Below, piece by piece: positions 1 to 64,000 of a stretch of 64,000 nucleotides of DNA. The position numbers were made by a program, and so were the translations under genes. This DNA is from a virus (taxonomy: Duplodnaviria; Heunggongvirae; Uroviricota; Caudoviricetes), in the IMG/VR virus record IMGVR_UViG_2537561978_000005; one strand, written 5' to 3'. The stretch's first letter is position 1, and every line of letters begins with the position of its first letter. The notes beneath the pieces are model-generated. The model saw nothing but the letters and a program-made list of their open reading frames with translations, was not told where the DNA came from and did no database searches.

Positions 1-385
1 ACCCCATCGCCTCGCGAAGGACCTGCAAATAGAAAAACGGGAAGAATCCAGGGTGGTTGTCAACGATTTGGTCATAGTTATTGATTGCATGACCAGACCC
101 AATGTCAAAATTACCTGCGTAATGAGAAAAACTTGTACCATCCTGCCGTGAAAGCAGATCGCGCCCTGTATCCACTTTTCGCCCGTCGTCCCATCCACGG
201 ATAAACTCACCGCGTAAATCGGGAAGACGGAGGGTCGGGTAGACTCTGGCCAGAACAGGATATTGTTCTTTTGTAAAGGTGCGCCCGTCGCACTTTAACC
301 AGCCTGCTGGCGGTGTGGCAGTGGGCCACGGAACAGGTACACCAACGGGCAGCGCCGAGCCTTCCCCCAAACCAACGTTTATCTC
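1..385 (-). CDS. Tail-fibre variable C-terminal segment (alternative copy inside invertible segment); partial, continues past window start
   Basis: Minus-strand frame open from 385 down to 1 with no stop; translation ...GLGEGSALPVGVPVPWPTATPPAGWLKCDGRTFTKEQYPVLARVYPTLRLPDLRGEFIRGWDDGRKVDTGRDLLSRQDG... carries tail-collar motifs; frame begins inside the crossover site; absent from ORF track because it has no in-window ATG. Confidence 0.6.
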
Positions 386-387
386 TC
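362..387. other. Candidate inversion crossover site (cix/gix/hix-like) for the adjacent invertase
   Basis: TTCCCCCAAACC-AA-CGTTTATCTCTC; left half fits the TTnnCnnAAACC half-site pattern of Gin/Hin/Cin sites; 55 bp upstream of invertase start and at the point where the tail-fibre frame opens. Confidence 0.45.
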
Positions 388-441
388 AAATCCTCCCCAC
401 ATTATCTCAGTACTTTAACCACTCAAAAGGGAGTATTTTTA

Positions 442-1014
442 ATGCTGATTGGCTACATACGTGTGTCAACAAATGACCAAAACACAGATTTGCAACGCAA
501 TGCATTAATGTGCGCAGGATGTGAACAGATTTTTGAGGACAAAATGAGCGGAACCAAGTCGGAACGACCAGGCCTGAAACGCGCTTTAAAGTGCCTTAAA
601 AGAGGGGATACATTGGTGGTCTGGAAGCTGGATCGGTTGGGTAGAAGAATGAAACACCTCATTGCTCTCACAGAAGAGTTACGCGCAAAAGGTGTCAATT
701 TTCGCAGTCTGACGGATTCAATCGATACCAGCACTCCGATGGGAAGGTTCTTTTTTCATATGATGGGTGCACTGGCAGAAATGGAGCGTGAACTGATAGT
801 TGAGCGCACGCTGGCAGGACTGGCTGCTGCGCGAGCACAAGGAAGAGTTGGAGGACGTCGCCCGAAACTGACGAAGGAGCAGCATGAGCAGATCGCAAGA
901 TTGCTCCAGAAAGGGTATGACAGAAAGCGGCTGGCAATTATCTATGATATTGGACTGTCAACGATCTACCGCTATCACCCTGTTGGGACTGTCATAACGC
1001 AACCTGAAATGTAA
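442..1014 (+). CDS. cin: Serine recombinase, DNA invertase of the Cin/Gin/Hin/Pin family
   Basis: N-terminus MLIGYIRVSTNDQNTDLQ with catalytic Ser, VVWKLDRLGRR, DSIDTSTPMGRFFFHMMGALAEMERE and C-terminal HTH are near-canonical invertase motifs; RBS AAGGGAG 8 nt before ATG 442. Confidence 0.9.
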   Translation: MLIGYIRVSTNDQNTDLQRNALMCAGCEQIFEDKMSGTKSERPGLKRALKCLKRGDTLVVWKLDRLGRRMKHLIALTEELRAKGVNFRSLTDSIDTSTPMGRFFFHMMGALAEMERELIVERTLAGLAAARAQGRVGGRRPKLTKEQHEQIARLLQKGYDRKRLAIIYDIGLSTIYRYHPVGTVITQPEM

Positions 1015-1230
1015 TTCTTTTTCAAATAATGAAACGCCGCGTGGATGCCATTTATCGCACAAGATAGAGTGCATTTATCGCGCGGCGCATCATCATTTGT
1101 TGATATGCGAATGTATCCAATAAGCATATGTCTCCCTTGTATGCTAAGGATACGATCCTAGAAGATGTCCTGTAAGGAAATAACAAACTGACTAAGTTAG
1201 TGGCGCATTAGATGTTATTTCTGGAGGGGT

Positions 1231-1557
1231 ATGTTTGCAGATTATGAAAATCTGGCTGTAGTAGTCATAACATCCCTACTAAGTGGAACCGGCGTATTCC
1301 TTCTCGGAGTTAGAGACGGGCGCATTTCTGCGTCCCTGCTCAATCTTGCGAGTGAATTGTTTACTGCGGTAACAGCCGGGCTTGCGGGGTATGGGGTGGC
1401 GGTTAGCCAAGAATGGCCTGAAGGTATCATTTTCTGCGTTGTTCTGATTGCCAGTAACAACGGTAGTGAAATTTTACAGGGCTTGAAGTCCAGAGCTAGT
1501 TACGTCTTGAATCTCTTAAGCGTAATAGCGAATGGGGGAAAAGGTGGAGAGAAATAA
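1231..1557 (+). CDS. lydA: Holin-like small membrane protein (LydA-like)
   Basis: 108 aa, three hydrophobic segments plus charged C-terminus; position directly after cin and before a dar-like operon as in P1; assignment by synteny and size only. Confidence 0.5.
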   Translation: MFADYENLAVVVITSLLSGTGVFLLGVRDGRISASLLNLASELFTAVTAGLAGYGVAVSQEWPEGIIFCVVLIASNNGSEILQGLKSRASYVLNLLSVIANGGKGGEK

Positions 1558-2003
1558 TGGGTAACTTTGGAAATTATTTCATTTTTATCATGGCATTTGT
1601 TGCCATCATTGACCGTTTCATTTTTCGTCGCAAGAGTGTTGAGATTTTGAGTATTGGTGACGCTGTAGTGAAAGAATCCGCTATAGCATTTCCTGTTTCG
1701 CTACGTGTTAAGCGAAGCTGGGTCAGCAATGCTCAAATCGAATATTGGTTGCAAGACCTGAAAAATCCATCTGTGGTTATTTCAGGGAAAACGCGACCAG
1801 TTGACGCCTCAAAACGCGGTGAGAGAGAAGAGTATTTGCTCATCGATACGAAATATCTTGAGCCAACGAAGTGGGATCTGAAAGTCACATTGACTAACGG
1901 TAACTGCCGACTGAATCCGCTTTATCGCATTTTCCCTATCAATGACTGCATAGAGCGCCAGTTTACGATCGAAAAGCGTAAAGGAGACTGGGATGTCAAA
2001 TAA
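1557..2003 (+). CDS. lydB: LydB-like protein with N-terminal signal-anchor
   Basis: 148 aa; start overlaps lydA stop (TAATG); hydrophobic N-terminus; synteny-based. Confidence 0.4.
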   Translation: MGNFGNYFIFIMAFVAIIDRFIFRRKSVEILSIGDAVVKESAIAFPVSLRVKRSWVSNAQIEYWLQDLKNPSVVISGKTRPVDASKRGEREEYLLIDTKYLEPTKWDLKVTLTNGNCRLNPLYRIFPINDCIERQFTIEKRKGDWDVK

Positions 2004-2613
2004 GAATAATTATGTTCTTCTTAATTATGATGAGTTAAACGAAAAGGGGCTGGCAAAACTCGTCAAAGAAATCAGCAAAGGTGGTTACAAGATAGCGAGG
2101 GTGATCCCTGCAAGTAATGGCAGGAAGAAAGATGGGATCATGACGCGCACGTTTACCCTTATTGGTATTGATGAACAGACAATGGAAGTTCAGGTTAACG
2201 ATACCGGTGATATATCTGGGATCAAACTGAATGGTAAAACAGTACCGTTCAAGCCAGTAAAAACAATGTCGGCTTTGGGGCAATCTCTTGCGGCTTTATT
2301 TAATCGCGGAGCAACTTCTTTCCAGAAGTCATTAGCTCGAAAACTTGCTCGTGCAGCAAAAAATATTGATGACGGAAATAAGAAGCGGCAGGGAGTTAAA
2401 TCTAACGCTCAGAAATTAGCTGAAGCGAAAGAATCACGTGATGCACTCCGTGAAGATATCGCTAATGCTAACGACAAACTGTCTAAACTCCAGAGCAAGT
2501 CAGACAAAGTAATGCAAGATACGGGTAACGTTAAAGCTGCCTTGTCTCAGGAAGTAGCTAAGACACGTGCTCTTAAAGAAGAAATCGCGCGCCTGGAGGA
2601 TGAGCATGATTAA
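1993..2613 (+). CDS. Hdf-like coiled-coil protein of the dar operon
   Basis: 206 aa, Lys/Ala-rich coiled-coil C-terminus; AGGAG RBS 7 nt upstream; size and position match P1 hdf (recollection). Confidence 0.35.
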   Translation: MSNKNNYVLLNYDELNEKGLAKLVKEISKGGYKIARVIPASNGRKKDGIMTRTFTLIGIDEQTMEVQVNDTGDISGIKLNGKTVPFKPVKTMSALGQSLAALFNRGATSFQKSLARKLARAAKNIDDGNKKRQGVKSNAQKLAEAKESRDALREDIANANDKLSKLQSKSDKVMQDTGNVKAALSQEVAKTRALKEEIARLEDEHD

Positions 2614-4531
2614 CAATCCTTTACGAATTAATATTCAGTCTACTTTTGCTGATACGATCCCCGGCTATGTGCCAAGTCGCTGGTCTTCAGAAGAATTAAG
2701 CGAAGATGACCTGATTTTTGAGGCGGCGACCTTAGAAGATATTGAGCTTGCCTATATGGGCAATGAAATTCTGGTTGTGTCTGACGAAGCTATGTTTGAG
2801 TCCATAACTACAACCAGAATTCGGTTAGCTCAAACAATGCGAGCTTTCGTCCGTGCGCTGAATCGTGGCCTGAATGGTACGAATATTATGGCAGGGACTG
2901 ATGAAGCCGGGACCGATGAAAATGGACGTAATTGTATTGGTGGTGCGATTATCGGTCGTGTACGTCGGGTAGCTAATATCCCTGTTTTGACCGCGCAGAT
3001 ACCGCTTACTGACGGGCAGAGTACAAGCATAATTTTCCACTCTCCAACAGCTGACGGGGCAAAAATAAAGAGTAACGACGAGCTTGTTGCATTTCAGTTT
3101 TTACTTAATAAGCGTAACGTAACTCACGTTGTCGCCCCGATTGGTGGGAGAGATGTTTCTTTAAGCCAGGTATGCCAGGCGCTATCTAATTTGATTGAGC
3201 GTAACAGCGAAAAATTTAAGAAAGCAAAAGAGCGCCAGGACAAAATGAAGGCAGATATTGAGAGTTATCTCAATGAAGCAGATAAACTGGCAGAAGAACG
3301 GTCAATAATGATTGATCAGGTGGACGTTGCGCAACGTGGGCTGACTGAAAAGCGTGCTGCTCTTACGGAGATGCAAAAAAAACTTGATGCCCAGAAAGCC
3401 ATCAACGAGGAATTACAAGAAAAACGCGATAAATTGTTGTCTGCTAAAGGTGAAAAAACGAAGGAACGAGCGTTTAGTGACCAGCTGCGACATGTAAAAC
3501 ATAATCTTGCCATTGACGGAAAAACAGTGCTGGATAATGGCGCTGAAGTTAATTATATCACGTCCGGCAGTGACAATTTCGTTACGATAGTAGCACCTGA
3601 AGGTAAATTCAGTATTGATGCCAGTGCTGTCAAAGGAGGCAGTTTGGCAGATGCTGCAACCAAATTACTTAAAGCCTACCGAGAGCATAACGCAGATAAA
3701 TATAAAGTTGATGTGTTACCAGGCCAGCAGGAAGACCCCGAACCACCACAGACAGACCCCGAGACGAACCCAGTATCACAACCAGAGAGCCAGGATGTAG
3801 GTAAATACCACTATGCACTTCAATCTCGCCCGGCTGGTGTTGGTGCTGTGCCGGATGGAAATAAAGCCGTGCTTGATCGTCCTGACCAGGCTGATCAGTA
3901 TTACGAATATGCTCGTCACGGTATCATTACGTATGACCGTAAACTGACAGATGAAGAAGTCAGCCAGTACGAGTTGCTCTATCTTCCTGATGAAGATGAG
4001 CTGAAAGATTTTGCAGGCCAATTGGTTGTGTCCAGCATGTCGAAACATATTGATGGCTATGTAGACCTGTTTGGCAGTGACCTGAAAACATTCAAGGCGC
4101 AAGTGAAAATTCTTTTCCGCAAAGCGTTTCCAAACGTGGCGTATCCACTTGGTGATGGGGAGAACCTTTTCATTATGGACGTGTATAACGCCCTTCAAAA
4201 TCATTCAAGCGAAGTAAAAACAGAGCATGTGGTTGAGCCGGAATCACAACCACAACCAGCACCAGAACAGGAGCCGGAGCCAGAAGAAGCTGGTGAATCA
4301 GCAAGTGAAGCTGATCAGGAGGCAGATAAAGCACTGGAGTACCTGAAATCCGTGCCGGAGCAGTTTACATCCCGCGATCTGACGGTCATCAGTGCTGAAC
4401 TTGATCATGTGCAGGAAGCAGCAAACGCTCTAATCAGCGCAGGTCGATACGACGAGAACGAAGCCACTGTTGGTGCAGCAGTTGACTACCTGATCAACAT
4501 TCTGGCTGAAATTCAGCAGGGAGGTGCTTAA
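2606..4531 (+). CDS. darA: DarA-like capsid-internal antirestriction protein
   Basis: 641 aa with acidic Pro/Glu-rich linkers; GGAGG 6 nt before ATG 2606 (track start 2567 is an upstream in-frame extension); size and operon position match P1 DarA. Confidence 0.5.
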   Translation: MINNPLRINIQSTFADTIPGYVPSRWSSEELSEDDLIFEAATLEDIELAYMGNEILVVSDEAMFESITTTRIRLAQTMRAFVRALNRGLNGTNIMAGTDEAGTDENGRNCIGGAIIGRVRRVANIPVLTAQIPLTDGQSTSIIFHSPTADGAKIKSNDELVAFQFLLNKRNVTHVVAPIGGRDVSLSQVCQALSNLIERNSEKFKKAKERQDKMKADIESYLNEADKLAEERSIMIDQVDVAQRGLTEKRAALTEMQKKLDAQKAINEELQEKRDKLLSAKGEKTKERAFSDQLRHVKHNLAIDGKTVLDNGAEVNYITSGSDNFVTIVAPEGKFSIDASAVKGGSLADAATKLLKAYREHNADKYKVDVLPGQQEDPEPPQTDPETNPVSQPESQDVGKYHYALQSRPAGVGAVPDGNKAVLDRPDQADQYYEYARHGIITYDRKLTDEEVSQYELLYLPDEDELKDFAGQLVVSSMSKHIDGYVDLFGSDLKTFKAQVKILFRKAFPNVAYPLGDGENLFIMDVYNALQNHSSEVKTEHVVEPESQPQPAPEQEPEPEEAGESASEADQEADKALEYLKSVPEQFTSRDLTVISAELDHVQEAANALISAGRYDENEATVGAAVDYLINILAEIQQGGA

Positions 4532-4899
4532 TGACCATCTCTGTTTTAGACCGCCTGAAATTAGGTAAAGAGCTATCAGATCTAATGCAGGCGCAGAAAA
4601 CGGCGCCAGTATTGCAACGCGTCACCATTGGTAAGCAGATTGTTGATGTGATGCTGAAATTGGGCTTGGGGACTGCCGCGCAACCGGCAGCGGAACCGCA
4701 ACAACAGACTGATCCTGTTGTAGATGAAGTTCCTAAGATAGTGACTGACTTCCTGGGCGGTGTGTTCACAAAGTCCACACAAATGGAATTTATTGATGCG
4801 CTGCGTGGGATCTCAAACTATGTTGGCGAGTTCCTTACGTTGGAACAGGCAAAAGAGCAGACCATAAGCTGGGTGAAAGCCAACGGTTATGCAGGGTAA
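4531..4899 (+). CDS. DdrA-like small protein
   Basis: 122 aa, start overlaps darA stop (TAATG); synteny. Confidence 0.35.
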   Translation: MTISVLDRLKLGKELSDLMQAQKTAPVLQRVTIGKQIVDVMLKLGLGTAAQPAAEPQQQTDPVVDEVPKIVTDFLGGVFTKSTQMEFIDALRGISNYVGEFLTLEQAKEQTISWVKANGYAG

Positions 4900-4904
4900 T
4901 CAAA

Positions 4905-4930
4905 GGGGCTGAAATGCCCCTTTCACTTTC
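4905..4930 (+). terminator. Rho-independent terminator-like hairpin
   Basis: GGGGC-tgaaat-GCCCC followed by TTTCACTTT. Confidence 0.45.
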
Positions 4931-4992
4931 CTGTAAGTCCATAAATCACACACTTTTTACACTTCCTGCTTTCTATGTAAGGGGAGTGTATT

Positions 4993-6378
4993 TTGAACAA
5001 ATCAGTTACTTCTGCGCTTTCCGAGGCCGCAGATATTAACAGCGTCATTGCTCTGGTTTCTTCATTAGAGAGGAAAGAAACACGCCTGGGGCGAAGTAGC
5101 TACGTAGTCACCAGCAAAGGTGCAGAGGTAAAGACGGCTTTTAAGGTCGTTGATGCCAGCAGTCTGATCATTTCGAACAACCTTGACGGTATGATTAACC
5201 CGGCCTTCCCGGAAGAACTCCAACCACGAGATCGTACCCGGCTATCCAGCAAACTCCAGGTTAACCGTATTGCCTCCAATTTACGCCCGGCACAATTAAC
5301 GGATTCCGGTATGAGCAGCCACGGAGCGCCGATAGTTGGTCCGGACAACGTTGTTGAATCCGGCAACGGAAGGAGTATGGGTATCTGGCGTGCCTATGAG
5401 CAAGGACAGGCGGATGAGTATCGCCAGTACCTGATCGACCATGCGAAAGAGTTTGGTCTGAATCCTGACGAAATTTCGCAAATGTCTATGCCCGTACTAG
5501 TGCGAGAAAGACTCACAGATGTAGACCGCGCTCAATTTGCCCGCGATTCAAACATTAGCGATCTGCAAGAGATGGCAGCAAGTGAAAAAGCGTATGCGGA
5601 TGCGCAATTTCTCACTGAGAGCGTCATGGCGCTATTTAATCCTTCAGATGATGGAAATCTGCTGGCGCGGTCCAATGATGCGTTTATTCGTGCGTTTTTG
5701 CGCGAAATTGGCGATACAGCGACGGCAGGCTTGCTTACTGCCGATGGGCGTCCCACGAAACAGCTTATCGATCGCATCCAGAATGCAATTTTTGCCAAAG
5801 CGTACAAGGATGAAAGGCTTGTTCGGCTAGTGTCGGAAGAGCCAGATCCGGAAATGCGTAATATCCTGACCGCATTAAATACGGCAGCCAGCGATTTTGC
5901 GCAAATGCAGTCGCTGTCTGGCGACGCTCACCATGACGCAGTAACAGGCTTAGTGGACGGTATAGAGCAGGTTAATGGCCTGGATAAACAGGCTATTGCA
6001 GCGCTACAGGAAGCAATTAACCTTGTTCGTGAAGCAAAAGATAACGGTCAGGCAGTAGAAGAGGTGATCGCACAGCGTGGATTGTTTGGAGATAGCACTC
6101 CGGAAGCAGAAGCGCTTGCTCTGTTTATTGTTGCCAACAACCGAAGCGCTAAGCGAATGGGGGCCGCTTTCAAGAAACTGGCGCAAAAAATTAACGATGA
6201 ACTTATTCACCAACAACAAGCGTTAGGCGATATGTTCGGCGGCGGAGATGTCGATCTGCGTAGCATTTTATCTGCCGTTTCTGATGAAATTGAGGGTGAA
6301 TTTGGCGAAGGGAAAGGTCTGAACTTTGCTATGTTTGAAAATTCTACAGTTCTAAATAATTGCAGTATGGAAAACTAA
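4993..6378 (+). CDS. DdrB-like protein, first of two ORFs covering the ddrB position
   Basis: 461 aa, TTG start with AAGGGGA RBS; followed after a 64-nt gap by a second ORF; together they occupy about 3.1 kb. Confidence 0.4.
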   Translation: MNKSVTSALSEAADINSVIALVSSLERKETRLGRSSYVVTSKGAEVKTAFKVVDASSLIISNNLDGMINPAFPEELQPRDRTRLSSKLQVNRIASNLRPAQLTDSGMSSHGAPIVGPDNVVESGNGRSMGIWRAYEQGQADEYRQYLIDHAKEFGLNPDEISQMSMPVLVRERLTDVDRAQFARDSNISDLQEMAASEKAYADAQFLTESVMALFNPSDDGNLLARSNDAFIRAFLREIGDTATAGLLTADGRPTKQLIDRIQNAIFAKAYKDERLVRLVSEEPDPEMRNILTALNTAASDFAQMQSLSGDAHHDAVTGLVDGIEQVNGLDKQAIAALQEAINLVREAKDNGQAVEEVIAQRGLFGDSTPEAEALALFIVANNRSAKRMGAAFKKLAQKINDELIHQQQALGDMFGGGDVDLRSILSAVSDEIEGEFGEGKGLNFAMFENSTVLNNCSMEN

Positions 6379-6442
6379 GCCAACCGCTGAAATCACATAC
6401 TGATTATGCTGCCGCAAAACTGGAAACAATTTGCGGTGATTC

Positions 6443-8125
6443 ATGGCAACGAAAGACAAAAACAAAGGCTTTCTGTCAGCATTGAAGAAAGCCTTCAACG
6501 GTGGTGATGTTACGCCCGCCGATCCGGTCGTTTTTACGAGCGGGCATAGTGTCGTTGCTCGTTCCGGCCTGTCTGCTTTACGTCCAGGTATACTGGGGAG
6601 CAACAGCGATGGCATGACGAGTGCAGCAGATTCAATTTCTTTATCCGCTGAACTGCCCGGCGAGCGCCTGCAAAAGTACAACATCCTGGAAACGATGGCT
6701 AAAAGCCCGACTATCTCGACGGCTTTAAACATTCACATTGCACATGCGCTTGCGCCTTCAAAAAAAACCGGACAAGCATTCATCCTTTCGCCAAAGGATG
6801 GTTCCGATGCTGAGGCAGTAAGTAGATGTGAAGAGTTAACCGCTGATTTGGGGGCGATGATTAATGACGGACTTCCTTCATGGGCCATGATTATGGCTAT
6901 CTTTGGGGTGTCTTATGTCCGACCTTATGCTGAACAGGGCAGGGGGATAACAGGCATTGAGTCCAGTTATTACACTCTGCCACACTTCGTCCAGGAGTTT
7001 TATCGTGGTAGCCAGCTGGTAGGTTTCAGTGGTGATTACATTCTGGATACGCATAGTTTGCGCAGAGTAATAACCGAACCGTGGAATCTGGTTTCCATGA
7101 AAAATCCCTATTGGACGCCACAGCATAAAGTTATTCCGGTTAGCTACGGCACAAAAGGGTACTCACTGTTAAGTGATCAGGCTGATAAGCCGTTAATGGA
7201 GACGCAGAATTACGGAACTTCATTCCTGGAATACAGCTATGAACCTTACCTTAATTTATGTGCTTCGCTCGCCGCGCTGAAATCAACGCGAAATAATGCA
7301 GCCAAAATTGACCGCCTGATTGCTCTTACGACGAACACACTGGACCCGGTTAATGCGGCGAACTATACGCGTGGCGTCAGCCAGGCATTGAAGCGTCATA
7401 GTGACCTGGTGGCGCAAAGGTCGATTAATGCCAACGCTATTCCGACTGTGCTTAACCATCTGATACCTGTTATGGGAGACGGGAAGAACGGCATCACCAT
7501 TGATACGCAATCCATACCCGCAGATATCAGTGGTATCGAAGACGTTATGTTTCACCTCCGGCAGCTTGCTGCAAGCCTCGGCATTGACGCAACAATGCTT
7601 GGCTGGGCTGATCAGATGAGCGGAGGGCTTGGAGAAGGCGGCTGGCAGCAAACTGCTATCCAGGCTGCATTGCGTGCGAACTGGATCAGACAGGCCGCCC
7701 AGCGAACTATTTATCGGCTTCTGGACATTCACCTCGCTTATAAATACGGCAAGGTTTACACCGAAACAAACCGCCCTTATGACGTGCAATTCAACTCAAT
7801 GAACACTGCTATCCAGGAAGAGGAAAACCGAGAACTGGATGCACGCGCCAACTTTGTTGCTGTCATCTCCCAAATTATGGACCAGATCCAGAACAACCCG
7901 AAACTGGCTGGTAGCGACGCGTTTATGCGTTATCTGTTCACTGAGCAGTTGCACATCGACGATGACACTCTCAACACCATGATCAAAGAGTTTAAGGCGA
8001 ATGAATCAGAGCAAAACAACGAGCATGGTATGTACGAATCCGCGCCGTTGTCGTCCGGTGACGATCCGGAAAACTGGACGCCAGAACAGTTAATAAACTT
8101 TGCAAAATTTGTGATGAGCAATTAA
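6443..8125 (+). CDS. DdrB-like protein, second ORF
   Basis: 560 aa; ATG 6443 preceded by weak GGTGA; separated from the upstream ORF by a stop and a CCGCAAA...TTTGCGG stem-loop. Confidence 0.4.
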   Translation: MATKDKNKGFLSALKKAFNGGDVTPADPVVFTSGHSVVARSGLSALRPGILGSNSDGMTSAADSISLSAELPGERLQKYNILETMAKSPTISTALNIHIAHALAPSKKTGQAFILSPKDGSDAEAVSRCEELTADLGAMINDGLPSWAMIMAIFGVSYVRPYAEQGRGITGIESSYYTLPHFVQEFYRGSQLVGFSGDYILDTHSLRRVITEPWNLVSMKNPYWTPQHKVIPVSYGTKGYSLLSDQADKPLMETQNYGTSFLEYSYEPYLNLCASLAALKSTRNNAAKIDRLIALTTNTLDPVNAANYTRGVSQALKRHSDLVAQRSINANAIPTVLNHLIPVMGDGKNGITIDTQSIPADISGIEDVMFHLRQLAASLGIDATMLGWADQMSGGLGEGGWQQTAIQAALRANWIRQAAQRTIYRLLDIHLAYKYGKVYTETNRPYDVQFNSMNTAIQEEENRELDARANFVAVISQIMDQIQNNPKLAGSDAFMRYLFTEQLHIDDDTLNTMIKEFKANESEQNNEHGMYESAPLSSGDDPENWTPEQLINFAKFVMSN

Positions 8126-8138
8126 CCGGAGGGAAATA

Positions 8139-9137
8139 ATGCAATCACTGAATACTGTTACGGATCGCTTCTCCCTGGTAGAGAAAATCCGCAAACACAC
8201 ACCGCAGAACAACCGAAATTACGTCATTCAGTCGGTACGAGACACATTCAACTCGCCAGAAACAAAAGAGCGTATCGCGCTGGGTGAGATGTATGGTTAT
8301 TACGGTCATGGTCGCCGGGCGATGCACTATAACAAAACGAAAAGCCTGAACTTGCCGGAAGTCTCTGTTGTGATGGTAGATGGGAAGCCTGTTGTATTGG
8401 AGAACGTGCCGTCAAACAGGACTATCGACATTTCGATTGACGACAACGGCATTGTTACTCATACGCAGGAAATACTGGATACAGACACCGGGCGTATTGT
8501 TCAGGGCATGATTAATTCTGGTGCTGGTGGTTGGTCGTGGGCTACATCTGGTCCAGATTCATCGGTATCCCTGGTAAAGTCTTTCCACGGCTTTGATTAC
8601 GTAACTGTGCCTAACTATATCAGCCTCGACAAGAAAAGCCTGATGCTTGAATCAGCAGAAGAGCGCGATGCGGCTATTCATGCAGCACTTATCGAACAAG
8701 GTTTTACCGATAACGCTGCTACGGATCTGGTTCACCACTTTTCAGCAATGAAAAATCAGCAAGCCATGCTCGAATCTGCACATCGTGAAGCCCTGGAATC
8801 AGAATTGATGCTCCTTGAAGTGGAAAACATACAGCTTCGAGATAAGCTGCGCGCTCAAACAGCGATGATGGAAAGCCAGGGGGAAAATGCAAAGCAATAC
8901 CGCCGGATTTTGCGTGAAGCTATCCAGGAAATGCCTGTTTTTATCAGCGCAGAACAGCGCCGGGCGCTCTGCCGTATGCAGTCTGAAGATGATGCCCGCA
9001 TAGTGGCTGCGATGCTTGAATCTCTTGGGGCAAATGCTACTTATGGCTTACCGGTATCAGGCAAGAAAGAACCAGAGTTATCACCGAAGGAGAACAAAAA
9101 CACTACCCCGTTACTCTTCGTTTCCAGAAGGGGGTAA
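8139..9137 (+). CDS. Hypothetical protein with coiled-coil C-terminal half
   Basis: 332 aa ORF, strong RBS CCGGAGGG before ATG. Confidence 0.6.
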   Translation: MQSLNTVTDRFSLVEKIRKHTPQNNRNYVIQSVRDTFNSPETKERIALGEMYGYYGHGRRAMHYNKTKSLNLPEVSVVMVDGKPVVLENVPSNRTIDISIDDNGIVTHTQEILDTDTGRIVQGMINSGAGGWSWATSGPDSSVSLVKSFHGFDYVTVPNYISLDKKSLMLESAEERDAAIHAALIEQGFTDNAATDLVHHFSAMKNQQAMLESAHREALESELMLLEVENIQLRDKLRAQTAMMESQGENAKQYRRILREAIQEMPVFISAEQRRALCRMQSEDDARIVAAMLESLGANATYGLPVSGKKEPELSPKENKNTTPLLFVSRRG

Positions 9138-9151
9138 TCGCCTTGTTAAGT

Positions 9152-9168
9152 TAAATTTCTAACATAGT
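9152..9168 (-). promoter_or_regulatory. Operator-like motif (TGTTAGAAA family)
   Basis: TTTCTAACA at 9156-9164, between terminator-flanked genes and upstream of the 9338 gene. Confidence 0.4.
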
Positions 9169-9253
9169 GTATTTATATACACTGTTGATCCTGGTGGATG
9201 GGATCGAGTAGGATCGCGGTCACTGCTCCGGTAGCGACTGCCAAAAAAGCAAA

Positions 9254-9276
9254 AGCCGCTTCTCAGCGGCTTTTTG
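9254..9276 (+). terminator. Rho-independent terminator
   Basis: AGCCGCT-tctc-AGCGGCT followed by TTTT. Confidence 0.6.
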
Positions 9277-9337
9277 GGTGTATAAATCCACTGCCATAGA
9301 TTTATACGGTAGATAGATTTTTTCACGGAACTATCTG

Positions 9338-10300
9338 GTGAGTATTTTAAATTCAGTTTCAGTAACTTTCAACACTTCTGAGTATAAAAACAACACTGAA
9401 TACCACAAAAAAATCAAAGGTCATCAGTTGAGTTTTTTTGCTCGTCATAGCGGTCTTCTTTCCCCTTCACATAGCGCCATTATTGCCGAGTTCGCCAACC
9501 TGGCAGGGTCTACCGATGAATACATGATCCGTCGCTCATATGCTGATATGTCCGAGATTACAGGACGCAGTATTTCTACTGTGCGCCGGGCATTTGCTGA
9601 AGCGACGAAGTGCGGAATGCTTGTTAAGCAACATCAGGTAGCGAATAACAATGCCCAGGTGTGTAACGTATATCGGTTTACGACACAATTTCTCCACTTC
9701 ATTCATGTAGCAATGGAGATAGGGGGTAAGCAGGGCATCAAATTTGCCAACGCCACAAAACTGGTTAAGCAGTTGATTTCAAAGGTTCGTTATTTTTTTG
9801 AAACTGGGAACCCCCTGTTCAAATTGAACAAGTCCCCCCATGTTCAAAATGAACAGCCAATAGAAAATAAGAGTCACTCTATAGCCAAAAGAAGAGAAAG
9901 ATCATGCGCGGTTCAGCCAAAGGCTTCACCTGCAGATAGTTCTCAAACGGATAACGGGGTACTGGATAAAAAACCAGTAATCAGGGAAGAACATACCAAC
10001 CACTGCCTGGCGGCGGCAAAAGCGAGAGCTGCAAAGCGTCGTTCAGACGAGGGGCACGCAAAACGGCAGGCTCTGTATCGTACCGCTGAAAATCTGGCAA
10101 AAAAATTTGCATGGATACGTAGTGCCGCTACCGCAGTGAATAAGCCTAAACAATCCAGTGCCCTAGATTTCTCAATGGATTATTCTGGCTCCCAGGGGTG
10201 TGCAACCATTGGTGAAGCCTTTGACCTGATGAAACAGCGTGGCTATCGGTCTGAATTTGACCGTGAGGATTGGTCAATCCCTGCGGGATTTAGGGGATGA
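9338..10300 (+). CDS. Hypothetical DNA-binding protein (HTH-like segment ITGRSISTVRRAFAEA); possible replication or kil-type function
   Basis: 320 aa ORF, GTG start, basic C-terminal region; operator-like motif about 180 bp upstream. Confidence 0.5.
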   Translation: MSILNSVSVTFNTSEYKNNTEYHKKIKGHQLSFFARHSGLLSPSHSAIIAEFANLAGSTDEYMIRRSYADMSEITGRSISTVRRAFAEATKCGMLVKQHQVANNNAQVCNVYRFTTQFLHFIHVAMEIGGKQGIKFANATKLVKQLISKVRYFFETGNPLFKLNKSPHVQNEQPIENKSHSIAKRRERSCAVQPKASPADSSQTDNGVLDKKPVIREEHTNHCLAAAKARAAKRRSDEGHAKRQALYRTAENLAKKFAWIRSAATAVNKPKQSSALDFSMDYSGSQGCATIGEAFDLMKQRGYRSEFDREDWSIPAGFRG

Positions 10301-10350
10301 CCTGTGTGTCTACAAAACATCCCAATGATCGGAAAATGCTCGGCCGATTA

Positions 10351-10367
10351 TTTATGTTAGAAAATTA
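10351..10367 (+). promoter_or_regulatory. Operator-like motif
   Basis: TGTTAGAAA at 10355-10363. Confidence 0.4.
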
Positions 10368-10369
10368 AT

Positions 10370-10397
10370 TTGCTGTTTCTAAAACGGAATGTATGAT
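10370..10397 (+). promoter_or_regulatory. Candidate sigma70 promoter overlapped by operator
   Basis: TTGCTG (10370-10375), 16-nt spacer, TATGAT (10392-10397). Confidence 0.3.
10372..10388 (-). promoter_or_regulatory. Operator-like motif (variant TTTCTAAAA), inverted partner of the previous one
   Basis: TTTCTAAAA at 10376-10384, lies in the spacer of a candidate promoter. Confidence 0.3.
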
Positions 10398-10438
10398 CTG
10401 CATCATCGACTGAAGTCATCCATTGCTGAAATTTTTAG

Positions 10439-10467
10439 TTGATCTTCCATGTTTTCAGGCTTATATT
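10439..10467 (+). promoter_or_regulatory. Candidate sigma70 promoter for the immI-like module
   Basis: TTGATC (10439-10444), 17-nt spacer, TATATT (10462-10467). Confidence 0.35.
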
Positions 10468-10599
10468 CATGCCGTCGTAGCAAATTCTGCGACCGGGTTT
10501 GACAGCCTGAATGTTAGTGCGGACAACCGCAGATTTCCGATATTGCGGTATTTTTGTGTCCGTAAACCGCGTTACGCCCGAATTATGGTGGGGCGTGAT

Positions 10600-10690
10600 G
10601 GGGAGGCTTCGGCCTGCTGGTTTCACTAACGCCAGTCTGTCAACCCTGTCACGTCCTGCCACCTGTTTGACAGCGGGTGGCAGGTTGTTA
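10600..10690 (+). ncRNA. Candidate c4-like antisense regulatory RNA
   Basis: Nested inverted repeats (CCTGCCACC 10655-10663 with GGTGGCAGG 10676-10684; CTGTCAA with TTGACAG); TCACTAAC at 10623-10630 is complementary to GTTAGTGA at 10696-10703 covering the SD of the downstream icd-like gene. Confidence 0.3.
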
Positions 10691-10713
10691 AACCTGTTAG
10701 TGAGGCCGTAACT

Positions 10714-10938
10714 ATGGTTAATGCCAATCCTTGCTCACGTCCAGAATTCATCTGGCGTTTCCACTCCCTGCAAAAACGCTGCGATCACTTCGCAATTGCC
10801 GCAACCGAAAAAGAAGCCCGTTCTCTGATCCCTGATCAGCATGGTGTTCTTACTGGTCGTTTCTCTACTTCCCCACAACCAAACACTAATCCCTGGTATC
10901 GCAATATTACCAATCCCGGCATTGCGGAGGCTCACTGA
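10714..10938 (+). CDS. Icd-like small protein (first gene of immI-like operon)
   Basis: 74 aa; paralogue of 49462..49677 (shared EFIWRF, AATE.EARS); SD GTGAGG 8 nt upstream. Confidence 0.5.
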   Translation: MVNANPCSRPEFIWRFHSLQKRCDHFAIAATEKEARSLIPDQHGVLTGRFSTSPQPNTNPWYRNITNPGIAEAH

Positions 10939-11645
10939 TGGGTATCTGCATTCTCGAAAAACTATCAATGACCAGCATTGAGATTGCGGAGCTGGTGGGA
11001 AGCCAACACTCTGACGTTAAACGTAGTATTGAGCGTATGGTTGCTCGAAGCATTATCCGAAAACCGCCAATGGCTGTTTTCGAAAAAATCAATAACTTAG
11101 GATTGCGTCGTGGCGTTGAGGCTTACGTCTTCGAAGGCGAGCAAGGCAAACGAGACAGCATCATTGTCGTCGCGCAGCTCTCTCCCGAATTCACCGCCCG
11201 GCTGGTGGACCGCTGGCGCGAACTGGAAGAACAAGTACGCCAGCCGTTGACCGAAATAGAGATGATCGCTGCAATGGCTGCGAATGCAGTTCAGCAGCAA
11301 AAGCTGATTCATGCTGTTGAGTCAAAGGTTAGCCAGGTCGCTGAAACCGTCGAGCAAATAAAGAAAGGCAATATTCCGGAAGGCTACATTGGCTACCGCC
11401 AGTTGGCGGCGAAATGCGGCCTGACTGAAGCCAAATGCCGAAACCTTGTCAACGCTTACCGGATTCCCACCGATACACATGAGTTTTTGACTCCAGAGGG
11501 GGTATTGTCGCGTCGTTCCATCGTGGCCTTATCTCCCTTCATGAATGCTTTTAACCGGATGATGTCGGAGGCTGAACACCGAGGAAAACGCTGGTATCAC
11601 CCCAAAATGGGGCAATTCCAGGTGATCGGTTGGGGAGGTGAGTGA
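10938..11645 (+). CDS. Rha-family antirepressor (Ant-like), N-terminal 235 aa ending at a premature stop
   Basis: MTSIEIAELVGSQHSDVKRSIERM is the phage pRha N-terminal motif; start overlaps icd stop (TGATG); paralogue 49677..50618 is 313 aa and continuous. Confidence 0.6.
   Translation: MGICILEKLSMTSIEIAELVGSQHSDVKRSIERMVARSIIRKPPMAVFEKINNLGLRRGVEAYVFEGEQGKRDSIIVVAQLSPEFTARLVDRWRELEEQVRQPLTEIEMIAAMAANAVQQQKLIHAVESKVSQVAETVEQIKKGNIPEGYIGYRQLAAKCGLTEAKCRNLVNAYRIPTDTHEFLTPEGVLSRRSIVALSPFMNAFNRMMSEAEHRGKRWYHPKMGQFQVIGWGGE
11133..11237. repeat. About 105-bp patch about 95% identical to 49873..49977
   Basis: Direct nucleotide comparison of the two ant paralogues. Confidence 0.8.
11341..11496. repeat. 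About 156-bp patch about 95% identical to 50101..50256
   Basis: Direct nucleotide comparison; flanking sequence is much more diverged. Confidence 0.8.
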
Positions 11646-11841
11646 TGGACATCATGCAGGCGGTAAAAAAATCAGGGAAGGACAGGCTGAAGTGTGCCGC
11701 CGTAAAGCATGGAGTGTTGGTGTATGGGCCTGGCCTGATAATTACTCTACTACCGGATGGTTTTGTATTAATGGACTCCAGATCCGGGAAGTTGATTTAT
11801 CGACGGCTGATATAGTCGGTAATGATTGGATCGTGACTTGA
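11638..11841 (+). CDS. Ant C-terminal fragment in +1 frame (homologous to C-terminus of 49677..50618)
   Basis: EVCRRKAWSVGVWAWPDN and VDLSTADIVGNDWIVT align with IVCRRASWPEGVWVWPEG and IDLAPEDVVATDWIVS of the intact paralogue; GTG start overlaps upstream stop. Confidence 0.5.
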   Translation: MSDGHHAGGKKIREGQAEVCRRKAWSVGVWAWPDNYSTTGWFCINGLQIREVDLSTADIVGNDWIVT

Positions 11842-11850
11842 AGCGTGATG

Positions 11851-11875
11851 CCCCGGCCTGGCCGGGGCTTTTTTC
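11851..11875 (+). terminator. Rho-independent terminator between convergent genes
   Basis: CCCCGGC-ctg-GCCGGGG followed by CTTTTTT. Confidence 0.6.
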
Positions 11876-12359
11876 ATGCCTCATTAGTTGAGGTTGCTGC
11901 GTCTCCGACTGGTAACAGGGCGGTATTGCGTGGTTCGCCAGCAGGCCAGCGATAGCCAGACACTCTTGATGTTGGGAATGCGCGAATATTAACCGCATCC
12001 CCCTGGTTCCCACCCAGGACAAGCAGATCGCCATTGGCGCGGCGTCCGACAACGAAGCCTACGTGCCCACCGCCTACGCGGGTAAATACAACGATACATC
12101 CGTATGCCGGTGTATCTAATTTCTCGCCCCAATCCAGATAGGATTTTGCCGACTCAAATCTTGTTGAGCGAATGCCTACACGTTCCAGCATTGCACCGAC
12201 AAATGCTGCGCACCACGGCGTTTCATCGTCTTTAATTCCGCCGCGCTTGATGTCGCGCCAGAACTGAACGATTTCAGGGTTGTGTTTAGCGCCTTTTATT
12301 TCAGTCAAGCCAATGTGCTTACGGGCTTCAATTAGCCAGCGAGGTTCAATGTTTGCCAT
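11874..12359 (-). CDS. Papain-like (CHAP/NlpC-P60-type) putative cell-wall hydrolase
   Basis: 161 aa with conserved Cys (ETPWCAAFV) and His (GGHVGFVVG) spaced as in CHAP amidases; RBS GGGAGA. Confidence 0.5.
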   Translation of the reverse strand: MANIEPRWLIEARKHIGLTEIKGAKHNPEIVQFWRDIKRGGIKDDETPWCAAFVGAMLERVGIRSTRFESAKSYLDWGEKLDTPAYGCIVVFTRVGGGHVGFVVGRRANGDLLVLGGNQGDAVNIRAFPTSRVSGYRWPAGEPRNTALLPVGDAATSTNEA

Positions 12360-12510
12360 ATTTTTCTCCCGGTCATGGGTTAATAAGTAGGCAAACTATG
12401 GGGAGTATGTGATTTTGACGGTAGTATCGTCCCCCTGAAAATAACATTCTCCATACCCTCTCAACCGTACCGCATAGCGGAATTTTTTACGGTTTAGAGG
12501 GGGAAATCCT

Positions 12511-15500
12511 TTGGACAAACTACTTCATTCAATCAGTGAAGCCTCCAGCTTAGGCGAACTGATTGAAATTGTTAGTCGGTTGCATAAATTACGTGCTGTT
12601 GCGACCTTTGGCGTCAGGAAAGCCGATGGCGTCAGTATTCAGAAAACACGCCGGGCAGCAAACAATGCCGCAGTAAATCTTCTTAATTCCCTTCCGCCCG
12701 GCTTCGATGGGGCGAAATTAACTGACGAACAACGTCAGATTCTTGCTGGGTATACCGGTGAAGGCGGCCTGACAGATGGTGAGGGCAGCCAATACGAATA
12801 CTACACGCCACAGTTTATGGCTGAAGGTATATGGGAGCTGTTTGCTGACTACGGTATTGATGGCGGTCACGTACTGGAACCATCAGCTGGCACGGGTATT
12901 TTCCAGGAGACAAAACGGCAGGGAATGATAATGACCAGCGCCGAGCTGTCTCCGATCTCCGGTCGAATCAACCAGCTGTTGCACCCGGAAGACGATGTGA
13001 ACATTGGGGCGTTTGAGGCTCTGGCGGCGAAAGACGCAATGTATGACCACGCTGTTGGTAACGTACCGTTTGGCGAAGGCCGTTCCGGCGTTGCAGGGCT
13101 TGATCCGGCATATGCAAACGAGAAGAACGTTGGCAATTACTTTGTGCTGCGCACGATCGACAAGGTTAAACCTGGTGGGCTTATCGTATTGGTGGTGCCG
13201 AATGGCATGACTGATGGTACGAAATACAAAAAATTGCGCGATAAAGTCAGCCGTAAAGCGGAATTTTTGGGCGCGCATCGTATGCCTTCCGGTACGTTCA
13301 GTGAATCAGGTACAGATACCGTGGTGGACGTATGGGTATTGCGTAAACACCCGGAAGCCTTCCTGGAGATGATCCCCGATACGGATGATTCGACGCTCAA
13401 ATCGGCAAACGTCCTTTGGGTTACCTTCCTCAAAGGGAAATGGTTTACAACCGAAGGGAAGCGATTTGTTTACGGCGACATGGAACGTACCAGCTTCCGC
13501 AATACCCTAGTGGTGAAAAAAGACGGTCGTGTATCCAATGAGTCGATGAAAACCGCGCTATCTCGTCGCTTTGATAGTCGCATCAATTGGGATTTGCTCG
13601 GCGTAACTACTCAGGCATGGCAGGGCGCGAAAGTGGGCGATAAACGCCTTGTAGGCGGTATCTGGCATGAGTTTGATGGTCTGAAATGGGTTCAGGACAC
13701 GACAACCAAATCCTCCGCGCTTGATGTAAGTCGATATGGTGTTTCGACGTTTGGCGATCTGCAGATCGCGTTCCAGTCAACAAACGGGATTCTGGCTTTG
13801 TCATGGGACCAGATATCGGCGATCGCGTCCGACTATCCATCGGTTGTCAGTGATGAAGTGGCAGCAATGATTCGCTTTGCTGGCAAGCAGCGAGAAAAAG
13901 ACAGGGAGCGCGTTATGCGCGGTGCACTGATAGGTCAGTTGATCAACAAGGCACTTGATTTGCGTAACCTGGGGGTGAACGTTGATGACAAACTGGCAGA
14001 TGCATCCCGCTTGGCGGCAGCAGAAGTTGCGAAGTATGGACCACCGCACGCGATTAAGCTGAATGGGCTTGCTGAAGCTGGCGCTAAAAACTGGATGACG
14101 TTCACTGGCAATGTGAAACAGGATGGTTCCACTTCTGACCTTCTGGCAGGGCGACTTGATGTAACGGATGGTGCTGCCGGTATTGACTTTACGCGTCCTG
14201 AACAAGTGATAGCACATCTTTTTAGTGATGTAGCCCTTAATCCTATAACGCTGGGCGACTTTCGTGAGGCGTTTGCTGGTGAACTGCCAGAGGACGACGA
14301 CGCGGTCCTTGAATACCTGGCGAAATTTGATGATATCGCTATTGATGGGTATGGCTGTCTGCTGCCGATGGACCGCGCCACCAGCGGCGATGTTGCAACC
14401 AAAACAGCACTGCTGGTGGGCTGGCGTGATGCGTCAACAGGTGAGCAGAAAGCGAACTTTGAGCGTCAGTTGGCGAAAATCGAAGAGAAACGCATTTTCA
14501 CGCCACTAAATAAAGTCACCGTTAATCTGAATGCCCGCTGGCTGGATCGCCGCTTGATAAAAGAGTTCCTGGCAGAGCAGGGCTATGACGAGTTTAAGTA
14601 CACTGAACCTGATCTGAAGGTCGTCGATGGCATTCTGGTATCTCCGGACGATTACGAAGGTAAGGACGGGGTATTTACCGGCTATCAGCTACGAACCGTA
14701 AACGGCAAAAACGGGAATGAGTTCAAGAAGGCCAACAATAAAGACGGCTTCCTGAACCAGTTAGAAAACTACCTGAACGGTGTTAAACCGCGTGGGCAGA
14801 ACGCTAACGAGTACCTGGATAAAATTGCTCAACTGGAAGTTAGCTTTAACGACTGGTTACGCACCCACCCGCAGGCGGATCAGATAGCCCGTGACTATAA
14901 CGACGCATTCAATGGTTTCATTCCGTTCACACATTCTGACGCACCGCTTGGCCTGGAAGGGATTAGTGGAAAGCGCATTCCTCTGACTTATCAGAATGAA
15001 GAAGTTCGGCGCTTGTCAGAAGATGGGCGTGGCATCATGGGATTTGGTACCGGGCTGGGTAAAACCACGACCGCGCTTGCGCTTGAGGCGTATAACTTCG
15101 AAACAGGTCGCACTAAACGCACGTGTATTGTTGTTCCGAAGGCGGTTTATCAGAACTGGTATCACGAGGCACAGAGTTTCTACAGTGCTGATGCCTTCGC
15201 CAATATGATGTTTATCGGTTTGGATGAAGTTCGTGATGACAGCGGAAATATTCTGACCGCGCCGGTGCTTGATGAAAATGGCGAACCACGCCTCGACAGT
15301 AACGGGCAGCCTCTTACCAGAAATGTTGTGAAAGAGTCCTCCAGCGCCGTTATCGTTCAGCGTATGAACATGATCCCGTCGTCAAATTGGCGAACGGTCA
15401 TCATGACAAAAGAACAATTCGCGTCTATCCCGCTACGAGAAAAAACCATCGAGGAGAACTCACAGCAAGCTGTCTTTAATGCTGTGGAAATGGGGCGTCT

Positions 15501-18500
15501 TGACCTGGCGTCCGGTAAACACCGTGATGCGCAGAAGAAGAACAAGATTAAGGATCAGGCCGCGAATACCGGTACAACGAAGAAGCAGAATATCCCTTAC
15601 TTTGAGGATATGAACTTCGATAGCGTGATTGCCGACGAGGGGCATAACTACCGCAACTCCTTTAATGCCGGGCGTGAAGCGGGACAACTGGCATATTTGC
15701 CTAACCCGGCAGTATCCAAGATGGCCCGCGACATGGCTGTAAAAGCTGCGTACATGATGAAACGCAACAACGGGCGTGGTGTAGTCATGCTGACGGCAAC
15801 ACCGCTGGTGAACAGTCCGATTGATGCCTTCAACATGCTGTCTACTGTCATTCCGCAGGAAGAGTGGATGCGTATGGGCATCATTACGCCTGATGATTTC
15901 GTTCGTGTGTTTGGCAAAACAGCCACAGTTCAGGTCCAGAAAATTTCCGGGGAAGTGGAAGAGAAGCAGGGGCTGGTGGGCTTCCAGAACCTTGACGGCC
16001 TGCGTGGTATTTTCCATCGTTGGACCACTCTGAAGACTGCTGCAGATGTCGGAGCGACGGTTAAAATTCCCGACATCATCGAGAACACCTTGCAGATCCC
16101 GATGACAGGGGAGCAGGAGACTGCTTATGAAGAGCTTCGTAAGCGTGCTCAGGAGTTAAGTCGCAATGATGAGCTGACAGTCGATGAAAACGGGCATATC
16201 ACTAACGACAAACCGGATGATTTCATCTTCTCCATCATCCGTGACATGGATAAGGTTGCTATAGACCCGGATCTGTATGCCAGTGCGATTACATTCCAGT
16301 TCCCCGTTGAGCTTGCAGACCAGGTAAAAGCTATTGCTGATGCCTTGCCAAAAGTAGCTGGCGGTAAAGTGGCAGATGATGTTGATGAGGCCGAGGAAGA
16401 CGGCGCTGGCGGGCTGGTCAGTACGCGTACCAGCAAGGTAGTGAAGACCGCTTTTAGTGAACATCCGACGCATGTTGAAATACGTGCCAGCATTGAACTG
16501 GAAGCTGAAATACTGAAGGCCATTGCGGCTGCCGGCATTGATATGCAGCAGGTGTCGCACCCCATCCCGCCGAAGTATGCCGCGCTGATCGAAAATCTTC
16601 GTGAAGGTCTGAAGAACGGTAAGCAGATCGTCTTTATTGATGAAAAAGCCCAGCACCAGAAGCTGCGCCGTATTATCGCCAGTGCACTGCAAATGCCGGA
16701 GCAGGAGATTGGCATTATCAATGCGACGACAGTTAGCCAGGCTGGTGGCATCAAGCTGAAGAAGGTGAATAAGCCGACCGAACCTACTCCAAACAAAAAC
16801 GGTGAATACAAAGAAGGGGCATGGGAAACCTACTACAGCAAACTTGCCCAATATGAGGATTATCTCTCCGCTAAAAATGATGCTGGCCTTGAGGGCATGG
16901 AAGGTATTGCCGCCGACTATAACGAAGGTCGCACGCGCATCATAATCTGTAACAAGAAGGCTGAAGTAGGTATTAACCTGCACATCGGGACAACCGATAT
17001 CCACCACCTGACACTACCCTGGACACCAGCCAGTATCGACCAACGAAATGGGCGCGGTGCGCGCGTAGGTTCACCGCAAGAAAAGGTCAATGTTCACTAC
17101 TATTGTGGCAAAGGCACATTCGACGACTTCCGTCTGGATACGCTGAAACGTAAGAAAGACTGGATCAAGATGGTGATGACATCCGACATGTCAGAGATCG
17201 CCAATGGTGATGCGGATGATGCTGATGAACGCGCCATTATGCTGGCGGCAAACCCGGAAGAACGCCGCGCAATCATGGCTCGCCAGGCGCAAGAGCGTGA
17301 AGAACGTCTGAAACTGAAAGCACAGCGCGAGGCCAACAATGCTCTCGATATCTACCTGAAAGCGGCAAACGCCGCCGGAAAAGATATCGGCATGATGGAG
17401 ACAGAACTGAAAAGCGCGATGGAACAGATAGAGTATTACCAGCGCAATCTTGACGACCTGATAAAAGCGGGTACGAACAGGAATGGGCAAAAATACGCGC
17501 TTGAGCAGTTGAGTAGCTACAGAAAACGTGCGCGGGTGCTGCGGTTTGCGATCACCAGGGCAAAAGACGCGGATACCATAATGAAACGCTCTCGTGGTGA
17601 TGTGGAGCGCGCTATTAAGTCTGGTGTGCTGGATATCAGTATCGATGTTATTCAGAACCCACAGGAATATATGCGCACTGACAAGAATATCCTGTTGCAT
17701 AAAGGTAGTTATTACCGTGCAGTCATTGATGATCGCGAAACAACAGCGATTGTCCGGGTGGAAAAAATTGACGGTGAAAAAGCACAATACCTCTGCCGTA
17801 TCGCCTGGCTGGATAGAGCAAGTCGTTACGCTCGAGCACCGGGGTCAATCGTTACATTGCCGTTTGACTCTGTGATTGAAGCGGTAACTTTTGAAGAGGG
17901 GGTAGCTGAATCGCGCGCAACGGCTGCGCGTGGTGTTCAGTGCCACCAGCTATCAACAATACTTACTCGCGATCAGTTCTATGATGCTATTCGCAATGGG
18001 GTAATGAATGTTATTGCTGGTAAACCTGGTAATGCATGGGGCGGTGGGTCAGCTATTAAATACTGGGCATATCGCACAGATGATGGTCAGATCGCGCTGT
18101 CATCGGCCTATGATGGCGTGATAGGCCAAAAAATCGGGCGAGCATCGGATATAGCACCTGAGCGATGGATATATCCTGATGGCAACGACGAGGCGCTGAA
18201 GCGTGAAGTGGCAAAAATACAAGCCAGTGATAACCCGCTGAATATCGTGGACGGCGAGGGATTCCTCCAGGCATTGTATGGGTATGATTACACCCAGGGA
18301 ATGCAGGCATGGGGCGCACAGGCAACGATGGATGATGTTGCCCATGAGTTCGAAAACTGGATGGCTGGGCGTGGTCTGTCAGGTCGTTCGCTTAATAAAG
18401 TCACTTCTGAAGATATTCTTAGCTTGTTCCGCAAACCGTCCGGAGAAGGTCTGGAATCATTCTGGAGGACCGTGCTGGCATACCGTTTATTCCAGGGCAG

Positions 18501-19347
18501 GATGAAAGCCTTTAGCAATATCGATGATATTGAACGGATGTTTAATCAGGTCAAGATCGCGAAAATTAAGGCGAAGATCGAAAAAACACGTTCTGCGCTG
18601 GTGGCCTGGCGCGATGCATTGTTTGAGCAATATAAATCACTCAGTGATGCAGATGGATGGGCGGCATTGGAACAGCTGGCGAATAATGGGGTAGATGGAG
18701 CGAAACTCGCCATTGTTCAGGCTGATAACCCCCTGGAATCACCGGCAGCACAGTGGATTAAGGTGGGGGCTGTCATCAATGCATTTGATGAAAAACACAT
18801 TAGTAAGGACGATTTTGCTGATGCTGTTTCTGTTAATCGCCTGGTAGAAATGGCTACCCGCCGCGCCCGTGAGTTGAAAGACGGCGACTATGTGAATGAG
18901 TTGCCGGATACGCTCAAATCGGCAACGTGGCAGGACTATGTATCGCTGAAAAACGGCGGGGCCACTGAATCAGAGATCGCGGAAAGGCTTGAGCAGGCTG
19001 AAAGCAAAAGAGAAGAGCAGGCGGCAGTGGCTGAAGCCAGAGCTGATGAAGCGGCGAATGATGACTATATCATTGTGGTTAATGATAAGCCGATTCGCGC
19101 TAAGGCGCGTGTTCGCGGGCGCTGGTGGAGCGTCAGCGAGGACGTTGGCGCGGTTTATCTCATTGCCGACCAACCAGGTTCCTCGACAATACGGAACGCC
19201 AAAGACGCGATTAAGAAGATTGGCGGACGTTTCTGGAATTTTGAAGCAAACCCGGTTGCTGATGTGAACTTTGACCGTCCTGCATGGATGGTATCTACGC
19301 GTTACTCGGTAGATGAACTGCGTAAAATAATCGCCGATGCGGCCTAA
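12511..19347 (+). CDS. darB: DarB-like giant methyltransferase-helicase fusion protein
   Basis: 2278 aa; N-terminal SAM-MTase motifs (VLEPSAGTGIF, GNVPFG); helicase motifs GFGTGLGKTT (Walker A), VIADEGHNY (DEGH), LTATPLVNSPID; TTG start with AGAGGGGG RBS. Confidence 0.55.
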   Translation: MDKLLHSISEASSLGELIEIVSRLHKLRAVATFGVRKADGVSIQKTRRAANNAAVNLLNSLPPGFDGAKLTDEQRQILAGYTGEGGLTDGEGSQYEYYTPQFMAEGIWELFADYGIDGGHVLEPSAGTGIFQETKRQGMIMTSAELSPISGRINQLLHPEDDVNIGAFEALAAKDAMYDHAVGNVPFGEGRSGVAGLDPAYANEKNVGNYFVLRTIDKVKPGGLIVLVVPNGMTDGTKYKKLRDKVSRKAEFLGAHRMPSGTFSESGTDTVVDVWVLRKHPEAFLEMIPDTDDSTLKSANVLWVTFLKGKWFTTEGKRFVYGDMERTSFRNTLVVKKDGRVSNESMKTALSRRFDSRINWDLLGVTTQAWQGAKVGDKRLVGGIWHEFDGLKWVQDTTTKSSALDVSRYGVSTFGDLQIAFQSTNGILALSWDQISAIASDYPSVVSDEVAAMIRFAGKQREKDRERVMRGALIGQLINKALDLRNLGVNVDDKLADASRLAAAEVAKYGPPHAIKLNGLAEAGAKNWMTFTGNVKQDGSTSDLLAGRLDVTDGAAGIDFTRPEQVIAHLFSDVALNPITLGDFREAFAGELPEDDDAVLEYLAKFDDIAIDGYGCLLPMDRATSGDVATKTALLVGWRDASTGEQKANFERQLAKIEEKRIFTPLNKVTVNLNARWLDRRLIKEFLAEQGYDEFKYTEPDLKVVDGILVSPDDYEGKDGVFTGYQLRTVNGKNGNEFKKANNKDGFLNQLENYLNGVKPRGQNANEYLDKIAQLEVSFNDWLRTHPQADQIARDYNDAFNGFIPFTHSDAPLGLEGISGKRIPLTYQNEEVRRLSEDGRGIMGFGTGLGKTTTALALEAYNFETGRTKRTCIVVPKAVYQNWYHEAQSFYSADAFANMMFIGLDEVRDDSGNILTAPVLDENGEPRLDSNGQPLTRNVVKESSSAVIVQRMNMIPSSNWRTVIMTKEQFASIPLREKTIEENSQQAVFNAVEMGRLDLASGKHRDAQKKNKIKDQAANTGTTKKQNIPYFEDMNFDSVIADEGHNYRNSFNAGREAGQLAYLPNPAVSKMARDMAVKAAYMMKRNNGRGVVMLTATPLVNSPIDAFNMLSTVIPQEEWMRMGIITPDDFVRVFGKTATVQVQKISGEVEEKQGLVGFQNLDGLRGIFHRWTTLKTAADVGATVKIPDIIENTLQIPMTGEQETAYEELRKRAQELSRNDELTVDENGHITNDKPDDFIFSIIRDMDKVAIDPDLYASAITFQFPVELADQVKAIADALPKVAGGKVADDVDEAEEDGAGGLVSTRTSKVVKTAFSEHPTHVEIRASIELEAEILKAIAAAGIDMQQVSHPIPPKYAALIENLREGLKNGKQIVFIDEKAQHQKLRRIIASALQMPEQEIGIINATTVSQAGGIKLKKVNKPTEPTPNKNGEYKEGAWETYYSKLAQYEDYLSAKNDAGLEGMEGIAADYNEGRTRIIICNKKAEVGINLHIGTTDIHHLTLPWTPASIDQRNGRGARVGSPQEKVNVHYYCGKGTFDDFRLDTLKRKKDWIKMVMTSDMSEIANGDADDADERAIMLAANPEERRAIMARQAQEREERLKLKAQREANNALDIYLKAANAAGKDIGMMETELKSAMEQIEYYQRNLDDLIKAGTNRNGQKYALEQLSSYRKRARVLRFAITRAKDADTIMKRSRGDVERAIKSGVLDISIDVIQNPQEYMRTDKNILLHKGSYYRAVIDDRETTAIVRVEKIDGEKAQYLCRIAWLDRASRYARAPGSIVTLPFDSVIEAVTFEEGVAESRATAARGVQCHQLSTILTRDQFYDAIRNGVMNVIAGKPGNAWGGGSAIKYWAYRTDDGQIALSSAYDGVIGQKIGRASDIAPERWIYPDGNDEALKREVAKIQASDNPLNIVDGEGFLQALYGYDYTQGMQAWGAQATMDDVAHEFENWMAGRGLSGRSLNKVTSEDILSLFRKPSGEGLESFWRTVLAYRLFQGRMKAFSNIDDIERMFNQVKIAKIKAKIEKTRSALVAWRDALFEQYKSLSDADGWAALEQLANNGVDGAKLAIVQADNPLESPAAQWIKVGAVINAFDEKHISKDDFADAVSVNRLVEMATRRARELKDGDYVNELPDTLKSATWQDYVSLKNGGATESEIAERLEQAESKREEQAAVAEARADEAANDDYIIVVNDKPIRAKARVRGRWWSVSEDVGAVYLIADQPGSSTIRNAKDAIKKIGGRFWNFEANPVADVNFDRPAWMVSTRYSVDELRKIIADAA

Positions 19348-19383
19348 CAGATAAGGAGCGGCCCCAACTGGGGCCGAATTTGA

Positions 19384-19818
19384 ATGACGACATTAATTGA
19401 CACTGTAAAACCGACGGAATCCTACCTTGAGGACATTTTGCCGCAGGCGCTCAATGGCAGGAGTGAAGAGGCGTTTCTGGATGCATATCTGAATGGCATG
19501 GTGGAAAGGCTGAAACGAGATCCACAGCTTTATCACCTTTATGGGCCGTGGTGGCCTGCGCTTAAAACGTTATTGCTGGAGCGCGGCGACATATCATTTG
19601 GACAAGTTGTAGATAGTGATGTGGCAGAGATCTACAAAATGAGTCGCCCGGCGCTTACGGTTTTGGCTGGGCATCTGTATTCGAGCGATCGCCTGGAAAA
19701 TGACGCGGTATACAATCCTGTTCATGCTCTGGAAGTCGCACCTTATGCCGATGATACAGAGCCATACGTGTACACAAGTTACGACGAGTCTATAGAGAAA
19801 TATCGAATTATGGGGTAG
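19384..19818 (+). CDS. Hypothetical protein
   Basis: 144 aa ORF after the darB hairpin. Confidence 0.5.
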   Translation: MTTLIDTVKPTESYLEDILPQALNGRSEEAFLDAYLNGMVERLKRDPQLYHLYGPWWPALKTLLLERGDISFGQVVDSDVAEIYKMSRPALTVLAGHLYSSDRLENDAVYNPVHALEVAPYADDTEPYVYTSYDESIEKYRIMG

Positions 19819-19820
19819 CC

Positions 19821-20081
19821 ATGCGAAAGAATCGTAGGTTTACGGTCGAAGACCTAAAGGAATATTCCATATCGAAGGGGTATATCCTTGAGTTCCACCG
19901 ATACAAGAAGGTTTTTACGCTGCGAAAAGCAGAAAACCCTGCGAACTGGAGCTGGATATACTTTCCTCACACCGATGATAAGTTGGTAGAACTTGTTGAT
20001 GATTTAACCTATGAAGGTTGGTTGATCGCAATCGACAAGACAATCAAAGAATTATCCGAACAGGATAAAATAACCCTTTAA
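19821..20081 (+). CDS. Hypothetical protein
   Basis: 86 aa ORF, coupled 3 nt after upstream stop. Confidence 0.45.
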   Translation: MRKNRRFTVEDLKEYSISKGYILEFHRYKKVFTLRKAENPANWSWIYFPHTDDKLVELVDDLTYEGWLIAIDKTIKELSEQDKITL

Positions 20082-20251
20082 AAATAACAGGTTGGGTAAA
20101 TGCCATGCGATTTACCCTCCTTGTTGATTAAGGTCACTCTTTACTCTAAAAGCAAATCCGACCTGTTGCATATAGACCATCCTTGAGTAGTATCTCTCTT
20201 GTTTTACAAATCTAACGTTGTTGTTATTATTTCGCATATTTACTATCAATG

Positions 20252-20268
20252 GGTGTGTTAGAAAAATA
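20252..20268 (+). promoter_or_regulatory. Operator-like motif
   Basis: TGTTAGAAA at 20256-20264; lies inside the 5' extension of track ORF 20218, arguing that extension is not coding. Confidence 0.35.
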
Positions 20269-20403
20269 GCGCGAAAGAGAAGGCGTCGTAGTGAATATTC
20301 TGAAACATCCCCACATGCCGCAGCTCTTAGAGAACTGGAGAAAAACCCAGATCTAATCAAAAGGAACCATGAGCATTACGAGCAGGTTCGCGTCCTGGAC
20401 TGG

Positions 20404-20712
20404 ATGTATCGCAATATGCGTTATGTGTATGAGCATACTCACGCCACTCCAAACGGTGGCCTGCGAGGCATAAGGACGGCAATAAAAATGGTGGCAGAGG
20501 GCCAAAAGAAGGGATATCCCGATCTTTCTATAGACCTTGCTTGTGGGGGATACCACGGAATGCGCATTGAGATGAAACATGGGAGAAATCGCCTGACTCC
20601 CGAACAACTCGTCTGGATGACTCGCCTCACAGAAGCCGGTTACTACTGCTTTGAGGCGCGCAGTGCCGCTGAAGCCATAAAAGCTATCACGGAGTATGTT
20701 TGTCTTGATTAA
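20404..20712 (+). CDS. VRR-NUC domain nuclease
   Basis: GYPDLSIDLACGGYHGMRIEMKHGRNRLTPEQLVWMTRLTEAGYYCFEA matches the VRR-NUC signature; start taken at first in-frame ATG after the operator motif. Confidence 0.55.
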   Translation: MYRNMRYVYEHTHATPNGGLRGIRTAIKMVAEGQKKGYPDLSIDLACGGYHGMRIEMKHGRNRLTPEQLVWMTRLTEAGYYCFEARSAAEAIKAITEYVCLD

Positions 20713-20726
20713 ACGGAGAAATCGTT

Positions 20727-20927
20727 TTGCGGTTACTTAACGTGGCAGAACTTATCCCTGCAGGAACTAATGCTATCGCTCGTCGTCGCTCATGGCAGCA
20801 GGCTCTATGTATTGAGATCTCGAAACGTATCAATGGAAGTTTTGAAGCTCGCAATATTGTTACTGGCGATAAGGTTCACATAACCCCGGAAAGTGCAAGC
20901 GCTGATGATTGGGAGTTTGTACATTGA
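20727..20927 (+). CDS. Hypothetical small protein
   Basis: 66 aa, TTG start 8 nt after GGAG. Confidence 0.35.
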   Translation: MRLLNVAELIPAGTNAIARRRSWQQALCIEISKRINGSFEARNIVTGDKVHITPESASADDWEFVH

Positions 20928-21223
20928 GCAAAAAATATTATGTGAGTCTGGCGTTCGCTGACGATGCGGGGAGGACGCGGAGTATCACGTTGAGCACACC
21001 GGTTAAGGCTGTGACAGCGCCGTTAATCCGTGAAGCTCTCAGAGAGCTGGAATTGGGGGAAAACTCGGCACTGTTGTCGGTTAGTTGGTTCGGGAAAATG
21101 TCAGAGAAACAATACGTGGATGGAGTTACCCCAATAACAGTAATGAGGCTACTTTCATTGCTGCAATGGGCCATCGTACCTGTATTTATCGCGTATCTTA
21201 TTTATCAGGCTGCAACACAGTAA
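20909..21223 (+). CDS. Hypothetical protein with C-terminal transmembrane helix
   Basis: 104 aa, C-terminal LLSLLQWAIVPVFIAYLIY; followed by terminator. Confidence 0.4.
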   Translation: MGVCTLSKKYYVSLAFADDAGRTRSITLSTPVKAVTAPLIREALRELELGENSALLSVSWFGKMSEKQYVDGVTPITVMRLLSLLQWAIVPVFIAYLIYQAATQ

Positions 21224-21234
21224 TTGCATAAAAA

Positions 21235-21256
21235 CCCGCCAATTAGCGGGTTTTTT
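21235..21256 (+). terminator. Rho-independent terminator
   Basis: CCCGC-caatta-GCGGG followed by TTTTTT. Confidence 0.65.
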
Positions 21257-21294
21257 GTTTATTGCATCTTTCGATACTGTCATCAAACTAATAA

Positions 21295-21311
21295 AATATG
21301 TTAGAAAAATA
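21295..21311 (+). promoter_or_regulatory. Operator-like motif
   Basis: TGTTAGAAA at 21299-21307, 30 bp upstream of ATG 21337. Confidence 0.4.
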
Positions 21312-21336
21312 ATTTAACAAAGTAACGGGAATAGCA

Positions 21337-22545
21337 ATGAGTCAACACACTGATACTTCTAATCTGGAAATTATCTCGACAGCAATTGAAACGCTGCGCA
21401 CACAAATCGCTCTTATACAGAAACGGAATCCGGGTGATGACCTGTCAAAGCGACTGCACGAGAGTGTCATTGCCACTACAGATAACCTGGTGGCGGAAAT
21501 CAACAAGCTGCTTGATGATGGGGCAGTTGATTACAATAAGCTGGTGGATCAGTTTGAGGAATACCAACAAGCAGTTAATGATGGCTTGATCCGTTTTTCA
21601 CAAGTCACAGGCGTATCAGCGACAGTTGAAAGCCTGGGTGATGCAGTTAATCAATTTGCCGCGAATATGCGTAATGAGATCGGCAATCTGGAAGCGCGTC
21701 TTGAACAGGCAAATACACTGCGTAAATCTGCCGAAGCCGATTTGAACCGTTACAAAAAAGACTATCCGCCAAGCCTGACAAAGCGGCTGGATGTTGCGGA
21801 GAAGGATAACCGCACGCTGAAAAGAGAGCGCCGGGAACTAAAAGAGCGTTTAACCAAGCTCAATCAGCAATGCATTGATTATCAAGGCGAAGGCGTCACA
21901 CTGCGTAAAAAGTTGGCTACAGCGCAGAGCATTATCGAAACATTAAAGCGAGAGTGCTCACAGCTTGGTCACGATCTGAACCGTGCTTGTGGCATGGGAC
22001 AAAGACCAGAGACATTTCCACTTATGTATGATGGAAGGGATGCCATTGCCTACATCCATGAGTATCCGCACGGCCTGGTTGCGGAAACTGGGCAGCGTGG
22101 CGAAGCACTGCTGACGGCTAATTACCATCAACAAATCAGAACCAATCGCCTGTTAACGATGGATGTGATCCCATCGGTATGGGGAACGCCGCTTTACTAT
22201 CGCCTGCCGGGCTTCGAAAAGGACTGGAATACCGACATAGACGAATGTCTCGCAGATAAAATTATGGCGTATCTGGAGACGGATTTTCCGCGCTTATATC
22301 GCCGGATTATGGACTCTAAGGATGCGCCAATCGATGAATTAAAAATGCGTCCGGAGACGCTGGAGGCAATCAAGCAGACGGAGTTTGATACTGTATTCAG
22401 TGTGGCCTGCATTCCAAGCTGTTTCCATGAAAGCATCCCGTTCATGCAAGGAGATCGTCGTCAGGAAATCATTGACGCTTGCCGGGTATGGGCGAACGAA
22501 TGGGATAAGAAGAATGGGGGTGTAGAAGATCTTTATGGGAAATAA
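21337..22545 (+). CDS. Hypothetical protein with N-terminal coiled coil
   Basis: 402 aa ORF, RBS ACGGGA. Confidence 0.6.
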   Translation: MSQHTDTSNLEIISTAIETLRTQIALIQKRNPGDDLSKRLHESVIATTDNLVAEINKLLDDGAVDYNKLVDQFEEYQQAVNDGLIRFSQVTGVSATVESLGDAVNQFAANMRNEIGNLEARLEQANTLRKSAEADLNRYKKDYPPSLTKRLDVAEKDNRTLKRERRELKERLTKLNQQCIDYQGEGVTLRKKLATAQSIIETLKRECSQLGHDLNRACGMGQRPETFPLMYDGRDAIAYIHEYPHGLVAETGQRGEALLTANYHQQIRTNRLLTMDVIPSVWGTPLYYRLPGFEKDWNTDIDECLADKIMAYLETDFPRLYRRIMDSKDAPIDELKMRPETLEAIKQTEFDTVFSVACIPSCFHESIPFMQGDRRQEIIDACRVWANEWDKKNGGVEDLYGK

Positions 22546-22560
22546 TGTGTTAGAAATCTA
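22544..22560 (+). promoter_or_regulatory. Operator-like motif
   Basis: TGTTAGAAA at 22548-22556. Confidence 0.35.
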
Positions 22561-22700
22561 AAATCACAATTCGAATGTATTGATTGTGAAGATAACTTAA
22601 CATAGAATTTTCCTTGCTGGTGGGCGGTACCCACGTTTCGCTTGCTGGGCTTGATAGTCACTTATTGGTTATTGTTCGCCCACCAGCATTTAACAAATTA

Positions 22701-22717
22701 AAGTGTTAGAAATGTAT
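22701..22717 (+). promoter_or_regulatory. Operator-like motif
   Basis: TGTTAGAAA at 22705-22713. Confidence 0.35.
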
Positions 22718-23295
22718 AGTAATGCAAGAGCACGCTTTGGCACCGTGCAGGCCAAAGTTCAGCAGGTTTAGTGCGGAAAGTGGTTTCAGAGAGAGCACTT
22801 TGCGGAGTAAACGACAATACATGTTGAGCCACGGAAGGTCTTTTTAAGGTGTTCATTGATGATGGTCCGGCAGAGAGTAACGGTACATGCTGCATCTAAT
22901 CATCAATGCACATCTTCAACATTAAGGAGGCATAGGGATTTTTGTGGCGGTTACCTTTTGCCCTGAGTCTCCTTAATGTTGCGGTAATGCACCTATGCGG
23001 ATGTGGCCTTGCATTGTGTCTTGAAAGAATGGGGTAAGGCCGGGGATATCCCCAGGGGGAGGCACCCCCGCTGCAACGAACAGCCACAGACGGCAGTCGA
23101 GTGATGGAAACGTGTAAAGACTTTAAACCTCGTTACGGCTGGCGTGGCAAACGCGACAACCGAGACAGAGCGGTGACGGGCGGAGAGAGTGCCGCATCAA
23201 GAAAGAAGCCGACTTGTGATCCCTTTCAGCGGGCATTTGAAAGTGAATCCAGCTCAGGCAGTCGGCTTCTTTCTTGTGTGAGATGTAGCGTATTT

Positions 23296-23319
23296 GCCCA
23301 TCTTCGGGTGGGCTTTTTT
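23296..23319 (+). terminator. Rho-independent terminator in non-coding region
   Basis: GCCCA-tcttcggg-TGGGC followed by TTTTTT. Confidence 0.5.
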
Positions 23320-23780
23320 AGGGTTTTCGTCATGGTTAGCGACTTTGCGGCGGTTTAGAAACTGACCATTAAAGTAAATGCAAACGATGATCTGATGATG
23401 GTAGCGGCCTAAGAAGCCAGACGCCACGGGGTATGAGTCGTCCCCCGTCAAAAAAATCGACCGCAGAGTGTCCCCGTCTGTGTATTAGGGAACGGGGAGG
23501 CATAACAGGCAAGGGCGCTGGTGTGATTAACCAGATGAATGAGAAGGGTCAGGTCTTTCTGGTCAGCGCCCTTACCTGTTGCGTCCTTCCCGCGTAACAG
23601 CCATTGCTTAATGGCATCCTGGGAGAACTTCTTGTAACGGGTATATCCCGTCATGCTGAAGGCGCTAATCACGCTGGAAGCCAGGGTTGTGCATCCCCTG
23701 TTACCGAATTGCAGCCAGGGCGCGGTGCGCCGAAAAGCATACGGAGGTGGAAGCCCTCGCCGGAGACGTACCCGGCAAGT

Positions 23781-23855
23781 GATGGTGTAGCTCAGCGGTA
23801 GAGCAGTTGGCTGTTAACCAACTGGTCGGTGGTTCGAATCCACCCACCATCGCCA
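23781..23855 (+). tRNA. tRNA-Asn (anticodon GTT)
   Basis: Cloverleaf folds by hand: acceptor GATGGTG/CACCATC, D stem GCTC/GAGC, anticodon loop CTGTTAA, T arm GGTGG-TTCGAAT-CCACC, 3' CCA encoded. Confidence 0.85.
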
Positions 23856-23860
23856 ATTTA

Positions 23861-23947
23861 GGGGAGTTAGTCCGTAGGGGTAGCGGGGTAGACTGTAAAT
23901 CTACTGTCATTGCGACTCGGGTGGTTCGACTCCATCACTCCCCACCA
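23861..23947 (+). tRNA. Type II tRNA-like, probable tRNA-Tyr (anticodon GTA)
   Basis: Acceptor GGGGAGT/ACTCCCC, anticodon arm GTAGA-CTGTAAA-TCTAC, long variable arm, T arm GGTGG-TTCGACT-CCATC, CCA; D arm did not fold cleanly by hand. Confidence 0.5.
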
Positions 23948-23951
23948 AATT

Positions 23952-24027
23952 GCCGGTTTAGCTCAGTTGGTAGAGCAGTCGCTTTGTAAGCGAATGGTCA
24001 GCGGTTCGATCCCGTTAACCGGCACCA
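23952..24027 (+). tRNA. tRNA-Thr (anticodon TGT)
   Basis: Acceptor GCCGGTT/AACCGGC, D arm GCTC-AGTTGGTA-GAGC, anticodon loop TTTGTAA, T loop TTCGATC, CCA. Confidence 0.8.
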
Positions 24028-24481
24028 ACACAACAGGTAAGAGCATTTGTAGAGTTCGACTCTCTACCGTGGGCTTTTTCCCGCGATGCGAGCCATAAAT
24101 GCTCTTACCGTTGTGATGAAGTGCAGCTCTTTGAAGCAACCAGAAGATAAGCATCTGGCTTCACAACATAAACCGCAGGAACGACCAATAAACGGTAGTC
24201 CGTATGGAGAACACCCCGTTGAGGAAGAGGTCTGGCCGGAACCGTAACCGGCACTACAACGTTGAGAACACTGGCGTAACGGGGTCATATCCCAATCTAC
24301 GAATAAATGTTGCGTTGCAGCGTGACAACCAGTGTTCTCAACATTGTGGTGAATGCGCAGGCTGATGCGCGAAAGACATTGCAGCTATTGCGGAAAAGAG
24401 CTGTTCGGCGGGGCAATTAAACGCCCGTGAGAGTCTGAAATAACCGCAAGCCGGAGATCAGCACCGGTCGCCACAATAACG

Positions 24482-24568
24482 GGAGAGTAGGGAGCATGGT
24501 GCTCAAGCGGTCTTGAAAACCGTCCCATTGCGCAAGCGATGATGGTTCGATTCCATTACTCTCCGCCA
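24482..24568 (+). tRNA. Type II tRNA-like, probable tRNA-Ser (anticodon TGA)
   Basis: Acceptor GGAGAGT/ACTCTCC, anticodon arm CGGT-CTTGAAA-ACCG, long variable arm, T arm GATGG-TTCGATT-CCATT, discriminator G, CCA. Confidence 0.5.
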
Positions 24569-24859
24569 GTGCAACATTAAGGGTATTTGGCTAATTAAGC
24601 GAATGCCGGAAGCAGAACCGGATCACCAAATGCGTACAGGCGTCATCGCCGCCCAGTCAGCCAAATGCTCTTACCATTGCGGTGAATGCGGCTAAGCGCA
24701 CGCGGAACAGTTAAAACAGTAAAGGTGGTCTTTTTACTGGCGTAACGAGAATCCATAAGTGATCCGGCGTTAATTGTTAACTGGTTAACGTCACCGGGAG
24801 GCGCCCGGCACCGCAACCTAACAGCAATGGCGTTTTGTCTTAAAAGGTGGCTGCAAGTG

Positions 24860-24988
24860 ATGGATTTTTGGGCGTTTGCCGATAAAAACCCGGAGTGGAC
24901 ATTATTGTTTCTGCTGGTGGTTGCATACGGGGTAGAGCAAGCGGCAAAAGCCTTACGCGGTTCTGGCAAAAAGCGTAAGCGTAATTAA
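24860..24988 (+). CDS. Small hydrophobic peptide (42 aa), hypothetical
   Basis: ATG 24860 preceded by AAGGTGG at 9 nt; MDFWAFADKNPEWTLLFLLVVAYGVEQAAKALRGSGKKRKRN; below the ORF-track size cutoff. Confidence 0.3.
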   Translation: MDFWAFADKNPEWTLLFLLVVAYGVEQAAKALRGSGKKRKRN

Positions 24989-24997
24989 CAGTAATCT

Positions 24998-25073
24998 GGC
25001 CCTTTAGCTCAGTGGTTAGAGCGGGCGACTCATAATCGCACGGTCACCGGTTCAAGTCCGGTAGGGGCCACCA
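24998..25073 (+). tRNA. tRNA-Ile2-type (anticodon CAT, lysidine-type; formally also readable as Met)
   Basis: GGCCCTTTAGCTCAGTGGTTAGAGCGGGCGACTCATAATCGC...GGTTCAAGTCCGGTAGGGGCCACCA closely resembles E. coli ileX from memory. Confidence 0.8.
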
Positions 25074-25525
25074 CATTTGGTTGTAACACGGCGTATGGCA
25101 CATGCGTCGTTAGCGGTCTGGTGTAGCTGTTAGGTACCTTTTACTAACACTGCATGGGCACACCAGGTAGCCGGAATGTGCAAGCCCCGTTCATAGCGTC
25201 GGACTGCGGATTCACCATCCTGGCGATTCGGTGTGACAGCCGGAAGAGCACGGCGCACAACAGGAAAAGGCGTTTAATTAGCGTGAGCGCCGTTTCCGTT
25301 GTGGTAATTGCGGCTATGCGCTCGTGACGAAGCCATTTTCATTCACTACGTTCTGATAAGTGACGTCGCCAGGAGTGGCTAACCTGGCAGGTGGAGGCAC
25401 CACCGCCACAACTCCTTTCAATTCATCATATAGCCGCTCAGGCTGTACCCCTTAATTAATACGAAGTTACGACATCACTACCGGTACTTCCGGGGGATAG
25501 TCGCGCGTGTAAAAAAGGAAACGTT

Positions 25526-26101
25526 ATGTTAATGGCGAACGATAACGCATATACAGAAGAAGATCTCATTTTGAGTGACTTCATAGGGAAGCGTGAACGC
25601 TGGACCCAAAAGCGAGAGGAAATTTACGCCTCATTAGTTCGCAAAGGCGTCAATATCGAAACCGCACAGAGCGGCGATATGACAGTGGTAAGCGTTGGAT
25701 TGCACGGTGTAAGCGTGTCAGCAATCAATCATGAGCCATACGTTGCGTTATCCGAGTCAATGGTAAGGTTAGTTAAGTTCCTGAAATACACAGAAGCGAA
25801 TAATGTAATCATTGGCAAAAAGAATATCCCTTTTTCCTCGGCTTTTTACTGGATGATGAAAGGGCTTGATGCCCGGCGGACATCATGGCCCAAAGGGAGC
25901 TATATATCGATGTTCCGTGGCAGTATTGGCAGCAAAGAAAAGCTCTTCGAATTCTTGCCGGAAGAGGCATTCGATATTGTGGAAGGGTGCGATGTGATGG
26001 TGATGCCTCGCCTGGTAATGATGAATGGGGATTTACAGGCGCAGACAGACTGGTTTGCAACTGGTGTGGATATTATCGCGACTGACTGGGAGGCTTTCTG
26101 A
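25526..26101 (+). CDS. Hypothetical protein with DUF2829-like C-terminal region
   Basis: 191 aa; C-terminal TDWFATGVDIIATDWEAF and W..KG..RR.SW resemble the DUF2829 pattern seen more clearly in 33748..34188. Confidence 0.35.
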   Translation: MLMANDNAYTEEDLILSDFIGKRERWTQKREEIYASLVRKGVNIETAQSGDMTVVSVGLHGVSVSAINHEPYVALSESMVRLVKFLKYTEANNVIIGKKNIPFSSAFYWMMKGLDARRTSWPKGSYISMFRGSIGSKEKLFEFLPEEAFDIVEGCDVMVMPRLVMMNGDLQAQTDWFATGVDIIATDWEAF

Positions 26102-26493
26102 TGTACGGGACTACCAAATTAAGCACTCAACAGGCCACCAATATGGAGTGGTCTATCGCTAACTGTAAGATCGAGTCATGCAATGCCACGCGTACTGATG
26201 TGGGCCATAAAAGCACTATAACAGGCTATCTAGTAATGACCACCAGGGGGATAAGGGTTAGATTTCGCTGGAAAGCAGAGCAAGTAACCCCATTCAGAGA
26301 GCCATCAATGCCGCTGCAGGTTGAGCAGGATTATCTATGTTTACCAGAAATAGATGGAGGAATGCTGGTGGAGTCTGATGGTAGTAAGGCTGATTTTGAA
26401 GCCAATTTGAAGCTGGCACAGGCCGTAATCAATAGTTATCGCGGACAGTGGATCGCAAAAGTGAAACATGTTGTTCGTTTGTCTCGCTGGTAG
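26101..26493 (+). CDS. Hypothetical protein
   Basis: 130 aa, start overlaps upstream stop (TGATG). Confidence 0.5.
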   Translation: MYGTTKLSTQQATNMEWSIANCKIESCNATRTDVGHKSTITGYLVMTTRGIRVRFRWKAEQVTPFREPSMPLQVEQDYLCLPEIDGGMLVESDGSKADFEANLKLAQAVINSYRGQWIAKVKHVVRLSRW

Positions 26494-26510
26494 CATTAGA
26501 TATTTAGTAT

Positions 26511-26527
26511 TAATTTTCTAATACATT
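26511..26527 (-). promoter_or_regulatory. Operator-like motif (variant TTTCTAATA)
   Basis: 26515-26523, about 80 bp upstream of the 26602 gene. Confidence 0.3.
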
Positions 26528-26601
26528 CATCTTTTTACCAGTCTATACAGTTTTAACATTCTCATTATCATCCCCTCGGTCATTTCCTGCCCGGGGGATT
26601 A

Positions 26602-26994
26602 ATGGAACAAATCAGCAGCGCAGAAATTGCGGATATCATGATCAGGGCTGACTGCTATCTGACAGTCACTGAAATTACCACTCTCGCCAAAGAAAAATAC
26701 CCTCATCTCCATGTTTCACGAGTAAGTGTAACTAACATCATTCGTCATTTTGTTCGTTCAAGCAGGGCAATCTGTGAGCTTGATGATCGTGTTTACCCAC
26801 GAAAATACTGGTTGCATGGCCTGAACGGATATCAGTTCAAGGTGCGTGGGCGAACCCCTGAATATGGCAGTTTACTGGTTAAAAACTGTAGCAGGAAATC
26901 AGTCGAACAGGCGCGAAAAGAGCAACGAGAGCTGGTGGACATGGCGAATAAGCTGTGGAATGCCGCCGTTAAAAAGCGTGGTGTTGCTTTATGA
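26602..26994 (+). CDS. Hypothetical DNA-binding protein immediately upstream of pacA (position of a late-gene activator such as Lpa)
   Basis: 130 aa, RBS GGGGGA; synteny only. Confidence 0.3.
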   Translation: MEQISSAEIADIMIRADCYLTVTEITTLAKEKYPHLHVSRVSVTNIIRHFVRSSRAICELDDRVYPRKYWLHGLNGYQFKVRGRTPEYGSLLVKNCSRKSVEQARKEQRELVDMANKLWNAAVKKRGVAL

Positions 26995-28355
26995 GTCTGG
27001 TTAATTGGGAGGAGCACCGCGCCCGCTTTATAGCGTTGCGTGAAGAAAAAGGGATCACTGTAAAGGAATACTGTGAGGAGCATGGCCTTAGCTTCAATAC
27101 AGCCAGAAAGCATCTCAATATGAAAAAAAATGAGGTGCGGTCGCAGGTAAAGACAACAAAAAAAAGCACCAAATCACCTGAAAAAAAACGGGCGGGAAGA
27201 GCAACAAAAAAGCTGGAAGAGGGTGCAGAAAAAACAAAATTTACAGAAATTGACAATTCGCAGGGCGCAGGTTCTTTCCGAAGTATGCCGAGAAAGAAAA
27301 CTTCGGATCATGAAAATAATTCAAATAATAACAATGAGATAAAAGAATCTGTCAGGAGATCATTGCGCGAAAAAATGGCGAAAATGATCCCCGAAGAAGA
27401 TAAAAACGCCCCAAAAATTGAGGGATCTTCTGCAATGATCCCTGACGGTGCTGTGCAGCGTGCCACATTGCCAACTACGAATGTGGCTCGCGATATGATG
27501 AAGAACGGCGCAGAAGAACACCTGCGGTTAGCAATTCAAATGGCGCAAGAGCGCGCACTTCAGTATCAAAGCATTGTTGATCAGGAGGCCGAACGTCTAC
27601 AGGCGGAAATAGACGCCTTGGGCGATAAAGAGCCAGAAGGAATGCACCCTGGGCAGCGCCTTCTCGGTCTAATCAGTGACGCGGCCTACTACATGAATGA
27701 TTTTATCAGTAGGTTGGCAGCTATATATCAGTCCGAACAAAAGCTGCGACAGGGGGATGAAAAGCTTCGTCAGAGCGCTCGCCAGCAAGCATTCAAAGAG
27801 GCTGAGGCCAGAGAAAAACTCGAATTAGCACGCCTACAGGCCGAACAGCGTGGCAAAGAGATTGAATATCGCATTGGCGCTGACGCACGCGCAGCCAGAG
27901 TTATCGCCGCCGCTATACGTATGCGTGAGCGCGAGGAACTGGATGATATCGGTGTTGCTGAATACATCGAGCGCCAGGGTGTCAGCGTCCCGGCTATCCT
28001 CGCGGCGCGCGCGGCGAAAGCTATCACTCTTCTCGAACCACCTGTTTCTGACGTCAATGATGTTGATGATGAACAGCTGGACAAAGAGGCAAGGGAGTTT
28101 GCAACGCTTCAGGCTAACCATCCGCAATGGCTGGCAGAGCGCCGGGCGGATGTGGCAACCATTGTTGAAGAATTGGGGTGCGGAGATTACGACCGCAATG
28201 GCGAGCGTAAAGCTGGAGAATTCGAGGCCAACGACGAAGAGCTGGATATTGACCCTTCGGCAACGGCTGAAATTTACGGTGATTATGATGCATCTGATGC
28301 AGGGTATGACGCCGGAGATGATGATATCGCGATAGAACCGCCGGAGGATGATTAA
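26991..28355 (+). CDS. pacA: Terminase small subunit (PacA-like)
   Basis: 454 aa, N-terminal HTH-like region, Lys-rich linker, acidic C-terminus; overlaps the terminase large subunit start; GATC cluster in its 5' third. Confidence 0.6.
   Translation: MSLVNWEEHRARFIALREEKGITVKEYCEEHGLSFNTARKHLNMKKNEVRSQVKTTKKSTKSPEKKRAGRATKKLEEGAEKTKFTEIDNSQGAGSFRSMPRKKTSDHENNSNNNNEIKESVRRSLREKMAKMIPEEDKNAPKIEGSSAMIPDGAVQRATLPTTNVARDMMKNGAEEHLRLAIQMAQERALQYQSIVDQEAERLQAEIDALGDKEPEGMHPGQRLLGLISDAAYYMNDFISRLAAIYQSEQKLRQGDEKLRQSARQQAFKEAEAREKLELARLQAEQRGKEIEYRIGADARAARVIAAAIRMREREELDDIGVAEYIERQGVSVPAILAARAAKAITLLEPPVSDVNDVDDEQLDKEAREFATLQANHPQWLAERRADVATIVEELGCGDYDRNGERKAGEFEANDEELDIDPSATAEIYGDYDASDAGYDAGDDDIAIEPPEDD
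27300..27585. other. Candidate pac site region: cluster of GATC-containing hexamers
   Basis: GATC at 27306, 27386, 27424, 27437 and 27579 (TGATCC/TGATCA forms), 5 in about 280 bp against about 1 expected. Confidence 0.35.
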
Positions 28356-29863
28356 TGGCTGGCGGGCGCAAGATTAAATGCGTCACCAGCGATCCACGCT
28401 GGCGCGATATGGTAATCAAATACCGCTACAACTTTACCCAGGCTGTAGTCGATATTTTTGGGATGTTCCCCTCCCACCAGCAGCAGCAGATCATTCAGTC
28501 AGTGCAGGAAACGGGGAGTAGGACGACCGTCACGTCCGGACACGGAACGGGGAAGTCGTCCCTTACCGCGATGTTGCTGTTGATTTTTATGATCCTGTTC
28601 CCCGATGCCCGTGTCATCATTGTTGCTAACAAGATAGGCCAGGTAAAAACAGGCGTATTCAAATACGTTAAACAGTATTGGGCGAATGCAGTTAAGCGTC
28701 ATGGGTGGTTGCAGACCTATTTTGTCCTCTCTGACACCATGTTTTATGAGCGCTCCCGTAAGGGGATTTGGGAAGTTCTCTGCAAAGGTTATCGACTCGG
28801 CAACGAAGAAGCGCTGGCGGGGGAACACGCGGCACATTTGCTTCTAATTCTGGATGAAGCATCTGGTATATCTGATAAGGCGATCGGCGTAATGACCGGT
28901 GCTCTTACTGAAGAAGATAACCGGATGTTGATGCTATCCCAGCCAACAAGGCCAAGTGGTTATTTCTACGATTCGCACCATTCTCGAGCAAAAACCCCAG
29001 ACAACCCGAAAGGGATCTGGACAGCAATTGTTCTTAACTCGGAAGAATCACCGTTCGTCACACCACAATTCATCAAGGAGAAGCTTCTGGAATATGGTGG
29101 GCGCGATTCTATTGAGTACATGGTCAAGGTGCTTGGTCAGTTCCCACGAGAAATTAACGGCTATTTGCTTGGTCGTGATGAATGCGATCGCTCTGCTCGC
29201 CGCAAGGTGTTGTTGGAGAAAAACTGGGGATGGGTGGCAACGGCTGACGTTGGTAATGGGCGAGATAAGTCGGTCCTCAACATCTGCAAGGTATCAGGTC
29301 ACAGGGATAAGCGGCGCGTTGTTAACTTTAAGGTAATGGAGATGCCTGGCACTATGGACCCATTGGCCTTTGCTGACTTCATATATAACGAATGTACGCC
29401 GGAAAAATACCCGAATATAACAATCGCGGTTGATGCTGATGGTTTTGGTTCTGATACGTGTGCGCAGTTGGTGCGTCGTGGTGCGAACCCGGTACGTATT
29501 CGGTGGGGAAAACCCATGTTTGCGAACAAAGACAGGGAGCGATTTGTTAATCAGCGTGCCTACGCAAATATTATGGCGCGAGATGCCATAAAGTCAGGGC
29601 GTATGCGGATAGACAGTGACCCTAAAACGGCAGAGCAAGCGTCAAAAATCCCCTTTTTACTGAATGAAGAAGGGAAAATGGCGATGATGCGCAAAGAGCA
29701 CATGCGGCAAAAGCTAAACATCAAATCGCCTGACCGATGGGATACCTACTGCTTCACTATGCTGGTGGACTATGTGCCTGCTAATGAAGATATTGGTGCC
29801 GAAATGGCAACTTTCCGAGATCAGGTTCTGGCGGATATCGAAATGCCGGATCTGGATATATAA
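28355..29863 (+). CDS. pacB: Terminase large subunit (PacB-like)
   Basis: Walker A SGHGTGKSS, Walker B LLLILDEASGI, start overlaps pacA stop (TAATG), GGAGG RBS. Confidence 0.75.
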   Translation: MAGGRKIKCVTSDPRWRDMVIKYRYNFTQAVVDIFGMFPSHQQQQIIQSVQETGSRTTVTSGHGTGKSSLTAMLLLIFMILFPDARVIIVANKIGQVKTGVFKYVKQYWANAVKRHGWLQTYFVLSDTMFYERSRKGIWEVLCKGYRLGNEEALAGEHAAHLLLILDEASGISDKAIGVMTGALTEEDNRMLMLSQPTRPSGYFYDSHHSRAKTPDNPKGIWTAIVLNSEESPFVTPQFIKEKLLEYGGRDSIEYMVKVLGQFPREINGYLLGRDECDRSARRKVLLEKNWGWVATADVGNGRDKSVLNICKVSGHRDKRRVVNFKVMEMPGTMDPLAFADFIYNECTPEKYPNITIAVDADGFGSDTCAQLVRRGANPVRIRWGKPMFANKDRERFVNQRAYANIMARDAIKSGRMRIDSDPKTAEQASKIPFLLNEEGKMAMMRKEHMRQKLNIKSPDRWDTYCFTMLVDYVPANEDIGAEMATFRDQVLADIEMPDLDI

Positions 29864-29864
29864 A

Positions 29865-29881
29865 GCCCCGCGATGCGGGGC
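29865..29881 (-). terminator. Hairpin between convergent genes, T-rich on the minus side
   Basis: GCCCCGC-gat-GCGGGGC; on the minus strand followed by TTTATAT. Confidence 0.45.
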
Positions 29882-29890
29882 CGGTTGTGA

Positions 29891-30928
29891 TTACCAGAGC
29901 TTCGCGGCGTACTGCGTTTGGGGGAATGTGTATCCGTAACGTTCTTCGATTGCTTTGCCGTATTTTTTACGAGCTTCATTCAGTTTTATGCCGGTCAGGT
30001 CGTCTCCAGAGGCCATCATTACGTCTAACAATTCCAGATCCATTTTATCCAGCCTTGCCATTGCTTCACGTGATGTACGTATCTTACGCTCAATGATATG
30101 GCGAATAGCCGGATCGGCATCCTCCAGCATCTTAGCGGATTTCTGCTTAAGGCTTTCATTGCGAATATCGATGTTCCTTAAGATGTACGACTTCGCAACG
30201 TAGCTTGGCTGGTGTTTTTCCAGGTCACGAACACGATATAAGTTAAAATCGCCGAGAAGGCTGCAAGGTACCGATTCGACGCCAGAATAAATTGTAATGC
30301 TCCGGCGCTCACCAACATTATTGACAACGGGGATCGTTGTCTTCGGTAGTCTTGCGAAAACCAATGCGCCATGTGCGCCAACTCTAAAGCGAGAAAGGGC
30401 ATTGCTGCCTTCGATGTTTGTTGTCAGCACAACATCTGTATATGCCTCTTTACGCGCCCGGTAGATCTCGCCTTCAGGCTCAGCTTCAAAGAAGCGCTGT
30501 TCTTCTTCAAGAGCACCTACGATTTGAGAAAAAACCCTATTTTTCAGGCTTTTCTTTATGATTTTGTCGTATTTTTTGAGCAATTGTTCACGTGTAAATG
30601 TACGTGTTGTTGTAGCGCTTTGCACAACAACATGCGTGCTTTGATTGGTGTCCTCAATGATGAATGGGATCGGAGAATATACAGACTCAACAATGTTCGA
30701 CGCTTTGCCGTCGGCATCGCGGCACATGTCAACGAAGGCTTTCCATTCAGCAAGACATTTTTCAGCTTCTTCTAATATGTTTTGGTCATGCGTTAATGCA
30801 ACATGGCGGAATTCCTCGCCAGCATAACTGGTATCATGGAAAACAGAGTTTGCGACCACCAGCTCTTTCCACCGTTCAGCGGTTTGCAGGAACCGTTTGT
30901 ACTCTTTCTCGATCGACTTCTTACTCAT
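29891..30928 (-). CDS. Hypothetical protein; candidate master repressor by position and by operator at its own start
   Basis: 345 aa; sits between pacB and lox-cre where P1 carries c1; operator-like motif 20 bp upstream of its ATG; no sequence-level match asserted. Confidence 0.5.
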   Translation of the reverse strand: MSKKSIEKEYKRFLQTAERWKELVVANSVFHDTSYAGEEFRHVALTHDQNILEEAEKCLAEWKAFVDMCRDADGKASNIVESVYSPIPFIIEDTNQSTHVVVQSATTTRTFTREQLLKKYDKIIKKSLKNRVFSQIVGALEEEQRFFEAEPEGEIYRARKEAYTDVVLTTNIEGSNALSRFRVGAHGALVFARLPKTTIPVVNNVGERRSITIYSGVESVPCSLLGDFNLYRVRDLEKHQPSYVAKSYILRNIDIRNESLKQKSAKMLEDADPAIRHIIERKIRTSREAMARLDKMDLELLDVMMASGDDLTGIKLNEARKKYGKAIEERYGYTFPQTQYAAKLW

Positions 30929-30943
30929 TATTCCTACTCGATT

Positions 30944-30960
30944 TAGTTTTCTAACATAAA
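30944..30960 (-). promoter_or_regulatory. Operator-like motif
   Basis: TTTCTAACA at 30948-30956, reads ATGTTAGAAAAC on the strand of the downstream gene. Confidence 0.4.
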
Positions 30961-31137
30961 ATTACTATGACAAATTTATGTCGAATAACAGAGTGAGTAA
31001 AGGATCGAACTGTGATTTTTTGTCATCAAATTTAGAAAACCAACTGTATAAACCACGCTTCGCAAATTAAAGACCATGAAGGCAACGTGTTACTGGTCAG
31101 AATCAATCTGTGATGGATTAAAAAAAATCGCCATTTT

Positions 31138-31171
31138 ATAACTTTAAATAATTGGCATTATTTAAAGTTAG
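31138..31171. other. lox-like recombination site (13-bp inverted arms, 8-bp spacer)
   Basis: ATAACTTTAAATA-ATTGGCAT-TATTTAAAGTTAG; arms match each other 12/13 and match loxP arms (ATAACTTCGTATA) at 10/13; 150 bp upstream of the Cre homologue. Confidence 0.7.
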
Positions 31172-31322
31172 GCTATAATTATGGGTAGATGATCAGTATT
31201 GACATCACTGAAAATACGCGCCTCGAATCAAAGGCTTGAATCTTGAAAATTAACTTATAGCTACCCTGTCATTTTTATATTTTTCGCGTAGCGTTATCTG
31301 TATATAGAGGTTAAATAGTTTC

Positions 31323-32351
31323 ATGAGTGAATTAATTATCTCTGGCAGCTCCGGTGGTTTTCTGCGCAACATTGGCAAAGAGTACCAGGAGGCCGCAGAA
31401 AACTTTATGCGGTTCATGAATGACCAGGGGGCTTATGCGCCGAATACTCTGCGCGACCTCCGGTTGGTGTTTCATTCATGGGCGCGCTGGTGTCACGCTC
31501 GCCAGCTTGCCTGGTTTCCGATCTCACCAGAAATGGCCCGCGAGTATTTTCTTCAGCTGCATGATGCCGATCTGGCTTCGACCACCATTGATAAGCACTA
31601 CGCCATGCTGAATATGCTGCTTTCGCATTGTGGCCTTCCGCCACTTTCGGATGATAAAAGTGTTTCTCTGGCTATGCGGCGCATCCGGCGCGAAGCGGCA
31701 ACTGAAAAAGGCGAACGAACAGGCCAGGCTATACCGCTTCGGTGGGACGATCTGAAACTGCTCGACGTCCTGTTGTCCAGGTCAGAACGGCTGGTGGACC
31801 TGCGCAACCGGGCTTTTCTCTTTGTTGCATACAATACGCTGATGCGTATGTCGGAAATCTCGCGTATTCGTGTAGGAGATCTGGATCAAACAGGTGACAC
31901 TGTCACGCTACATATTTCACACACGAAGACAATAACGACCGCCGCCGGGCTTGATAAGGTGCTTTCCCGTCGCACTACCGCTGTGCTGAATGACTGGCTG
32001 GATGTTTCCGGGCTTCGCGAACATCCTGACGCAGTGCTGTTCCCGCCGATACACCGTAGCAATAAGGCCAGGATCACGACAACGCCCCTTACTGCACCTG
32101 CAATGGAGAAAATATTCAGCGACGCCTGGGTGTTGCTGAATAAAAGAGATGCTACGCCAAACAAAGGAAGATACCGGACGTGGACCGGGCATAGTGCACG
32201 CGTCGGGGCCGCTATTGATATGGCTGAAAAGCAGGTGTCTATGGTGGAGATCATGCAGGAAGGAACCTGGAAGAAACCGGAAACACTTATGCGGTATCTT
32301 CGCCGTGGCGGCGTGTCTGTGGGGGCTAATAGCCGCCTGATGGATTCGTAA
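31323..32351 (+). CDS. cre: Tyrosine recombinase, divergent Cre homologue
   Basis: 342 aa; alignable along its length with Cre from memory (WFP, VSLAMRRIRRE, RNRAFLFVAYNTLMRMSEISRIRVGDL, WTGHSARVGAAIDMA, C-terminal catalytic Tyr in RYLRR region); roughly 45% identity. Confidence 0.75.
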   Translation: MSELIISGSSGGFLRNIGKEYQEAAENFMRFMNDQGAYAPNTLRDLRLVFHSWARWCHARQLAWFPISPEMAREYFLQLHDADLASTTIDKHYAMLNMLLSHCGLPPLSDDKSVSLAMRRIRREAATEKGERTGQAIPLRWDDLKLLDVLLSRSERLVDLRNRAFLFVAYNTLMRMSEISRIRVGDLDQTGDTVTLHISHTKTITTAAGLDKVLSRRTTAVLNDWLDVSGLREHPDAVLFPPIHRSNKARITTTPLTAPAMEKIFSDAWVLLNKRDATPNKGRYRTWTGHSARVGAAIDMAEKQVSMVEIMQEGTWKKPETLMRYLRRGGVSVGANSRLMDS

Positions 32352-32353
32352 AT

Positions 32354-32370
32354 TAAATTTCTAACACATC
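32354..32370 (-). promoter_or_regulatory. Operator-like motif
   Basis: TTTCTAACA at 32358-32366 just after the cre stop. Confidence 0.35.
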
Positions 32371-32424
32371 TTTTTAGATTAACGCCTTTGCTGTAAAGTA
32401 CCCTCGCCTATTTAGGAGGGTGCT

Positions 32425-32769
32425 TTGCAGAGTCAAATCACGGAATCAAGACGCTTCAAGGTGGATGGTTACACCGTAACCTTCGCCGCTGGTGTTAAGA
32501 ACAGTCATGCTGTCGTTGTGTTCGGCATCATGACCGGGCTTGAGGCCGTCCCTGTGTTTACCCTCGAAAAAAACTGGCGAAATCTGGAGGAAGCAGAAAG
32601 CTACGTCCGGAAAGTAACCATCATTGCCGCCGAAAAACTCCTGGCCCACTATCAGGAAAATTATCGCACTATGGTCGAGAAGATTAATCTCGCTTTCACT
32701 CGCCCCACTACCGGCTTTATTGCACCGGATACTAATGCCGGTCGATATCCTGCAAGGGGGTGTCGGTGA
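32425..32769 (+). CDS. Hypothetical protein
   Basis: 114 aa, TTG start after AGGAGGG. Confidence 0.45.
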   Translation: MQSQITESRRFKVDGYTVTFAAGVKNSHAVVVFGIMTGLEAVPVFTLEKNWRNLEEAESYVRKVTIIAAEKLLAHYQENYRTMVEKINLAFTRPTTGFIAPDTNAGRYPARGCR

Positions 32770-33242
32770 AAACTTATTACCCATCTCTGAATTGTTACCC
32801 GTCTTCCTATCCAGAATTATCCGGGAAGCTGTTAGCTCTATTAGCTAAAGCACCTACGGAATGGTTTAAGCCAGTCGTTATCAATCCACACTTCCTGGGT
32901 TACGGATCTGTTCGCACTCGTAACGAACTCAAAAACCTACTGGCGCATGGATTCATTCGACACCGTGCCGGGAAAGGCTATCAGTTAGCGATTGCGCCAG
33001 AAGAGGCCGTGCGGCTATTCGCATATCGTGACAGCCAGACAAAAACTCGGGTAATAGCTCAAATACTTCATAACGGCAGCACCTATGCCCGCCAGTTTGG
33101 CGGCGACACGTCGCAGTTCTTGCGGGCGGTGCGATCGCTGGATGAGCAAGGAGTTATTGAAAGTTCCTGTCTTCCTGTTCCTACCGTTCCACATATCAAA
33201 CGTCGGGTTTACACCTTCACGCAGAGAGCTAAAAAACAATGA
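32766..33242 (+). CDS. Hypothetical protein
   Basis: About 158 aa; GTG 32766 chosen over track start 32760 for SD spacing. Confidence 0.45.
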   Translation: MKTYYPSLNCYPSSYPELSGKLLALLAKAPTEWFKPVVINPHFLGYGSVRTRNELKNLLAHGFIRHRAGKGYQLAIAPEEAVRLFAYRDSQTKTRVIAQILHNGSTYARQFGGDTSQFLRAVRSLDEQGVIESSCLPVPTVPHIKRRVYTFTQRAKKQ

Positions 33243-33733
33243 TTTACGTAAAAGTGAAACGCCTACATCCGGCAGCAAAACTTCCAGCTTATGCCACCTC
33301 CGGATCGGCGGCGATGGATTTTGAGGCTGTTGAAATAAAACCATGCGTCGATAGCAATGGTGCAATTTCCTCAAGCTGGTGGGTGTATACCGGACTGGCT
33401 ATGGAGATCCCGCCCGGCTGGTGTCTGAAACTCTATCCGCGATCAGGATTGGGCTGCAAAAAACATACTCGCCTGGCTAACTGCGTAGGAATTATCGACT
33501 CCGATTATCGCGGCGAAATCATGGCAAAACTGATTACTGATCCCGGCGGGGAAGGCGTTTGTCTCAAGCCTGGAATGGCTGTCATGCAAGGAATTTTTGA
33601 GCGTGTTGAACAAGTCTCACTAGTCGAGGTTGAGGAACTCAACGAAACGGAGCGTGGTGCTGGTGGCTTTGGTAGCACATCGGAAGGCCACTTTGAAATT
33701 AAGCGTTCACCGCTTCAGTACGAAAAGTTATAA
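33239..33733 (+). CDS. dut: dUTP diphosphatase (dUTPase)
   Basis: Motifs AAMDFEA, RSGLG, IDSDYRGE, RGAGGFGSTS in canonical order. Confidence 0.8.
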   Translation: MIYVKVKRLHPAAKLPAYATSGSAAMDFEAVEIKPCVDSNGAISSSWWVYTGLAMEIPPGWCLKLYPRSGLGCKKHTRLANCVGIIDSDYRGEIMAKLITDPGGEGVCLKPGMAVMQGIFERVEQVSLVEVEELNETERGAGGFGSTSEGHFEIKRSPLQYEKL

Positions 33734-33747
33734 GCAGAGAAAAGACT

Positions 33748-34188
33748 ATGAATAACATGGCAACGAAAGAGCTTTTTAAGTTCCGTCCCAAATACAAAGC
33801 TCACAAAAAAAATGGAACCACGGTCATCATTACGGATGACAACGGCGTGATGATTAATCTTACCGGGAGCGTAACTATTTCTGCTGGTGGCATCACCACC
33901 CAGCAAGAAGAAATCGACCTTGAAGCAGCCGACTTTTCAGACGCGCTGATGTGGCTGAAGGAAGGCAAGAAAGTTGCTCGACGCGGGTGGAACGGCGAAA
34001 ACCAATTCTGCTGGCTGGTTCCTGAAGGACAGTACCCGGCACGAATGGAAGCCATTAAGGGATATTTCCCCGGCGACCTCGTTCCGTATGGTGCTTATTT
34101 CGCCTTAAAAAATGCACAAGGTGTAGTTGTTCCGTGGGTGCCTTCAGTTGGCGACCTGCTGGCCTGTGACTGGTTTGTTGTGGAGTGA
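33748..34188 (+). CDS. DUF2829-family protein (Tad2-like candidate signal-sponge fold)
   Basis: ALMWLKEGKKVARRGWNGENQF ... GDLLACDWFVVE matches the DUF2829 pattern as I recall it. Confidence 0.45.
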   Translation: MNNMATKELFKFRPKYKAHKKNGTTVIITDDNGVMINLTGSVTISAGGITTQQEEIDLEAADFSDALMWLKEGKKVARRGWNGENQFCWLVPEGQYPARMEAIKGYFPGDLVPYGAYFALKNAQGVVVPWVPSVGDLLACDWFVVE

Positions 34189-34194
34189 TTTGAC

Positions 34195-34962
34195 ATGGAA
34201 AGCACTAAAACAATTCAATACCGCTTGCGTAATGGCCTGCTGGTGGCTGTTAACGCCGACATGTCACTGCCGTTTGACACGATTGAACGCACTATCATGA
34301 CGTATCTCGGCTTTAATGAAGAGCTGAATGAAGAGCATGGCGTAGCTATATGGAGTGATGCAGACAGCGGCGTTCGTCGTTACATCACCGCCAGGGGCAA
34401 AGACTACTCTCTGGAAGAACTGTTTGCCCTTGCGCAGTCTTTCGAATGTGTAGCATTAGACCTGTTTAATGATCCTGCTATAGCGCAACGACTTATACGC
34501 GAGCTTGGGCTATCCGTTACACCAATTATATTTAAAAATGGCAGCCTGACTGGCACATGGCGCGTAGAACGCATCTCAAACTACCTTCCATATAACCGAC
34601 AGTTAAATGGAGTAATCTCCGGCGTTAACCAGCCCGTAGCGTGTGAAAATGTAAACCTAGTTGTCGCTGTTTTGGCAACCGCATGTCGTGTTATCGGTTT
34701 GGCTAAACAGGCATTTATTCATTTCCCAAATGGTGCAGAAGGTAGCGCAGAGATTATCGCGTGTGATTTCGAATTTACCTGGATGCTACGCGAATATCTG
34801 GACCAAACAGTATTCCGTGCCGAAGAACTGGATATGTATATCACGTCAACGATTCCAGACGATGTGCGAGCTGAAGCAATCGCTACAGCCAGGGCGAAAT
34901 GCCGTGCGGCGATTGCAGAACAGGCCAAAGAAGAAGTTAAGGAAGTGGCAGATGGCGACTAA
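34195..34962 (+). CDS. Hypothetical protein
   Basis: 255 aa, RBS GGAGTGA. Confidence 0.55.
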   Translation: MESTKTIQYRLRNGLLVAVNADMSLPFDTIERTIMTYLGFNEELNEEHGVAIWSDADSGVRRYITARGKDYSLEELFALAQSFECVALDLFNDPAIAQRLIRELGLSVTPIIFKNGSLTGTWRVERISNYLPYNRQLNGVISGVNQPVACENVNLVVAVLATACRVIGLAKQAFIHFPNGAEGSAEIIACDFEFTWMLREYLDQTVFRAEELDMYITSTIPDDVRAEAIATARAKCRAAIAEQAKEEVKEVADGD

Positions 34963-36046
34963 GAGCAATATTTATAAAGATCCGCGCTGGCTGTCGCTGG
35001 TGGAGAAATATAAAGACAATTGGGTACTGGCAGCAAAAGAATTGTTTGATATTGATTTAAGCCACCAGCAACAACAAATTGTTGAAGCTATACAGCCCAA
35101 TAATGCAAAAGCTACTGTCACCACTCCGTATGGGATCGGACGACCGCAAGTGCTTGCTGTTATTAGTACCCTTTATACGATTATGTATCCTGATTCCCGG
35201 ACAGTAATTGTTTATCCAAAATCAAATGTTTGCAAAAGAGGAATTGTTGCATATGTGTGGCAATGTTGGGAGGCATTGCTGAAAAAACAACCTTTTATCA
35301 TTGAGTATTTTAAGGTCGGTGATAGCGGTCTGATGTTCAATGAATTTTGGGGAATGTGCTTTTGTAACTTCCGCCTTAACTATGAAGATAGCATTGCAGG
35401 TCACTACGCCGACCATCTTTTATTCATTATTGTGGATTCCGCACATATCAGCGATCGGGCATACAGCATTGTGTGGGCAAGCATGACTAGTGGTGATTCA
35501 CGCATATTGCTCACTTCAATTCCGTCACCAGAGGAAATAGGCTTTTTTTATGATTCACATCATGGACGTGCTTTAGCTGAAGATAATCCGAGTGGTGTAT
35601 ATAAAGCCATTAAGCTGAGTGCGGAGGATTCACCATTTATTACCCAAGAATATCTTGATCATTTTGCCGAAAGGTATGGCGGGCGAAATAGTGATGACTA
35701 TCGTCGTATGATTCTTGGTGAGTTCCCTGGTATTAGGGAGGCTGTTCTTGAATCAGATATGCCGAAGACAATGCGCTTTTCGATGCCTGATGGTAGTGAA
35801 TGGACAATACCATTACGAGTGATAGCCCGGCATCATGCGCAGCACCACGCCAAAAAACATGGCGTCACGACATTAGAATGGTTGAAATCGCACACCATTC
35901 CACTCTTCACTGCAGATCACAATGCTATCGTTGAGTGGGCAAAAACAATTCCGTGGGAGAATGTCGCTGAATACGCCCACATGCTAAAACCGCCGAAAGA
36001 CAGGCAAGAAATTAGCTGGCTGACAGCAGAAAAAATCATTGAGTGA
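34952..36046 (+). CDS. Terminase-large-subunit paralogue with degenerate ATPase motifs
   Basis: Aligns with PacB N-terminal half (DPRW, HQQQQI, FYDSHH, DNP.G, SPF, EYGGR, LG.FP) but Walker A SGHGTGKS is TPYGIGRP and Walker B LDEAS is VDSAH; track start 34661 is an upstream extension, ATG 34952 follows GGAAGTGG. Confidence 0.55.
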   Translation: MATKSNIYKDPRWLSLVEKYKDNWVLAAKELFDIDLSHQQQQIVEAIQPNNAKATVTTPYGIGRPQVLAVISTLYTIMYPDSRTVIVYPKSNVCKRGIVAYVWQCWEALLKKQPFIIEYFKVGDSGLMFNEFWGMCFCNFRLNYEDSIAGHYADHLLFIIVDSAHISDRAYSIVWASMTSGDSRILLTSIPSPEEIGFFYDSHHGRALAEDNPSGVYKAIKLSAEDSPFITQEYLDHFAERYGGRNSDDYRRMILGEFPGIREAVLESDMPKTMRFSMPDGSEWTIPLRVIARHHAQHHAKKHGVTTLEWLKSHTIPLFTADHNAIVEWAKTIPWENVAEYAHMLKPPKDRQEISWLTAEKIIE

Positions 36047-36050
36047 TAGT

Positions 36051-36080
36051 AAGAAGCCCGCCTGGTTGAGCGGGCTTCTT
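36051..36080 (+). terminator. Rho-independent terminator between convergent genes
   Basis: GAAGCCCGC-ctggttga-GCGGGCTTC followed by TTTT. Confidence 0.6.
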
Positions 36081-36081
36081 T

Positions 36082-36462
36082 TCAAATATTGGAACCATAT
36101 AGTTCACGTAGTTTTTTCGCTACTGAAGATACGGGGATTTCACCAGTTGCAGCCCCCACTGCAAGCTCCACCAGCACGGGATCATCATATACCTGTATAC
36201 CGTTACGGCGTAGAAATAGCAGCGCACTGTTTAGCGCGGTACGCTTATTGGCATCATTGAATATATGCCCTCTCGCCGTAGCCACCAGGTAGGTGGCGGA
36301 GACTTCGAAAAGGTCGGTGATCTCTTCGTAGGCAACTCTGGCCTGAACTCTCCCGATAATGGCCTCTGCCCTACCCGGATCTGACATTCCCGGCAGGCCG
36401 CCGTAGCGGCTTATATTCGCATCATGAAGCGCAATAAGTTCTTCCGGTGATATATGCCTCAT
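36082..36462 (-). CDS. doc: Doc toxin (Fic/Doc family)
   Basis: 126 aa, Fic motif HIFNDANKR; essentially the P1 Doc sequence as I recall it. Confidence 0.9.
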
Positions 36463-36683
36463 TATCGGTTAACCAGTTCCTTGTTGGTGGAGTCCAGGGT
36501 GTCAAACAGGGATGCAAATTCGGCATCCAGCGCCGCTTTTTTGTAGGCTTCAAAAGTAGCCTTGCTGACAATTACTGCTGGCTCACGGCCTCTGCGGGTG
36601 ATTTCAACCTCTTCCCCGGCTTCAACATTGTTGAGCACTTCAGAAAGGTTGCCGCGCGCGGTACGGAAGTTAATGGATTGCAT
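36462..36683 (-). CDS. phd: Phd antitoxin
   Basis: [73 protein letters not shown], 73 aa; stop overlaps doc start. Confidence 0.9.
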
Positions 36684-36791
36684 AAACACCTCGTGTGCTC
36701 GTTATGTGTACGCAATTATAGGTTTTAATGATGCTGAATACCACTTCTTGGTGCCTTAAATCCTCGAGATGCAGTCTTGCAATTGCTGGGA

Positions 36792-37214
36792 TTAAGCAGA
36801 ATAAGTGGTTGGAATTCTGAGCAGTAATCCAATCTTGGCTATGTGCTCATATGGCAGCTCTCCGGTTTTACCATCATGTATCGAGGCTATCAGATTCAAT
36901 TCTTGCGCCGCTTTACGAATTTCAGTTTCTGATGGAACAAGGCGAAAACCGATGTGTAACATTTTGATATAGAAAGGTAATAGTTCGTACTTCACCCGTA
37001 ACTGTGCTGCCGCATCTTTCAAATCATGGATGATTTCTTGTTTTAAGTCAGAGCGGGGATTCGATAGCTTTGCTTGGTTAGACAATAACAGATGCGATAT
37101 TTCCCCCAACTGTTCCTTGAATGAAATGTAAGACTCAACCCCCTTGATGATGAGTCGACCTAGGACAAAAACGCTTACTCCAGTGACAACAGTGACAAAA
37201 GCAGACGAACTCAT
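36792..37214 (-). CDS. Hypothetical membrane-anchored protein between humD and phd
   Basis: 140 aa, N-terminal TM helix VTVVTGVSVFVLGRLII. Confidence 0.5.
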   Translation of the reverse strand: MSSSAFVTVVTGVSVFVLGRLIIKGVESYISFKEQLGEISHLLLSNQAKLSNPRSDLKQEIIHDLKDAAAQLRVKYELLPFYIKMLHIGFRLVPSETEIRKAAQELNLIASIHDGKTGELPYEHIAKIGLLLRIPTTYSA

Positions 37215-37348
37215 TCGCGTACCTAAAAAGAGAATTATAACCTCATCTTATCTTCAAGTGAGTAACCGCGTCTAATGGGAGGAATCATTTAAATGGCCAG
37301 GGCGATATAGATCCAGTCATGCCTCTCTATGGTTTCTCTGAAAACAAA

Positions 37349-37738
37349 TCATATAGCAGGACTATCATCAAATTCACCGCCCCTGGCGTCATTGATAATG
37401 TGGGTGATCACACCAAAAACAGCATTACTACCCGTGTAACCATCGTCATCTACTGGTAACGCCTCTTTCTTCCCGGTGCTTAAATCCTCCAGGTGCTGGC
37501 GCGGATACTTCCGGTATCTTTTTACGCGATATTCTCCCTCCATAGCGCACACAAGCAGCGAACCATCAACTGGAGTAAGCGAAGAATCAACCACCAGCAA
37601 AGCACCCTGCAATATTCCCTCACGGTGATGGCTGTCTGCCGCCCGCATGAAGTATGTCGCTGATGGATGCCTGATTAGTTGCTGATCAAGAGAAATTCGG
37701 CTTTCAACATAGTCCGCCGCAGGAGAAGGGAAGCCCAT
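37349..37738 (-). CDS. humD: UmuD'-like protein (HumD-like), pre-processed form
   Basis: MGFPSPAADYVE start corresponds to the post-cleavage N-terminus of UmuD'; LexA box 20 bp upstream. Confidence 0.7.
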   Translation of the reverse strand: MGFPSPAADYVESRISLDQQLIRHPSATYFMRAADSHHREGILQGALLVVDSSLTPVDGSLLVCAMEGEYRVKRYRKYPRQHLEDLSTGKKEALPVDDDGYTGSNAVFGVITHIINDARGGEFDDSPAI

Positions 37739-37757
37739 AGCGTTTTCACCTCAATAA

Positions 37758-37777
37758 TACTGTTCATTTATACAGTA
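37758..37777. promoter_or_regulatory. LexA (SOS) box
   Basis: TACTGTTCATTTATACAGTA fits the CTGT-N8-ACAG consensus. Confidence 0.7.
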
Positions 37778-37985
37778 TACATTAAAGAGACACATTTGGT
37801 GCAAACGCGTTACGTACATCAACCACCGCAGATGATTTTGTGCGCTTTGCTACTATTCATCACCAACGAATCAGCGTAACCTCGTTGCCCGGATTAGAGA
37901 AATGCAAAACGATAATAAAGGCTAAATCGAGGTAGAAAACACATTGTTTAAGGCCACTAATTGTGACCTCAAAGGGGAGAGATGC

Positions 37986-38510
37986 TTATTGGCTATGGCT
38001 AAAAATCAAATGAGACACTTCATGTGGTTGTAGCTCGTCAAGATCCGGGGCCACAAAACCTTTTCCGAAAGACTTCACAAGTGATTCACCAGCCGCATCA
38101 TTGTCACCTATTACGCGAAAGTCATACGGCAGCATCGCAAGTTGACGGCGTAATCCTGCGGAGAAAGTTGAACCTAACAGCGCCCACGAATTGCCGCCCG
38201 CGTTGTGTACAGCTGCGCTCTTAAAAATAGACTCAGTTATCCATATTGGGCCATCTTTTAAAGGAAGATAGGTTCCCCAAAGTAACTGTCTGCCGTGTGA
38301 TCGCGTGAAATACCGGGCCATCTTCGGATTGCTATGCTGCTTAGGTGCACCTGGTCTATATGTCTGATACCCAGCCAACATCCCATCAAACCTGTAGAGA
38401 GGGAATGTAACTACTCCTTCGCTTTCATCGATCCACTGTCTATATGGGTGTATATCATGGCGGTAGTTGCGAGTTAGCAAATGAGCTTCCAGCTTTCCAA
38501 ATTTTGTCAT
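37986..38510 (-). CDS. Hypothetical protein
   Basis: Track ORF 37986..38537; start set to ATG overlapping upstream stop (ATGA). Confidence 0.5.
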   Translation of the reverse strand: MTKFGKLEAHLLTRNYRHDIHPYRQWIDESEGVVTFPLYRFDGMLAGYQTYRPGAPKQHSNPKMARYFTRSHGRQLLWGTYLPLKDGPIWITESIFKSAAVHNAGGNSWALLGSTFSAGLRRQLAMLPYDFRVIGDNDAAGESLVKSFGKGFVAPDLDELQPHEVSHLIFSHSQ

Positions 38511-38812
38511 ATTCCGTTCTTCCTGCATACTGGGCATGTGTTCTCTGTGAAATATGGGAAACTATTATCCAGCTCATCTACCCACTGTTTATGGTCGAAG
38601 CAGAAAAATATCTCCCACGGCATTCCATATTCTTCCATCCATAGGCGGATCTGCATTTCTATTGGAATCGGCGGTATTGCAGACACCATATCAACAGGAT
38701 AACAGTTCAGACGACGTTCCAGTTCTTCTACTCTCTTCTGGAGATGAAATATCCGATCCAGATGCACACGCCGCTCCCGTGCCATTTTAAAATAAAGCTC
38801 GCCGGTCATCAT
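38507..38812 (-). CDS. Small Cys-rich protein, paralogue of 38812..39096
   Basis: Shared C-terminal PWE.F.C.DH..W.DELD.SFPYF....CP.CR motif. Confidence 0.5.
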   Translation of the reverse strand: MMTGELYFKMARERRVHLDRIFHLQKRVEELERRLNCYPVDMVSAIPPIPIEMQIRLWMEEYGMPWEIFFCFDHKQWVDELDNSFPYFTENTCPVCRKNGI

Positions 38813-39096
38813 TAACGCCTACATTCAGGGCAAGAGTTCCCTTCTGCAAAATAGGGGAAACTGCTATCAAGCTCATCACACCATCTGCGATGGTCGTAGC
38901 ACCAAAACGCCTCCCACGGTGCACGGAAATACTTCATCCACCAGGACACTCGATCAGGTATATCTGCTGGTGGCAGTTCTTCTGGCAATAATTTGCCTGA
39001 TAATTCCCTTTCCGCCCGCGACAGCATTTTTTTGAGGCTCGCGTTCTCTTTTTCAAGCTCATCTACGCGCACCTGTAATTCAGCTTTCGTTGGCAT
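38812..39096 (-). CDS. Small Cys-rich protein, paralogue of 38507..38812
   Basis: Start MPTKAEL after SD GAGGTG; same C-terminal motif. Confidence 0.5.
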   Translation of the reverse strand: MPTKAELQVRVDELEKENASLKKMLSRAERELSGKLLPEELPPADIPDRVSWWMKYFRAPWEAFWCYDHRRWCDELDSSFPYFAEGNSCPECRR

Positions 39097-40600
39097 GGTC
39101 CACCTCATGCTTTTCAGCCACCAGCGGCAATAAAGCCCTGGCCATCTTATGAACCAATAGTGCATCAATAATGCCAAGCGTATGCCCCGGCTTAATGTTT
39201 AATGCCGCCTCAAGGCGACACCTTTCCAGGCCACTTTTCTCGGCTTGTTTATGATGATCTGGTGTAATAACGTCGCCCAAAACACGGCTAATTCTTTCTC
39301 GTAATTGCTGGGTGCCAGCACACTTGATCGCTGTATCGTGGAGACGGTTAACCAGTTCGCGATAAACATGCGGCTTAATGCGGATACGTTCACCGGTGAC
39401 GCCCTTTCCTGGCGCTGGCACCGAACTATCCGGAATATCCGGATAGTTGCCTGCCAGTCTACGCAACACAGCCTTAACGGCCTCAATACGGTCATCATCG
39501 CAACTTTCCGCCGTATCTATGCGGTCGAGCATGATGATGGCGTTATCAATATCAGGATTGCCGGTCCACTCATTACCGCGATTGGATTCGGCAGACTGGT
39601 TACCAGATGCGGGTTGATTGTCGGCCTTACCCAGCCTGTCGTCGCTGCATGAATGCCCTTCCAGCCAGGCCAATGCTTGTCGCATGAAATACGCAATATG
39701 CTTGCCGTGGTAATCGTCTTCATCGATGTGAAAAGCGATACTGCGGATATATTCAATTGCGTTTTCAATGGCCTCCGGCGTTACCGGTGCTGACATATTT
39801 TGATTTTGGAGTGCCAAGACGCGGCTGGCATCCTCTACGCCTTTAACTGCATCTGCGCAGTAGTTATAGCGATTGCATTCCACTAACTTCTGCTTGAGAT
39901 TTTCAATTGCTTGCGCGACATCAGCCTGTATTGGCGGAACGGCTGTTTGCTCTCGAACGTCATTAGTCGCTATCGGTTCTGCTGCCAACTGACTGGCATA
40001 TTTGTTAATGGTAACGATAAGCTCTTGCTCGGCCTCATCCAGACAATCACCGATACCTCGCCTGTCACCGTCAAAATCATCGAAATCGGCACGAACTCTG
40101 GCAAACTTCAGGATTGCTGACAACACCTCACTAGGAATTACCGGATAGTTGGTTGACGTTTCCGCGATTTCCCGAAAATTATTGGTTGACGAATTCTTGC
40201 TTTCCCGAAAGTTTCCGGACTGAAGCATGGCGGTGCGGCAGGCGTTCCATATTTCGGCAGCAATATCGCGCTCGCTATCGGTTAATTTGTACGTGGAAAC
40301 ATAGCCAGAGAGCATTTCTACGTTTTCCGGAGTTGCTTCTTCCGGCACTACCGGCGCTGGCGGGGCGATGCGTCCAAGCAACTTATTTACCTCTTTCGCC
40401 ATCGCGTCATATTTATCTAAATGGCGATTAGCTTCTAAGCAGACTCGGCGCATCTGATCTGAGTTAACTCGTTTAACTGGATCTGCTTCCAGCGATGCCA
40501 GCGCAATCCGTGCCAGTTCCATTTGTTCACCACGGGTAAGCCCGTTTTCAAGCGGATTTTTAATGAACAATTCAATACGTTCTTTGGTAATAGTGGTCAT
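39080..40600 (-). CDS. Hypothetical protein
   Basis: 506 aa ORF. Confidence 0.6.
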   Translation of the reverse strand: MTTITKERIELFIKNPLENGLTRGEQMELARIALASLEADPVKRVNSDQMRRVCLEANRHLDKYDAMAKEVNKLLGRIAPPAPVVPEEATPENVEMLSGYVSTYKLTDSERDIAAEIWNACRTAMLQSGNFRESKNSSTNNFREIAETSTNYPVIPSEVLSAILKFARVRADFDDFDGDRRGIGDCLDEAEQELIVTINKYASQLAAEPIATNDVREQTAVPPIQADVAQAIENLKQKLVECNRYNYCADAVKGVEDASRVLALQNQNMSAPVTPEAIENAIEYIRSIAFHIDEDDYHGKHIAYFMRQALAWLEGHSCSDDRLGKADNQPASGNQSAESNRGNEWTGNPDIDNAIIMLDRIDTAESCDDDRIEAVKAVLRRLAGNYPDIPDSSVPAPGKGVTGERIRIKPHVYRELVNRLHDTAIKCAGTQQLRERISRVLGDVITPDHHKQAEKSGLERCRLEAALNIKPGHTLGIIDALLVHKMARALLPLVAEKHEVDHANES

Positions 40601-40610
40601 GTGTTACTCC

Positions 40611-40874
40611 TTAACCCGCAGTGCTTTCAACTGATGAGGGGAACAAAATCTTTTCATCAAACCCTGCATTCATATCATGAACAGCAACACACCAATCCAT
40701 CGACGAACGATTATCAAGAGTCTCCATGATTTCATCCATGCGGCGCAGGTCATACAGGTAAATGCTTTTATCGCCAATGGTGTAAAAACCAATTTTTTTC
40801 GGTGATGGACAGCGATCAAGAACGTCCTGTAATTCGCTCAACCATGCTTGTTCTTTTTTTGTCAAAGTTGCCAT
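40611..40874 (-). CDS. Hypothetical small protein
   Basis: 87 aa ORF. Confidence 0.45.
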   Translation of the reverse strand: MATLTKKEQAWLSELQDVLDRCPSPKKIGFYTIGDKSIYLYDLRRMDEIMETLDNRSSMDWCVAVHDMNAGFDEKILFPSSVESTAG

Positions 40875-40875
40875 A

Positions 40876-41514
40876 TCACTCTCCTTTGATGCGAATGCCA
40901 GCGACGCGGATTGCAGCGATGACTTCAGAAACTTTGTATGCCATTACCGTTTGGTAATCCTCGTGAAAATCTGTTCGATGAAGCATGCTGCTACGTTCTG
41001 GGAGCGATATTTCCCGTGCTTCCAGTTCTGCAATGCGCTTCTCTGCGGATTCCAACGCCGCAACCAATTCGTCTACAGTTCCGGCAGCTTGCAGTGCGTA
41101 ATCGGTAATAGCCATCTCATGATCAATTTCAGTACCGTTCTCATTCGTTGAGGTGATAGCAAAATAATCAGAGTCGATTTCGTTATCAGCTAAGTGGCGT
41201 AGCGTATCGGCAACAAGCCGGCCGTTTTCGATTAGCAGCTTCCCTACCGTAAGCGCAATATCCTCGTTCTCCTGGTCGCGAGATTTGATGTATTGCTGGT
41301 TTCTTTCCAGTTCATCCAGTAATGCCAAAGCAACCTTTGGATTAAAGGCAGCAATAAATTCAGCGTTGTTTTTCAGAACGTGTTGCGCAATGGCCTGACC
41401 ACTTAGTCGGACCTTATAACCACGTGCGCCACGGTGTGGTTTATATGAGTCCCAGTCTCCCCACGTTGCTTTCTCTGCCGCCTCACGCAGTGCCTGGTAA
41501 TTAATTTTGCTCAC
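40876..41514 (-). CDS. Ead/Ea22-like protein
   Basis: N-terminus MSKINYQALREAAEKAT and AAFNPKVALALLDELE typical of lambdoid Ea22-like early proteins. Confidence 0.5.
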   Translation of the reverse strand: MSKINYQALREAAEKATWGDWDSYKPHRGARGYKVRLSGQAIAQHVLKNNAEFIAAFNPKVALALLDELERNQQYIKSRDQENEDIALTVGKLLIENGRLVADTLRHLADNEIDSDYFAITSTNENGTEIDHEMAITDYALQAAGTVDELVAALESAEKRIAELEAREISLPERSSMLHRTDFHEDYQTVMAYKVSEVIAAIRVAGIRIKGE

Positions 41515-42046
41515 TGACTGCCTCCTTCTTAATCAGTTTACACAGGTGCTCCACAGCCACAGAGAGTGCATCCACCGCTCGTTTATCCAGACGCGGGGCC
41601 AGAGCAAGCAGTTCATTTATTGCAATCTGAATACCATGCTCCGCCGCCAGCGCCGCGCGATTGCTCTCCAGCTCTGCAATGCGCTGTTTTGCGGTATCAA
41701 GTTCAATCGATAATTTTTCCAACTGCTCTTTATGCTTCTTGTATTCCTGATATGCGTGCCAGGACTGACCTTTGCGCACACTATCAGTAATATCAGTAAT
41801 CTGTTCTGGTGTTAGAGTGGTCAGTGGCTGTGCTGGGAAAATCAGCACTTTCCCGGAATCCCAATCAAAACCAGCGTGAATTGACTGAACCTCAACTGAG
41901 GGTGTTGAACCAATGCTGCCAGGCGAATGAACAACGATCGTTACATCCATATCGCGACGATGGCTGTGGTTGTTGGACAAAATACGATTCAACAAAATAC
42001 GATTCACCAACTCAGAAAATTTGGAGAATTTCATGCGGAGCCTCAA
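41501..42046 (-). CDS. Ea22-like paralogue (C-terminal domain type)
   Basis: Coiled-coil IAELE/NRAALAAE segment shared with neighbours. Confidence 0.4.
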   Translation of the reverse strand: MRLRMKFSKFSELVNRILLNRILSNNHSHRRDMDVTIVVHSPGSIGSTPSVEVQSIHAGFDWDSGKVLIFPAQPLTTLTPEQITDITDSVRKGQSWHAYQEYKKHKEQLEKLSIELDTAKQRIAELESNRAALAAEHGIQIAINELLALAPRLDKRAVDALSVAVEHLCKLIKKEAVSEQN

Positions 42047-42453
42047 TATGCAAAATAGACCGTTGCCACGCCGTTATAGTGATCAAACGATACGGCGTTT
42101 ACTTCATAACTGGCCGGGAGCTTCGAGCCAAGAACGTATCCGGGCCACGTTTTCCATGGAATTTCTCTATTCTCACTACCCCCATATACCGTACATCCAA
42201 GTGAACCTACAGCTTCATTAGAACGCGTGCCGCACGTTATGAATCCCAGATTTTGCTTACTGCTCTTAATGGTGATTGAGTGAACGCTGGCTGATGCATT
42301 AGCAGCACGCTGTGCCTGTTGGTTTGCGATATTCGCAGAGTTCGCAGCAGCTACAGCAGCCGTAGTCGCGGCGGTAGAGGCTACAATAGCTGCTGAAGCA
42401 TGCACTTGTTGGATATTCACCAACAATGCCGCGATAAAAATCATCTTCTTCAC
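42043..42453 (-). CDS. Secreted hypothetical protein
   Basis: 136 aa, N-terminal signal peptide MKKMIFIAALLVNIQQVHA. Confidence 0.5.
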   Translation of the reverse strand: MKKMIFIAALLVNIQQVHASAAIVASTAATTAAVAAANSANIANQQAQRAANASASVHSITIKSSKQNLGFITCGTRSNEAVGSLGCTVYGGSENREIPWKTWPGYVLGSKLPASYEVNAVSFDHYNGVATVYFAY

Positions 42454-43172
42454 TTGTCAGCTCCTTTGCGAATCTGTTCCGCCCATTCTTCAAGGGATTT
42501 CTCCGCATATTCACCAGACAGGCCATCAATCGGATGCGCTTCATTAGCCAACTCTTCTTTCGCTGACAAAATCATGCGTGTAACGTCGAAAACTTCACGC
42601 AAAGACTTATTGATAAATCCGTGATTGAACGCAGCAGCAAGACGGCTGGCGGTATAGTTAACTCCCTCGTTGCGTGCTTCCGCACGAATTTCAGCCAGAA
42701 AAGCATCGGTGGCTGGCATATTTCCTGTTGCCTTCATGGCCTCCAAAATAACCAGAACGCCATCTCGCCCAACCTCCTCAGCGATAACCTCGGTGTTGTC
42801 GCCAACAACATCGCAGAATGCCTGAACTGCCTTACGAGCCAGTTCATTCTCCGCCGCCAGCGCCGCGAGATTAGTCTCAAGCTCTGCAATTCGACACATA
42901 GCATCAATATTTGTGTCCTCCAGGCGCTTAATTTCACCAAGAAGCTCCAGTGCAACCTTTGGGTTGAACGCGGCAACATAACGAGCGTTGTTCTCTGCAT
43001 TTTTCTGTCCATCAAAGCCGGTCCATTTGATAACGTCTTCACATCGTTCATCACCGGGCGTGTGCACCGCATAAGTACCAGTATCCGTCGAAATAAATGC
43101 GACCCATTCGTCTGGTGTTGCCTTTTCTGCCGCCTCACGCAGTACCTGATAGTCAATTGTCATTCTCGCCAT
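42450..43172 (-). CDS. Ead/Ea22-like protein
   Basis: MARMTIDYQVLREAAEKAT ... AAFNPKVALELLGEIKRLE. Confidence 0.5.
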   Translation of the reverse strand: MARMTIDYQVLREAAEKATPDEWVAFISTDTGTYAVHTPGDERCEDVIKWTGFDGQKNAENNARYVAAFNPKVALELLGEIKRLEDTNIDAMCRIAELETNLAALAAENELARKAVQAFCDVVGDNTEVIAEEVGRDGVLVILEAMKATGNMPATDAFLAEIRAEARNEGVNYTASRLAAAFNHGFINKSLREVFDVTRMILSAKEELANEAHPIDGLSGEYAEKSLEEWAEQIRKGADK

Positions 43173-43804
43173 CCTTCACAGTTGTAATCACGACAGCCTT
43201 CAAAATCATATGGGCTGTACTGCCAGGTTATTTTTCCGCAATGCGGACAATTCCAACGCACCTTCCCGCTTCGCGACTTCTTTCTTCTGTTCTGCTCTTT
43301 CAACCAGTCAGGCATGACCAAACCTGCGCCCTGAACCATTGTTCTGCGGTTAAAGTTATTGATATTGAACGTCCGGCGCTTTGCTGCATCAGCAATGGAA
43401 AATGGCAACCAAACTATTCCTGGTTCGTTTTTGTTGGCGAAGCTAAAGATGGTCGCTTTACTGAAGTCATCTGTTGGCAATCCACCGTGTTGAAGCCAGT
43501 AAACATCGTTGCCGTTCCAGCTACCTTTTTTGTAGGCCACATACTCAGTGCAATCTGACTCAATCAGGCTTTCTGTAGGGATGTACTGGCAATCAACGTG
43601 CCACACAGCCATTGCATCCACACTATCGGCACAAACAGGCTGATCGATATCTCGCCCACAATTCCAGGCTTTTTGGGCTTCTTCCAGCGTGTAAATATGA
43701 GCGCGATCGATATCAGAACTGTAACCATTGCCGTTATGGCAATGGAATGAGGCGTTATTACCCACAGTTTCACGCAAGCACATCATGTAAAAGCGGTTAT
43801 TCAC
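43160..43804 (-). CDS. Hypothetical Cys-rich protein
   Basis: 214 aa; CPHCGK and CEGW motifs. Confidence 0.5.
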   Translation of the reverse strand: MNNRFYMMCLRETVGNNASFHCHNGNGYSSDIDRAHIYTLEEAQKAWNCGRDIDQPVCADSVDAMAVWHVDCQYIPTESLIESDCTEYVAYKKGSWNGNDVYWLQHGGLPTDDFSKATIFSFANKNEPGIVWLPFSIADAAKRRTFNINNFNRRTMVQGAGLVMPDWLKEQNRRKKSRSGKVRWNCPHCGKITWQYSPYDFEGCRDYNCEGWRE

Positions 43805-44090
43805 TGGTTGCCTCCGCTTCCCACGTTTTCAGACTTTCACCACAGAATGGGCAAAATGAAACTCGAATAGGCGATTTAGAAAATTCACCAGACCGCAGCA
43901 TGATCAGGTCTTGTGAATGAATTAATTCATGGTTATAGATTTTGTATTTCAGCAGACCTTTCCGCGTCGTGTATTCAGCATCCTGCTCCAGAGATTGTGC
44001 CAACGCCGCGCACGGTTCTATTTTTTTGTCATTAATCAAACAAGTGGAGATTCTGCACTTTGCAGCTCCGTCACCATTACCTTGACTCAT
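43797..44090 (-). CDS. Hypothetical small protein with zinc-ribbon-like CPFCG
   Basis: 97 aa. Confidence 0.4.
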   Translation of the reverse strand: MSQGNGDGAAKCRISTCLINDKKIEPCAALAQSLEQDAEYTTRKGLLKYKIYNHELIHSQDLIMLRSGEFSKSPIRVSFCPFCGESLKTWEAEATSE

Positions 44091-44103
44091 TGCATTGCTC
44101 CCA

Positions 44104-45099
44104 TCAGTTATTGAACGTGATCACTCCGCGCTCAATGGCGAAGTCGAAAAGCTGGTTAGCGGCTACGTAAAGGCGTATGCCATGTGCTTTTTCCCATGCC
44201 CGGACATCGTTTTCTGCGCTTCTGGCGCAGTCATCGCAAAGAGGAACAGTCCAGCGGTCGTGTTCGTTTAACGAGCGGGCGCGGTACATGAATGGGTGAT
44301 TAACCTTGCCGCCGCAGCCTACACACGGGCGAGACACCACAAACCGGAGATAAGCCGGGCTTTTTCCGAGTAAGGTTTTTGGACGGCGCATATATAGGAG
44401 GCCAGAATCTTCATCGACGGACAGATTGACGATCTGCTCTGCGGAAATATCCACCAGCTCGCGGGTACTATGCTCCCAAGTAATATCCGACTCTTTCAGA
44501 GTGCCGGTAGGGATTTCAGTTTTTGGCTGACAAAATGCAATGCGACCAGCTTCATCAGGCAGTTCGTCTTTAAGATTCCGGCGAATGGCCCAAAAGGTGA
44601 GTTCAACCATGCTCAGATCGCGATCTGGCGGAAGTTTTAACTCGCTGGCAGCCCAGTTCATAATCCAGTTGGCGCGATTCAGTGACAGTTGGTCTTCCAG
44701 CTTGCCGTATCCCTTCATCATGTATTCCGCATCATGCTTCCAGCACAGGCGAACGGCAGAACCGTTATAGAAATGGGTGGTTAGCTGGTGGCTGCAATCG
44801 CGCTTATCATGCACCTGGCAATCGTGAATGTTGGTGCTAACCCAGTGAACGAGAGAATCCTCACCACCTAACGCGTTAAATACGCGCTCACTTTGAAAAA
44901 AGGGTGCCAGTGACTGGTTGGCAACCAGTGAATAATTCAGGTCAACGACACCATCAGGGGTGTTTTCAGCCTGTTCACGCGGCAATGGGGATATAAGAAA
45001 ACGGCGTCCTGCGCCGATGTAATTGCTGGTGGGCTTATCTACAGGAAAGACAGCCACACCAGTTTCATTTACGACATATGGGGTGATTATTGCACTCAT
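44104..45099 (-). CDS. Hypothetical protein with C-terminal Cys cluster (CVGCGG...CDDCAR)
   Basis: 331 aa; first gene of the leftward block, operator motifs upstream. Confidence 0.55.
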   Translation of the reverse strand: MSAIITPYVVNETGVAVFPVDKPTSNYIGAGRRFLISPLPREQAENTPDGVVDLNYSLVANQSLAPFFQSERVFNALGGEDSLVHWVSTNIHDCQVHDKRDCSHQLTTHFYNGSAVRLCWKHDAEYMMKGYGKLEDQLSLNRANWIMNWAASELKLPPDRDLSMVELTFWAIRRNLKDELPDEAGRIAFCQPKTEIPTGTLKESDITWEHSTRELVDISAEQIVNLSVDEDSGLLYMRRPKTLLGKSPAYLRFVVSRPCVGCGGKVNHPFMYRARSLNEHDRWTVPLCDDCARSAENDVRAWEKAHGIRLYVAANQLFDFAIERGVITFNN

Positions 45100-45137
45100 A
45101 ATGCATACCGACTCTGTTTTGTTCCGATCGGTAAAAT

Positions 45138-45154
45138 AATATGTTAGAAAACTA
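45138..45154 (+). promoter_or_regulatory. Operator-like motif
   Basis: TGTTAGAAA at 45142-45150, with a second degenerate copy TGTTCTAAC at 45162-45170. Confidence 0.4.
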
Positions 45155-45327
45155 AAATCAATGTTCTAACGTGATTTTGAGTGCGTAAATGATTTGATCA
45201 GACTTTAAGCTGCCCTCCCTTCACCTGCATTAGCGTCAGATTTCCGCTAAAAACCGCGCCCGTGTCTAGTTTCTATAGCCAGAACCATCAATACGGCTAT
45301 ATAAATTCACTTCATGCAGAGCCTGGG

Positions 45328-45639
45328 TCATGCGGCAACCTTCTCACGCAGCCAGATACAAACCGGACCATCTTCAGTGTCATGAATAGAGCCAACAAAC
45401 CAGCCTTCACCCTCTGGTCGCTCCGGTTCCCAGGCGGCAATATCGGGACCAGCTGCGTCCAGATCAAAATCATCTTCATCCATACTGCGAATAGTCCACT
45501 GAAGATTATTTTCCTTCATCCAGGCGTCAAATTCCTCAGTGGAAATATATTCACGACCTGCGCAAAACTTCTCATACTCCGGATGTGTCCAGCAGCCATA
45601 TTCATCACGTTCTACCGGCATTTCTTTAATTGTGTTCAC
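45328..45639 (-). CDS. Hypothetical acidic protein
   Basis: 103 aa. Confidence 0.45.
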   Translation of the reverse strand: MNTIKEMPVERDEYGCWTHPEYEKFCAGREYISTEEFDAWMKENNLQWTIRSMDEDDFDLDAAGPDIAAWEPERPEGEGWFVGSIHDTEDGPVCIWLREKVAA

Positions 45640-45860
45640 TCTTCATCCTCCAAATCAGCAACCGCGTCCATCACATCAGAACCGCGAATAACTTCAAAAG
45701 CGCGGCAGGCCATTTGAAATACCCGTTGCTCTTGCGGGTGCGGAGACTCCCAATATTTGAAGCCTGGGCGATGCGTGTACCCCATCATGGAATAAAAATC
45801 GCCAGCAAGTTCAATCGCGGCATCAACAAGTTCGCGATTTGTCATCGTCTGTTCTGTCAT
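45636..45860 (-). CDS. Hypothetical small protein
   Basis: 74 aa, coupled to neighbours. Confidence 0.4.
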   Translation of the reverse strand: MTEQTMTNRELVDAAIELAGDFYSMMGYTHRPGFKYWESPHPQEQRVFQMACRAFEVIRGSDVMDAVADLEDEE

Positions 45861-46132
45861 TTGGTTTTCTCCTGTCTGAACATCACTATCATCAGGTCGC
45901 CTTTTGTCGCTATTCTGGCTGTTGTGCCTGGTTCAATGCGGCTAAGTTCAAATGCGTCATAGAACGCTTCTAATGCCTTCTGGCGTAGTTCCTGTTTGCG
46001 CCGTTTTTTCCACTCTTTTAGGAAAATGGAACCCAGCCATCGCCAGGTACGGGACATGATGTAAAGCCAACCAAGAAGTGCCAGACCGGTATTTAGGGCC
46101 GTATCGAGCGTTATCGTGGTGTCGATATTCAC
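45857..46132 (-). CDS. Hypothetical small membrane protein
   Basis: 91 aa, TM helix LNTGLALLGWLYIM. Confidence 0.4.
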   Translation of the reverse strand: MNIDTTITLDTALNTGLALLGWLYIMSRTWRWLGSIFLKEWKKRRKQELRQKALEAFYDAFELSRIEPGTTARIATKGDLMIVMFRQEKTK

Positions 46133-46377
46133 TGTGGTGGTTCCTGCTTTTCTGCCTTCAATACCATGCGAGAACCATCATCCAGCTCCCAATTAATTTC
46201 ACCGCCTTCTGCCATGACCAGATGCCAGACGAGTTGAGCGGCCTCGTTGGTTACATCACGACCGCGATCATTGCCAACACGACGTTTTGTTCCATCCCCT
46301 AAGTCACGCATTTTTGCCAACACGATGGTTTTTGATAGCGGTGAAAAACCAAGCTGTAGTCGTGCGGTATTACTCAC
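46129..46377 (-). CDS. Hypothetical small protein
   Basis: 82 aa. Confidence 0.4.
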   Translation of the reverse strand: MSNTARLQLGFSPLSKTIVLAKMRDLGDGTKRRVGNDRGRDVTNEAAQLVWHLVMAEGGEINWELDDGSRMVLKAEKQEPPQ

Positions 46378-46380
46378 TGT

Positions 46381-46884
46381 TTACCTTCCTTTTCTAAGCT
46401 GTTCGGCGATATCTTCGAGAACGCCATCAGAGAATGAGCGGTCAAAATCGCCTTCCCGCGCATTAGCCATAAACTCAGTAGAGGTAAGAATCATCCGGGC
46501 AATATCCGCGGCGTTCTTCGCAGTATCATCAATAAAACCAGCTTCCCAAGCAGCCAGCATCCTGTTCGCCACAAAGTAAGCGCCCTCCTTGCGTGCTTCA
46601 GTCTTCACTTCATCCAGGAAAGTGTCGGTCGCAGGAGTGGTTTTTTGTGGTGATAGGGCGAGACGAATTGTTTCGAGAGCTGGATCTATTTCCACTGTTG
46701 GCACCTTGATAAAGCCAAGCTGCACGCCATTCATAATGAACGTGCGGCGATCCTCACATATCGCATTCAGTCTCGCATTCTCCGCCGCCAGCGCAGCACA
46801 CGCTTTCTCAAGTCGGGAAATTTCCGTTACATACTCAGCGTTACGCTCTGCCAGTTGTGCTGGCGTTAAACCTTCAGACTTCAT
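46381..46884 (-). CDS. Ea22-like paralogue
   Basis: Shares ALAAENARLNA-type coiled coil and C-terminal region with 42450..43172. Confidence 0.45.
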   Translation of the reverse strand: MKSEGLTPAQLAERNAEYVTEISRLEKACAALAAENARLNAICEDRRTFIMNGVQLGFIKVPTVEIDPALETIRLALSPQKTTPATDTFLDEVKTEARKEGAYFVANRMLAAWEAGFIDDTAKNAADIARMILTSTEFMANAREGDFDRSFSDGVLEDIAEQLRKGR

Positions 46885-47191
46885 GTACTCTCCTTTCGAA
46901 ATAAACGTACTGATTAATCATGCCCAGGGGCATTTCGAGTTTTTCCGCGATCTCACGGCGGGGAACACCACACTGATGAAGCTGCCGCGCCAGTTCTATA
47001 TCGCTCTGCCGGAATTTGGCTGACGGATGAAAGTCTCCTTTCAGAATCATGCTGATCCCCAACTCCCGCGCTTTAGTCCTGACGGCATCACCGGTACGAC
47101 CGATCAGCTTCCCAATACTCTCGACCGTCATAGTTCCGGCGCACTGGCGGAGTATCATGATTTCTGCCCTTCCCCATCCCCGCCAGCTCAC
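46874..47191 (-). CDS. Hypothetical HTH-containing small protein
   Basis: 105 aa. Confidence 0.4.
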   Translation of the reverse strand: MSWRGWGRAEIMILRQCAGTMTVESIGKLIGRTGDAVRTKARELGISMILKGDFHPSAKFRQSDIELARQLHQCGVPRREIAEKLEMPLGMINQYVYFERRVHEV

Positions 47192-47799
47192 GCAGAACTC
47201 CTTCTAACCAAAAGAACGCCATCTTCAGAAACAACGTTGCAGGACTTCAGGTAATTCATTGCCTCTTTCGGTAATGGATTCTTTGGATCGGCGTTTGCCA
47301 GGGATTTCGATAACCTCATGATAAATTTGATCATTACCTTCTGGCGGAGCTTGTGCTCATGAGATAAAGACAGGTAATAGGAAATGGTATGGGCTAAACG
47401 CTCACGAAGCTGTTCTGTGCCGTGATATACAGCAGCGATATCACGCAGTGCATTGACCAGTTCCCGGTAAATATGCGGAGCAACCTGGCATTCAATGTTG
47501 GTTGGTGACTCATAAATTACAGTCAGCCCCAGCTTTTCAGCCAGCGCGTGCTCTGCGCGAGCACCAACCGATTCTTCCCATCGATTGAGCAAGTAGATCG
47601 CATCAGCAGAACGCACCATTGCCAGGCAAATATCCATGTATTCACTCTGACAAAGGCCACCAGGTAACATAGCTGGATTCAGAACGATATGCCCTTCAGC
47701 CATCAACTCGCTCGCTTTCGCATTAAACGCCGCACGGTTGTAATCTGGATAACCAGTCATCGGCCCCGCGATGTAAATTTTCAAAACACGTTTCACCAT
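47188..47799 (-). CDS. Nucleoside 2-deoxyribosyltransferase-fold protein (DUF4406-like)
   Basis: N-terminal KIYIAGPMTGYPDYNRAAF...GHIVLNPA motif; start set to MVKRVLK ATG overlapping the stop of the upstream small ORF (TGATG) rather than track start 47826. Confidence 0.35.
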   Translation of the reverse strand: MVKRVLKIYIAGPMTGYPDYNRAAFNAKASELMAEGHIVLNPAMLPGGLCQSEYMDICLAMVRSADAIYLLNRWEESVGARAEHALAEKLGLTVIYESPTNIECQVAPHIYRELVNALRDIAAVYHGTEQLRERLAHTISYYLSLSHEHKLRQKVMIKFIMRLSKSLANADPKNPLPKEAMNYLKSCNVVSEDGVLLVRRSSA

Positions 47800-47951
47800 C
47801 AAAATTTCCCCAGAATCGTGACGCAAAACATAAGCACTGCGAAAAGCTCAATACCAAGCTCAAGTAGCGCCAACGCCCCGAAAAACAACACATAGAACAG
47901 GCCAATCTCATTCACAGATGGCTGGTGGATCGCACTTAAAGCTATAAGCAT
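47799..47951 (-). CDS. Small hydrophobic peptide (50 aa), hypothetical
   Basis: GGAGGA SD then ATG; MLIALSAIHQPSVNEIGLFYVLFFGALALLELGIELFAVLMFCVTILGKF; below track cutoff. Confidence 0.35.
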   Translation of the reverse strand: MLIALSAIHQPSVNEIGLFYVLFFGALALLELGIELFAVLMFCVTILGKF

Positions 47952-47989
47952 CATGTCCTCCAAACAGTTATCAGGAATGATATTAATGT

Positions 47990-48006
47990 TTTGTGTTAGA
48001 AAATCA
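47990..48006 (+). promoter_or_regulatory. Operator-like motif in divergent promoter region
   Basis: TGTTAGAAA at 47994-48002. Confidence 0.4.
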
Positions 48007-48071
48007 ATTTTGAATATCTAACCATTTTGATCAATCATAGAAAAATCGTTGAAAAGTAAGAGACTGCCATC

Positions 48072-48650
48072 ATGCAGAAACAGAGTTATTGGGAGAAACA
48101 GAGACAAAAAGCCATGCAAAAATTGGCTGACCCGGCCTGGCGAGAGGAACAAAGGGCAAAGCGCCTTCAACAAGCTCAACGCCAGCAGCAGCGAGCGAGA
48201 GAAAAAGCCGCATCGCCTGAATATCGGCAAAAGAAAATTGAAAAAGCAAAGCAATATGAACAGCGGAGAAAAGATAAAGCTGTATCCGCTCCGTCCAAAA
48301 AAACACGCACGTCACGCGGCCTGAAAGGCAGATCACTCACAGCCGATGAACGCCGGATACAGACCGCTATCGGTGCTCTCCCCTGCATTGCCTGCCATAT
48401 TCACGGGCAACATAGCCCAGTGGTATCCCTGCACCATATCTTCGGGAGAACGGCAGAGAACGCGCATAAATATGTCCTCCCTTTGTGTAAATGGCACCAC
48501 CAGTACGCAGCGCCAGCCGAGGTCAGAGAACAATATCCCTGGCTGGTCCCTGTTCATGCTGACGGAAAAATAGGCGGAAAAGCAGATTTCATGCGGCACA
48601 ATGCCGATGAAATGACGTTGTATCAGATGGCGATTGAGTTGATAAATTAG
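48072..48650 (+). CDS. HNH-type nuclease-like protein (Ref-like)
   Basis: 192 aa, basic N-terminus then CIACHIHGQH...HHIFGRTAENAHKYVLPLCKWHH His/Cys cluster. Confidence 0.4.
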   Translation: MQKQSYWEKQRQKAMQKLADPAWREEQRAKRLQQAQRQQQRAREKAASPEYRQKKIEKAKQYEQRRKDKAVSAPSKKTRTSRGLKGRSLTADERRIQTAIGALPCIACHIHGQHSPVVSLHHIFGRTAENAHKYVLPLCKWHHQYAAPAEVREQYPWLVPVHADGKIGGKADFMRHNADEMTLYQMAIELIN

Positions 48651-48664
48651 TTTTCTAACATTTT
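48648..48664 (-). promoter_or_regulatory. Operator-like motif
   Basis: TTTCTAACA at 48652-48660. Confidence 0.4.
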
Positions 48665-48981
48665 AAGTTGAATTGAAAAACTCTCCGATGTACATTCACT
48701 ACCGATTGGCACACCGGTCAACTTTTTGAGACAAACTGTTTAGTTTTTCGTATTATTGCCTCCGCCATACCTATGGCGGTGCAATATAGGTGGCTGAAAA
48801 GCCCCCGTTGACTCACGGTGTTCCAGCCTTTATTGCGCCGCCACCAGACCGTGGAACAGTCGATGGCGGCTCCGAAAGCAAGGAGTCACAACACTATGAA
48901 CAACTACAGTCTTTTCCCATCACTCGTCTTCCACCACTCACGCGATAATCTGCATTCTTTACTCGCGCTGGAGGTGTCAAA

Positions 48982-49149
48982 ATGACGGTTCGCTACCTCA
49001 ACTTTCAAATCAAGAACATTACTGGCGGTTGCTATGACTGGTTTGTCACTCTCGGAAAAGAAGTGATCACCGGGAAGCTGGATGAAGTGAAAGCTAAAGC
49101 AATGGCCTACGCCTGCAAGCAAGCCCGGAAGAAATCCGCCAAAGCATAA
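48982..49149 (+). CDS. Small basic protein (55 aa), hypothetical
   Basis: ATG 7 nt after GGAGGTG; followed by a strong terminator; below track cutoff. Confidence 0.4.
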   Translation: MTVRYLNFQIKNITGGCYDWFVTLGKEVITGKLDEVKAKAMAYACKQARKKSAKA

Positions 49150-49253
49150 AATACTGACTGTTGCGCCCTGGCATTATCGTGGGGTATATTTCTACGGCAC
49201 CTTAGAAAAACGGGTGCCGGGATTGAGACCCCGGATAATGCAAAAGGCGACAC

Positions 49254-49276
49254 AGACGCCGAAAGCGTCTTTTTTT
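49254..49276 (+). terminator. Rho-independent terminator
   Basis: AGACGC-cgaaa-GCGTCT followed by TTTTTT. Confidence 0.65.
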
Positions 49277-49324
49277 GTGTCATGCCATCGCACAGCCATA
49301 CGTAGCGTATAGCTCCAAGATCAA

Positions 49325-49400
49325 TGGTAGTGCTGGCTGGGCTGCCGAAAGGCAGGCCGGTTCCCTTTTGCGCCGGTAGTCTCAACCCAGCCAGTGCTAC
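49325..49400 (+). ncRNA. Candidate c4-like antisense regulatory RNA (second specificity)
   Basis: Perfect 16-bp inverted repeat GGTAGTGCTGGCTGGG / CCCAGCCAGTGCTACC enclosing CTGCC-GAAA-GGCAG hairpin; CCCTTTTGC (49362-49370) is complementary to GCAAAAGG (49442-49449) at the SD of the downstream icd-like gene. Confidence 0.35.
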
Positions 49401-49461
49401 CGCCATTGAGATTGAGACCTCACGCGGTAGCTCCTTAAATTAGCAAAAGGAGGCTGCCAAT

Positions 49462-49677
49462 ATGGCTACTATCCCTACCCCAACTCATTCTGAATTTATC
49501 TGGCGTTTCTATTCCTGCCAAAAGCACCTGTATATCTGCGTCATGGCTGCTACCGAATCAGAGGCGCGCTCATACCTTCCCGAAGAACCCTGCATTTTTG
49601 CTGCTCGCTTCACTCTTGATGCGATGGAGATCCTCAATTACTGGAATCTGCCGATGAACTGCGTGGAGGTGCGCTGA
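49462..49677 (+). CDS. Icd-like small protein (second copy)
   Basis: 71 aa; AAAGGAGG RBS; paralogue of 10714..10938. Confidence 0.5.
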   Translation: MATIPTPTHSEFIWRFYSCQKHLYICVMAATESEARSYLPEEPCIFAARFTLDAMEILNYWNLPMNCVEVR

Positions 49678-50618
49678 TGAATCTGTCCATCTCTCAAAAA
49701 GCGACAATGACCAGCATTGAGATCGCGGAGCTGGTAGGAAGTCGCCCAGATAGTGTGAAGAGAACTATCGAAACACTGGCTAAAAAGAGTGTGATCCAAT
49801 TTCCACAATCTGTGGAAATTGAAAATAAACAATCAGTTGGCCCTCGTCGATTTTCCAAGGCTTACATCTTTGAAGGCGAACAAGGAAAACGAGACAGCAT
49901 CATTGTCGTCGCGCAGCTCTCTCCGGAATTCACCGCCCGGCTGGTGGACCGCTGGCGCGAACTGGAGAATGCCCGGGTACAGTTAAAATCAAAAGCCGAA
50001 ATCCTGGCTGAAATGGCGCAAATGCATCTTGAGCATGAACGCCGGATCAACGCCGTAAATGCCCAGGTAGCCGAGGTATCAGCACAAGTATCGATGGTCG
50101 CTGAAACCGTCGAGCAAATAAAGAAAGGCAATATTCCGGAAGGCTACATTGGCTACCGCCAGTTGGCGGCGAAATGTGGCCTGACTGAAGCCAAATGTCG
50201 CAACCTGGTTAACGCTTACCGGATTCCCACCGATACGCATGAGTTTTTAACTCCAGATGGTTTGCTTGCGCGACGCTCCATTGTGGCCCTGGCCCCCTTC
50301 CGGAAAGCCTTTAAGCAGGTGATGTCAGAGGCAGAACCACGCAATAAACGCTGGTATCATCCAAAGATGGGGATGTTTCAGGCAATCCACCATCCTGTGC
50401 CTGAAAGTCCAAAGGCAAACCTGTCGTTGCATACCGCCAGAGAGAGGATTAAAACAGGCTATGCAATCGTATGCCGTCGAGCATCCTGGCCTGAAGGTGT
50501 ATGGGTGTGGCCCGAAGGTGGATCACGAAAGCACTGGCGCACTATCCGGGATGGGAAAATCCATGCGATTGATTTAGCTCCAGAGGATGTTGTTGCTACG
50601 GACTGGATTGTTAGTTAA
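49677..50618 (+). CDS. Rha-family antirepressor (Ant-like), intact
   Basis: 313 aa; MTSIEIAELVGSRPDSVKRTIETL pRha motif; start overlaps icd stop. Confidence 0.65.
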   Translation: MNLSISQKATMTSIEIAELVGSRPDSVKRTIETLAKKSVIQFPQSVEIENKQSVGPRRFSKAYIFEGEQGKRDSIIVVAQLSPEFTARLVDRWRELENARVQLKSKAEILAEMAQMHLEHERRINAVNAQVAEVSAQVSMVAETVEQIKKGNIPEGYIGYRQLAAKCGLTEAKCRNLVNAYRIPTDTHEFLTPDGLLARRSIVALAPFRKAFKQVMSEAEPRNKRWYHPKMGMFQAIHHPVPESPKANLSLHTARERIKTGYAIVCRRASWPEGVWVWPEGGSRKHWRTIRDGKIHAIDLAPEDVVATDWIVS

Positions 50619-50626
50619 TTACTGTT

Positions 50627-50648
50627 GCCCCGGCCTGTCCGGGGCTTT
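50627..50648 (+). terminator. Terminator-like hairpin
   Basis: GCCCCGG-cctgt-CCGGGGC followed by TTT. Confidence 0.45.
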
Positions 50649-50677
50649 AACTACTAAATAACCGGATTCTCCGCACG

Positions 50678-50965
50678 ATGAAGAAAATAGATTTCACTTA
50701 CTCTGCTGCCACAATCCAGCGACGTTTCAGTCTCATAAGGGAAGTGGAACTATCAAAAAACTGCTATCAAATTCTACTGGATGAAGAGTTTTCACTGATG
50801 GTTATAGCAGAAAAATTGGCTATGCCGAATGACCGACACAAGGTCATAGCCAGCCTCGATCTGGTGACAAACAGATACTGGGAGACAGAGGAACTACATG
50901 AAGCGGGAGTAATTCGTGGCCTGATGGAGAATTCCGTTCCCCGTCGTTATAGTGTGATGAGCTAA
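50678..50965 (+). CDS. Hypothetical protein
   Basis: 95 aa ORF, weak RBS. Confidence 0.4.
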   Translation: MKKIDFTYSAATIQRRFSLIREVELSKNCYQILLDEEFSLMVIAEKLAMPNDRHKVIASLDLVTNRYWETEELHEAGVIRGLMENSVPRRYSVMS

Positions 50966-51111
50966 AACTCACCTGCACACCGTCAGGCCCAACGCAAATA
51001 AATGAAACATCCCGCTCTTGGTGTTTCAGTGAAATAGCTCATTTTTAGCTTGGAAGCAACTTGATTATGAGCTAAGCCTGACATACACTTCAGCGAGAAA
51101 ATGATCAAGTT

Positions 51112-51153
51112 AAAGACACAAAAGCTCTGTTTTAACAGAGCTTTTGTGTCTTT
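51112..51153. repeat. Perfect 18-bp-arm palindrome (hairpin) at cargo boundary
   Basis: AAAGACACAAAAGCTCTG-ttttaa-CAGAGCTTTTGTGTCTTT. Confidence 0.8.
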
Positions 51154-51289
51154 AAAACATAGATATCATGCCATATATAGTGCCAAAATTAGTTTTAGAC
51201 ACTATATATATTATAAAGGTAAAAACCGCTTCTACTTTTAACATCCACAGAAAAAGAAAGCGGTTATAGATAAGGGAAAAGGAGGGGTT

Positions 51290-51595
51290 ATGCTCTATGC
51301 GGTTCCTCAGCAAGCTTCTGATTCTTTGAAGTTAATCAAGACTGTACTTCAGCTTATAGCATCTCAACAAGAAGTGTCACAGCAGTTAAAGTTACGGGTT
51401 TATGAGGTGATCAGAGAAGCCTCAAACTTAAGTGTAGATAAAGGTGATCAATTACAGATTCCTTCTCACAGAGAGTCCATCTCGCTCGCGGTAGAGATAC
51501 GCCACACTAAGGCGCTCGCCCAGGTGCTAACCAAAGTAACTAGCGAAGATATGTTAGAACCCGTAATGGCCCGGAATGTATTAGAGTACATTTAA
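51290..51595 (+). CDS. Hypothetical small protein, first gene of AT-rich operon
   Basis: 101 aa, strong RBS AAGGAGGGG; stop overlaps next start (TAATG). Confidence 0.6.
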   Translation: MLYAVPQQASDSLKLIKTVLQLIASQQEVSQQLKLRVYEVIREASNLSVDKGDQLQIPSHRESISLAVEIRHTKALAQVLTKVTSEDMLEPVMARNVLEYI

Positions 51596-52668
51596 TGCTT
51601 GCATTTACACAACTTACATTAGTTCGAAATAAGCTAAGGGAGATATCAGAATCTCCCTATTTTTCTAAAGACATGCATGAATATCTTGCTGTTCTACAAG
51701 AAGCGGTAGATAAGCTCTATGAAAACCATGTGAATGTTGCTGATAAAATAATTGCGGATTGTACTTTTTTTATCACCGATGCAGTTAATTTTTTCACTGG
51801 CAGTACTACAAAGAAAATTCCCTACGAGATTGTTTATTGCTTAAATGATGCCTGTAAAAAATGGATAAGTGAAAAAACACTTATAACCACAGCCCTATCT
51901 CCAGATATGCATGGGTTTTATTTTAAGTCTGTAAACAAGAATTTGTATTCTTTATTTGATGAAGTTTTAAATGTCAAATTCGAGGTCGAATTAATTCAGA
52001 TTTCATTACCTGAAATGTACAGAAGACGACCATTATGCTCTATACCTTTATATCACGAATTGGGACATTTCGTTGATATTAGCAAAGGTATTTCTGAGCT
52101 TGCCTGTCTTAACTATCGTTCCAAGGACAAAGGCACACTTCCAGGACCAGAATGGAGTAATCTACCTGATGTTATTTGGATAAATCATTGCAGAGAATAT
52201 TTTGCAGATCTATTTAGTGCCCAATTTATTGGAAAAAGTGGGGTAGATTTCTTATACAAATTAGCTGGCTCTCATCCTGCAAGCTATACTCACCCATCCA
52301 CAGAAGATAGAGTTAAAATTGTAAGCGACTTTTTGAACAAAGTGGAAAATCCAGTTGTTGGCATGTTCAATGCTGTGATATCAGCCTTACATAAGGGTGG
52401 GCAGATTATTTCTCCTTGTTTGACATTGCCGACACCTTTGCTTGATGTGAAATCAGCTTTTGATAATGTGCGTCCTTTTGTTATTCGCGACCACAATGAA
52501 ATGCATGCTTTTATTAACAGCAGCTGGCAGTACTTATGCTCTGAATGGGAAAAACCTACGGGTATATGGTCTGGGTTGTCAAAAGAAGCCATAGAAAAAA
52601 CTATAAATGATTTGGTTGAAAAATCGATTCGAAACGTAATGATTCTTGAAAAATGGAGTGCACAATGA
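51595..52668 (+). CDS. ImmA/IrrE-like (M78-type) HExxH zinc-metallopeptidase-domain protein
   Basis: 357 aa; PLYHELGHFVD followed about 40 residues later by HCREYFADLFSAQF, matching the HExxH...E..FA..LL arrangement of M78 peptidases; about 35% GC. Confidence 0.5.
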   Translation: MLAFTQLTLVRNKLREISESPYFSKDMHEYLAVLQEAVDKLYENHVNVADKIIADCTFFITDAVNFFTGSTTKKIPYEIVYCLNDACKKWISEKTLITTALSPDMHGFYFKSVNKNLYSLFDEVLNVKFEVELIQISLPEMYRRRPLCSIPLYHELGHFVDISKGISELACLNYRSKDKGTLPGPEWSNLPDVIWINHCREYFADLFSAQFIGKSGVDFLYKLAGSHPASYTHPSTEDRVKIVSDFLNKVENPVVGMFNAVISALHKGGQIISPCLTLPTPLLDVKSAFDNVRPFVIRDHNEMHAFINSSWQYLCSEWEKPTGIWSGLSKEAIEKTINDLVEKSIRNVMILEKWSAQ

Positions 52669-53282
52669 ATCTCCTAAGCAAAGCTGAATTGCTGCAATAT
52701 TATGAATCAGAAGAACCTGAGTCGTTGTTCATTGAACCTCTTCTAAATAAAAACCAAATTGGAAACTTCACCATAGACCTTAGACTTGGTTACGATTTTT
52801 TAGTGTCTATTATGACAAGGAAGCCGTCAATAGAGTTAATTCCCTCAAAAAACAATGATACTCATCAACCAATCAGAACATTTTTCCAGGAAACAAGGAG
52901 AGATCTTGGGGATAGGTTCATTGTTTACCCGAATCAAGTGGTACTGGCAACAACATTAGAATATGTTTGTTTGCCACCAGATTGCTACGCTGATGTATTG
53001 TCCAGAAGCAGCTATACAAGGCTTGGTCTTTCATTAAATACCATGATACAACCAGGGTACAGAGGCTGTATATCTTTAGAGTTATTTAATCATGGGAATA
53101 GCCCTGTAGAACTTATTGTTGGATCTCGCATATGTCAAATTCGTATATTCAAGAATGAAACTGTCGGTGAATACATAAGTCATGAGTCTCACAGGAAATA
53201 TTTCGGAAATGTGAGGCCAACCGTCTCAGCAGCAGAAAGTGATAATGAATTAAATATGCTGGAAAAGATCCGACAAAAATGA
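52653..53282 (+). CDS. dCTP deaminase-family (dUTPase superfamily) enzyme
   Basis: 209 aa; IDLRLGYDF, LATTLEYVCLP, SRSSYTRLGLSLNT, GYRGCISLELFNHGNSPVEL, RICQIRIF align with E. coli Dcd core blocks from memory; 16-nt overlap with upstream gene. Confidence 0.55.
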   Translation: MECTMNLLSKAELLQYYESEEPESLFIEPLLNKNQIGNFTIDLRLGYDFLVSIMTRKPSIELIPSKNNDTHQPIRTFFQETRRDLGDRFIVYPNQVVLATTLEYVCLPPDCYADVLSRSSYTRLGLSLNTMIQPGYRGCISLELFNHGNSPVELIVGSRICQIRIFKNETVGEYISHESHRKYFGNVRPTVSAAESDNELNMLEKIRQK

Positions 53283-53370
53283 AGACTTTAATGCTTTATA
53301 TTATAAAAACATACAGCGACAACGCAGCCACCAAGATGTGTTGTCGCCATGTTCAAAGTGCTAACACAGT

Positions 53371-53763
53371 TTAAAAATCACCTGCGCGCTGTTTTTCAAG
53401 CACAGATTTAACATTTGGCACTTTCCCTTTAAAAGAATGGAAAGTGCCACATTTTTCTGTTTTAACTTCGCGCAGAGCTTCGCCATCGGCGTTCTGCCAT
53501 TGATGGGATAATGTCATATCACCGCGAGAAGGAACATCCAGCGAGTACAGCGTGTAAGTTCCCCCCATCTCCGCATACTCCTGGAACACATAGCTCATTA
53601 CGTCAGATTCAGTTTTTCGGTGTACGTTATCAACCTTATTCCCATTCAGAAATATGGCATCTGGATAGATTTTTATATCAAACCGACCGCACTTAACTTG
53701 TAAATTTCCGGCGCTCGCGATCAAAGGGAAAGACGCCAGTAAAGCAATTGTCAATCTTTTCAA
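53371..53763 (-). CDS. Secreted hypothetical protein
   Basis: 130 aa, signal peptide MKRLTIALLASFPLIASA, TTG start after GGAGG. Confidence 0.5.
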   Translation of the reverse strand: MKRLTIALLASFPLIASAGNLQVKCGRFDIKIYPDAIFLNGNKVDNVHRKTESDVMSYVFQEYAEMGGTYTLYSLDVPSRGDMTLSHQWQNADGEALREVKTEKCGTFHSFKGKVPNVKSVLEKQRAGDF

Positions 53764-53783
53764 TTCTGCCTCCGCTGCGTAAC

Positions 53784-54407
53784 TTATTGCCCGTATTTTT
53801 TACACCATTGCTCTGCCATTTGTTTGGCTAAAGGCCCGGCTACTGCACTGTATTCTGCTGTTTTACTTTGCACACATGAAGCAGATGGTTTTTTATTTCG
53901 CTGCTCGGTTAGTTTGCGCTCATAAGCCATCATGCTATCGAACCCGGCAATATCACTTTGGCGAAGCATTCCCTTTTTAACCAAAAATTGCTGCCCCTCG
54001 GGCACCAACGCAAGCATAAAAAGTGGTTGCAATAACTCACCTAATCCTTGCTGGCGATACACTTCGAATTGCTGCCATCCCTGACTTAATCTGGAAAGAG
54101 TATCTTTGGTTGAATAACCTGTTTTTGTTATAGCTTTGTCCGTCAGATATGCTGTATATGCAAAAACGCAAAAGTCAGTTTTACCAATAAACTGAGTTCC
54201 AACAGGCCGTAATGGAATGCCCTCCCTCTTGCAAAAGTCCATAATGGCCGCTTGTGAATGATCCCCACCAGCATTATTCATAACCTGCTGCCCTGCCCTG
54301 AATTGTGCAGGTAACGCAGTTGCATTGGCAGTATTAGCAGATACGCATCCCAACATAGCCGCGAGCGCGGCCCCTAAAACCCTTAACTTCACTACACCAT
54401 CCTTCAT
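53784..54407 (-). CDS. Putative lipoprotein
   Basis: 207 aa, lipobox LGC after hydrophobic h-region (VLGAALAAMLGCVS). Confidence 0.55.
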   Translation of the reverse strand: MKDGVVKLRVLGAALAAMLGCVSANTANATALPAQFRAGQQVMNNAGGDHSQAAIMDFCKREGIPLRPVGTQFIGKTDFCVFAYTAYLTDKAITKTGYSTKDTLSRLSQGWQQFEVYRQQGLGELLQPLFMLALVPEGQQFLVKKGMLRQSDIAGFDSMMAYERKLTEQRNKKPSASCVQSKTAEYSAVAGPLAKQMAEQWCKKYGQ

Positions 54408-54623
54408 GTAAACAAAATGAAGTTTTATGTTATAAAAACAATTAACTACATCAACATGATTTAGGCCAAATTTCGGTCAAAAAATAAAATCCACAAAAAG
54501 TGGTTGACACTATTTTGGAAATCACAAACTGCACATAATCCATCGCGCTAACGGCTCCCGTTGAAGGTTCTTTTGACGATTAACTTTCAGCCGAAGCGCG
54601 GTAGGGAGTCATAACGCCAAAGC

Positions 54624-54649
54624 AGGCCGCCATGTGCGGCCTTTTTTTG
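54624..54649 (+). terminator. Rho-independent terminator immediately upstream of a gene start
   Basis: AGGCCGC-catgt-GCGGCCT followed by TTTTTTT; ends 27 nt before ATG 54676. Confidence 0.6.
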
Positions 54650-54675
54650 TATCCGTCATCCGTGGAGGAAGGAAA

Positions 54676-55329
54676 ATGGAAAAGATCGCAATATTCAGCC
54701 TGACCACCAGCAAGCCTCAAATGCTCACTGCAATACTGAAAGACGGTGCTCTCATTATTAACGAAGTAAAACCCCTTCCCGCGTCAGCATTGGAGCAAAA
54801 GCAAAAAATTCCTCCAGCTATAGCAGCCCTGCGGAAAAGCAAATTTAAGGTTCTAGTAGACGAAATTACGCCAACGATCTCCGCTGGCACCGGAGCAAGC
54901 CAGGTGACTCTCAAGACCCGTCATGCCGATGGTAGAGCAGCAATCATCGTTGGGATGGAAAGATACAGAGAGTTAAAACTCCAGAAACTATTATCCCTGC
55001 CGCAAAATAACAAAGGTGCTTTCGAAATCCCCGACTCTATCGTTGATACCGAATACAACGGTAACGGAGAAGAAGTCTACAGGGTGAACTGGCAGGATAT
55101 CAGGCCGGAGCATATTTTGATGATCCTGTGTTGCTACGCGACCGTATACCACAACGTTGCCAGTGCAGATTATGTAGAGCAGATGACCGGTACAGTCGAG
55201 AAAGAGCAAAAAACAGGCATACTCGCTTCGTTCCTGTCCATTATTGGGCATGAAAAAGTTAAAGCAGGCACCTCCCAGCCAAAGTCACTGGCTGGGAAAG
55301 AAGTTGATGAAGATACCGTGATACTTTGA
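54676..55329 (+). CDS. Hypothetical protein
   Basis: 217 aa from ATG after GGAGGAAGG (track start 54634 would span the terminator). Confidence 0.55.
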   Translation: MEKIAIFSLTTSKPQMLTAILKDGALIINEVKPLPASALEQKQKIPPAIAALRKSKFKVLVDEITPTISAGTGASQVTLKTRHADGRAAIIVGMERYRELKLQKLLSLPQNNKGAFEIPDSIVDTEYNGNGEEVYRVNWQDIRPEHILMILCCYATVYHNVASADYVEQMTGTVEKEQKTGILASFLSIIGHEKVKAGTSQPKSLAGKEVDEDTVIL

Positions 55330-55657
55330 TCACATTAGTAGCTTTGTTAACTCCCTCAATACCAGGTAGAAGAGTAACAAAAATATTGACGCGAGTATTT
55401 GAGTGGTCAATGAAGCGTTCATAAACAGATCAATTAGCATTAATAATTCGAATATAACATCCATGTCATTCACTCCGTTTAATTTTTAATCTAATGCCAG
55501 CAAATGAAGCTGGCCCCCGCACAAAGATTAATGAAAGTCACTTGTCACCAGTGAGGGGATTTATGAACCACATCCCCCTGAACTGGTGGCCTGTCTGTTT
55601 CTCACATTTCACACCCTGCATACAGTTTCCCCCAGGTTATGACTGAGAGGCTTTGTT

Positions 55658-55987
55658 ATGGGCTATAGCAGACTCGACGACAGGTACATTGAAGACGATA
55701 TTTTTCGTGCGCTGTTTCACCAGGAAATGATTAAGCGGGTATCGGAGTATCACTCTGATAATTTCCAGTACACGATAAAGATTGATGAAGTATATCGTTC
55801 AGACCTTGCAGCCTACCGGGCGTATGGCAATGCAGATTTGCGCTGGGTATTCCGGGTGCTGGTGGGCCATGAGTCAGAAATGGAAGAAATGCCCGCCGGG
55901 ACCACGTTAACTCTTCCTGATGTGGCATGGCTGAGGAACAAGATCCGTGATTACGCGAGCGCGGAACCGGAGATAGAAAATGCCTGA
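55658..55987 (+). CDS. Hypothetical protein
   Basis: 109 aa, RBS GAGAGG; overlaps next gene by 8 nt. Confidence 0.5.
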   Translation: MGYSRLDDRYIEDDIFRALFHQEMIKRVSEYHSDNFQYTIKIDEVYRSDLAAYRAYGNADLRWVFRVLVGHESEMEEMPAGTTLTLPDVAWLRNKIRDYASAEPEIENA

Positions 55988-57173
55988 TTTCCTGAAAAAC
56001 CAGGACGGGCGCTATATCACTGACGGCCTGTCCTCTAAGGACTTCACGCGTTTATTCGACCTTATCAGGAAAGAACAAACCCGTAAGCGCCGACAAGCTC
56101 ACCGGACGCTGACGCCAGGTAGACTGAGGAACAAATCCGCCGAAGATATTCTCAAGTTAGGGAAGAAAAAAGGCGGCACGTTCTTCACGCGAGACGACCT
56201 GAAAGGTTTCGAAAAGCTACGGAGTAAAACACGCGAAAAATATGACAGCAAGACGGCTGGCATCACATACGCCCAGCTGGTGGCATCCAGCCAGGCAATC
56301 GATATTAAGCGTGCAAATAACGCCGTGGATGACGGATCTGGTATCAAAAGAGCTACACCCGTATCTCTTCGCCACAACGTGATTAATATCCGCGTAGAAG
56401 CATCGGATATATCCGTCCACCAGCACCATATCGTCCGGATACGCTTTGAAGAATGGGATCAGATGGTTGATGACATCGCAGAAGACGATAAATCAGCTCT
56501 GAAAATCACTAAATCACTGTGCGCCGGGCGAGTGTCTTTCGATTGTGACTGTGGTCGTCATCAATACTGGTATCGTTACATCGCTACTGCGGGTAACTTT
56601 GCCCTGGCCCCGCCAAAAGAATACGCCTATCCAAAAGTTCGTAACCCTAAGCTACAAGGCGTCGCCTGTAAACACGTGATCCACTCAATGACGCGGTTAC
56701 AGTCCGCAAGTTGGCAAATGAGTATTGCTCGTGCACTACAAAAGGCTGCAACGCAAATTGCATTTGGTGACGATCGCCGACGTACAACCAAACACTTCTC
56801 AAAAGAAGACGAGAAGGAGTTTAATCGCAATCGTAGCAGTAAAACGAACGTTGAAGCCGCCAAACGCGAATGGAGACTCTATCAGAAGCGCCAGGCAGCT
56901 TTAAGTACAAAACTGGCAAAGGACAACGGCAAGATCGACAAACTACGTGACCAATTGACCAAGGCCAGAAAGTTGTCAGATGCACAGAAAAAACGGGCGG
57001 CAGCAAAAGAAGCGGCCTTGCAACGTGAGAAACAGAAAAACAAGGAGCTTCAGCAACGCCTTGCCGATCAGTTCGCACTGAAGAAGCAGGCGTTCATTGA
57101 TGCGCTTGTCATGGCTGGAACACCACCAGCACAAGCTGAAAAAATGTTCATGGAGTATGTAAAAAAAGCATAA
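55980..57173 (+). CDS. SWIM-type zinc-finger protein with basic coiled-coil C-terminus
   Basis: FDCDCGRHQYWY...LQGVACKHVIHS fits CxCxnCxH; 397 aa. Confidence 0.5.
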   Translation: MPDFLKNQDGRYITDGLSSKDFTRLFDLIRKEQTRKRRQAHRTLTPGRLRNKSAEDILKLGKKKGGTFFTRDDLKGFEKLRSKTREKYDSKTAGITYAQLVASSQAIDIKRANNAVDDGSGIKRATPVSLRHNVINIRVEASDISVHQHHIVRIRFEEWDQMVDDIAEDDKSALKITKSLCAGRVSFDCDCGRHQYWYRYIATAGNFALAPPKEYAYPKVRNPKLQGVACKHVIHSMTRLQSASWQMSIARALQKAATQIAFGDDRRRTTKHFSKEDEKEFNRNRSSKTNVEAAKREWRLYQKRQAALSTKLAKDNGKIDKLRDQLTKARKLSDAQKKRAAAKEAALQREKQKNKELQQRLADQFALKKQAFIDALVMAGTPPAQAEKMFMEYVKKA

Positions 57174-57183
57174 ACCACACATA

Positions 57184-57201
57184 GCCTAGCTGCCTAGGCT
57201 A
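57184..57201. terminator. Hairpin between convergent genes
   Basis: AGCCTAG-ctgc-CTAGGCT. Confidence 0.4.
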
Positions 57202-57206
57202 GGCTT

Positions 57207-57935
57207 TCATCTTTTTGAAAAATCAATTTCCGTTTTATCAAATAAATTTGAAATATCAGCAACCAATTTATTAAAATCATGATCGCCATTATAAAGCGAA
57301 GTCTTCTTTATTGCCATTACAAAATCATATAACTTTTCTGGGGAGTCAATACCAACCCCTCTACTTTTAAAAAGCTCAATGATAACTCCAACATCATCAT
57401 ATAATAATTTTATTGCCGCCATAATCTCTTTTTGCTGCCTAAGCAATCTCTCAAGTTCATTTTTATTTTCATCCATAATTCTTTTGTTGAATTGTGTATC
57501 ATTAATACTTTTTATTATTTCAGTCTCTTTTATTTGCAACGCCTTTCTTTTATTTTGATCCATGTCGGCATCCAAATACCTTATCTCTGTATATATTTTA
57601 CTTGTTAGCTTTGATACGCAAAGAGTGACAATCGGAGCTGCAATTGATGCAATAATTCCAAAAATAAATGGCAAGCAAAAATGATAAAACCAAGGAGACA
57701 AAACGCCTTCATAAACTAGAGGAATCTTACCTCCAACAAATGTTACAGATAAAGTATATAGGATATCATCCTTTGACTTCATCAATATTAGTATATCTTT
57801 CCAATTAATAATTAGAAAAGAAATGAATATATATGCAAACACTTTATTAAAAAGCTTGTCTTTTATGGCATCTCCAAAAGATACTTTGATTAGATCATTT
57901 TCAGTCAATTTTTCTGTTGATGAATCTGTATTCAT
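57207..57935 (-). CDS. AT-rich membrane protein, candidate abortive-infection-type effector
   Basis: 242 aa, about 29% GC; two TM helices then Lys/Glu-rich coiled coil. Confidence 0.55.
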   Translation of the reverse strand: MNTDSSTEKLTENDLIKVSFGDAIKDKLFNKVFAYIFISFLIINWKDILILMKSKDDILYTLSVTFVGGKIPLVYEGVLSPWFYHFCLPFIFGIIASIAAPIVTLCVSKLTSKIYTEIRYLDADMDQNKRKALQIKETEIIKSINDTQFNKRIMDENKNELERLLRQQKEIMAAIKLLYDDVGVIIELFKSRGVGIDSPEKLYDFVMAIKKTSLYNGDHDFNKLVADISNLFDKTEIDFSKR

Positions 57936-58076
57936 ATAAACTACCGTGATTTCTAATATCTATTTTATGAAAATTCATTTCCGGTTCGTTATCGAACATC
58001 GGTTCGACCGCACGCAGTGCGGCCTCATAATCTTGTTCTGTACGGATAGATTTAATGTTCATTAATTACAAAGGAA

Positions 58077-58102
58077 AGCCCACTTGCTAAGTGGGCTTTT
58101 TG
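58077..58102 (+). terminator. Terminator-like hairpin
   Basis: AGCCCAC-ttgctaa-GTGGGCT followed by TTTTT. Confidence 0.45.
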
Positions 58103-58118
58103 TATGTGTTTTACTATA

Positions 58119-58457
58119 TCAGGCTGCTTTTTTATTCAGGTTCCGCTGAGAAATAAATTTTTCAGCAGTATTGATACGACTTAACTCTTCCTGAACGCGC
58201 ATATCATTTTCGACTTCCCACAGGTCTACTGCGGTCTGAAGATTAATCCAAAAATCTACAGAAGTATCGAATGCTTTTGCCAGGCGATATGCCATATCCA
58301 TCGTTAGCTTACGATTATTATTAACAAGAGCACTTACGGTGTTACGATGAACATGAAGTATTTCTGCTAACTCGTTGATCTTCAGCTCTAACGGCTCCAG
58401 GTATTCGTACAGCAGGATATCACCTACGGTCGTCGGTTTTCTGGTTGCCTGTTTCAT
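58119..58457 (-). CDS. higA: HigA-type antitoxin (XRE-family HTH)
   Basis: 112 aa; HTH LAEILHVHRNTVSALVNN; downstream of the toxin as in higBA. Confidence 0.7.
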   Translation of the reverse strand: MKQATRKPTTVGDILLYEYLEPLELKINELAEILHVHRNTVSALVNNNRKLTMDMAYRLAKAFDTSVDFWINLQTAVDLWEVENDMRVQEELSRINTAEKFISQRNLNKKAA

Positions 58458-58527
58458 TTTTTGCCCTTACTAGCGTGCGTATTAAGTGGACTCTGGTCAG
58501 AACCCGGTCCGTAACCGGGTATCTGTT

Positions 58528-58830
58528 TTAGTATTTGTGAGGGTCGAGATACAAGTCCTCGGCCTTTCCGTTAACCCACCTAAAAATTAACCTATATTGC
58601 TTATTCACCCTTACTGATGAATAGCCATTTAGCTTCCCTGACAGTTCCTCATACCGATTACCTGGTGGTGATCTTAAATCCTTACAGGTAGTTGCGGCAT
58701 TGATAATGTCCAACTTCCGTGACAATGTCATATGAATATCAGGAGGTATCTTTCTATGTGGTGTTGAAAATTCAAAAAAATCATCAAGCCACGCATCCCT
58801 GAAATCCTTTATGTTAATTTTTTTGGTCAT
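58528..58830 (-). CDS. higB: HigB-type toxin (RelE/ParE superfamily)
   Basis: 100 aa; C-terminal GYSSVRVNKQYRLIFRWVNGKAEDLYLDPHKY resembles the HigB core. Confidence 0.65.
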   Translation of the reverse strand: MTKKINIKDFRDAWLDDFFEFSTPHRKIPPDIHMTLSRKLDIINAATTCKDLRSPPGNRYEELSGKLNGYSSVRVNKQYRLIFRWVNGKAEDLYLDPHKY

Positions 58831-58992
58831 TAGTCATTTGATCCTCCGTGATGATTACCGAATGCCATAACTATAGCGCACCGTTGCACTGTGCGCAAGT
58901 GCATTTTATGAATTCCCCCTCCTTCATCCAAAATCACAATCTCCAGAAAATCTTCCTTTCGATACCTGACAGATCGACCTTTGAGGATGCTT

Positions 58993-59784
58993 ATGGGCCG
59001 TTTTGACGAATGGTTTGCTGACGATGCAAACCTGGCAAGTAAGGAGTCAGAACATGACAGCACGCAGAGAGAAACGCCAGCGCCGATTGAAGCGAATGCA
59101 GGAGGCGCGCCGGAACATGGCAATACCGGTTCGGATTCATTCAGCATTCTGGAAGAGCAACCCGCCGCCAAAGCTGATAGCCATGATAATTTTGCTGATA
59201 GCAACGGTGGCCTTACTCCGGATGCTGGCGAATCAGATATAGCCATACTTCCATCTTCCCTGGCTGGCAGAGAACCGACTCCACAGTTAAAAGCACGCTA
59301 TAACGGGCATAAAGCCTTTAACGACCAAATCCGCGCAGACTGGATGCTGATTATTGAATCCAGCCCAGACGCGTTTCAGGCTCTCTTATATCGACCAGAT
59401 GTTGGCACATATGGGGTAGTCAGCGACGAAACAGGAGAAGAGTCATTCACCGAACTGGATAACAACCAACGCGAACTGACTTACCAGGAACCTGAAATCG
59501 TTTATGTGCTGGATAACCCTGACGGGCGTGACTCTTTCCATGCGATTGACGCAGACGGTGAGCAGGATGGCTTAACCGATGATGTTCTGATTCTGCGTAT
59601 TGCAGCAAATAACGTCCCCGTCGGCTCAATTCTTGAATGGAATGAAGAGATGGTAAACGGCGTAGCGCGCCGCTGGTGGTACGTGCACCGTATTTTTAGC
59701 TACGGCACACAGCATGTTGGTTCGCTTTACTACTGCATACCTGCCAGGAATTTTGATACGACTCAAAACGGAGTGATCGAATGA
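58993..59784 (+). CDS. Hypothetical protein (acidic N-terminal half), possible virion component
   Basis: ATG 58993 after SD GAGGA (track start 58981 is TTG); coupled to next gene. Confidence 0.5.
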   Translation: MGRFDEWFADDANLASKESEHDSTQRETPAPIEANAGGAPEHGNTGSDSFSILEEQPAAKADSHDNFADSNGGLTPDAGESDIAILPSSLAGREPTPQLKARYNGHKAFNDQIRADWMLIIESSPDAFQALLYRPDVGTYGVVSDETGEESFTELDNNQRELTYQEPEIVYVLDNPDGRDSFHAIDADGEQDGLTDDVLILRIAANNVPVGSILEWNEEMVNGVARRWWYVHRIFSYGTQHVGSLYYCIPARNFDTTQNGVIE

Positions 59785-60548
59785 CTTCAAATAAAACCCT
59801 CCTGGCGCGAACAGGTGAATGGCAAACCTCACGCACAGGAAAATTCCAGACCACGGGCTTTGAAAACGTGGATAACGCGTTTGCGACGCTAATCAGCAAC
59901 ATTTTTTCTGATATCTTACTGGTGGCCCCCGCGCCGGAAGAAAAACGCTTTGCGTCATTCCTGAATCGTCCACCAGCAGAGCGTGTCTATGTGGCCCGTT
60001 TCGACAATGCGATCGAGTTTCTTAAAGCAGTTCGTCGCGCAAATGCCGGGCAAGGGAGAAAACCTGAAAACCAGAACATTAACCGGGATGCTCTCCCCCT
60101 GGTCAATATCTCACGCAATATGGATATCAATTATATCAACGATGATCAGCAGATTGACCGCAAAAAAGTAGCCAGTTTTTGCGAACCGGATACCGGAATG
60201 CCTTTAGCAGAACTGGAATACACCCAGGCCATTCTGACGTATGACGTTACGTTAATGGCAACTGATAAAGCGACCATGAGTCTGATGTGTAATTCGCTGG
60301 GCGCACGGCTTCGCCTGATGACAGGTACACAATTTGAAGCAACCACTCACCTTGTTCGTGTCCCGGTCCCGCTGATTTGCTCGATACAGGATGCCAAAGA
60401 AGTCGGCTTTACGGATGTTTCAGCACCAATTGGAGAAGAGCGTATTTATGCCACACAAGCGCCGATAAGTGTGATTGCAGACGTGATCACAGCATGGGAG
60501 TTGGACGCAAAACGTATTATTACCGAAACCTCGATATCTATGGGGTGA
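59781..60548 (+). CDS. Hypothetical protein, possible virion component
   Basis: 255 aa, ATGA overlap with upstream gene. Confidence 0.5.
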   Translation: MTSNKTLLARTGEWQTSRTGKFQTTGFENVDNAFATLISNIFSDILLVAPAPEEKRFASFLNRPPAERVYVARFDNAIEFLKAVRRANAGQGRKPENQNINRDALPLVNISRNMDINYINDDQQIDRKKVASFCEPDTGMPLAELEYTQAILTYDVTLMATDKATMSLMCNSLGARLRLMTGTQFEATTHLVRVPVPLICSIQDAKEVGFTDVSAPIGEERIYATQAPISVIADVITAWELDAKRIITETSISMG

Positions 60549-60551
60549 TAA

Positions 60552-61532
60552 GTGGCCCAGGAGTTACAACAATATTTTCTACAGTCAGTGCTCATTAACG
60601 ATAACAAAGTGCCACGAGACTGGATTTTTACCGCAGTATATGTAGAAAAAACCAGCCTCAAAGCCCCTTTGCTAAAACTGGAAATTCATGACGCTACCGG
60701 CACCGTAATTGATGACTGGAAAGCCAAATACGGTGCATCGCTGGTGGCTGAAATGGGCGATCCAAACGGTAATGCCGGCACTTTTAAAACAGATTTCTTT
60801 GTTACGTCTGCAATGCTGGCTGGTGATGTTGTTACCGTTATTGCTGTCAGTGAAGACGTGCGCAGGTTTAAGATCCCCTCCCCGCGCACAAATTTACATA
60901 CCAACAAAACACCAGACGCTATATTCAAGGCATATTCCGGCAAGCTTAAAATTACCAGCAGCGTGCTAAAACGCGCAGTTACATATCATCTGAATGCCGG
61001 TGACAAACCGTCAAAAATGCTTTCGGAGATAGCGCGAGACAAAGGTGCATTATGTTGGGTATGCCGGGGGGAATTTAACTTTTACACCCTGGCTGATCTG
61101 ATGAAGCAAACGCCATCATTTACCTACGAGGGGAATAACCCTAAAGCAGAATACACTTTGTCCAAAATGCGCCTACTCCAACAGGAACATGCGACAACAG
61201 CAAAGAATCAATATCGTTTTGTTGGGTATTCCATGACCGATGGCTACGTCGAATATGGCGATAGCTCACTCCCAGTGCGTTATATATCCGACTCTGATAT
61301 GGAAACTCTTCGTAATATGCAGCTGTCTCTCGTCCCCAAAATGGATATAGAAGTCGCAGGCAATCCTGATATAAAACCGGGGATGGTGATAGAGATTATC
61401 GTATACCGCTATGACCAGGAAAACCGCATTGATGAATCAATGCCCCGTAAGCTGATAGTAAAAAATGTTGCGCACTTTGAAGACCGCGTAGGCTACACAA
61501 CACGAATGATATTGGGAGTGCCGAACAAATGA
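60552..61532 (+). CDS. Hypothetical protein, possible baseplate component
   Basis: 326 aa, GTG start after GGGGTGA; coupled to next gene. Confidence 0.5.
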   Translation: MAQELQQYFLQSVLINDNKVPRDWIFTAVYVEKTSLKAPLLKLEIHDATGTVIDDWKAKYGASLVAEMGDPNGNAGTFKTDFFVTSAMLAGDVVTVIAVSEDVRRFKIPSPRTNLHTNKTPDAIFKAYSGKLKITSSVLKRAVTYHLNAGDKPSKMLSEIARDKGALCWVCRGEFNFYTLADLMKQTPSFTYEGNNPKAEYTLSKMRLLQQEHATTAKNQYRFVGYSMTDGYVEYGDSSLPVRYISDSDMETLRNMQLSLVPKMDIEVAGNPDIKPGMVIEIIVYRYDQENRIDESMPRKLIVKNVAHFEDRVGYTTRMILGVPNK

Positions 61533-62182
61533 AGCGTAGAGCGCAAATTGTTGGAACTGTGCACCCGGCAGGGCTTATGCGTGCTCAAGTCCGTGTTTTA
61601 CCTGACTGGAATGGCGTTCCTGATGACGATCTACCCTGGGCGGAATACCTGTTACCCATCGGAAACGCTTTTGTACCCACAGTCAAAGGTGACCTGGTCT
61701 GGGTAGAGTTTCCTTATTTAGATGTTAACGGTCGAATAGACACCAGACGCCCAATGATAGTTGGTGCCGCTCAGGATGCACCGGGAGGAATTCCAAACGT
61801 TGCACCAGAAGCATCTGGCAAAGGCAACGGCTGGACGCCGCCGGAAGTAGATGGAGCACCTCCCCGCCCCCAAATCTCAGCAACGAAAGACTTCGTTATT
61901 CACCGCAACAATATTCTTGAAGTACGAACTGCTGGTGGCGGCTATGAAATTGCCAATACGGCAGCAGGCTCAAGGATTGGCATGAATGAGTCCGGGCAGA
62001 TATATATCATTGGTCCGGCTGATGTAATCGTGAATGCAGGAGGGAGTGTTAACGTCAAATCAACCAACAACATCAATGTTAAAGGGGAAAATATTGCTGT
62101 CACCGCTAACGGAGACATAGCTTTCAAGGCAGGAGGAACCTTTCAGGCCACTGCTGGCAACTTCGATTTCAAGAAAGGATAG
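61529..62182 (+). CDS. Baseplate spike-like protein with Gly-rich beta-helix repeats
   Basis: 217 aa; repeated NAGGSVNVKSTNNINVKGENIAVTANGDIAFKAGGTFQATAGNFDFK resembles gpV/Mu gp45-type spike repeats. Confidence 0.4.
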   Translation: MKRRAQIVGTVHPAGLMRAQVRVLPDWNGVPDDDLPWAEYLLPIGNAFVPTVKGDLVWVEFPYLDVNGRIDTRRPMIVGAAQDAPGGIPNVAPEASGKGNGWTPPEVDGAPPRPQISATKDFVIHRNNILEVRTAGGGYEIANTAAGSRIGMNESGQIYIIGPADVIVNAGGSVNVKSTNNINVKGENIAVTANGDIAFKAGGTFQATAGNFDFKKG

Positions 62183-62193
62183 AAAATGCACCC

Positions 62194-62210
62194 ATTTGTG
62201 TTAGATAATT
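62194..62210 (+). promoter_or_regulatory. Operator-like motif (variant TGTTAGATA), left arm of palindrome
   Basis: Part of CATTTGTGTTAGA (62193-62205) inverted with TCTAACACAAATG (62222-62234). Confidence 0.4.
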
Positions 62211-62215
62211 AATAT

Positions 62216-62232
62216 GTATTTTCTAACACAAA
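62216..62232 (-). promoter_or_regulatory. Operator-like motif, right arm of palindrome
   Basis: TTTCTAACA at 62220-62228, 14 bp upstream of the rdgC-like ATG. Confidence 0.4.
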
Positions 62233-62241
62233 TGGTGAGAC

Positions 62242-63147
62242 ATGAGATCAGTCGCTTTCAAAAATATCTTCATCTATCGTCTTTCACGCGAAGTTAGCTG
62301 GGATACTGCAGAAGTAAATGCAGCCCTTAGCAAGTTTGTGTTTACCCCATGCGGTTCTCAGGATATGGCTAAAGCTGGTTGGACCTCCGTTCTTGGTGAC
62401 AACCTCACCCATGAATACCAGGGTTTTCTTCTGATACAGCATAAACGAGAGGAAAAAATCCTACCTTCTCAAGTGCTCAAAGAAGAGTTACAGAAAAAAA
62501 TCCTGACACTTGAAGAAGAGCAAGACAGAAAGCTGAAGAAGACCGAAAAAGATTCGCTGAAGGATGAAGTGCTTCACTCTCTTCTTCCTCGTGCTTTCAC
62601 GAGAAAATCACTCGCCAAAATCCTGATCGACCGCAGCAACCATCTGGTATTCGTTGAGGCAAGCAGCGCCAAAAAGGCAGAGGACCAGCTGGCTTTATTG
62701 CGAAAATCGCTCGGCAGCCTGCCTGTCATTCCATTCACACCACGCGAACCGCTGGAAATTACAATGACCGAGTGGTTTAAAAACGGCTTCCCTGCCGGAT
62801 TTACAGCAGGTGAAGACGCCACATTAAAGGGTCTGCTCGATAATGGTGGTGCCGTTCGCTGCAACAAAGTTGATCTACAGTCCGACGAGATTATGTCTCA
62901 CATTGAGGCGGGGAAAGTAGCTACGACCGTTGCAATTAACTGGATGGACCGCGCGTCGTTCAGAGTCAACGATGATATGAGTATCAAAGCCCTGACATTC
63001 TGTGATGATCTCTATGACCAGAACGACGATATCGACCGGGAGGATGTAGCACAACGATTTGATGCTGATTTCGTGCTCTTTACGGGCGAATTATCTGCAC
63101 TGTTTAACGCGCTGGTGGAGGCCATTGGCGGTGAAGCAGAACGTTAA
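62242..63147 (+). CDS. rdgC: Recombination-associated protein RdgC
   Basis: 301 aa, alignable end to end with E. coli RdgC from memory ([84 protein letters not shown]). Confidence 0.85.
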
Positions 63148-64000
63148 CCTTAGATATGGTTCAGTTTGCAGTGGAATTGAAGCAGCGAGCATTGCCTGGG
63201 AACCGTTGGGTATGCGTCCGGCGTGGTTTGCTGAAATCGAGCCTTTTCCATCTGCCGTTCTTGCGCACCGCTGGCCCCATGTCGCCAACCTTGGCGATAT
63301 GACAAAACTTGCCAAAAAAGTCCTGGCTGGGGAAATCGAATCCCCTGATGTGCTCGTCGGGGGAACACCTTGTCAGGCATTCAGTATCGCTGGATTACGT
63401 GGTGGGCTTGATGATGAGCGTGGCGCGCTAACTTTAAAGTATGTGGAGCTTGCAAATGCAATTGACGACAAACGGGCTGAGTCATTTCTCAAACCAGCCG
63501 TTATCGTCTGGGAAAATGTCCCAGGAGTCTTGTCATCGGCAGATAACGCCTTCGGATGTTTCCTTGCCGGATTGGCTGGAGAAGATGCGCCATTCGAACC
63601 AGGTGCTCGACCTGAATCACGAAAAAGTAACGCGTTCTGGCGGTGGGATGTCAAAACCAGTTGCCATGCTCCAAAGTGGCCGCAGTGTGGTTGTATTTAT
63701 GGACCGCAGCGAAAAGTGGCCTGGAGAATCCTTGATGCCCAATACTTCGGAGTGGCACAACGACGCCGACGCGTGTTTGTTGTCGCAAGTGCTCGAACAG
63801 ACCTCGATCCCGCAACGATACTTTTTGAGTTCGAAGGCGTGCGCCGGGATATTGCGCCGAGCCGAAAAAAGAAGGAAATCGCTTCCGCCATTATTGCAAA
63901 TGGCGCTGCAATCAGTGGCGAAAGCCTAAATCCATGCCTACACGCTGACATTCCACCCGGTATGAAATCGACGAAAGCCGTAAACGCTTTCAGGATGGCA
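63131..64000 (+). CDS. DNA (cytosine-5) methyltransferase, Dcm-type; partial, continues past window end
   Basis: Motif [13 protein letters not shown], catalytic [24 protein letters not shown]; GTG start after GGAGG; absent from ORF track because no in-window stop. Confidence 0.8.

Follow-up and report, generated by a model that had tools for sequence, protein, structure and literature searches.

The first 1,014 nucleotides of the window (the whole 64,000-nt stretch of viral DNA that was analysed) hold a serine invertase and, back to back with it, a tail-fibre reading frame that runs out of the left edge. This raises the question of whether the two form one end of a working host-range switch or only its remains, and of how such a switch came to lie in this genome. 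Very probably, a D6-like plasmid prophage of the P1 family here carries a Gin-type invertible tail-fibre segment (of the G/C-segment type), and window 1-1014 is that end of it which lies next to the invertase.

On its best matches, the window is a D6-like (P1-family) plasmid prophage. D6, itself a P1-family plasmid prophage, matches window 1093-3000 at 99% identity, a stretch that spans lydA and lydB (holin and antiholin), hdf and darA. The top overall match is plasmid pB2C_96 (NZ_CP035876), with 99.9% identity across window 1-3000, an interval that is covered to at least 80% by 28 PLSDB plasmids. Across window 1-5000 the sole differences from pB2C_96 are two 1-nt insertions in the window. No 100%-identical record was found in PLSDB or among complete RefSeq E. 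coli genomes, and an exact 38-mer across both private insertions had no match in IMG/VR, in GTDB representative genomes or in JGI metagenomes. The window itself holds one of three crossover sites, and the left flank was examined by proxy in pB2C_96, using a locus numbering (L001) in which window position 1 is L001 12001. D6-like plasmids are reported to vary most in the S/invertase region (PMC6799933), and P1-like plasmids with altered or reversed invertase genes are on record (PMC6906374).

The gene at 442..1014 (+ strand) encodes a serine DNA invertase of the Gin/Cin/Hin/Pin (Din) family, 190 aa long, identified through Pfam, Gin structures and D6 Cin. Its reading frame is intact, with the ATG at 442, the stop at 1012-1014 and 190 codons. 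Pfam Resolvase matches residues 3-135 (8e-51) and HTH_7 residues 138-180 (1.3e-12), the Mu Gin structures 4M6F and 3UJ3 match residues 1-181 (E 2e-93), and the C-terminal part matches the Hin DNA-binding domain 1HCR (1e-10). Ser9, in the motif YIRVSTNDQ, aligns with the same residue of Gin and is the predicted catalytic serine. At the level of sequence, the element passes as a member of the Din family. The RefSeq protein annotated at the matching position in pB2C_96, p95_MLI121 and JJ1886 is WP_000904922.1. The sequence-only reading that preceded this analysis had spoken of a Cin-family invertase. This stands in so far as the protein is a serine invertase with 73% identity to D6 Cin, but the arrangement is that of Gin in Mu, not that of Cin in P1, as transcription of the gene leads away from the invertible segment, like that of gin in Mu.

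Between crossover site and gene lie a spacer and the invertase 5' leader (388..441, + strand), read directly from the sequence, with a Shine-Dalgarno motif GGGAG at 429-433 ahead of the ATG. The gene had rightly been placed close to the site, but its start is at 442, not 443, and the spacer measures 54 nt, not 55. A simple scan of 388..441 gave no sigma-70 consensus promoter for the invertase. Within its 5' part, the invertase gene contains a putative Fis-dependent recombinational enhancer (460..527, + strand), which was assigned from location and homology only: the stretch can be aligned, with no gaps, to nt 19-86 of P7 cin, where an enhancer is annotated. Because this region is coding sequence, its conservation does not constitute independent evidence, and a loose Fis-consensus scan performed no better than chance and returned nothing at 460-527.

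The crossover site itself occupies 362..387 (26 bp; TTCCCCCAAACC-AA-CGTTTATCTCTC, central dinucleotide at 374-375) and forms the invertase-proximal edge of the invertible segment. It is unique in the 64 kb, where no chance matches are expected at up to 3 mismatches, and the degenerate core AAACSWWSGTTT was found once in the window, at this same site. The reverse complement of the site is the EC958 Phi2_3prime site, GAGAGATAAACGTTGGTTTGGGGGAA. It had been described as half-palindromic, and indeed only the half on the cassette side comes near the palindromic consensus.

Leftwards from the site, a minus-strand TGA (388-386) is followed by a fibre frame of 128 codons that meets no stop between 385 and the window edge, so that the earlier claim of a frame which opens inside the crossover site and runs off the left edge is borne out. 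Its product (EINVGLGEGSALPVGVPVPWP...) matches Pfam Collar (PF07484, 2.7e-16). From the open frame, the Collar domain and the relatives, we interpret 1..385 (- strand) as a partial tail-fibre C-terminal cassette, Sv1, whose last ~20 codons lie, by comparison with relatives, beyond the window edge. Sv1 has neither a start codon nor a promoter of its own and, since it abuts the invertase without a constant part, it is predicted to be a silent cassette that is not expressed. This agrees with the proposal that the currently silent alternative of the switch is displayed here, as does the finding of constant S and an inverted site in pB2C_96.

The gene order in pB2C_96 (L001) is R, then S (928 aa, + strand), a tail-fibre assembly gene (+), a 153-aa "phage tail protein" (-), a 142-aa "phage tail protein" (-) and the invertase (+). 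The left flank thus supplies a constant fibre gene S, one tail-fibre assembly gene and two more crossover sites. In reading direction, the S site (L001 10318-10343, + strand) is TCCTCAATTACC TT GGTTTAGGAGAA, the middle site, before Sv2 (L001 11921-11946, - strand), is GGCATAGAAACG TT GGTTTGGGGGAA, and the invertase-proximal site, before Sv1 (L001 12360-12385, equal to window 362-387, - strand), is GAGAGATAAACG TT GGTTTGGGGGAA. Repeat analysis and alignment show that each of the three is followed by a conserved arm of ~229 nt, with 85-93% mutual identity among the arms. All three cores read TT in reading direction, and the sites fit the consensus table of the EC958 report (PMC4134206). The crossover TT supplies positions 2-3 of a Leu/Val codon and every fusion is therefore in frame; the junction ...LNY-L/V-GLGEG... 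occurs in all three cassettes, and in relatives the constant part and the alternative C-termini are joined in frame. The leftward extension called for by the sequence-only reading, made here by proxy, accordingly revealed both the constant S part and an inverted crossover site.

The partner site, in opposite orientation, is found inside the S gene of near-identical plasmids, outside the window. An S gene that bears TCCTCAATTACCTTGGTTTAGGAGAA in the opposite direction would be expected no more than about 2 kb leftwards of the window, and the window's own replicon probably still carries the partner sites; its layout is compatible with either the pB2C_96 or the pF374-2 arrangement. Because two further sites exist in the left flank of pB2C_96, the switch is to all appearances three-way, not two-way. 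Use of the middle site is seen in the pB2C_96 and pF374-2 isomers and in the 464 records, described below, that have Sv2 beside the invertase.

The three tips (Sv0, Sv2 and Sv1) have their first ~77 residues and their last ~14 (RPRNIAFNYIVRAA) in common and differ in the middle, and S of pB2C_96 consists, according to Pfam, of Phage_fiber_2 repeats and a Collar domain. The minus-strand 153-aa and 142-aa genes were considered as U'-type genes and rejected, as both are Collar-domain fibre C-termini. Silent cassettes of this kind get called stand-alone "phage tail protein" genes by annotation pipelines. A single Caudo_TAP gene serves the three cassettes in pB2C_96 and JJ1886, and the U/U' pattern, with an assembly gene for each tip, is not present in these two; the sister modules of p95_MLI121 and pEc-050-T0_3 have two tail-fibre assembly genes. 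In some arrangements the tail-fibre assembly gene lies antisense to a fibre gene.

Evidence that the segment inverts comes from relatives that carry it in other arrangements. Plasmid pF374-2 is collinear with pB2C_96 save for one block and is its exact inversion isomer: L001 10330-11937 corresponds to pF374-2 6214-4607, inverted, at 96.3% identity, and the two ends of the block coincide with the cores of the S and middle sites. Likewise, L001 10330-12376, a 2-kb segment, corresponds to positions 15071-13025 of JJ1886 (a chromosomal prophage, ST131), inverted, at 99.0% identity. Plasmid pairs within the same accession series also differ by the inner inversion (MN101851 vs MN101855, OR257475 vs OR257471). 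When the predicted recombinant junctions were built in silico and searched in 5,426 complete E. coli genomes, Sv0 and tfa were found beside the invertase in 597 records (up to 99.8% identity over 1,271 nt), Sv2 beside the invertase in 464 (99.6% identity), and a fusion of the constant part to Sv1 (Sc::Sv1) in 170 records from 169 genomes.

Published data point the same way. In the EC958 study by Forde et al. 2014 (PMC4134206), the sites listed for Phi2 are exactly the two outer sites described here, and a 2067-bp invertible segment is reported in both orientations within one culture, from PacBio contigs. The relatives' isomers and these published identical sites indicate that the segment inverts in nature, and the isomers together with the EC958 Phi2 data mean that the switch is real and already documented. 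Both orientations, which the sequence-only reading had asked to see, are thus on record among relatives (pF374-2, JJ1886 and the complete genomes) and in EC958 culture (PMC4134206).

The same arrangements could in principle have been made by RecA-dependent homologous recombination between the ~229-bp inverted repeats, without the invertase, as the arms, at 85-93% identity, are long enough for it. We regard this as highly implausible, since the exchange points lie at the 26-bp cores, not along the arms. Between JJ1886 and pB2C_96 the outer half-sites (on the constant side and on the invertase side) stay in place, while the inner half-sites, GGTTTAGGAGAA and GGTTTGGGGGAA, move with their cassettes. 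Given this reciprocal swap of half-sites, the crossover can have taken place no more than about 8 nt from the central TT, and an exchange so near the central dinucleotide counts against homologous recombination along 229-nt arms. The inverted blocks, moreover, end 3-4 nt or less from the central dinucleotide. Site-specific switching is also the better fit to EC958, for which PMC4134206 reports roughly equal mixtures of orientations in one culture for Phi1 and contigs of the alternative allele for Phi2. Invertase-mediated inversion is therefore the reading that we retain.

A different doubt concerns the window edge. A 35-nt repeat that is common to all three cassettes lies 20-54 nt from the first nucleotide of the window; the two indels that alone separate the first 5 kb from pB2C_96 both fall in the outermost 42 nt; and the EC958 report (PMC4134206) describes spurious contigs from exactly such regions. 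The edge could thus be a contig break in a repeat of mixed orientation, and the layout a reflection of the assembler. We think this improbable, as complete closed plasmids and one chromosomal prophage record show the very same junction of Sv1, site and invertase; an artefact would, in any case, alter only the isomer displayed and not the identity of the element.

The two indels themselves are single A residues at + strand positions 31 and 42, which the window has in excess of three close relatives and which are absent from the ST131 prophage and pF374-2; apart from these, Sv1 is identical to the pB2C_96 cassette. As a result, the last ~25 codons within the window are out of the ancestral frame. 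If the flank is like that of pB2C_96, the frame would stop about 4 codons past the edge, and the tip, once flipped in, would lack the conserved C-terminal RPRNIAFNYIVRAA. The insertions may represent real decay of an unused cassette, or they may be sequencing errors near a contig end, since the window starts so close to the repeat common to the three cassettes. If real, they would make the Sv1 tip of this plasmid a pseudogene.

If they do represent decay, the locus could be a frozen relic, in which Sv1 is a decaying, never-used spare and the invertase-proximal site idles while any switching proceeds through the other two sites. Two private frameshifting insertions within an otherwise identical 5 kb would fit such a state, and so would the distribution among plasmids. 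In the D6-like plasmids with a readable arrangement among the PLSDB matches listed, Sv1 is always adjacent to the invertase; none of the plasmids among these matches has Sv0 or Sv2 directly beside the invertase, as Sv1 lies between in every full-length match, and no simple one-piece Sc::Sv1 occurs among them. The isomers among the listed matches differ by inversion between S site and middle site only, and evidence that the window's own site is used comes from chromosomal copies only. We nevertheless consider a relic unlikely. The very sequence of this site recombines in EC958 Phi2 (PMC4134206), as it does in hundreds of chromosomes; the invertase has an unbroken ORF, whose counterpart in RefSeq is WP_000904922.1, the protein annotated in JJ1886; the plasmid sample is small and partly clonal; and the insertions may, as stated, be contig-end errors. 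A functional three-way switch remains our preferred interpretation.

Such a switch would operate as follows. In the product of the late gene S, a shaft that stays constant forms the N-terminal part and a receptor-binding tip the C-terminal part, and only the tip cassette that is joined to the constant part at the crossover site would be translated. Three cassettes are available, Sv0 (followed by the one tail-fibre assembly gene), Sv2 and Sv1, each with its own site and a Collar region of ~77 residues. The invertase would bind the sites, cut at the central dinucleotide via Ser9, rotate the half-sites and religate them, probably aided by Fis bound to an enhancer in the 5' part of the invertase gene; this catalytic mechanism and the dependence on Fis are proposed by analogy with Gin and Hin. 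Whichever of the two oppositely oriented sites takes part, the DNA that separates it from the S site would flip and so exchange the tip, and we infer that host range would change with it.

How the switch reached a D6-like plasmid is indicated by an abrupt change of affiliation just behind the invertase. It is an ST131 chromosomal prophage, not D6, that window 1-1093 matches at 99.3% identity. The prophage of this donor type sits between aroA and ycaL and carries genes for an rve-type DDE transposase, an AAA ATPase, Mu Gam, Mor, Mu-type portal and head-morphogenesis proteins and a P2-like tail; from this gene set it is a Mu-like transposable phage, and the invertase is its last gene, like gin in Mu. 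On these matches, the module is an import from a Mu-like transposable prophage into a P1-like plasmid phage. A P2-like donor ("Entero_P88", the best match in the phage database) was considered and rejected, as the real P88 reaches only 74% over the invertase region; the DDE transposase, Mu Gam, Mor and Mu-type head genes likewise speak against it.

The right border of the import lies within the window. The right terminal region of the Mu-like prophage occupies 1015..1091 (+ strand), where homology to the ST131 prophage ends; it contains two CATTTATCGC repeats (1049-1058 and 1072-1081) and terminates in ...GCGCGGCGCATC at 1091. Megablast homology to D6 (99%) begins at 1093, and the boundary was set at 1091/1092 by inspection. 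Immediately beyond it, homology to D6 identifies 1092..1127 (- strand) as a remnant of the original P1/D6-type cin, its first 12 codons (MLIGYIRISTND), in an orientation opposite to that of the new invertase. In D6, cin lies on the opposite strand and reads toward the C segment, and cixL overlaps the 3' end of cin. Comparison of the aroA/ycaL insertion with an empty site (in UPEC 26-1) yielded a target duplication, ATTCT(TC), and the same right terminus, ...GCGCGGCGCATC. The left junction of the donor was placed by this comparison with the empty site; a search with the reverse-complemented right terminus, allowing up to 3 mismatches, gave no left end. Behind the same terminus, pEc-050-T0_3 has 73 nt of orphan sequence, with matches in sister plasmids only, and then a 307-nt cin remnant. 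The terminus is thus flanked by the plasmid cin remnant, by chromosomal aroA/ycaL DNA and by a third, unrelated sequence (in pEc-050-T0_3), and three different flanks at one terminus indicate a transposon-type end. The longer remnant, in a second lineage, indicates that the event at the cin locus may have recurred.

The left border precedes the S crossover site by ~170 nt. At that point, which falls in a fibre repeat of 75% identity, the match to the donor improves from ~76% to ~97-99% identity. The crossover site itself, which would imply an invertase-mediated exchange between replicons, was considered as the left border and rejected, since near-identity already begins ~170 nt upstream of it. 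Insertion into cin followed by recombination in the fibre gene would be the most economical history. In more specific form, the right end of a Mu-like phage would have entered the 5' end of cin by Mu-type transposition, and recombination in the fibre shaft would have deleted the intervening DNA and so grafted a three-tip Gin-type switch onto a P1-type fibre; to this scenario we give an even chance. No intermediate of such a history was found.

Inversion switches of tail fibres are textbook biology, and the finding of one more adds little in itself; the proposed swap of a module by way of transposition is the only aspect that is moderately novel. It provides an example, at nucleotide level, of module transfer between unrelated temperate phages, with the terminus of a transposable phage as one boundary. 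Phage-plasmids of the D6 type, frequent in clinical and livestock E. coli, can thus carry the three-tip switch of a widespread ST131 prophage, and as the switch is identical on both, plasmid phage and chromosomal prophage may share receptors and could exchange tips. Invertible regions of such type break assemblies, and caution is called for where they are met.

Among known systems, the closest is EC958 Phi2 (PMC4134206): the two outer 26-bp sites are identical, the cassettes are in both cases of the Collar type, and the segment is of similar length (2067 bp reported vs 2047 nt aligned here). In the JJ1886 prophage, the equivalent of EC958 Phi2, the module is 99% identical, and the RefSeq protein annotated as its invertase is the one found also in pB2C_96. 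Unlike Phi2, the module described here resides on a D6-like plasmid prophage, is fused to a P1-type S and lies beside a cin remnant; and while the text on Phi2 (PMC4134206) gives a two-site, mirror-image switch, in passages that do not mention a middle site, here a third, middle site is used in nature.

With the G segment and Gin of Mu, the locus shares an invertase that lies downstream of the segment and reads away from it, a crossover site upstream of the invertase gene, and a constant S part that is fused to alternative C-termini at a site; the donor is likewise a transposable phage with the invertase as last gene, next to the right end. It differs from Mu in having three cassettes and three sites, whereas Mu has two cassettes, each with U or U', in its Collar-type tips, and in a donor that has an rve-type DDE transposase and early genes that diverge from its late genes. 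The C segment of P1, P7 and D6 occupies the same place in the genome (from the S gene to lydA/lydB) and has the same role. In P1 and D6, however, cin reads toward the segment and its 3' end is overlapped by cixL, whereas here cin has been destroyed, with 12 codons left at 1092-1127, and replaced by an invertase of opposite orientation together with different cassettes. The Min system of p15B has six crossover sites and a more complex segment. Compared by description, it resembles the present locus in that several tail-fibre C-termini are shuffled by a single serine invertase acting on more than two sites, and it is set apart, again by description, from the three sites and three tips found here. 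With its three sites, the locus has the more than two functional sites that characterise multiple-inversion systems, and it is distinguished from the classic two-way switches by this third site and by the presence of only one tail-fibre assembly gene.

Directly beyond the invertase gene, window positions 1015-1091 are the end region of a transposable prophage of the Mu-like type; this stretch ends ...GCGCGGCGCATC and contains two CATTTATCGC repeats that lie 23 nt apart. This terminus is joined to three unrelated flanks, namely the aroA|ycaL site in the E. coli ST131 chromosome, codon 12 of cin in the window, and a 73-nt orphan sequence in plasmid pEc-050-T0_3. What follows it in the window is a 12-codon remnant (MLIGYIRISTND; 1092-1127, minus strand) of the plasmid's original P1/D6-type cin, oriented opposite to the new invertase. 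A mechanically called ORF of 50 aa (975-1127) is no gene but a chimera running from the cin remnant into foreign DNA. In pEc-050-T0_3 (L010, the locus of that plasmid, 5772-6158), which represents a second plasmid lineage, a ~93%-related module carries the same Mu-like terminus, followed by the 73-nt orphan and then by a 307-nt cin remnant. Because these 73 nt and the 307-nt remnant adjoin the terminus, the arrangement suggests that this module was either acquired independently or resolved differently.

Among the listed D6-like plasmid records in PLSDB with a readable arrangement, the silent tail-fibre cassette Sv1 adjoins the invertase throughout, and the only inversions seen there are between the site in the constant fibre gene S and the middle site; all arrangements are present among the chromosomal copies. 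Plasmid p95_MLI121 (L004, its locus, 2046-6654) encodes the same invertase protein (RefSeq WP_000904922.1), with 99.9% DNA identity rightward of the crossover site. The segment served by it is of a quite different, classical two-way type, in which the tip is gp53-like and tail-fibre assembly genes number two. With site and invertase held constant, the cassettes in front of them seem to be interchangeable.

Over the first 5 kb, the window differs from pB2C_96 solely by single-base insertions at 31 and 42, both of which lie inside the silent Sv1 and shift its frame; these could represent real decay or contig-end errors. In RefSeq the silent cassettes are annotated as genes in their own right, under the name “phage tail protein” (11468-11929 and 11940-12368 in L001, the pB2C_96 locus; 1-368 in the window), and the start assigned to Sv1 is, as read from the sequence, a TTG codon within the crossover site. 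Such stand-alone gene calls look like an annotation artefact, and Forde et al. 2014 (PMC4134206) also commented on artefacts of this type.

The constant part of S, which lies outside the window (L001 8711-10150), includes about five tandem 300-bp repeats with Phage_fiber_2 motifs. The sister plasmid pF374-2 has fewer of these repeats than pB2C_96, and fibre shaft length therefore differs among sister plasmids. Only one tail-fibre assembly gene accompanies the three alternative tips (L001 10847-11461; L006, in JJ1886, 13940-14554), and where the segment is arranged as in JJ1886 or pF374-2, this gene is antisense to the fibre gene that is expressed.

In JJ1886 (L007, 9863-12279 and 13811-23743), the lysis genes of the donor prophage are separated from the early region by an insertion of the IS66 family, ISEc23. 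Transcription of the prophage's early operon diverges from that of the late genes and proceeds toward the opposite end of the prophage. In this respect the donor differs from Mu. BcepMu has a similar layout.

Follow-up and report, generated by a model that had tools for sequence, protein, structure and literature searches.

A probable copy of the P1 Dar antirestriction system on a D6-like, P1-related phage-plasmid

Does the window, a 64,000-nucleotide stretch of DNA from a Caudoviricetes virus, carry the Dar antirestriction system of phage P1, and in what form? The P1 system was reportedly described by Iida in 1987 and by Piya in 2017. An earlier note on the window had proposed, from synteny, protein sizes and motifs, a complete Dar set within positions 1231–19347, consisting of a lydA-lydB-hdf-darA-ddrA-ddrB-like operon and a separate gene for a 2278-aa methyltransferase-helicase. 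The open reading frames that it listed were all present at their coordinates on the plus strand (Table 1), and BLASTP against the P1 Dar proteins, the check that it had suggested, was positive for all components (E 1e-22 to 0). All six components of the P1 system (Hdf, DarA, DdrA, DdrB, DarB, and Ulx; Gonzales 2022; Zheng 2026) have homologues here with 33–64% identity, and tblastn with the P1 proteins revealed a single locus per component. Over positions 1093–20000, the window shares 98% DNA identity with the P1-like plasmid prophage Escherichia phage D6. Judged from sequence homology, the window very probably belongs to a phage-plasmid that is D6-like and related to P1, and the flagged genes are this element's copy of the Dar system of P1. 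In D6, near-identical genes are already annotated as such.

Table 1. Coordinates of the Dar genes and associated features in the window
Feature	Coordinates	Strand	Remark
Possible LPdar counterpart (tentative)	1186..1204	+	late-promoter -22 box near-match
lydA-like holin gene	1231..1557	+	first gene of the operon; lysis gene, no Dar component
lydB-like holin antagonist gene	1557..2003	+	lysis gene, no Dar component
hdf	1993..2613	+	DarA-N-domain internal head protein, DarA partner
darA	2606..4531	+	internal head protein; capsid-anchored and DNA-binding in P1
ddrA	4531..4899	+	identified by BLASTP and PHROG
Hairpin	4902..4923	+	read from sequence, ddrA-ddrB gap
ddrB, short form	4993..6378	+	TTG start; 461 aa; ParB-like N-terminal half only
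pro, prohead protease gene	8139..9137	+	not Dar; 43% identical to P1 Pro, E 7e-84
darB	12511..19347	+	2278 aa; N6-adenine methyltransferase-like, SNF2/DExH helicase, lineage-specific C-terminal region
ulx	19384..19818	+	sixth Dar component

The operon has the same order as in P1, with a positive BLASTP match for every gene, and in both phages darB is followed by ulx. Its first five genes, from lydA to ddrA, overlap or abut each other, which is a typical operon layout. Between ddrA and ddrB lie 93 bp with the hairpin AAAGGGGC-TGAAAT-GCCCCTTT, which the terminator scan did not list because no T-run follows it. LydA is 43% identical to P1 LydA (BLASTP, E 1e-22), belongs to PHROG 1527 (holin, E 2e-38), and is 99% identical to D6 orf30. 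LydB is 34% identical to its P1 counterpart (BLASTP, E 8e-29) and 99% identical to D6 orf29, and scores 87.5 bits with the Pfam LydB profile (cut-off 28). The two internal head proteins share their DarA/Hdf domains with P1. Hdf is 40% identical to P1 Hdf (BLASTP, E 1e-30) and 99.5% identical to the D6 protein, and is recognized by Pfam DarA_N (64.9 bits) and by the PHROG "Hdf-like antirestriction" (E 1e-76); it also matches the solved P1 Hdf chain (PDB 9UKM_H, E 3e-25). DarA is 39% identical to P1 DarA over 620 aa (BLASTP, E 4e-141) and matches the solved P1 DarA chain (PDB 9UKM_I, E 6.5e-124). It contains both Pfam DarA_N and DarA_C (136.5 and 68.1 bits, cut-off 27), and its score of 1151.9 bits with the NCBIfam equivalog NF052326 (anti_RE_DarA) is more than threefold the cut-off of 350. 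The darA reading frame opens at GTG 2567; the ATG at 2606 is likely the actual start, since it is the one used in D6 and agrees with the PHROG and NCBIfam alignments. Compared with D6 orf27, the window protein is 96% identical and has a 4-aa deletion.

DdrA is 33% identical to P1 DdrA over 118 aa (BLASTP, E 8e-22) and matches the PHROG "DdrA-like anti-restriction protein" (E 5e-50); relative to D6 orf26 it is 93% identical with a 2-aa deletion. DdrB aligns with residues 2–442 of the 995-aa P1 DdrB at 64% identity (BLASTP), and the shared ParB-like domain is recognized by Pfam ddrB-ParB with 144.6 bits. In contrast to P1, the metallopeptidase half is absent: tblastn with P1 DdrB residues 443–995 had no match in the window, nor anywhere in the D6 genome. 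The zincin-like C-terminal metallopeptidase of P1 DdrB has a proposed autoprocessing role. D6 orf25 is 97% identical to the window DdrB, differing in the last ~8 residues, and has the same short form. The short DdrB bears on its full equivalence to P1 DdrB, not on the Dar membership of the whole locus.

The giant protein matches P1 DarB collinearly with 43% identity over residues 1–1935 (BLASTP, 1524 bits), and is 99.5% identical to D6 orf15. Its gene begins with a TTG codon after a GAGGGGG Shine-Dalgarno sequence, and the same start is called in D6. The N-terminal methyltransferase motifs described in the earlier note are present, with motif I (VLEPSAGTGIF) at residues 121–131 and motif IV (NVPF, an NPPF variant also found in P1 DarB) at residues 184–187. 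The Pfam N6_Mtase match at residues 151–281 is borderline (20.7 bits, cut-off 20.4). The helicase, which had been described as a C-terminal DEAH type, has instead a central core (residues ~825–1520) with DEGH, as in P1, and the pattern DE[AVCSIH]H matches nowhere in DarB. Residues 826–1048 match Pfam SNF2-rel (46.7 bits) and ResIII (24.5 bits), residues 1464–1520 match Helicase_C (24.3 bits), and the motifs are GLGKT at 848, DEGH at 1042 (motif II), TAT at 1095, and QRNGRGAR at 1511. Of these motifs, I and IV of the methyltransferase and I, II, III, and VI of the helicase are conserved between this DarB and that of P1.

The two ends of DarB differ more from P1. The first 30 residues of P1 DarB are a capsid-targeting signal, in which residues 6–10 are critical. 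Eight of the first 30 residues are identical here, and the P1 MGVFR reads HSISE, with no consensus known for the signal; it may co-evolve with the D6 capsid. At the other end, the last ~340 residues have no similarity to P1 DarB. An exhaustive HMMER search with the C-terminal 719 aa found 32 matches among 1.8 billion representative proteins. The full-length matches are all proteins of ~2200–2300 aa and the rest are shorter or fragments, and none of these matches gave a functional clue to the region. Among the same 1.8 billion representatives, the ~340-aa module is full-length in only one other protein, of ~2290 aa. Some shorter proteins and fragments carry it as well. A word-indexed protein search with the 719 aa returned near-identical fragments only, and the single-sequence AlphaFold2 model of this region (mean pLDDT 42, pTM 0.23) is unusable. 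A PDB sequence search with DarB gave only generic methyltransferase and INO80 helicase matches (E ~1e-3).

Ulx is 46% identical to P1 Ulx (BLASTP, E 3e-43) and 100% identical to D6 orf14, and falls into the PHROG "Ulx-like anti-restriction" (E 2e-59). The P1 literature treats it as a sixth Dar component that helps DarB to be incorporated. The Dar set is complete only when ulx is added, and it remains incomplete in that DdrB lacks the P1 peptidase half. The span first assigned to the set does hold the other Dar genes, but misses ulx by 37 bp and includes ~6 kb of unrelated genes (6443–12359), namely those for the portal and the prohead protease, repL, c4-icd-ant, and a CHAP hydrolase gene. Two of these genes adjoin the Dar operon: prt, whose portal product is 50% identical to that of P1, and pro, whose D6 counterpart (orf21) is annotated "head processing protease". 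In P1, Pro processes the N-terminus of DarA (PMC12810830). The neighborhood is arranged differently from that of P1. In the window, prt-pro points the same way as the dar operon, and the interval from ddrB to darB contains repL and an immI-like c4-icd-ant region, whereas P1 darB is divergent from prt with IS1, ssb, and lyz in between. Homologues of P1 lxc and hxr were not found in the window.

Regulatory signals were inspected as well. The strict P1-type late promoter pattern (-22 box AAGTGACT, a spacer of 4–6 nt, then TAnnnT) was searched across the window; there was no match upstream of lydA or darB, and the only clean one is at 55543 on the minus strand. The sequence AACTGACTA fits eight of the nine positions of the P1 -22 box (AAGTGACTA/T). 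It is located ~26 nt upstream of the lydA ATG, the corresponding distance of P1 LPdar being 28 nt, and is accompanied by a poor -10 element (TAGTGG or AGTGGC). We tentatively regard it as a candidate counterpart of the P1 late promoter LPdar. A generic sigma-70 and terminator scan was uninformative, with results below shuffle expectation. Beside the invertase gene at 442–1014, no P1 or D6 cix site was found within five mismatches.

The collinearity with D6 extends over the whole window, and the head, tail, lpa, pacAB, c1, and cre homologues of D6 are P1-like, in keeping with genes encoded by a P1-like myophage that has the Pro protease. The lydA-ddrB genes, darB, and ulx keep the D6 gene order with 97–98.5% DNA identity (MF356679 / NC_050154), and the D6 GenBank record labels orf30–25, orf15, and orf14 as "similar to P1 lydA, lydB, hdf, darA, ddrA, ddrB, darB, ulx". 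The finding is therefore correct but ordinary. The two elements differ directly downstream of ddrB, where 1110 bp of D6 correspond to 51 bp in the window, and D6 orf24 (DUF4145) and orf23 are absent from the window. They also differ upstream of 1093, where the invertase region of the window has no match to D6. About 97 E. coli plasmid records match at least 80% of a 20-kb query in one match, and the best rows among them are 96–99% identical. The darB-ulx block is present in 93 of 5426 complete E. coli genomes, on ~90-kb plasmids. D6-like phage-plasmids are frequent in clinical and animal E. coli and in Salmonella.

By homology to P1, which is its sole basis, a Dar function of these genes can be proposed, with the steps taken from the work on P1 (PMC12810830, PMC9024508, PMC12707154). 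Expression of the lydA-lydB-hdf-darA-ddrA(-ddrB) operon and of darB-ulx would take place late in the lytic cycle. Hdf and DarA would enter the procapsid first, bind DNA and the inner capsid surface, and help set the head size, and DarA would be trimmed by the Pro protease. Hdf and DarA would then permit the incorporation of DdrA, DdrB, Ulx, and lastly DarB. Upon infection, the Dar proteins would exit the head along with the DNA and give it cis protection against type I restriction. In P1, EcoA-type enzymes are countered by DarA, Hdf, and DdrA, whereas DarB, Ulx, and DdrB deal with those of the EcoB/EcoK type (PMC12810830, PMC9024508, PMC12707154). Packaging into the virion, co-injection, and the restriction systems countered may be similar for the proteins of the window. 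A literature search, outside the D6 genome paper and Piya et al. 2017, found no antirestriction experiments on D6 or D6-like elements. It is rather doubtful that the D6-type Dar has become functionally different from that of P1, with another defence spectrum (e.g., BREX or other type I families) and with the DarB C-terminus as a specificity or target-recognition module. In such a variant, the autoprocessing step would not be needed, as DdrB is without its peptidase half.

The homology also has to be weighed against other explanations of the locus. According to the earlier note, similarity confined to generic methyltransferase and helicase motifs would speak against a Dar assignment. That sizes, synteny, and such common motifs account for the whole likeness has practically no credence left, since eight proteins in conserved order gave BLASTP E values from 1e-22 to 0, the family-specific profiles DarA_N, DarA_C, ddrB-ParB, and NF052326 all scored above their thresholds, DarA aligned over 620 aa, and DarB homology extended well past the enzyme cores. 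Together with the PDB 9UKM matches, these BLASTP, Pfam, and NCBIfam results refute that reading, which retained no support after testing. The 2278-aa protein could also be seen not as an injected antirestriction protein but as an enzyme of the plasmid prophage that defends the host or resembles a restriction enzyme (for example a relative of DISARM DrmD, BREX, or type ISP proteins), given that its RefSeq name is just "SNF2-related protein" and that the C-terminal lobe of its helicase has weak NCBIfam matches to DISARM DrmD, DpdE, and a Dnd restriction enzyme. Those matches score 28–45 bits against cut-offs of 500–1100 and cover generic helicase lobes only, and other DISARM or BREX genes are absent alongside darB. 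The collinear homology to P1 DarB starts from residue 1, and ulx follows immediately downstream exactly as in P1. This reading is thus extremely improbable, and we rejected a DISARM, BREX, or restriction-enzyme assignment of DarB on the sub-threshold NCBIfam scores and the P1 DarB homology.

An explanation closer to the Dar assignment is that the homologues of the D6 lineage serve mainly or only capsid morphogenesis, antirestriction having been lost or redirected to BREX or other type I families. The loss or redirection is suggested by the truncated DdrB and the replaced C-terminus of DarB. P1 Hdf and DarA are indeed head-size determinants that stabilize penton-hexon junctions, and P1 Dar reportedly also guards against BREX. 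On the other hand, DarB, with 43% overall identity to its P1 counterpart, keeps the P1 catalytic motifs of both the methyltransferase and the helicase, and its 6.8-kb reading frame is intact at 99.5% protein identity to D6. The conserved motifs, the intact frame, and the 93 genomes carrying darB-ulx argue for selection on DarB function. Ulx and DdrA are retained as well, and neither has a reported morphogenetic role in the P1 papers covered. We thus consider a mainly or purely morphogenetic locus improbable and favor the reading as a D6-type Dar system.

The importance of that Dar system beyond the right annotation is small. On many E. coli plasmids, the automated RefSeq names are "SNF2-related protein", "hypothetical protein", or "olxA"; recognizing the genes as Dar is therefore useful annotation housekeeping. 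Evasion of type I restriction by D6-like phage-plasmids would bear on how readily their own and any transduced DNA crosses strain barriers. The D6 and P1 forms, with the short DdrB and the alternative DarB C-terminus, represent a natural experiment on which Dar parts are needed. The Dar proteins resemble "polyvalent proteins" and injected internal head proteins, which are likewise large, multidomain, encoded late or as virion proteins, and delivered with DNA for counter-defence; it was the work on such proteins (Iyer et al. 2017) that defined the domains DdrB-ParB and DarA-N. In polyvalent proteins the ParB-like domain usually comes with a processing metallopeptidase, whereas in the window DdrB it stands alone. 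T4 IPI is a small inhibitor of unrelated origin, which acts by binding to the restriction enzyme and not, as predicted for the Dar proteins, by travelling with the DNA.

Sequence comparison supports the interpretation, put forward in the earlier note, that the flagged genes are a Dar antirestriction system, here that of the D6-like phage lineage. The ORF list contains all genes on which it was based, namely six plus-strand genes at the start of the block, the first five of which (lydA to ddrA) overlap or abut, and a 2278-aa ORF further downstream. The set, which had been called complete at 1231-19347, becomes complete only when a ulx homologue starting 37 bp past that end is added. The span itself also holds other genes. 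lydA and lydB share the dar operon but are lysis genes (holin and antiholin), not Dar components, and 6443-12359 is occupied by unrelated genes: portal prt, prohead protease pro, repL, an immI-like c4 RNA-icd-ant region, a small ORF, and a minus-strand CHAP-domain hydrolase. The latter, a 161-aa peptidoglycan hydrolase just upstream of darB on the opposite strand, matches the C-terminal lysozyme part of the PHROG 'baseplate hub subunit and tail lysozyme' family and has no counterpart at this position in P1.

Features of the window, with BLASTP identity to P1 proteins (NC_005856) and the D6 genes annotated in GenBank as similar to the P1 gene of the same name
Feature	Coordinates	Strand	Identity to P1	D6 gene	Remark
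-22 box	1186-1194
lydA	1231-1557	+	43%	orf30
lydB	1557-2003	+	34%	orf29
hdf	1993-2613	+	40%, E 1e-30	orf28	spelt 'hfd' in D6 record
darA	2606-4531	+	39%, 620 aa, E 4e-141	orf27	ORF list begins earlier, GTG 2567
ddrA	4531-4899	+	33%, E 8e-22	orf26
Hairpin	4902-4923
ddrB	4993-6378	+	64% to P1 aa 2-442	orf25	93 bp after ddrA
CHAP hydrolase	11874-12359	-
darB	12511-19347	+	43%, aa 1-1935 vs P1 1-1924, 1524 bits	orf15	2278-aa ORF
ulx	19384-19818		46%, E 3e-43	orf14
Invertase	442-1014	+
immI-like region 1	10461-11645				c4-a1b1 and C4, 10461-10666
Five tRNA genes	23781-25073
immI-like region 2	49197-50372				isrK and C4, 49197-49407
Late-promoter match	55525-55543	-

The similarity to P1 is specific rather than generic, as several searches agree. 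In BLASTP, the check proposed in the earlier note, the Dar components are 33-64% identical to their P1 counterparts, and tblastn over the whole window places each P1 protein at a single locus. Pfam detects DarA_N in both Hdf and DarA, as well as DarA_C, ddrB-ParB, and LydB; DarB contains N6_Mtase (aa 151-281), SNF2-related/ResIII (826-1048), and Helicase_C (1464-1520). The Hdf-like, DdrA-like, and Ulx-like antirestriction families of PHROGs are matched, the NCBIfam DarA equivalog NF052326 reaches 1152 bits (cut-off 350), and in the PDB, DarA and Hdf match P1 cryo-EM chains (9UKM_I, E 6.5e-124, and 9UKM_H, E 3e-25, respectively). The resemblance to P1 DarA and DarB hence exceeds generic motifs, and a chance resemblance to Dar is excluded.

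DarB has N-terminal methyltransferase motifs, VLEPSAGTGIF (aa 121-131) and NVPF (184-187), the latter variant being likewise present in P1 DarB. Its helicase had been described as C-terminal and of DEAH type. In fact, the helicase core is central, with motifs I (GLGKT), II, III (TAT), and VI (QRNGRGAR) at aa 848, 1042, 1095, and 1511 of 2278, and motif II reads DEGH, as in P1. Identity to P1 DarB drops to about 20% beyond aa ~1570, and for the final ~340 aa BLAST finds no match in the P1 protein. An exhaustive HMMER search with aa 1560-2278 yielded only 32 matches among 1.8 billion representatives. The full-length matches are all proteins of ~2200-2300 aa, the others are shorter proteins or fragments, and P1-type giants align only to query position ~380, i.e., DarB aa ~1940. 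Judging from these matches, the DarB tail is a lineage-specific module. A single-sequence structure prediction of aa 1560-2278 was too poor for use (pLDDT 42). The first 30 residues, which in P1 DarB are enough for capsid targeting, share only 8/30 identities with P1.

DdrB is the best-conserved Dar protein, but with 461 aa it covers just the ParB-like, N-terminal half of P1 DdrB (995 aa). tblastn finds the C-terminal half neither in the window nor in the complete D6 genome. This half of the P1 protein is a zincin-like metallopeptidase, by which DdrB has been proposed to process itself ahead of packaging (PMC5512222). The ddrA-ddrB gap, only 12 bp in P1, contains a perfect 8-bp GC-rich hairpin, AAAGGGGC TGAAAT GCCCCTTT, with no T-run after it. 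This hairpin might act in RNA processing or stability, or terminate transcription in part and so lower the dose of DdrB.

Phage D6 (Escherichia phage, MF356679/NC_050154) is a P1-like, circular plasmid prophage. A megablast search with positions 1-20000 gave 98.0% identity to D6 over 1093-20000, and 97 plasmid records had a single match covering at least 80% of this 20-kb query; among them, E. coli plasmids of ~89-96 kb match best, with 96-99% identity. Collinearity with D6 extends over the remainder of the window except for some mosaic stretches: the accessory regions at 34935-46775 and 50903-54356 show poor similarity to D6 or none. Window and D6 proteins are 93-100% identical (DarB 99.5%, Ulx 100%). 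'Anti-restriction modules' with P1 homologues have been described in D6-like Salmonella prophages (PMC6799933). RefSeq automated names hide the Dar identity in the majority of database entries for D6-like plasmids: in the matching plasmid and E. coli genome records, DarB is called 'SNF2-related protein', whereas Ulx appears as 'olxA' or 'hypothetical protein'. In D6, the 1110 bp directly 3' of ddrB (D6 7268-8377) hold orf23 and orf24, the latter coding for a DUF4145 protein, whereas the window has only 51 bp (6339-6389). The Dar operon thus seems to adjoin a variable site for accessory genes. A TnpB gene of the IS200/IS605 type occurs somewhere within the same 20-kb block in some related plasmids.

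By homology to P1, Hdf and DarA would be incorporated into the procapsid at an early stage. The penton-hexon junctions of P1 are lined by 55 DarA-Hdf pairs, which also touch the DNA (PMC12810830, PMC9024508, PMC12707154). Pro would trim DarA, the incorporation of DdrA, DdrB, Ulx, and DarB would depend on Hdf and DarA, and all Dar proteins would be ejected with the DNA, giving cis protection from type I restriction. DarA, Hdf, and DdrA would act against EcoA and StySA, whereas DarB, Ulx, and DdrB would act against EcoB and EcoK. The genes might instead be mainly morphogenetic, with their antirestriction spectrum altered or lost. This is possible but less likely, because DarB has retained its catalytic motifs and many plasmids keep the 6.8-kb darB intact (of 5426 complete E. 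coli genomes, 93 have darB-ulx at ≥80% coverage, nearly always plasmid-borne). Against DarB being a DISARM- or BREX-like defence protein, its NCBIfam matches to such proteins are sub-threshold and involve generic helicase lobes only. The Dar reading describes an already known system in a known phage lineage. The peptidase-less DdrB and alternative DarB C-terminus of the D6 type could shift the spectrum of countered defences.

The surroundings differ from P1 in that prt-pro is co-directional with the dar operon and repL and immI lie between ddrB and darB; homologues of lxc and hxr are absent. A search of the window for P1-type late promoters gave no clear one upstream of lydA or darB. An 8/9 match to the -22 box lies at a position equivalent to P1 LPdar, with a poor -10 element. 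The sole clean match in the window, AAGTGACTT-TCAT-TAATCT, is upstream of baseplate gene-26 and gene-25 homologues. It suggests that Lpa-type late promoters exist in the D6-like lineage, although none is recognisable before the dar genes.

Positions 1-1093 do not match D6; many D6-like plasmids share them, and their identity to an E. coli phage record labelled 'P88' is 99%. The serine invertase encoded there belongs to the Cin/Hin family (73% identity to P1 Cin) and is oriented towards lydA, whereas the P1 and D6 invertases are oriented away. No P1 or D6 cix site occurs near it within 5 mismatches, and by analogy with hin it may lie inside an invertible segment. The five tRNA genes (Asn-GTT, Tyr-GTA, Thr-TGT, Ser-TGA, and Met-CAT) compare with three annotated in D6 (Ser, Thr, and Asn), and the DNA there matches D6 at only 87-88%. 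Two immI-like regions are present. In the first, Rfam detects a c4-a1b1 target and C4 antisense RNA, with icd and ant behind them; in the second, it detects isrK and another C4 RNA, and another ant-like gene follows. No other segment of the window is as similar to P1 in DNA as the first region (93% over 10454-10825), and D6 likewise has two icd/antirepressor pairs (orf18-19 and orf82-83).

Follow-up and report, generated by a model that had tools for sequence, protein, structure and literature searches.

Which protein reads the short AT-rich word that recurs in the gaps between the genes of this phage, and what does it control? The DNA at issue, called here the window, is a stretch of 64,000 nucleotides which alignment shows to be closely related to phage D6, a P1-like plasmid prophage: 51.5 kb align to D6 at 92-99.6% identity, falling to 76% over one short segment (records MF356679.1 and AY753669.1), and D6 lacks several of the window's accessory segments. 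The D6 GenBank records annotate c1, rox and cix, with no operator features. P1 itself has 22 dispersed operators with an asymmetric 17-bp consensus, RepL and Lpa being among the functions under control (PMC8546580), and an earlier note on the window had proposed a similar arrangement of scattered asymmetric operators answering to a single master repressor.

A dispersed, asymmetric element

An unbiased ranking of all 9-mers in the window places TGTTAGAAA first behind Chi. As a positive control, the same ranking run on P1 puts TTGCTCTAAT, the operator core established by experiment, next behind Chi (14 copies against 0.42 expected). The window holds 12 exact copies of TGTTAGAAA where dinucleotide shuffles predict 0.58, a count of 12 being reached in 0 of 100 shuffles. 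Exact copies stand at 10355, 20256, 21299, 22548, 22704, 45142 and 47994 on the plus strand and at 9156, 30948, 32358, 48652 and 62220 on the minus strand, with three one-mismatch copies at 10376 (minus, TTTTAGAAA), 26515 (minus, TATTAGAAA) and 62199 (plus, TGTTAGATA). Every coordinate in the earlier note carries the element, two of them having been off by one (22705 for 22704 and 62198 for 62199).

The near-exclusive intergenic placement claimed there is borne out as well, as is a frequency above that of shuffled controls: 11 of the 12 exact copies are intergenic, against 0.117 expected and a highest count of 3 among 1000 shuffles. A 19-bp asymmetric matrix, T-R-TGTTAGAAA-W-N-TAA-W-T-T, built from the element's own sites and applied at a cut-off of at least 14 bits, finds 16 sites where Markov shuffles predict 0.27; 14 of these are intergenic (P ~7e-13, under an over-generous ORF model that makes 90% of the DNA coding). 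Conservation extends from position -2 to position +16 relative to the core, in an information profile that is asymmetric and lacks an internal dyad. With weaker partners included, the matrix sites make up about 21 half-sites at 14 loci, from 9148 to 62228. The element is a confirmed, non-chance feature of the window.

Five of the 14 loci have an inverted partner at an offset of exactly 21, each pair spanning 30 bp in total: 10355/10376, 26494/26515, 45142/45163, 47994/48015 and 62199/62220. Partners were accepted at 6/9 or better (background probability of a 6/9 match, 0.010), and they match the core at 8/9 (10376), 6/9 (26494), 7/9 (45163) and 7/9 (48015), with 9/9 for the 62199/62220 pair. 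Of the two inverted arrangements recognised previously, both are present, but the palindrome at 62192-62235 has arms of 18 nt (94% complementary) rather than 13, and three further pairs were found. The suggestion that copies point toward nearby genes holds in part: the strongest half-site is co-oriented with the downstream gene at about 8 of the 14 loci.

Predicted operators and the genes they precede

9148-9164, minus strand: predicted monovalent operator in the pro/repL gap; exact core, 27.4 bits; P1 counterpart OrepL
10355-10384: predicted bivalent 30-bp operator before immI module 1; 10355 plus (29.7 bits) and 10376 minus; P1 counterpart Oc4
20202-20272, plus strand: two predicted direct half-sites in the pmgM promoter region, 20202-20218 (weak, 14.4 bits) and 20256-20272 (20.8 bits); P1 counterpart O26/pmgL-pmgM
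21299-21315, plus strand: predicted monovalent operator 22 bp 5' of pmgS; 28.4 bits; P1 counterpart OpmgR
22548-22564, plus strand: predicted monovalent operator directly 3' of pmgS, before the tRNA operon; 27.0 bits; P1 counterpart Oban, at the head of the P1 tRNA-tci-ban operon
22704-22720, plus strand: second predicted operator before the tRNA operon; 19.6 bits
26494-26523: predicted bivalent 30-bp operator 5' of lpa; 26515 minus, TATTAGAAA, 20.9 bits; P1 counterpart Olpa
30940-30956, minus strand: predicted proximal c1 operator, 12 bp 5' of the c1 start codon; 26.9 bits; P1 counterpart Oc1
31031-31047, plus strand: candidate second, inverted c1-upstream site TTTAGAAAA, ~100 bp 5' of c1; below the matrix threshold, placed by conservation only
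32350-32366, minus strand: predicted monovalent operator directly after dre, before the orf at 32425; 28.8 bits; no P1 counterpart
45142-45171: predicted bivalent operator 5' of leftward pdcB; 27.8 bits; no P1 counterpart
47994-48023: predicted bivalent operator where ref and the leftward early operon diverge; 26.9 bits; P1 counterpart Oref
48644-48660, minus strand: predicted monovalent operator where ref ends, at the head of the region leading to immI module 2; 27.3 bits
54428-54444, plus strand: weak candidate operator TGTTATAAA, ~200 bp 5' of mat; 14.6 bits; P1 counterpart Omat
62199-62228: predicted bivalent operator in the gap between baseplate gene 5 and hrdC/rdgC-dmt, inside the 62192-62235 palindrome; 23.1 and 22.6 bits; P1 counterpart Odmt

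The P1 record annotates C1 operators at ref, mat, c4, kilA-repL, dmt, ban, 26/pmgL, pmgR, lpa and c1, and 10 of the 14 loci in the window precede orthologs of P1 operator-controlled genes, namely repL (9338-10300), c4-icd-ant, pmgM, pmgS, the tRNA operon (tRNAs at 23781-25073), lpa (the late-gene activator, 26602-26994, Lpa-like by phrog_1704), c1, ref, mat and hrdC. Four loci are weak or have no P1 counterpart (32358, 45142, 54428 and 20202). The candidate before mat, whose sequence varies among relatives, is the least certain part of the set.

Two of the c1-upstream sites are marked by conservation. The proximal one falls in a block invariant across five relatives with C1 identity from 100% down to 42%, and the second was placed from TTTTCTAA, an island that does not vary among the five c1-upstream regions aligned. 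The position after dre is occupied in four relatives (L008, L009, L012 and L013), in each by its own clade motif, and the site upstream of pdcB is present at the same place in L009.

The immI modules

10581-10666, plus strand: C4 antisense RNA of immI module 1 (Rfam RF01695, 68.8 bits), a target of the circuit and not an operator
49320-49407, plus strand: C4 antisense RNA of immI module 2 (Rfam RF01695, 76 bits)

P1-type immI modules, with a C4 RNA, a/b target sites, icd and an antirepressor gene 3' of a candidate C1 operator, can be recognised here. Module 1 continues from 10355-10384 with the C4 target a1b1 (10461-10513), the c4 RNA, icd and ant; module 2 continues from 48644-48660 with an isrK-like RNA (49197-49275), the c4 RNA, icd and ant. 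The ant genes match phrog_63. Rfam matches in the window comprise RF01695 twice and RF03163 once, in addition to the isrK-like RNA.

The repressor gene

29891-30928, minus strand: c1, D6-type master repressor, 345 aa; 100% identical to the annotated D6 C1

The product of this gene aligns to P1 C1 at 21% identity over 240 aa (BLASTP, E 2e-8), and both proteins match phrog_1678 end to end (E 3e-170 and 3e-140); on these alignments its homology to P1 C1 is distant but significant. It found no match in the Pfam copy searched or among PDB sequences, and its predicted structure suggests no recognisable DNA-binding fold.

Sequence comparison, which analogs could escape, found no homolog of either P1 modulator sought, the co-repressor Lxc and the C1 inactivator Coi. 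An 86-aa ORF at the lxc position (19821-20081) gives no alignment with P1 Lxc and falls into another PHROG, and no coi-like ORF lies 5' of c1. Since neither an Lxc nor a Coi homolog was found, the immunity circuit of the window appears to differ from that of P1.

Comparison with P1 and with lambdoid phages

The likeness to P1 and P7 lies in homologous repressors, many dispersed asymmetric half-sites of 17-19 bp, sites before c1, bivalent inverted operators and an operator heading a c4-icd-ant antirepressor module. The operators of P1 and P7 follow ATTGCTCTAATAAATTT, in about 20-22 half-sites (Oref, Omat, Oc4, OrepL, Odmt, Oban, O26, OpmgR, Olpa and Oc1a-e). The differences are of several kinds. 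The P1 repressor has 283 aa, 62 fewer than that of the window; bivalent operators span 28 bp in P1 (ban, c1) and 30 bp in the window; and P1 has one c4-icd-ant module where the window has two. The window has extra sites after dre and before pdcB that P1 lacks, whereas Ossb, Orlf, Oppp and OpmgT of P1 have no counterparts in the window.

The earlier note was also right that the sequence departs from the P1 operator. The ATTGCTCTAATAAATTT class is not represented: TGCTCTAAT occurs 0 times in the window and 14 times in P1, and TGTTAGAAA 0 times in P1. Because the two words are mutually exclusive, the window element is assigned to a separate, heteroimmune specificity class. Both operators nonetheless contain TTAGA. 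The alignment of the D6 operator to the P1 operator is ambiguous.

Lambdoid CI/Cro systems (OL/OR) also combine an autoregulated master prophage repressor with multiple operators. Their operators, however, are dyad-symmetric, confined to two clustered loci and bound by HTH dimers, whereas the half-sites of the window are asymmetric and scattered across 53 kb or more, and its repressor falls into no recognisable HTH family.

Motif and repressor change together

D6 has 12 exact TGTTAGAAA copies genome-wide, 11 of them at positions orthologous to those of the window; at 9156 the window core is exact and D6 has a core substitution, TGTTAGCAA. The ranking brings out TGTTAGAAA across all D6-clade plasmids analysed, whose C1 identity runs from 100% to 42%; among plasmids with C1 proteins 90%, 80% and 42% identical, the top non-Chi word is TGTTAGAAA or GTTAGAAAA. 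In the relative L007 all 11 orthologous strong sites keep the core intact within flanks 76-92% identical, and the core in the pmgM region is kept although its surroundings are only 76% identical. Sites 21299 and 22704 are conserved in D6, L006 and L007, and site 47994 in these three and L009.

A further clade (clade 3), with C1 about 29% identical, has a different word, CCTTAGAAT, at the same gene positions. Counts of TGTTAGAAA, TGCTCTAAT and CCTTAGAAT are 12, 0 and 0 in the window, 0, 14 and 0 in P1, and 1, 0 and 6 in L012, a member with C1 about 29% identical. In pK91 (L008), a plasmid bearing a remnant from which most phage genes are gone, just two TGTTAGAAA copies occur in 41 kb, adjoining c1 and dre. 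The motif tracks the repressor lineage, since the word changes with C1 while gene positions stay.

TTAGA is common to the operators of all clades examined, and its flanks are clade-specific: TG..AAA in the D6 class, CC..AT in a Citrobacter/Leclercia/Pantoea class, and A..GCAAT in P1 (reverse complement); two more plasmids show other variants again. Tentatively, and stopping just short of favouring the idea, we suggest that the C1 family may read an invariant TTAGA plus lineage-specific flanks while a dozen operator positions remain fixed, yielding a naturally occurring set of monomeric repressor-operator pairs that are orthogonal to one another. D6-like plasmid prophages are frequent in E. coli and Salmonella. 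The window C1 finds matches on 149 plasmids in PLSDB (tblastn, E <=1e-3), of which 131 reach >=60% identity; resistance genes occur on some of these plasmids.

What reads the element

The element is very probably the operator of the D6-type C1 repressor, and the system is almost certainly a differently specified counterpart of the P1 operator network, not a new kind of system. The master repressor that the earlier note had placed at 29891-30928 gains support from C1 homology, from the positional match to P1 and from lineage co-variation. C1 would then be the binding protein, with repression upon binding, and by analogy with P1 one monomer would occupy each half-site. In the plasmid prophage state C1 would occupy about 21 asymmetric half-sites (17-19 bp) at 14 loci, turning off the early and lytic regulatory promoters of repL (lytic replication), both c4-icd-ant antirepressor modules and the late activator lpa, as well as ref, the hrdC-dmt operon, pmgM, pmgS, the tRNA operon and pdcB. 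Binding at c1 would amount to autoregulation, and the two or three c1-upstream sites could allow looping, as in P1. The five 30-bp inverted loci are presumably stronger sites or serve control of divergent promoters. Several results speak against this reading: sigma-70 consensus scans are weak, a convincing -35/-10 pair overlapping only some sites and such matches being no commoner than in shuffles; Lxc and Coi homologs were not found; the predicted C1 structure gives no recognisable DNA-binding fold; four loci are weak or lack a P1 counterpart; and the D6 and P1 operators align ambiguously.

It is unlikely that the element serves another prophage DNA-binding protein co-inherited with c1, for example a small unannotated regulator. 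Any gene tightly linked to c1 would give the same lineage co-variation, and with no Lxc or Coi homologs found, other unrecognised regulators may exist. The positions, however, match proven P1 C1 operators at ten orthologous genes, directly before c1 included; the two surviving pK91 copies flank c1 and dre in a remnant stripped of most phage genes; and the TTAGA common to D6, clade-3 and P1 operators fits divergence within one protein family.

Less likely still, and only slightly credible, is a promoter element or host-factor site (a sigma-70 subsite, IHF, Fis or H-NS, or an Lpa-dependent late promoter box). All sites do lie in AT-rich upstream regions, and several overlap or abut weak -35/-10-like hexamers. 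The best sigma-70-like site near pmgM (20203-20230, 10/12 matches) overlaps the first half-site there, and a promoter-like site at 22580-22608 lies by the 22548-22564 operator. Yet the element lacks promoter hexamer spacing. P1 and D6-type plasmids share hosts but have mutually exclusive motifs, where a host site would be common to both, and inverted pairs in a constant 30-bp frame are what protein operators typically show. The P1 late box, AAGTGACTT-N4-TANNNT, differs and has its sole exact window match at 55525-55543, and the genes that follow the sites are early and regulatory ones, lpa among them, rather than late structural operons.

Chance, composition or a dispersed repeat without regulatory function, for which the general AT-richness of intergenic DNA and nothing more would speak, is hardly credible and was rejected given the intergenic enrichment (11 against 0.12), the core conserved through 76-92% identical flanks, the invariant islands 5' of c1, and persistence in lineages with C1 only 42% identical.

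Implications

With C1 as its reader, the element reveals no new regulatory principle; this is a heteroimmune case of a known network. The operator set would delimit the C1 regulon, that is, the genes silent in the prophage, would explain immunity specificity relative to P1, and would give an annotation signature for such elements. Alongside P1 and one or more further classes, it would supply orthogonal repressor-operator pairs and comparative data on asymmetric DNA recognition by the structurally uncharacterised C1 family. Should the reading of TTAGA plus flanks prove true, it would allow the specificity of an uncharacterised DNA-binding fold to be read as a code and would account for heteroimmunity among P1-like phage-plasmids.

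A dispersed word in intergenic DNA

When all 8- to 10-mers in the window are ranked without bias against an order-2 Markov expectation, TGTTAGAAA is the top word after Chi; its 12 exact copies stand against 0.58 expected, and none of 100 dinucleotide-preserving shuffles of the 64-kb window reaches 12. An AT-rich operator-like element is present at every position listed by the earlier note, with 22704 and 62199 each one base away from where they had been placed, and three of the listed copies (10376, 26515, and 62199) are one-mismatch variants of the core. Aligned, the 12 exact copies are conserved from positions -2 to +16 and yield the asymmetric consensus T-R-TGTTAGAAA-W-N-TAA-W-T-T, with a further conserved A at -8. 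A matrix derived from these copies scores 16 window sites at >=14 bits, where Markov shuffles give 0.27; the sites it adds are those at 20202, 26515, 54428, and 62199.

With an ORF model made generous on purpose, so that 90% counts as coding, 14 of the 16 matrix sites are intergenic (P ~7e-13); the other two fall in doubtful ORFs, one within the first codons of a TTG-started pmgM frame and one in an ORF unannotated in D6. A frequency no higher than that of AT-rich intergenic DNA had been named beforehand as the outcome that would speak against the motif, and the opposite was found: in intergenic DNA alone there are 11 copies where 0.117 would be expected, and none of 1000 shuffles has more than 3, count and shuffles both being confined to 10.5 kb of intergenic DNA at 45% G+C.

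Chi itself is the most over-represented 8-mer in the window (46 copies against ~3 expected; 31 on the + strand and 15 on the - strand).

Whole window, e.g. 8523, 10991, 14412 ... 63111: Chi (GCTGGTGG)

It is equally enriched in P1 (50 copies) and in most related plasmids examined, clearly less so in the Xenorhabdus locus L014, and lies outside the top words in the plasmid pK91.

Relation to phage D6 and its repressor

Escherichia phage D6, a plasmid prophage of the P1-like type, aligns with about 51.5 kb of the window at 92-99.6% identity, with one short segment at 76%. The product of the ORF at 29891-30928 (-) and the C1 repressor annotated in D6 are 100% identical. The segments 34936-36124, 37810-38817, 39929-43800, 46135-46774, and 50904-54355 have no D6 counterpart and read, from the alignment, as accessory-gene replacements relative to the type phage. 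A five-tRNA cluster at 23781-25073 (Asn, Tyr, Thr, Ser-UGA, and Met/Ile2-CAT), where the D6 record annotates three (Ser, Thr, and Asn), matches D6 at 87-88% identity or does not align.

Direct comparison of the D6-type C1 with P1 C1 gives 21% identity over 240 residues (E 2e-8), and both match phrog_1678 over their full length; by tblastn at E <=1e-5, D6-type C1 has no match in any other phage. Pfam PF27008 is listed for D6-type C1 proteins in the protein database; the local Pfam-A copy, apparently older than PF27008, returned no family for D6 C1 or P1 C1.

The D6 genome, like the window, holds 12 copies of TGTTAGAAA. Its records annotate c1, rox, and cix, and do not annotate operators. A full-text search of the accessible literature found no description of D6 operators, and searching with the motif string returned unrelated primer matches only. 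D6 and its c1 are already known; the operators are unannotated in public records and may have been described earlier in print.

Correspondence with P1 operators

The experimentally defined C1 operators annotated in the P1 RefSeq record were used for comparison; once extracted, they reproduce the consensus ATTGCTCTAATAAATTT, which is likewise stated in PMC8546580. Ten of the 14 window loci precede orthologs of genes controlled by operators in P1.

Window sites upstream of orthologs of P1 operator-controlled genes (window position; gene; P1 operator)
9148-9164; repL; OrepL
10355-10384; first c4-icd-ant module; Oc4
20202/20256; pmgM; O26 / pmgL-pmgM
21299; pmgS; OpmgR
22548 and 22704; tRNA operon; Oban
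26494-26523; lpa; Olpa
30940-30956 and 31031; c1; Oc1
47994-48023; ref; Oref
54428; mat; Omat (weak)
62199-62228; hrdC-dmt; Odmt

A further site, 48644-48660, heads the region leading into the second c4-icd-ant module. Both of these immI modules are confirmed by Rfam matches to C4 RNA (10581-10666 and 49320-49407), and both ant genes match antirepressor PHROGs. Upstream of c4 the modules differ, with the a1b1 target RF03163 at 10461-10513 in module 1 and a match to the isrK-like Hfq-binding RNA RF01394 at 49197-49275 in module 2. Adjoining site 9148-9164, upstream of repL, is a perfect palindrome (AGTGTAT-ATAA-ATACACT, ~9166-9183) that could be the site of another regulator or part of the repL control region.

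At 5 of the 14 loci an inverted partner half-site lies at exactly offset 21, matching 6 to 9 of the 9 core positions and completing a 30-bp unit; a 6/9 match has a background probability of 0.010 at any one position. The inverted pairs that had been noticed at 10355/10376 and near 62199-62228 are both among these bivalent units, the latter (at rdgC, hrdC-dmt) within a palindrome with 18-nt arms. Bivalent operators of P1 (Oban and Oc1ab) have an analogous layout, but at 28 bp.

The region upstream of c1

When the c1-upstream region is aligned across five relatives, the proximal operator and an inverted TTTTCTAA ~100 bp upstream of c1 stand out as invariant islands. A third site, abutting rox, is likewise among the islands and is degenerate in the window. 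The alignment also keeps a promoter-like pair, TTTACT-17-TAxATT (TTTACT-17-TAAATT), the exception among strict and relaxed sigma-70 scans that are otherwise compatible with operators at or beside promoters, yet no better than shuffles.

The recombination site rox (31139-31170) holds the -35 hexamer of the region's best sigma-70-like promoter (TTGGCA-16-TATAAT, 11/12 matches, 31152-31179), which reads towards dre, so Dre binding at rox could affect dre transcription. In relatives an operator-like GTTAGAAA adjoins the other rox arm, where the window has a degenerate version, AAGTTATAAA.

Operator-like words across C1 lineages

A tblastn search of PLSDB (E up to 1e-3) gives 149 plasmids with a match to D6-type C1, between 100% and ~25% identical, and ~41 kb around c1 was compared in nine of them. 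K-mer ranking, which recovers the known operator core from P1 as a positive control, places TGTTAGAAA or GTTAGAAAA first after Chi in plasmids with C1 90%, 80%, and 42% identical, and returns CCTTAGAAT in the Citrobacter, Leclercia, and Pantoea plasmids of clade 3 (C1 ~29% identical). Clade-3 sites recur at matching places, following pro and the recombinase gene and preceding rdgC, ref, c1, lpa, and pmgM. The three operator words are mutually exclusive among P1, the window, and L012, a clade-3 plasmid; together with the orthologous gene positions, this supports the earlier proposal of scattered asymmetric operators arranged as in P1 and unlike P1's in sequence.

When the operator classes of six C1 lineages are aligned on TTAGA, each lineage shows flanks of its own. 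The D6, clade-3, and P1 cores were derived independently, by k-mer ranking or experimental annotation; for the c1-bearing loci L013 and L014, which represent two further clades, de novo ranking gave no clear word in 22-25 kb, and candidate sites come from a TTAGAA search alone, which is circular and makes them suggestive only. Judged by sequence, two alignments of P1 with D6 operators may fit.

Operator cores centred on TTAGA
P1 (reverse complement): A-TTAG(A/T)-GCAAT
D6 class: TG-TTAGA-AA
L009 (plasmid with C1 42% identical to that of D6): g-TTAGA-AAAt
Clade 3: CC-TTAGA-at
L013 and L014: further variants, suggestive only

Conjugative pK91 (L008, NZ_CP029912.1, Salmonella Typhi) has just two motif copies in 41 kb, beside c1 and dre of a prophage remnant. 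This IncFIB multiresistance plasmid carries the D6-like remnant at 14000-21900, comprising c1 (68% identical), a dre-like recombinase gene, dut, phd/doc, and a terminase gene that is truncated and broken by IS26; the c1 operator has stayed intact. Both this remnant and the match with proven P1 C1 sites weigh against assigning the motif to a linked regulator other than C1, a reading we disfavor. Also disfavored is a host-factor site or promoter element, given words that are mutually exclusive in phages of the same host, a fixed inverted geometry, and a P1 late-promoter box of different sequence. Chance is excluded by the intergenic excess and by L007, a related plasmid in which the 9-bp core is unchanged at 11/11 orthologous strong sites through surrounding 500-bp regions only 76-92% identical.

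A late-promoter reading was rejected, the P1 -22 box differing in sequence and being nearly absent from the window. Only one stretch, 55525-55543 (-), fits the P1 late-promoter pattern exactly (AAGTGACTT-N4-TAATCT), and it falls in the intergenic DNA between mat and gene 26; in P1 the divergent late promoters LP26 and LPpmgL are found next to gene 26. The remaining late promoters of the phage presumably rely on another -22 box.

A proposed D6-type immunity circuit

We consider it very probable that the sites are C1 operators. The proposed circuit is modeled on the P1 C1 network (PMC8546580): in the prophage state C1 would occupy the sites, repressing lytic replication together with the two antirepressor modules, Lpa as the late activator, and a number of early operons; c1 itself would be repressed as well. 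The D6-type circuit differs from that of P1 in its two immI modules, its longer C1, and its bivalent sites of 30 rather than 28 bp; no homologs of Lxc or Coi were found, a further difference. An 86-aa ORF at 19821-20081 occupies the P1 lxc position (after darB-ulx), does not resemble Lxc in sequence, and falls in another PHROG; a non-homologous co-repressor is one possibility and an unrelated gene another. Read as C1 operators, these sites give the D6 class its own version of the known P1 C1-operator network, sharing its logic and differing in specificity.

Follow-up and report, generated by a model that had tools for sequence, protein, structure and literature searches.

The question raised by this locus is whether a lox-like palindrome and the recombinase gene that follows it form a new site-specific recombination pair or one that is already known. 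In the window, which is the whole stretch of 64,000 nucleotides that was analysed, the original prediction had placed a 34-bp lox-like site about 150 bp upstream of the gene for a Cre homologue. Both were found as described: the 34-mer ATAACTTTAAATA-ATTGGCAT-TATTTAAAGTTAG occupies positions 31138-31171 and the open reading frame, identified below as dre, begins 151 nt downstream of it. The site and the gene consist of the following parts.

31139..31170, no strand assigned: rox, the 32-bp target of Dre, identical at 32/32 bases to misc_recomb 4909-4940 of AY753669.1
31139-31152: left arm of rox, TAACTTTAAATAAT
31153-31156: asymmetric centre of rox, TGGC
31157-31170: right arm of rox, ATTATTTAAAGTTA
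31323..32351 (stop codon counted), plus strand: dre, encoding the Cre-type tyrosine recombinase Dre of 342 aa

The 34-mer is the 32-bp rox core extended at its two ends by the native bases 31138 and 31171. The core is a perfect 14-nt inverted repeat, the arms of which are separated by 4 nt. It was present as a single copy in the 64-kb window, and no further rox copies were found within the window; two half-sites with 2 mismatches, at 51321 and 63429, were at chance level. When the sequence was shuffled with preservation of dinucleotides, 0/100 shuffles contained a match to the core at 3 or fewer mismatches. The palindrome is not due to chance.

In the literature, rox is described as a 14-4-14 site of 32 bp (PMC4777119, PMC12331466). 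The 13-8-13 architecture first assigned to the site departs from this convention, but it is defensible because mutational data suggest that the functional crossover region of rox is about as long as that of loxP (PMC4777119). It had also been stated that the outer ATAACTT of loxP was kept. TAACTT is common to both sites. The outermost base is asymmetric between the two 13-mers of the 34-mer (A vs C), and across related loci it is either A or C at the left end and either G or T at the right end. Since this base varies, the unit conserved throughout the family is the 32-mer. The arms of rox differ from those of loxP at 3/13 positions, with CGT replaced by TAA (also PMC7438526), and the asymmetric centre is 4 bp long, in agreement with the claim that the inner arm positions and the spacer are altered. 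Over the full length, 21-22 of the 34 positions are common to the window site and loxP, and 12-13 differ.

By its sequence, the protein is a Cre-type tyrosine recombinase, and it is a homologue of Cre rather than Cre itself. The Pfam model PF00589 matched residues 157-327 of Dre with E = 5.3e-17 and 62.6 bits, against a cutoff of 27.1. The closest match in a search of solved structures was Cre, with E = 5e-69 and residues 22-341 aligned; no solved structure of Dre was found in that search. The SAM-like N-terminal model PF02899 scored slightly under its cutoff (21.6 vs 22.3 bits), so the Cre-like N-terminal DNA-binding domain of Dre is supported by the alignment with Cre and not by Pfam. Dre and Cre were 41% identical over 322 aligned residues and 40% identical globally, somewhat below the figure of about 45% given at first.

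All six catalytic residues were kept in Dre, namely R175, K202, H290, R293, W316 and Y325, which correspond in the alignment to R173, K201, H289, R292, W315 and Y324 of Cre, respectively. Five of the six, K202 excepted, are listed in PMC4777119. A comparison of the DNA-contacting residues with those of Cre had been proposed as a check, and it was informative: R44, P259 and K263 of Dre align with K43, R259 and G263 of Cre. The exchanges K43R, R259P and G263K in Cre mark the residues that discriminate loxP from rox (PMC7438526), and the window protein has the Dre identity at all three of them.

The region 31000-32400 of the window was compared with GenBank phage records by megablast. The only phage match was Escherichia phage D6, with 96% identity, and the D6 features under the match were annotated as 'dre: tyrosine recombinase' and 'region of crossover (rox) site for Dre recombinase'. 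The window protein and D6 Dre (AAV84949.1) were identical at 342/342 residues. The two dre genes differed at 30/1,029 nucleotides (D6 dre, L001 5093-6121), and all of these differences were synonymous. All 32/32 bases of rox were identical in D6, and both native boundary bases also matched. In the window and in D6 alike, rox sits between c1 and dre about 150 nt before the ATG, and the gene order pacA-pacB-c1-rox-dre-orf-orf-dut is common to the window and the D6 immC region. The locus is almost certainly the Dre/rox module of an E. coli phage-plasmid, a plasmid prophage of the D6-like type. Nothing was found that speaks against this identification, and there is no functional difference between the Dre/rox pairs of the window and of D6. 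Dre/rox was first described in 2004 by Sauer and McDermott, as cited in PMC3082901. The pair is already known and its finding here is a rediscovery; the novelty implied by the original prediction did not hold, since the description dates from 2004.

Because the protein and the site are identical to those studied before, the published results on Dre/rox transfer to the window. Dre efficiently recombined rox in E. coli (PMC3082901), and no cross-reactivity was observed when Cre, Dre, VCre and SCre were combined with loxP, rox, VloxP and SloxM1 (PMC3082901). Dre and Vika did not cross-react on each other's sites (PMC3553980). Cre was without activity on rox and Dre was inactive on loxP (PMC7438526), and orthogonality was also reported in B. 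subtilis (PMC12331466). Dre also recombined pox and lox8, each of which departs from rox at two positions of the half-site (PMC10250229). A recombination assay on this site versus loxP had been suggested; the result is already in print for the identical protein and site, and it was positive for rox and negative for loxP (PMC3082901, PMC7438526). The prediction of a natural pair of the Cre/lox type that has a specificity of its own was thus right, as the pair is identical to Dre/rox and its orthogonality has been published (PMC3082901, PMC7438526, PMC12331466). The predicted use as an orthogonal recombination tool was likewise borne out, as Dre/rox is already routinely combined with Cre/loxP in intersectional genetics and is in standard use in mice, zebrafish, CHO cells and bacteria.

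The neighbours of rox and dre place the pair in a prophage that is closely related to D6.

29891..30928, minus strand: c1, prophage repressor, the divergent left neighbour of rox; 99.6% nucleotide identity to D6 c1
26991-28355, plus strand: pacA, terminase/pacase; 99.0% nucleotide identity to D6 pacA
28355-29863, plus strand: pacB, terminase/pacase; 99.3% nucleotide identity to D6 pacB

For most of its length the window aligned collinearly, in reverse orientation, with the 91-kb genome of D6; identity was 92-99.6%, and a few segments were replaced. The DNA of the window is not D6 itself. Among the records, E. coli plasmids of about 87-97 kb came closest, led by NZ_CP117014.1 with 99.3-99.6% identity. 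The assignment to a plasmid prophage, also made at first, is supported by this collinearity with D6 and by the size of the nearest plasmids. D6-like plasmid prophages have been described as a group (PMC6799933).

One open reading frame of 365 aa at 34949-36046 on the plus strand was absent from D6, had no Pfam match and was annotated as 'hypothetical protein'. Over 258 aa it aligned with the N-terminal ATPase domain of PacB, of which it is a paralogue (37% identity, E = 6e-57). It had no match to the C-terminal part of PacB, and its Walker A motif looks degenerate (PYGIGRPQ vs GHGTGKSS). The product may be a catalytically dead terminase-like protein. The segment carrying this open reading frame was found in 90 PLSDB plasmids.

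By analogy with Cre/loxP, one Dre monomer would bind each inverted arm of rox, and a tetramer would synapse two rox sites. Tyr325, helped by R175, K202, H290, R293 and W316, would then cleave the DNA and exchange one strand pair and afterwards the other. Homology with Cre-loxP structures suggests that the exchange would proceed through a Holliday junction within the central region of rox. Recombination by Dre would need neither a cofactor nor an accessory protein. In the element, such a reaction would resolve dimers of the low-copy plasmid prophage, which would lead to faithful partition, and would circularise terminally redundant phage DNA after infection.

The analogy with P1 Cre/lox and the conserved pacA-pacB-c1-site-recombinase layout lead us to infer that dimer resolution and cyclisation are most likely the natural role of rox and dre. 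Both functions agree with the position of the pair, which lies next to c1 at a distance of about 4 kb from pacA. In P1, the two roles of Cre/lox reportedly go back to Austin, Ziese and Sternberg in 1981 and to later work on this phage. No demonstration of dimer resolution or cyclisation in D6-type elements was found in the later open-access papers that quote the primary descriptions.

Substitution counts against D6 set dre apart from its neighbours. For dre, pS was 0.12 and pN was 0 (30 synonymous and 0 non-synonymous differences), while pS was 0.02-0.03 for c1, pacB and pacA, with some non-synonymous changes. The other genes pooled had 182.5 synonymous to 66.5 non-synonymous differences, and given this ratio the 30:0 of dre has P ~ 9e-5. 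As judged from these counts, Dre is under unusually strong purifying selection. IMG/VR contigs were also found to encode a 100% identical Dre protein. The pS values of lpa (26602-26994) and humD (37349-37738) against D6 were similarly high; dre, together with lpa and humD, looks like a set of older mosaic segments in which the Dre protein has been held invariant.

The stretch that is more diverged from D6 extends over about 31000-32400. Its left end precedes rox by about 140 nt, and rox was rejected as the mosaic breakpoint between the window and D6. The flank of rox on the side away from dre fell into at least 5 unrelated classes (L019, L027, L032, L015, L006 and L009, compared with the window), while the flank on the dre side was conserved. 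This pattern fits a role of rox as a junction that would join different backbones, although rox is not the breakpoint between the window and D6.

Both 13-bp arm cores, which were fixed by the scan pattern used to collect the related loci, stayed the same while the identity of the adjacent Dre homologue fell from 100% to 70%. The distance from rox to the ATG was 152-153 nt in 26 related loci, again with Dre homologues down to 70%. The wild-type centre was present in 21/23 IMG/VR loci and in 5/6 sampled plasmid or phage loci. Three other centres were seen in place of TTGGCA.

440-471 of L008 (NZ_CP058619.1): rox with centre variant TTGGAG, arms unchanged
3706-3737 of L015 (IMGVR_UViG_3300009011_000012; Dre homologue 70% identical): rox with centre variant TTAGCA, found once in 23 IMG/VR loci, arms unchanged
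12405-12436 of L022: rox with centre variant TGGGGA, found once in 23 IMG/VR loci, arms unchanged

In the published orientation, TTGGAG departs from the wild type at positions 2 and 3 of the 8-bp centre, and changes of rox at positions 2 and 7 were reported to make it incompatible with wild-type rox (PMC4777119). A 100% match to this variant was found in one E. coli plasmid only (1/5,426 genomes), and it could be a sequencing error. Natural heterospecific rox alleles as a widespread feature are unsupported, given that the wild-type centre dominates in both samples. The rare variants TTGGAG, TTAGCA and TGGGGA may still be heterospecific alleles that prevent the fusion of co-resident D6-like plasmids, a weaker idea than the autoregulation discussed below. 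A further candidate was rejected: in an uncultured Clostridia MAG (L033, OZ007016.1, 6381-6412), full rox arms surround a symmetric centre (TAACTTTAAATAATTAATATTATTTAAAGTTA) and form a perfect AT-rich palindrome. This was the only match in the species-representative genomes, and no Dre homologue was found in the 8 kb of sequence covered there. It is probably a chance palindrome or a terminator in AT-rich DNA.

A second possible signal was found on top of rox.

31152..31179, plus strand: putative sigma-70 promoter of dre, with an 11/12 match to the consensus, overlapping rox
31152-31157: -35 box TTGGCA of this putative promoter, covering the centre of rox
16 nt between the two boxes: spacer of the putative promoter, over most of the right arm of rox
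31174-31179: -10 box TATAAT of this putative promoter

This was the sole sigma-70 match of at least 11/12 on both strands of the 64-kb window, where about 1.0 such match per 64 kb is expected by chance. The TATAAT of the -10 box was kept in D6 and in all related loci examined, even where the flanks differed, with the exception of L006 (TATGAT). The TGGGGA centre of L022 weakens the -35 box to 3/6 matches. To the left of rox, the region between c1 and rox also contains short direct repeats (AGGATCGAACTGTGAT and AGAATCAATCTGTGAT, 98 nt apart) as well as inverted repeats, at 31001-31016 and 31099-31114 and at 31014-31027 and 31116-31129. These repeats could be operator-like elements for the control of c1 or dre, or could be due to chance.

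The palindrome might be read as mainly transcriptional, either as the operator and promoter of dre or as a hairpin that ends transcription from the c1 side, with recombination as an incidental property. As this reading would expect, the -35 box of the window's only sigma-70 match of this quality falls in the centre of the palindrome, and the -10 box of that match is kept across loci with diverged flanks. However, exactly this protein recombines exactly this 32-mer in several organisms (PMC3082901, PMC4777119, PMC12331466). Moreover, the arms, as far as their scan-fixed cores allow the comparison, are invariant, and the centre that holds the -35 box is the naturally variable part. Because the arms are invariant and the centre varies, a site bound by the recombinase fits better than a promoter, and the transcriptional reading is very improbable.

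With rox taken as the recombination site of Dre, a regulatory role would be a function added to recombination and not an alternative to it; we regard such an addition as possible but less likely than not. Since rox overlaps the -35 box and the spacer of the likely promoter of dre, dre may be autoregulated. In this model, which we put forward with some reserve from a consensus match and its conservation, rox would also be the operator of the dre promoter, and Dre bound at rox would repress its own synthesis. If this were true, autorepression would keep the recombinase low in the lysogen, as with Tn3 resolvase at res. No description of dre autoregulation through rox was found in the open-access papers that followed the 2004 original.

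The locus was found in 124/5,426 complete E. coli genomes (~2%) and in 159 PLSDB plasmids from E. coli, Salmonella and Shigella. As the exact protein and site are common in plasmid prophages of these three, commensal and clinical strains can carry active Dre together with rox. Three of the 126 places of the locus in E. coli were chromosomal, which might suggest an integrase with its attachment site for chromosomal insertion in place of plasmid resolution. However, 123/126 places were on plasmids, and the site is a single simple palindrome like that of Cre/loxP, unlike attP/attB with arm-type sites. In addition, both plasmid copies examined from a diverged 79% class have fragments of IS1, IS26 or IS30 on their flanks, a sign of IS-mediated capture. 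The integrase reading is extremely unlikely.

In this diverged class (L006, NZ_CP058720.1; L009, NZ_CP110979.1, a 188-kb plasmid), the cassette of rox and dre lies outside a D6-like context, between IS1 and IS26 or IS30 fragments. The protein is 89-90% identical and the rox core is identical, and the same 79% class also occurs on chromosomes (H88 and H89). The cassette seems to have been captured by IS-mediated events in this class, and it may serve elsewhere as a multimer-resolution cassette.

The plasmid records annotate dre only as 'tyrosine-type recombinase/integrase' and leave the rox site unannotated, and this generic annotation, together with the distance of the protein from Cre and of the site from loxP given above, is what an undescribed Cre/lox-like pair with a new specificity would show, but the protein is D6 Dre, the site is D6 rox and the 34-mer had already been printed as (A)TAACTTTAAATAAT TGGC ATTATTTAAAGTTA(G) (PMC3082901), so that such a pair has almost no chance of being correct.

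Dre/rox of a D6-like plasmid prophage is thus the reading that we retain. The finding adds natural-history context to a widely used tool and has small weight as a discovery. What novelty is left is limited to a possible autoregulatory overlap and to the pattern of conservation at the population level. The promoter overlap, the rare centre variants, the rigid geometry of the cassette and the strong selection on Dre may be undescribed. A possible autoregulatory loop is suggested by the geometry of the cassette together with the promoter that overlaps rox.

Among the known systems, Tn3/gamma-delta is relevant to that loop. There, res overlaps the resolvase promoter, and occupancy of the site also represses transcription. 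The resolvase is, however, an unrelated serine recombinase with a three-subsite res, and it is likened to rox for the idea of autoregulation only. The Cre-type systems VCre/VloxP, SCre/SloxP, Vika/vox, Nigri/nox, Panto/pox and YR1-YR12 are closer to Dre/rox, as each has one tyrosine recombinase and a palindromic site of about 34 bp less than 1 kb from the gene (PMC10250229). They consist of different proteins and different sites. Cre/loxP of P1 belongs to the same family and fold class as Dre/rox; both domains are homologous, the catalytic residues are identical, the outer arm bases TAACTT are common to both, and both sites have a palindrome with an asymmetric centre. The genomic role is also alike, beside c1 and pac in a plasmid prophage. 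In P1, roughly 0.4 kb separates loxP from the cre gene downstream of it, compared with 0.15 kb between rox and dre. The asymmetric centre is 8 bp in loxP and 4 bp in rox, and the two systems are further separated by 41% protein identity, by K43R, R259P and G263K, and by the lack of cross-recombination (PMC7438526, PMC3082901). Dre/rox of D6 (Sauer and McDermott 2004; GenBank AY753669, MF356679) has the same protein, site, position and gene order as the window. The differences from D6 are a locus identity of 96%, 30 synonymous changes in dre, and a mosaic host element with several replaced segments.
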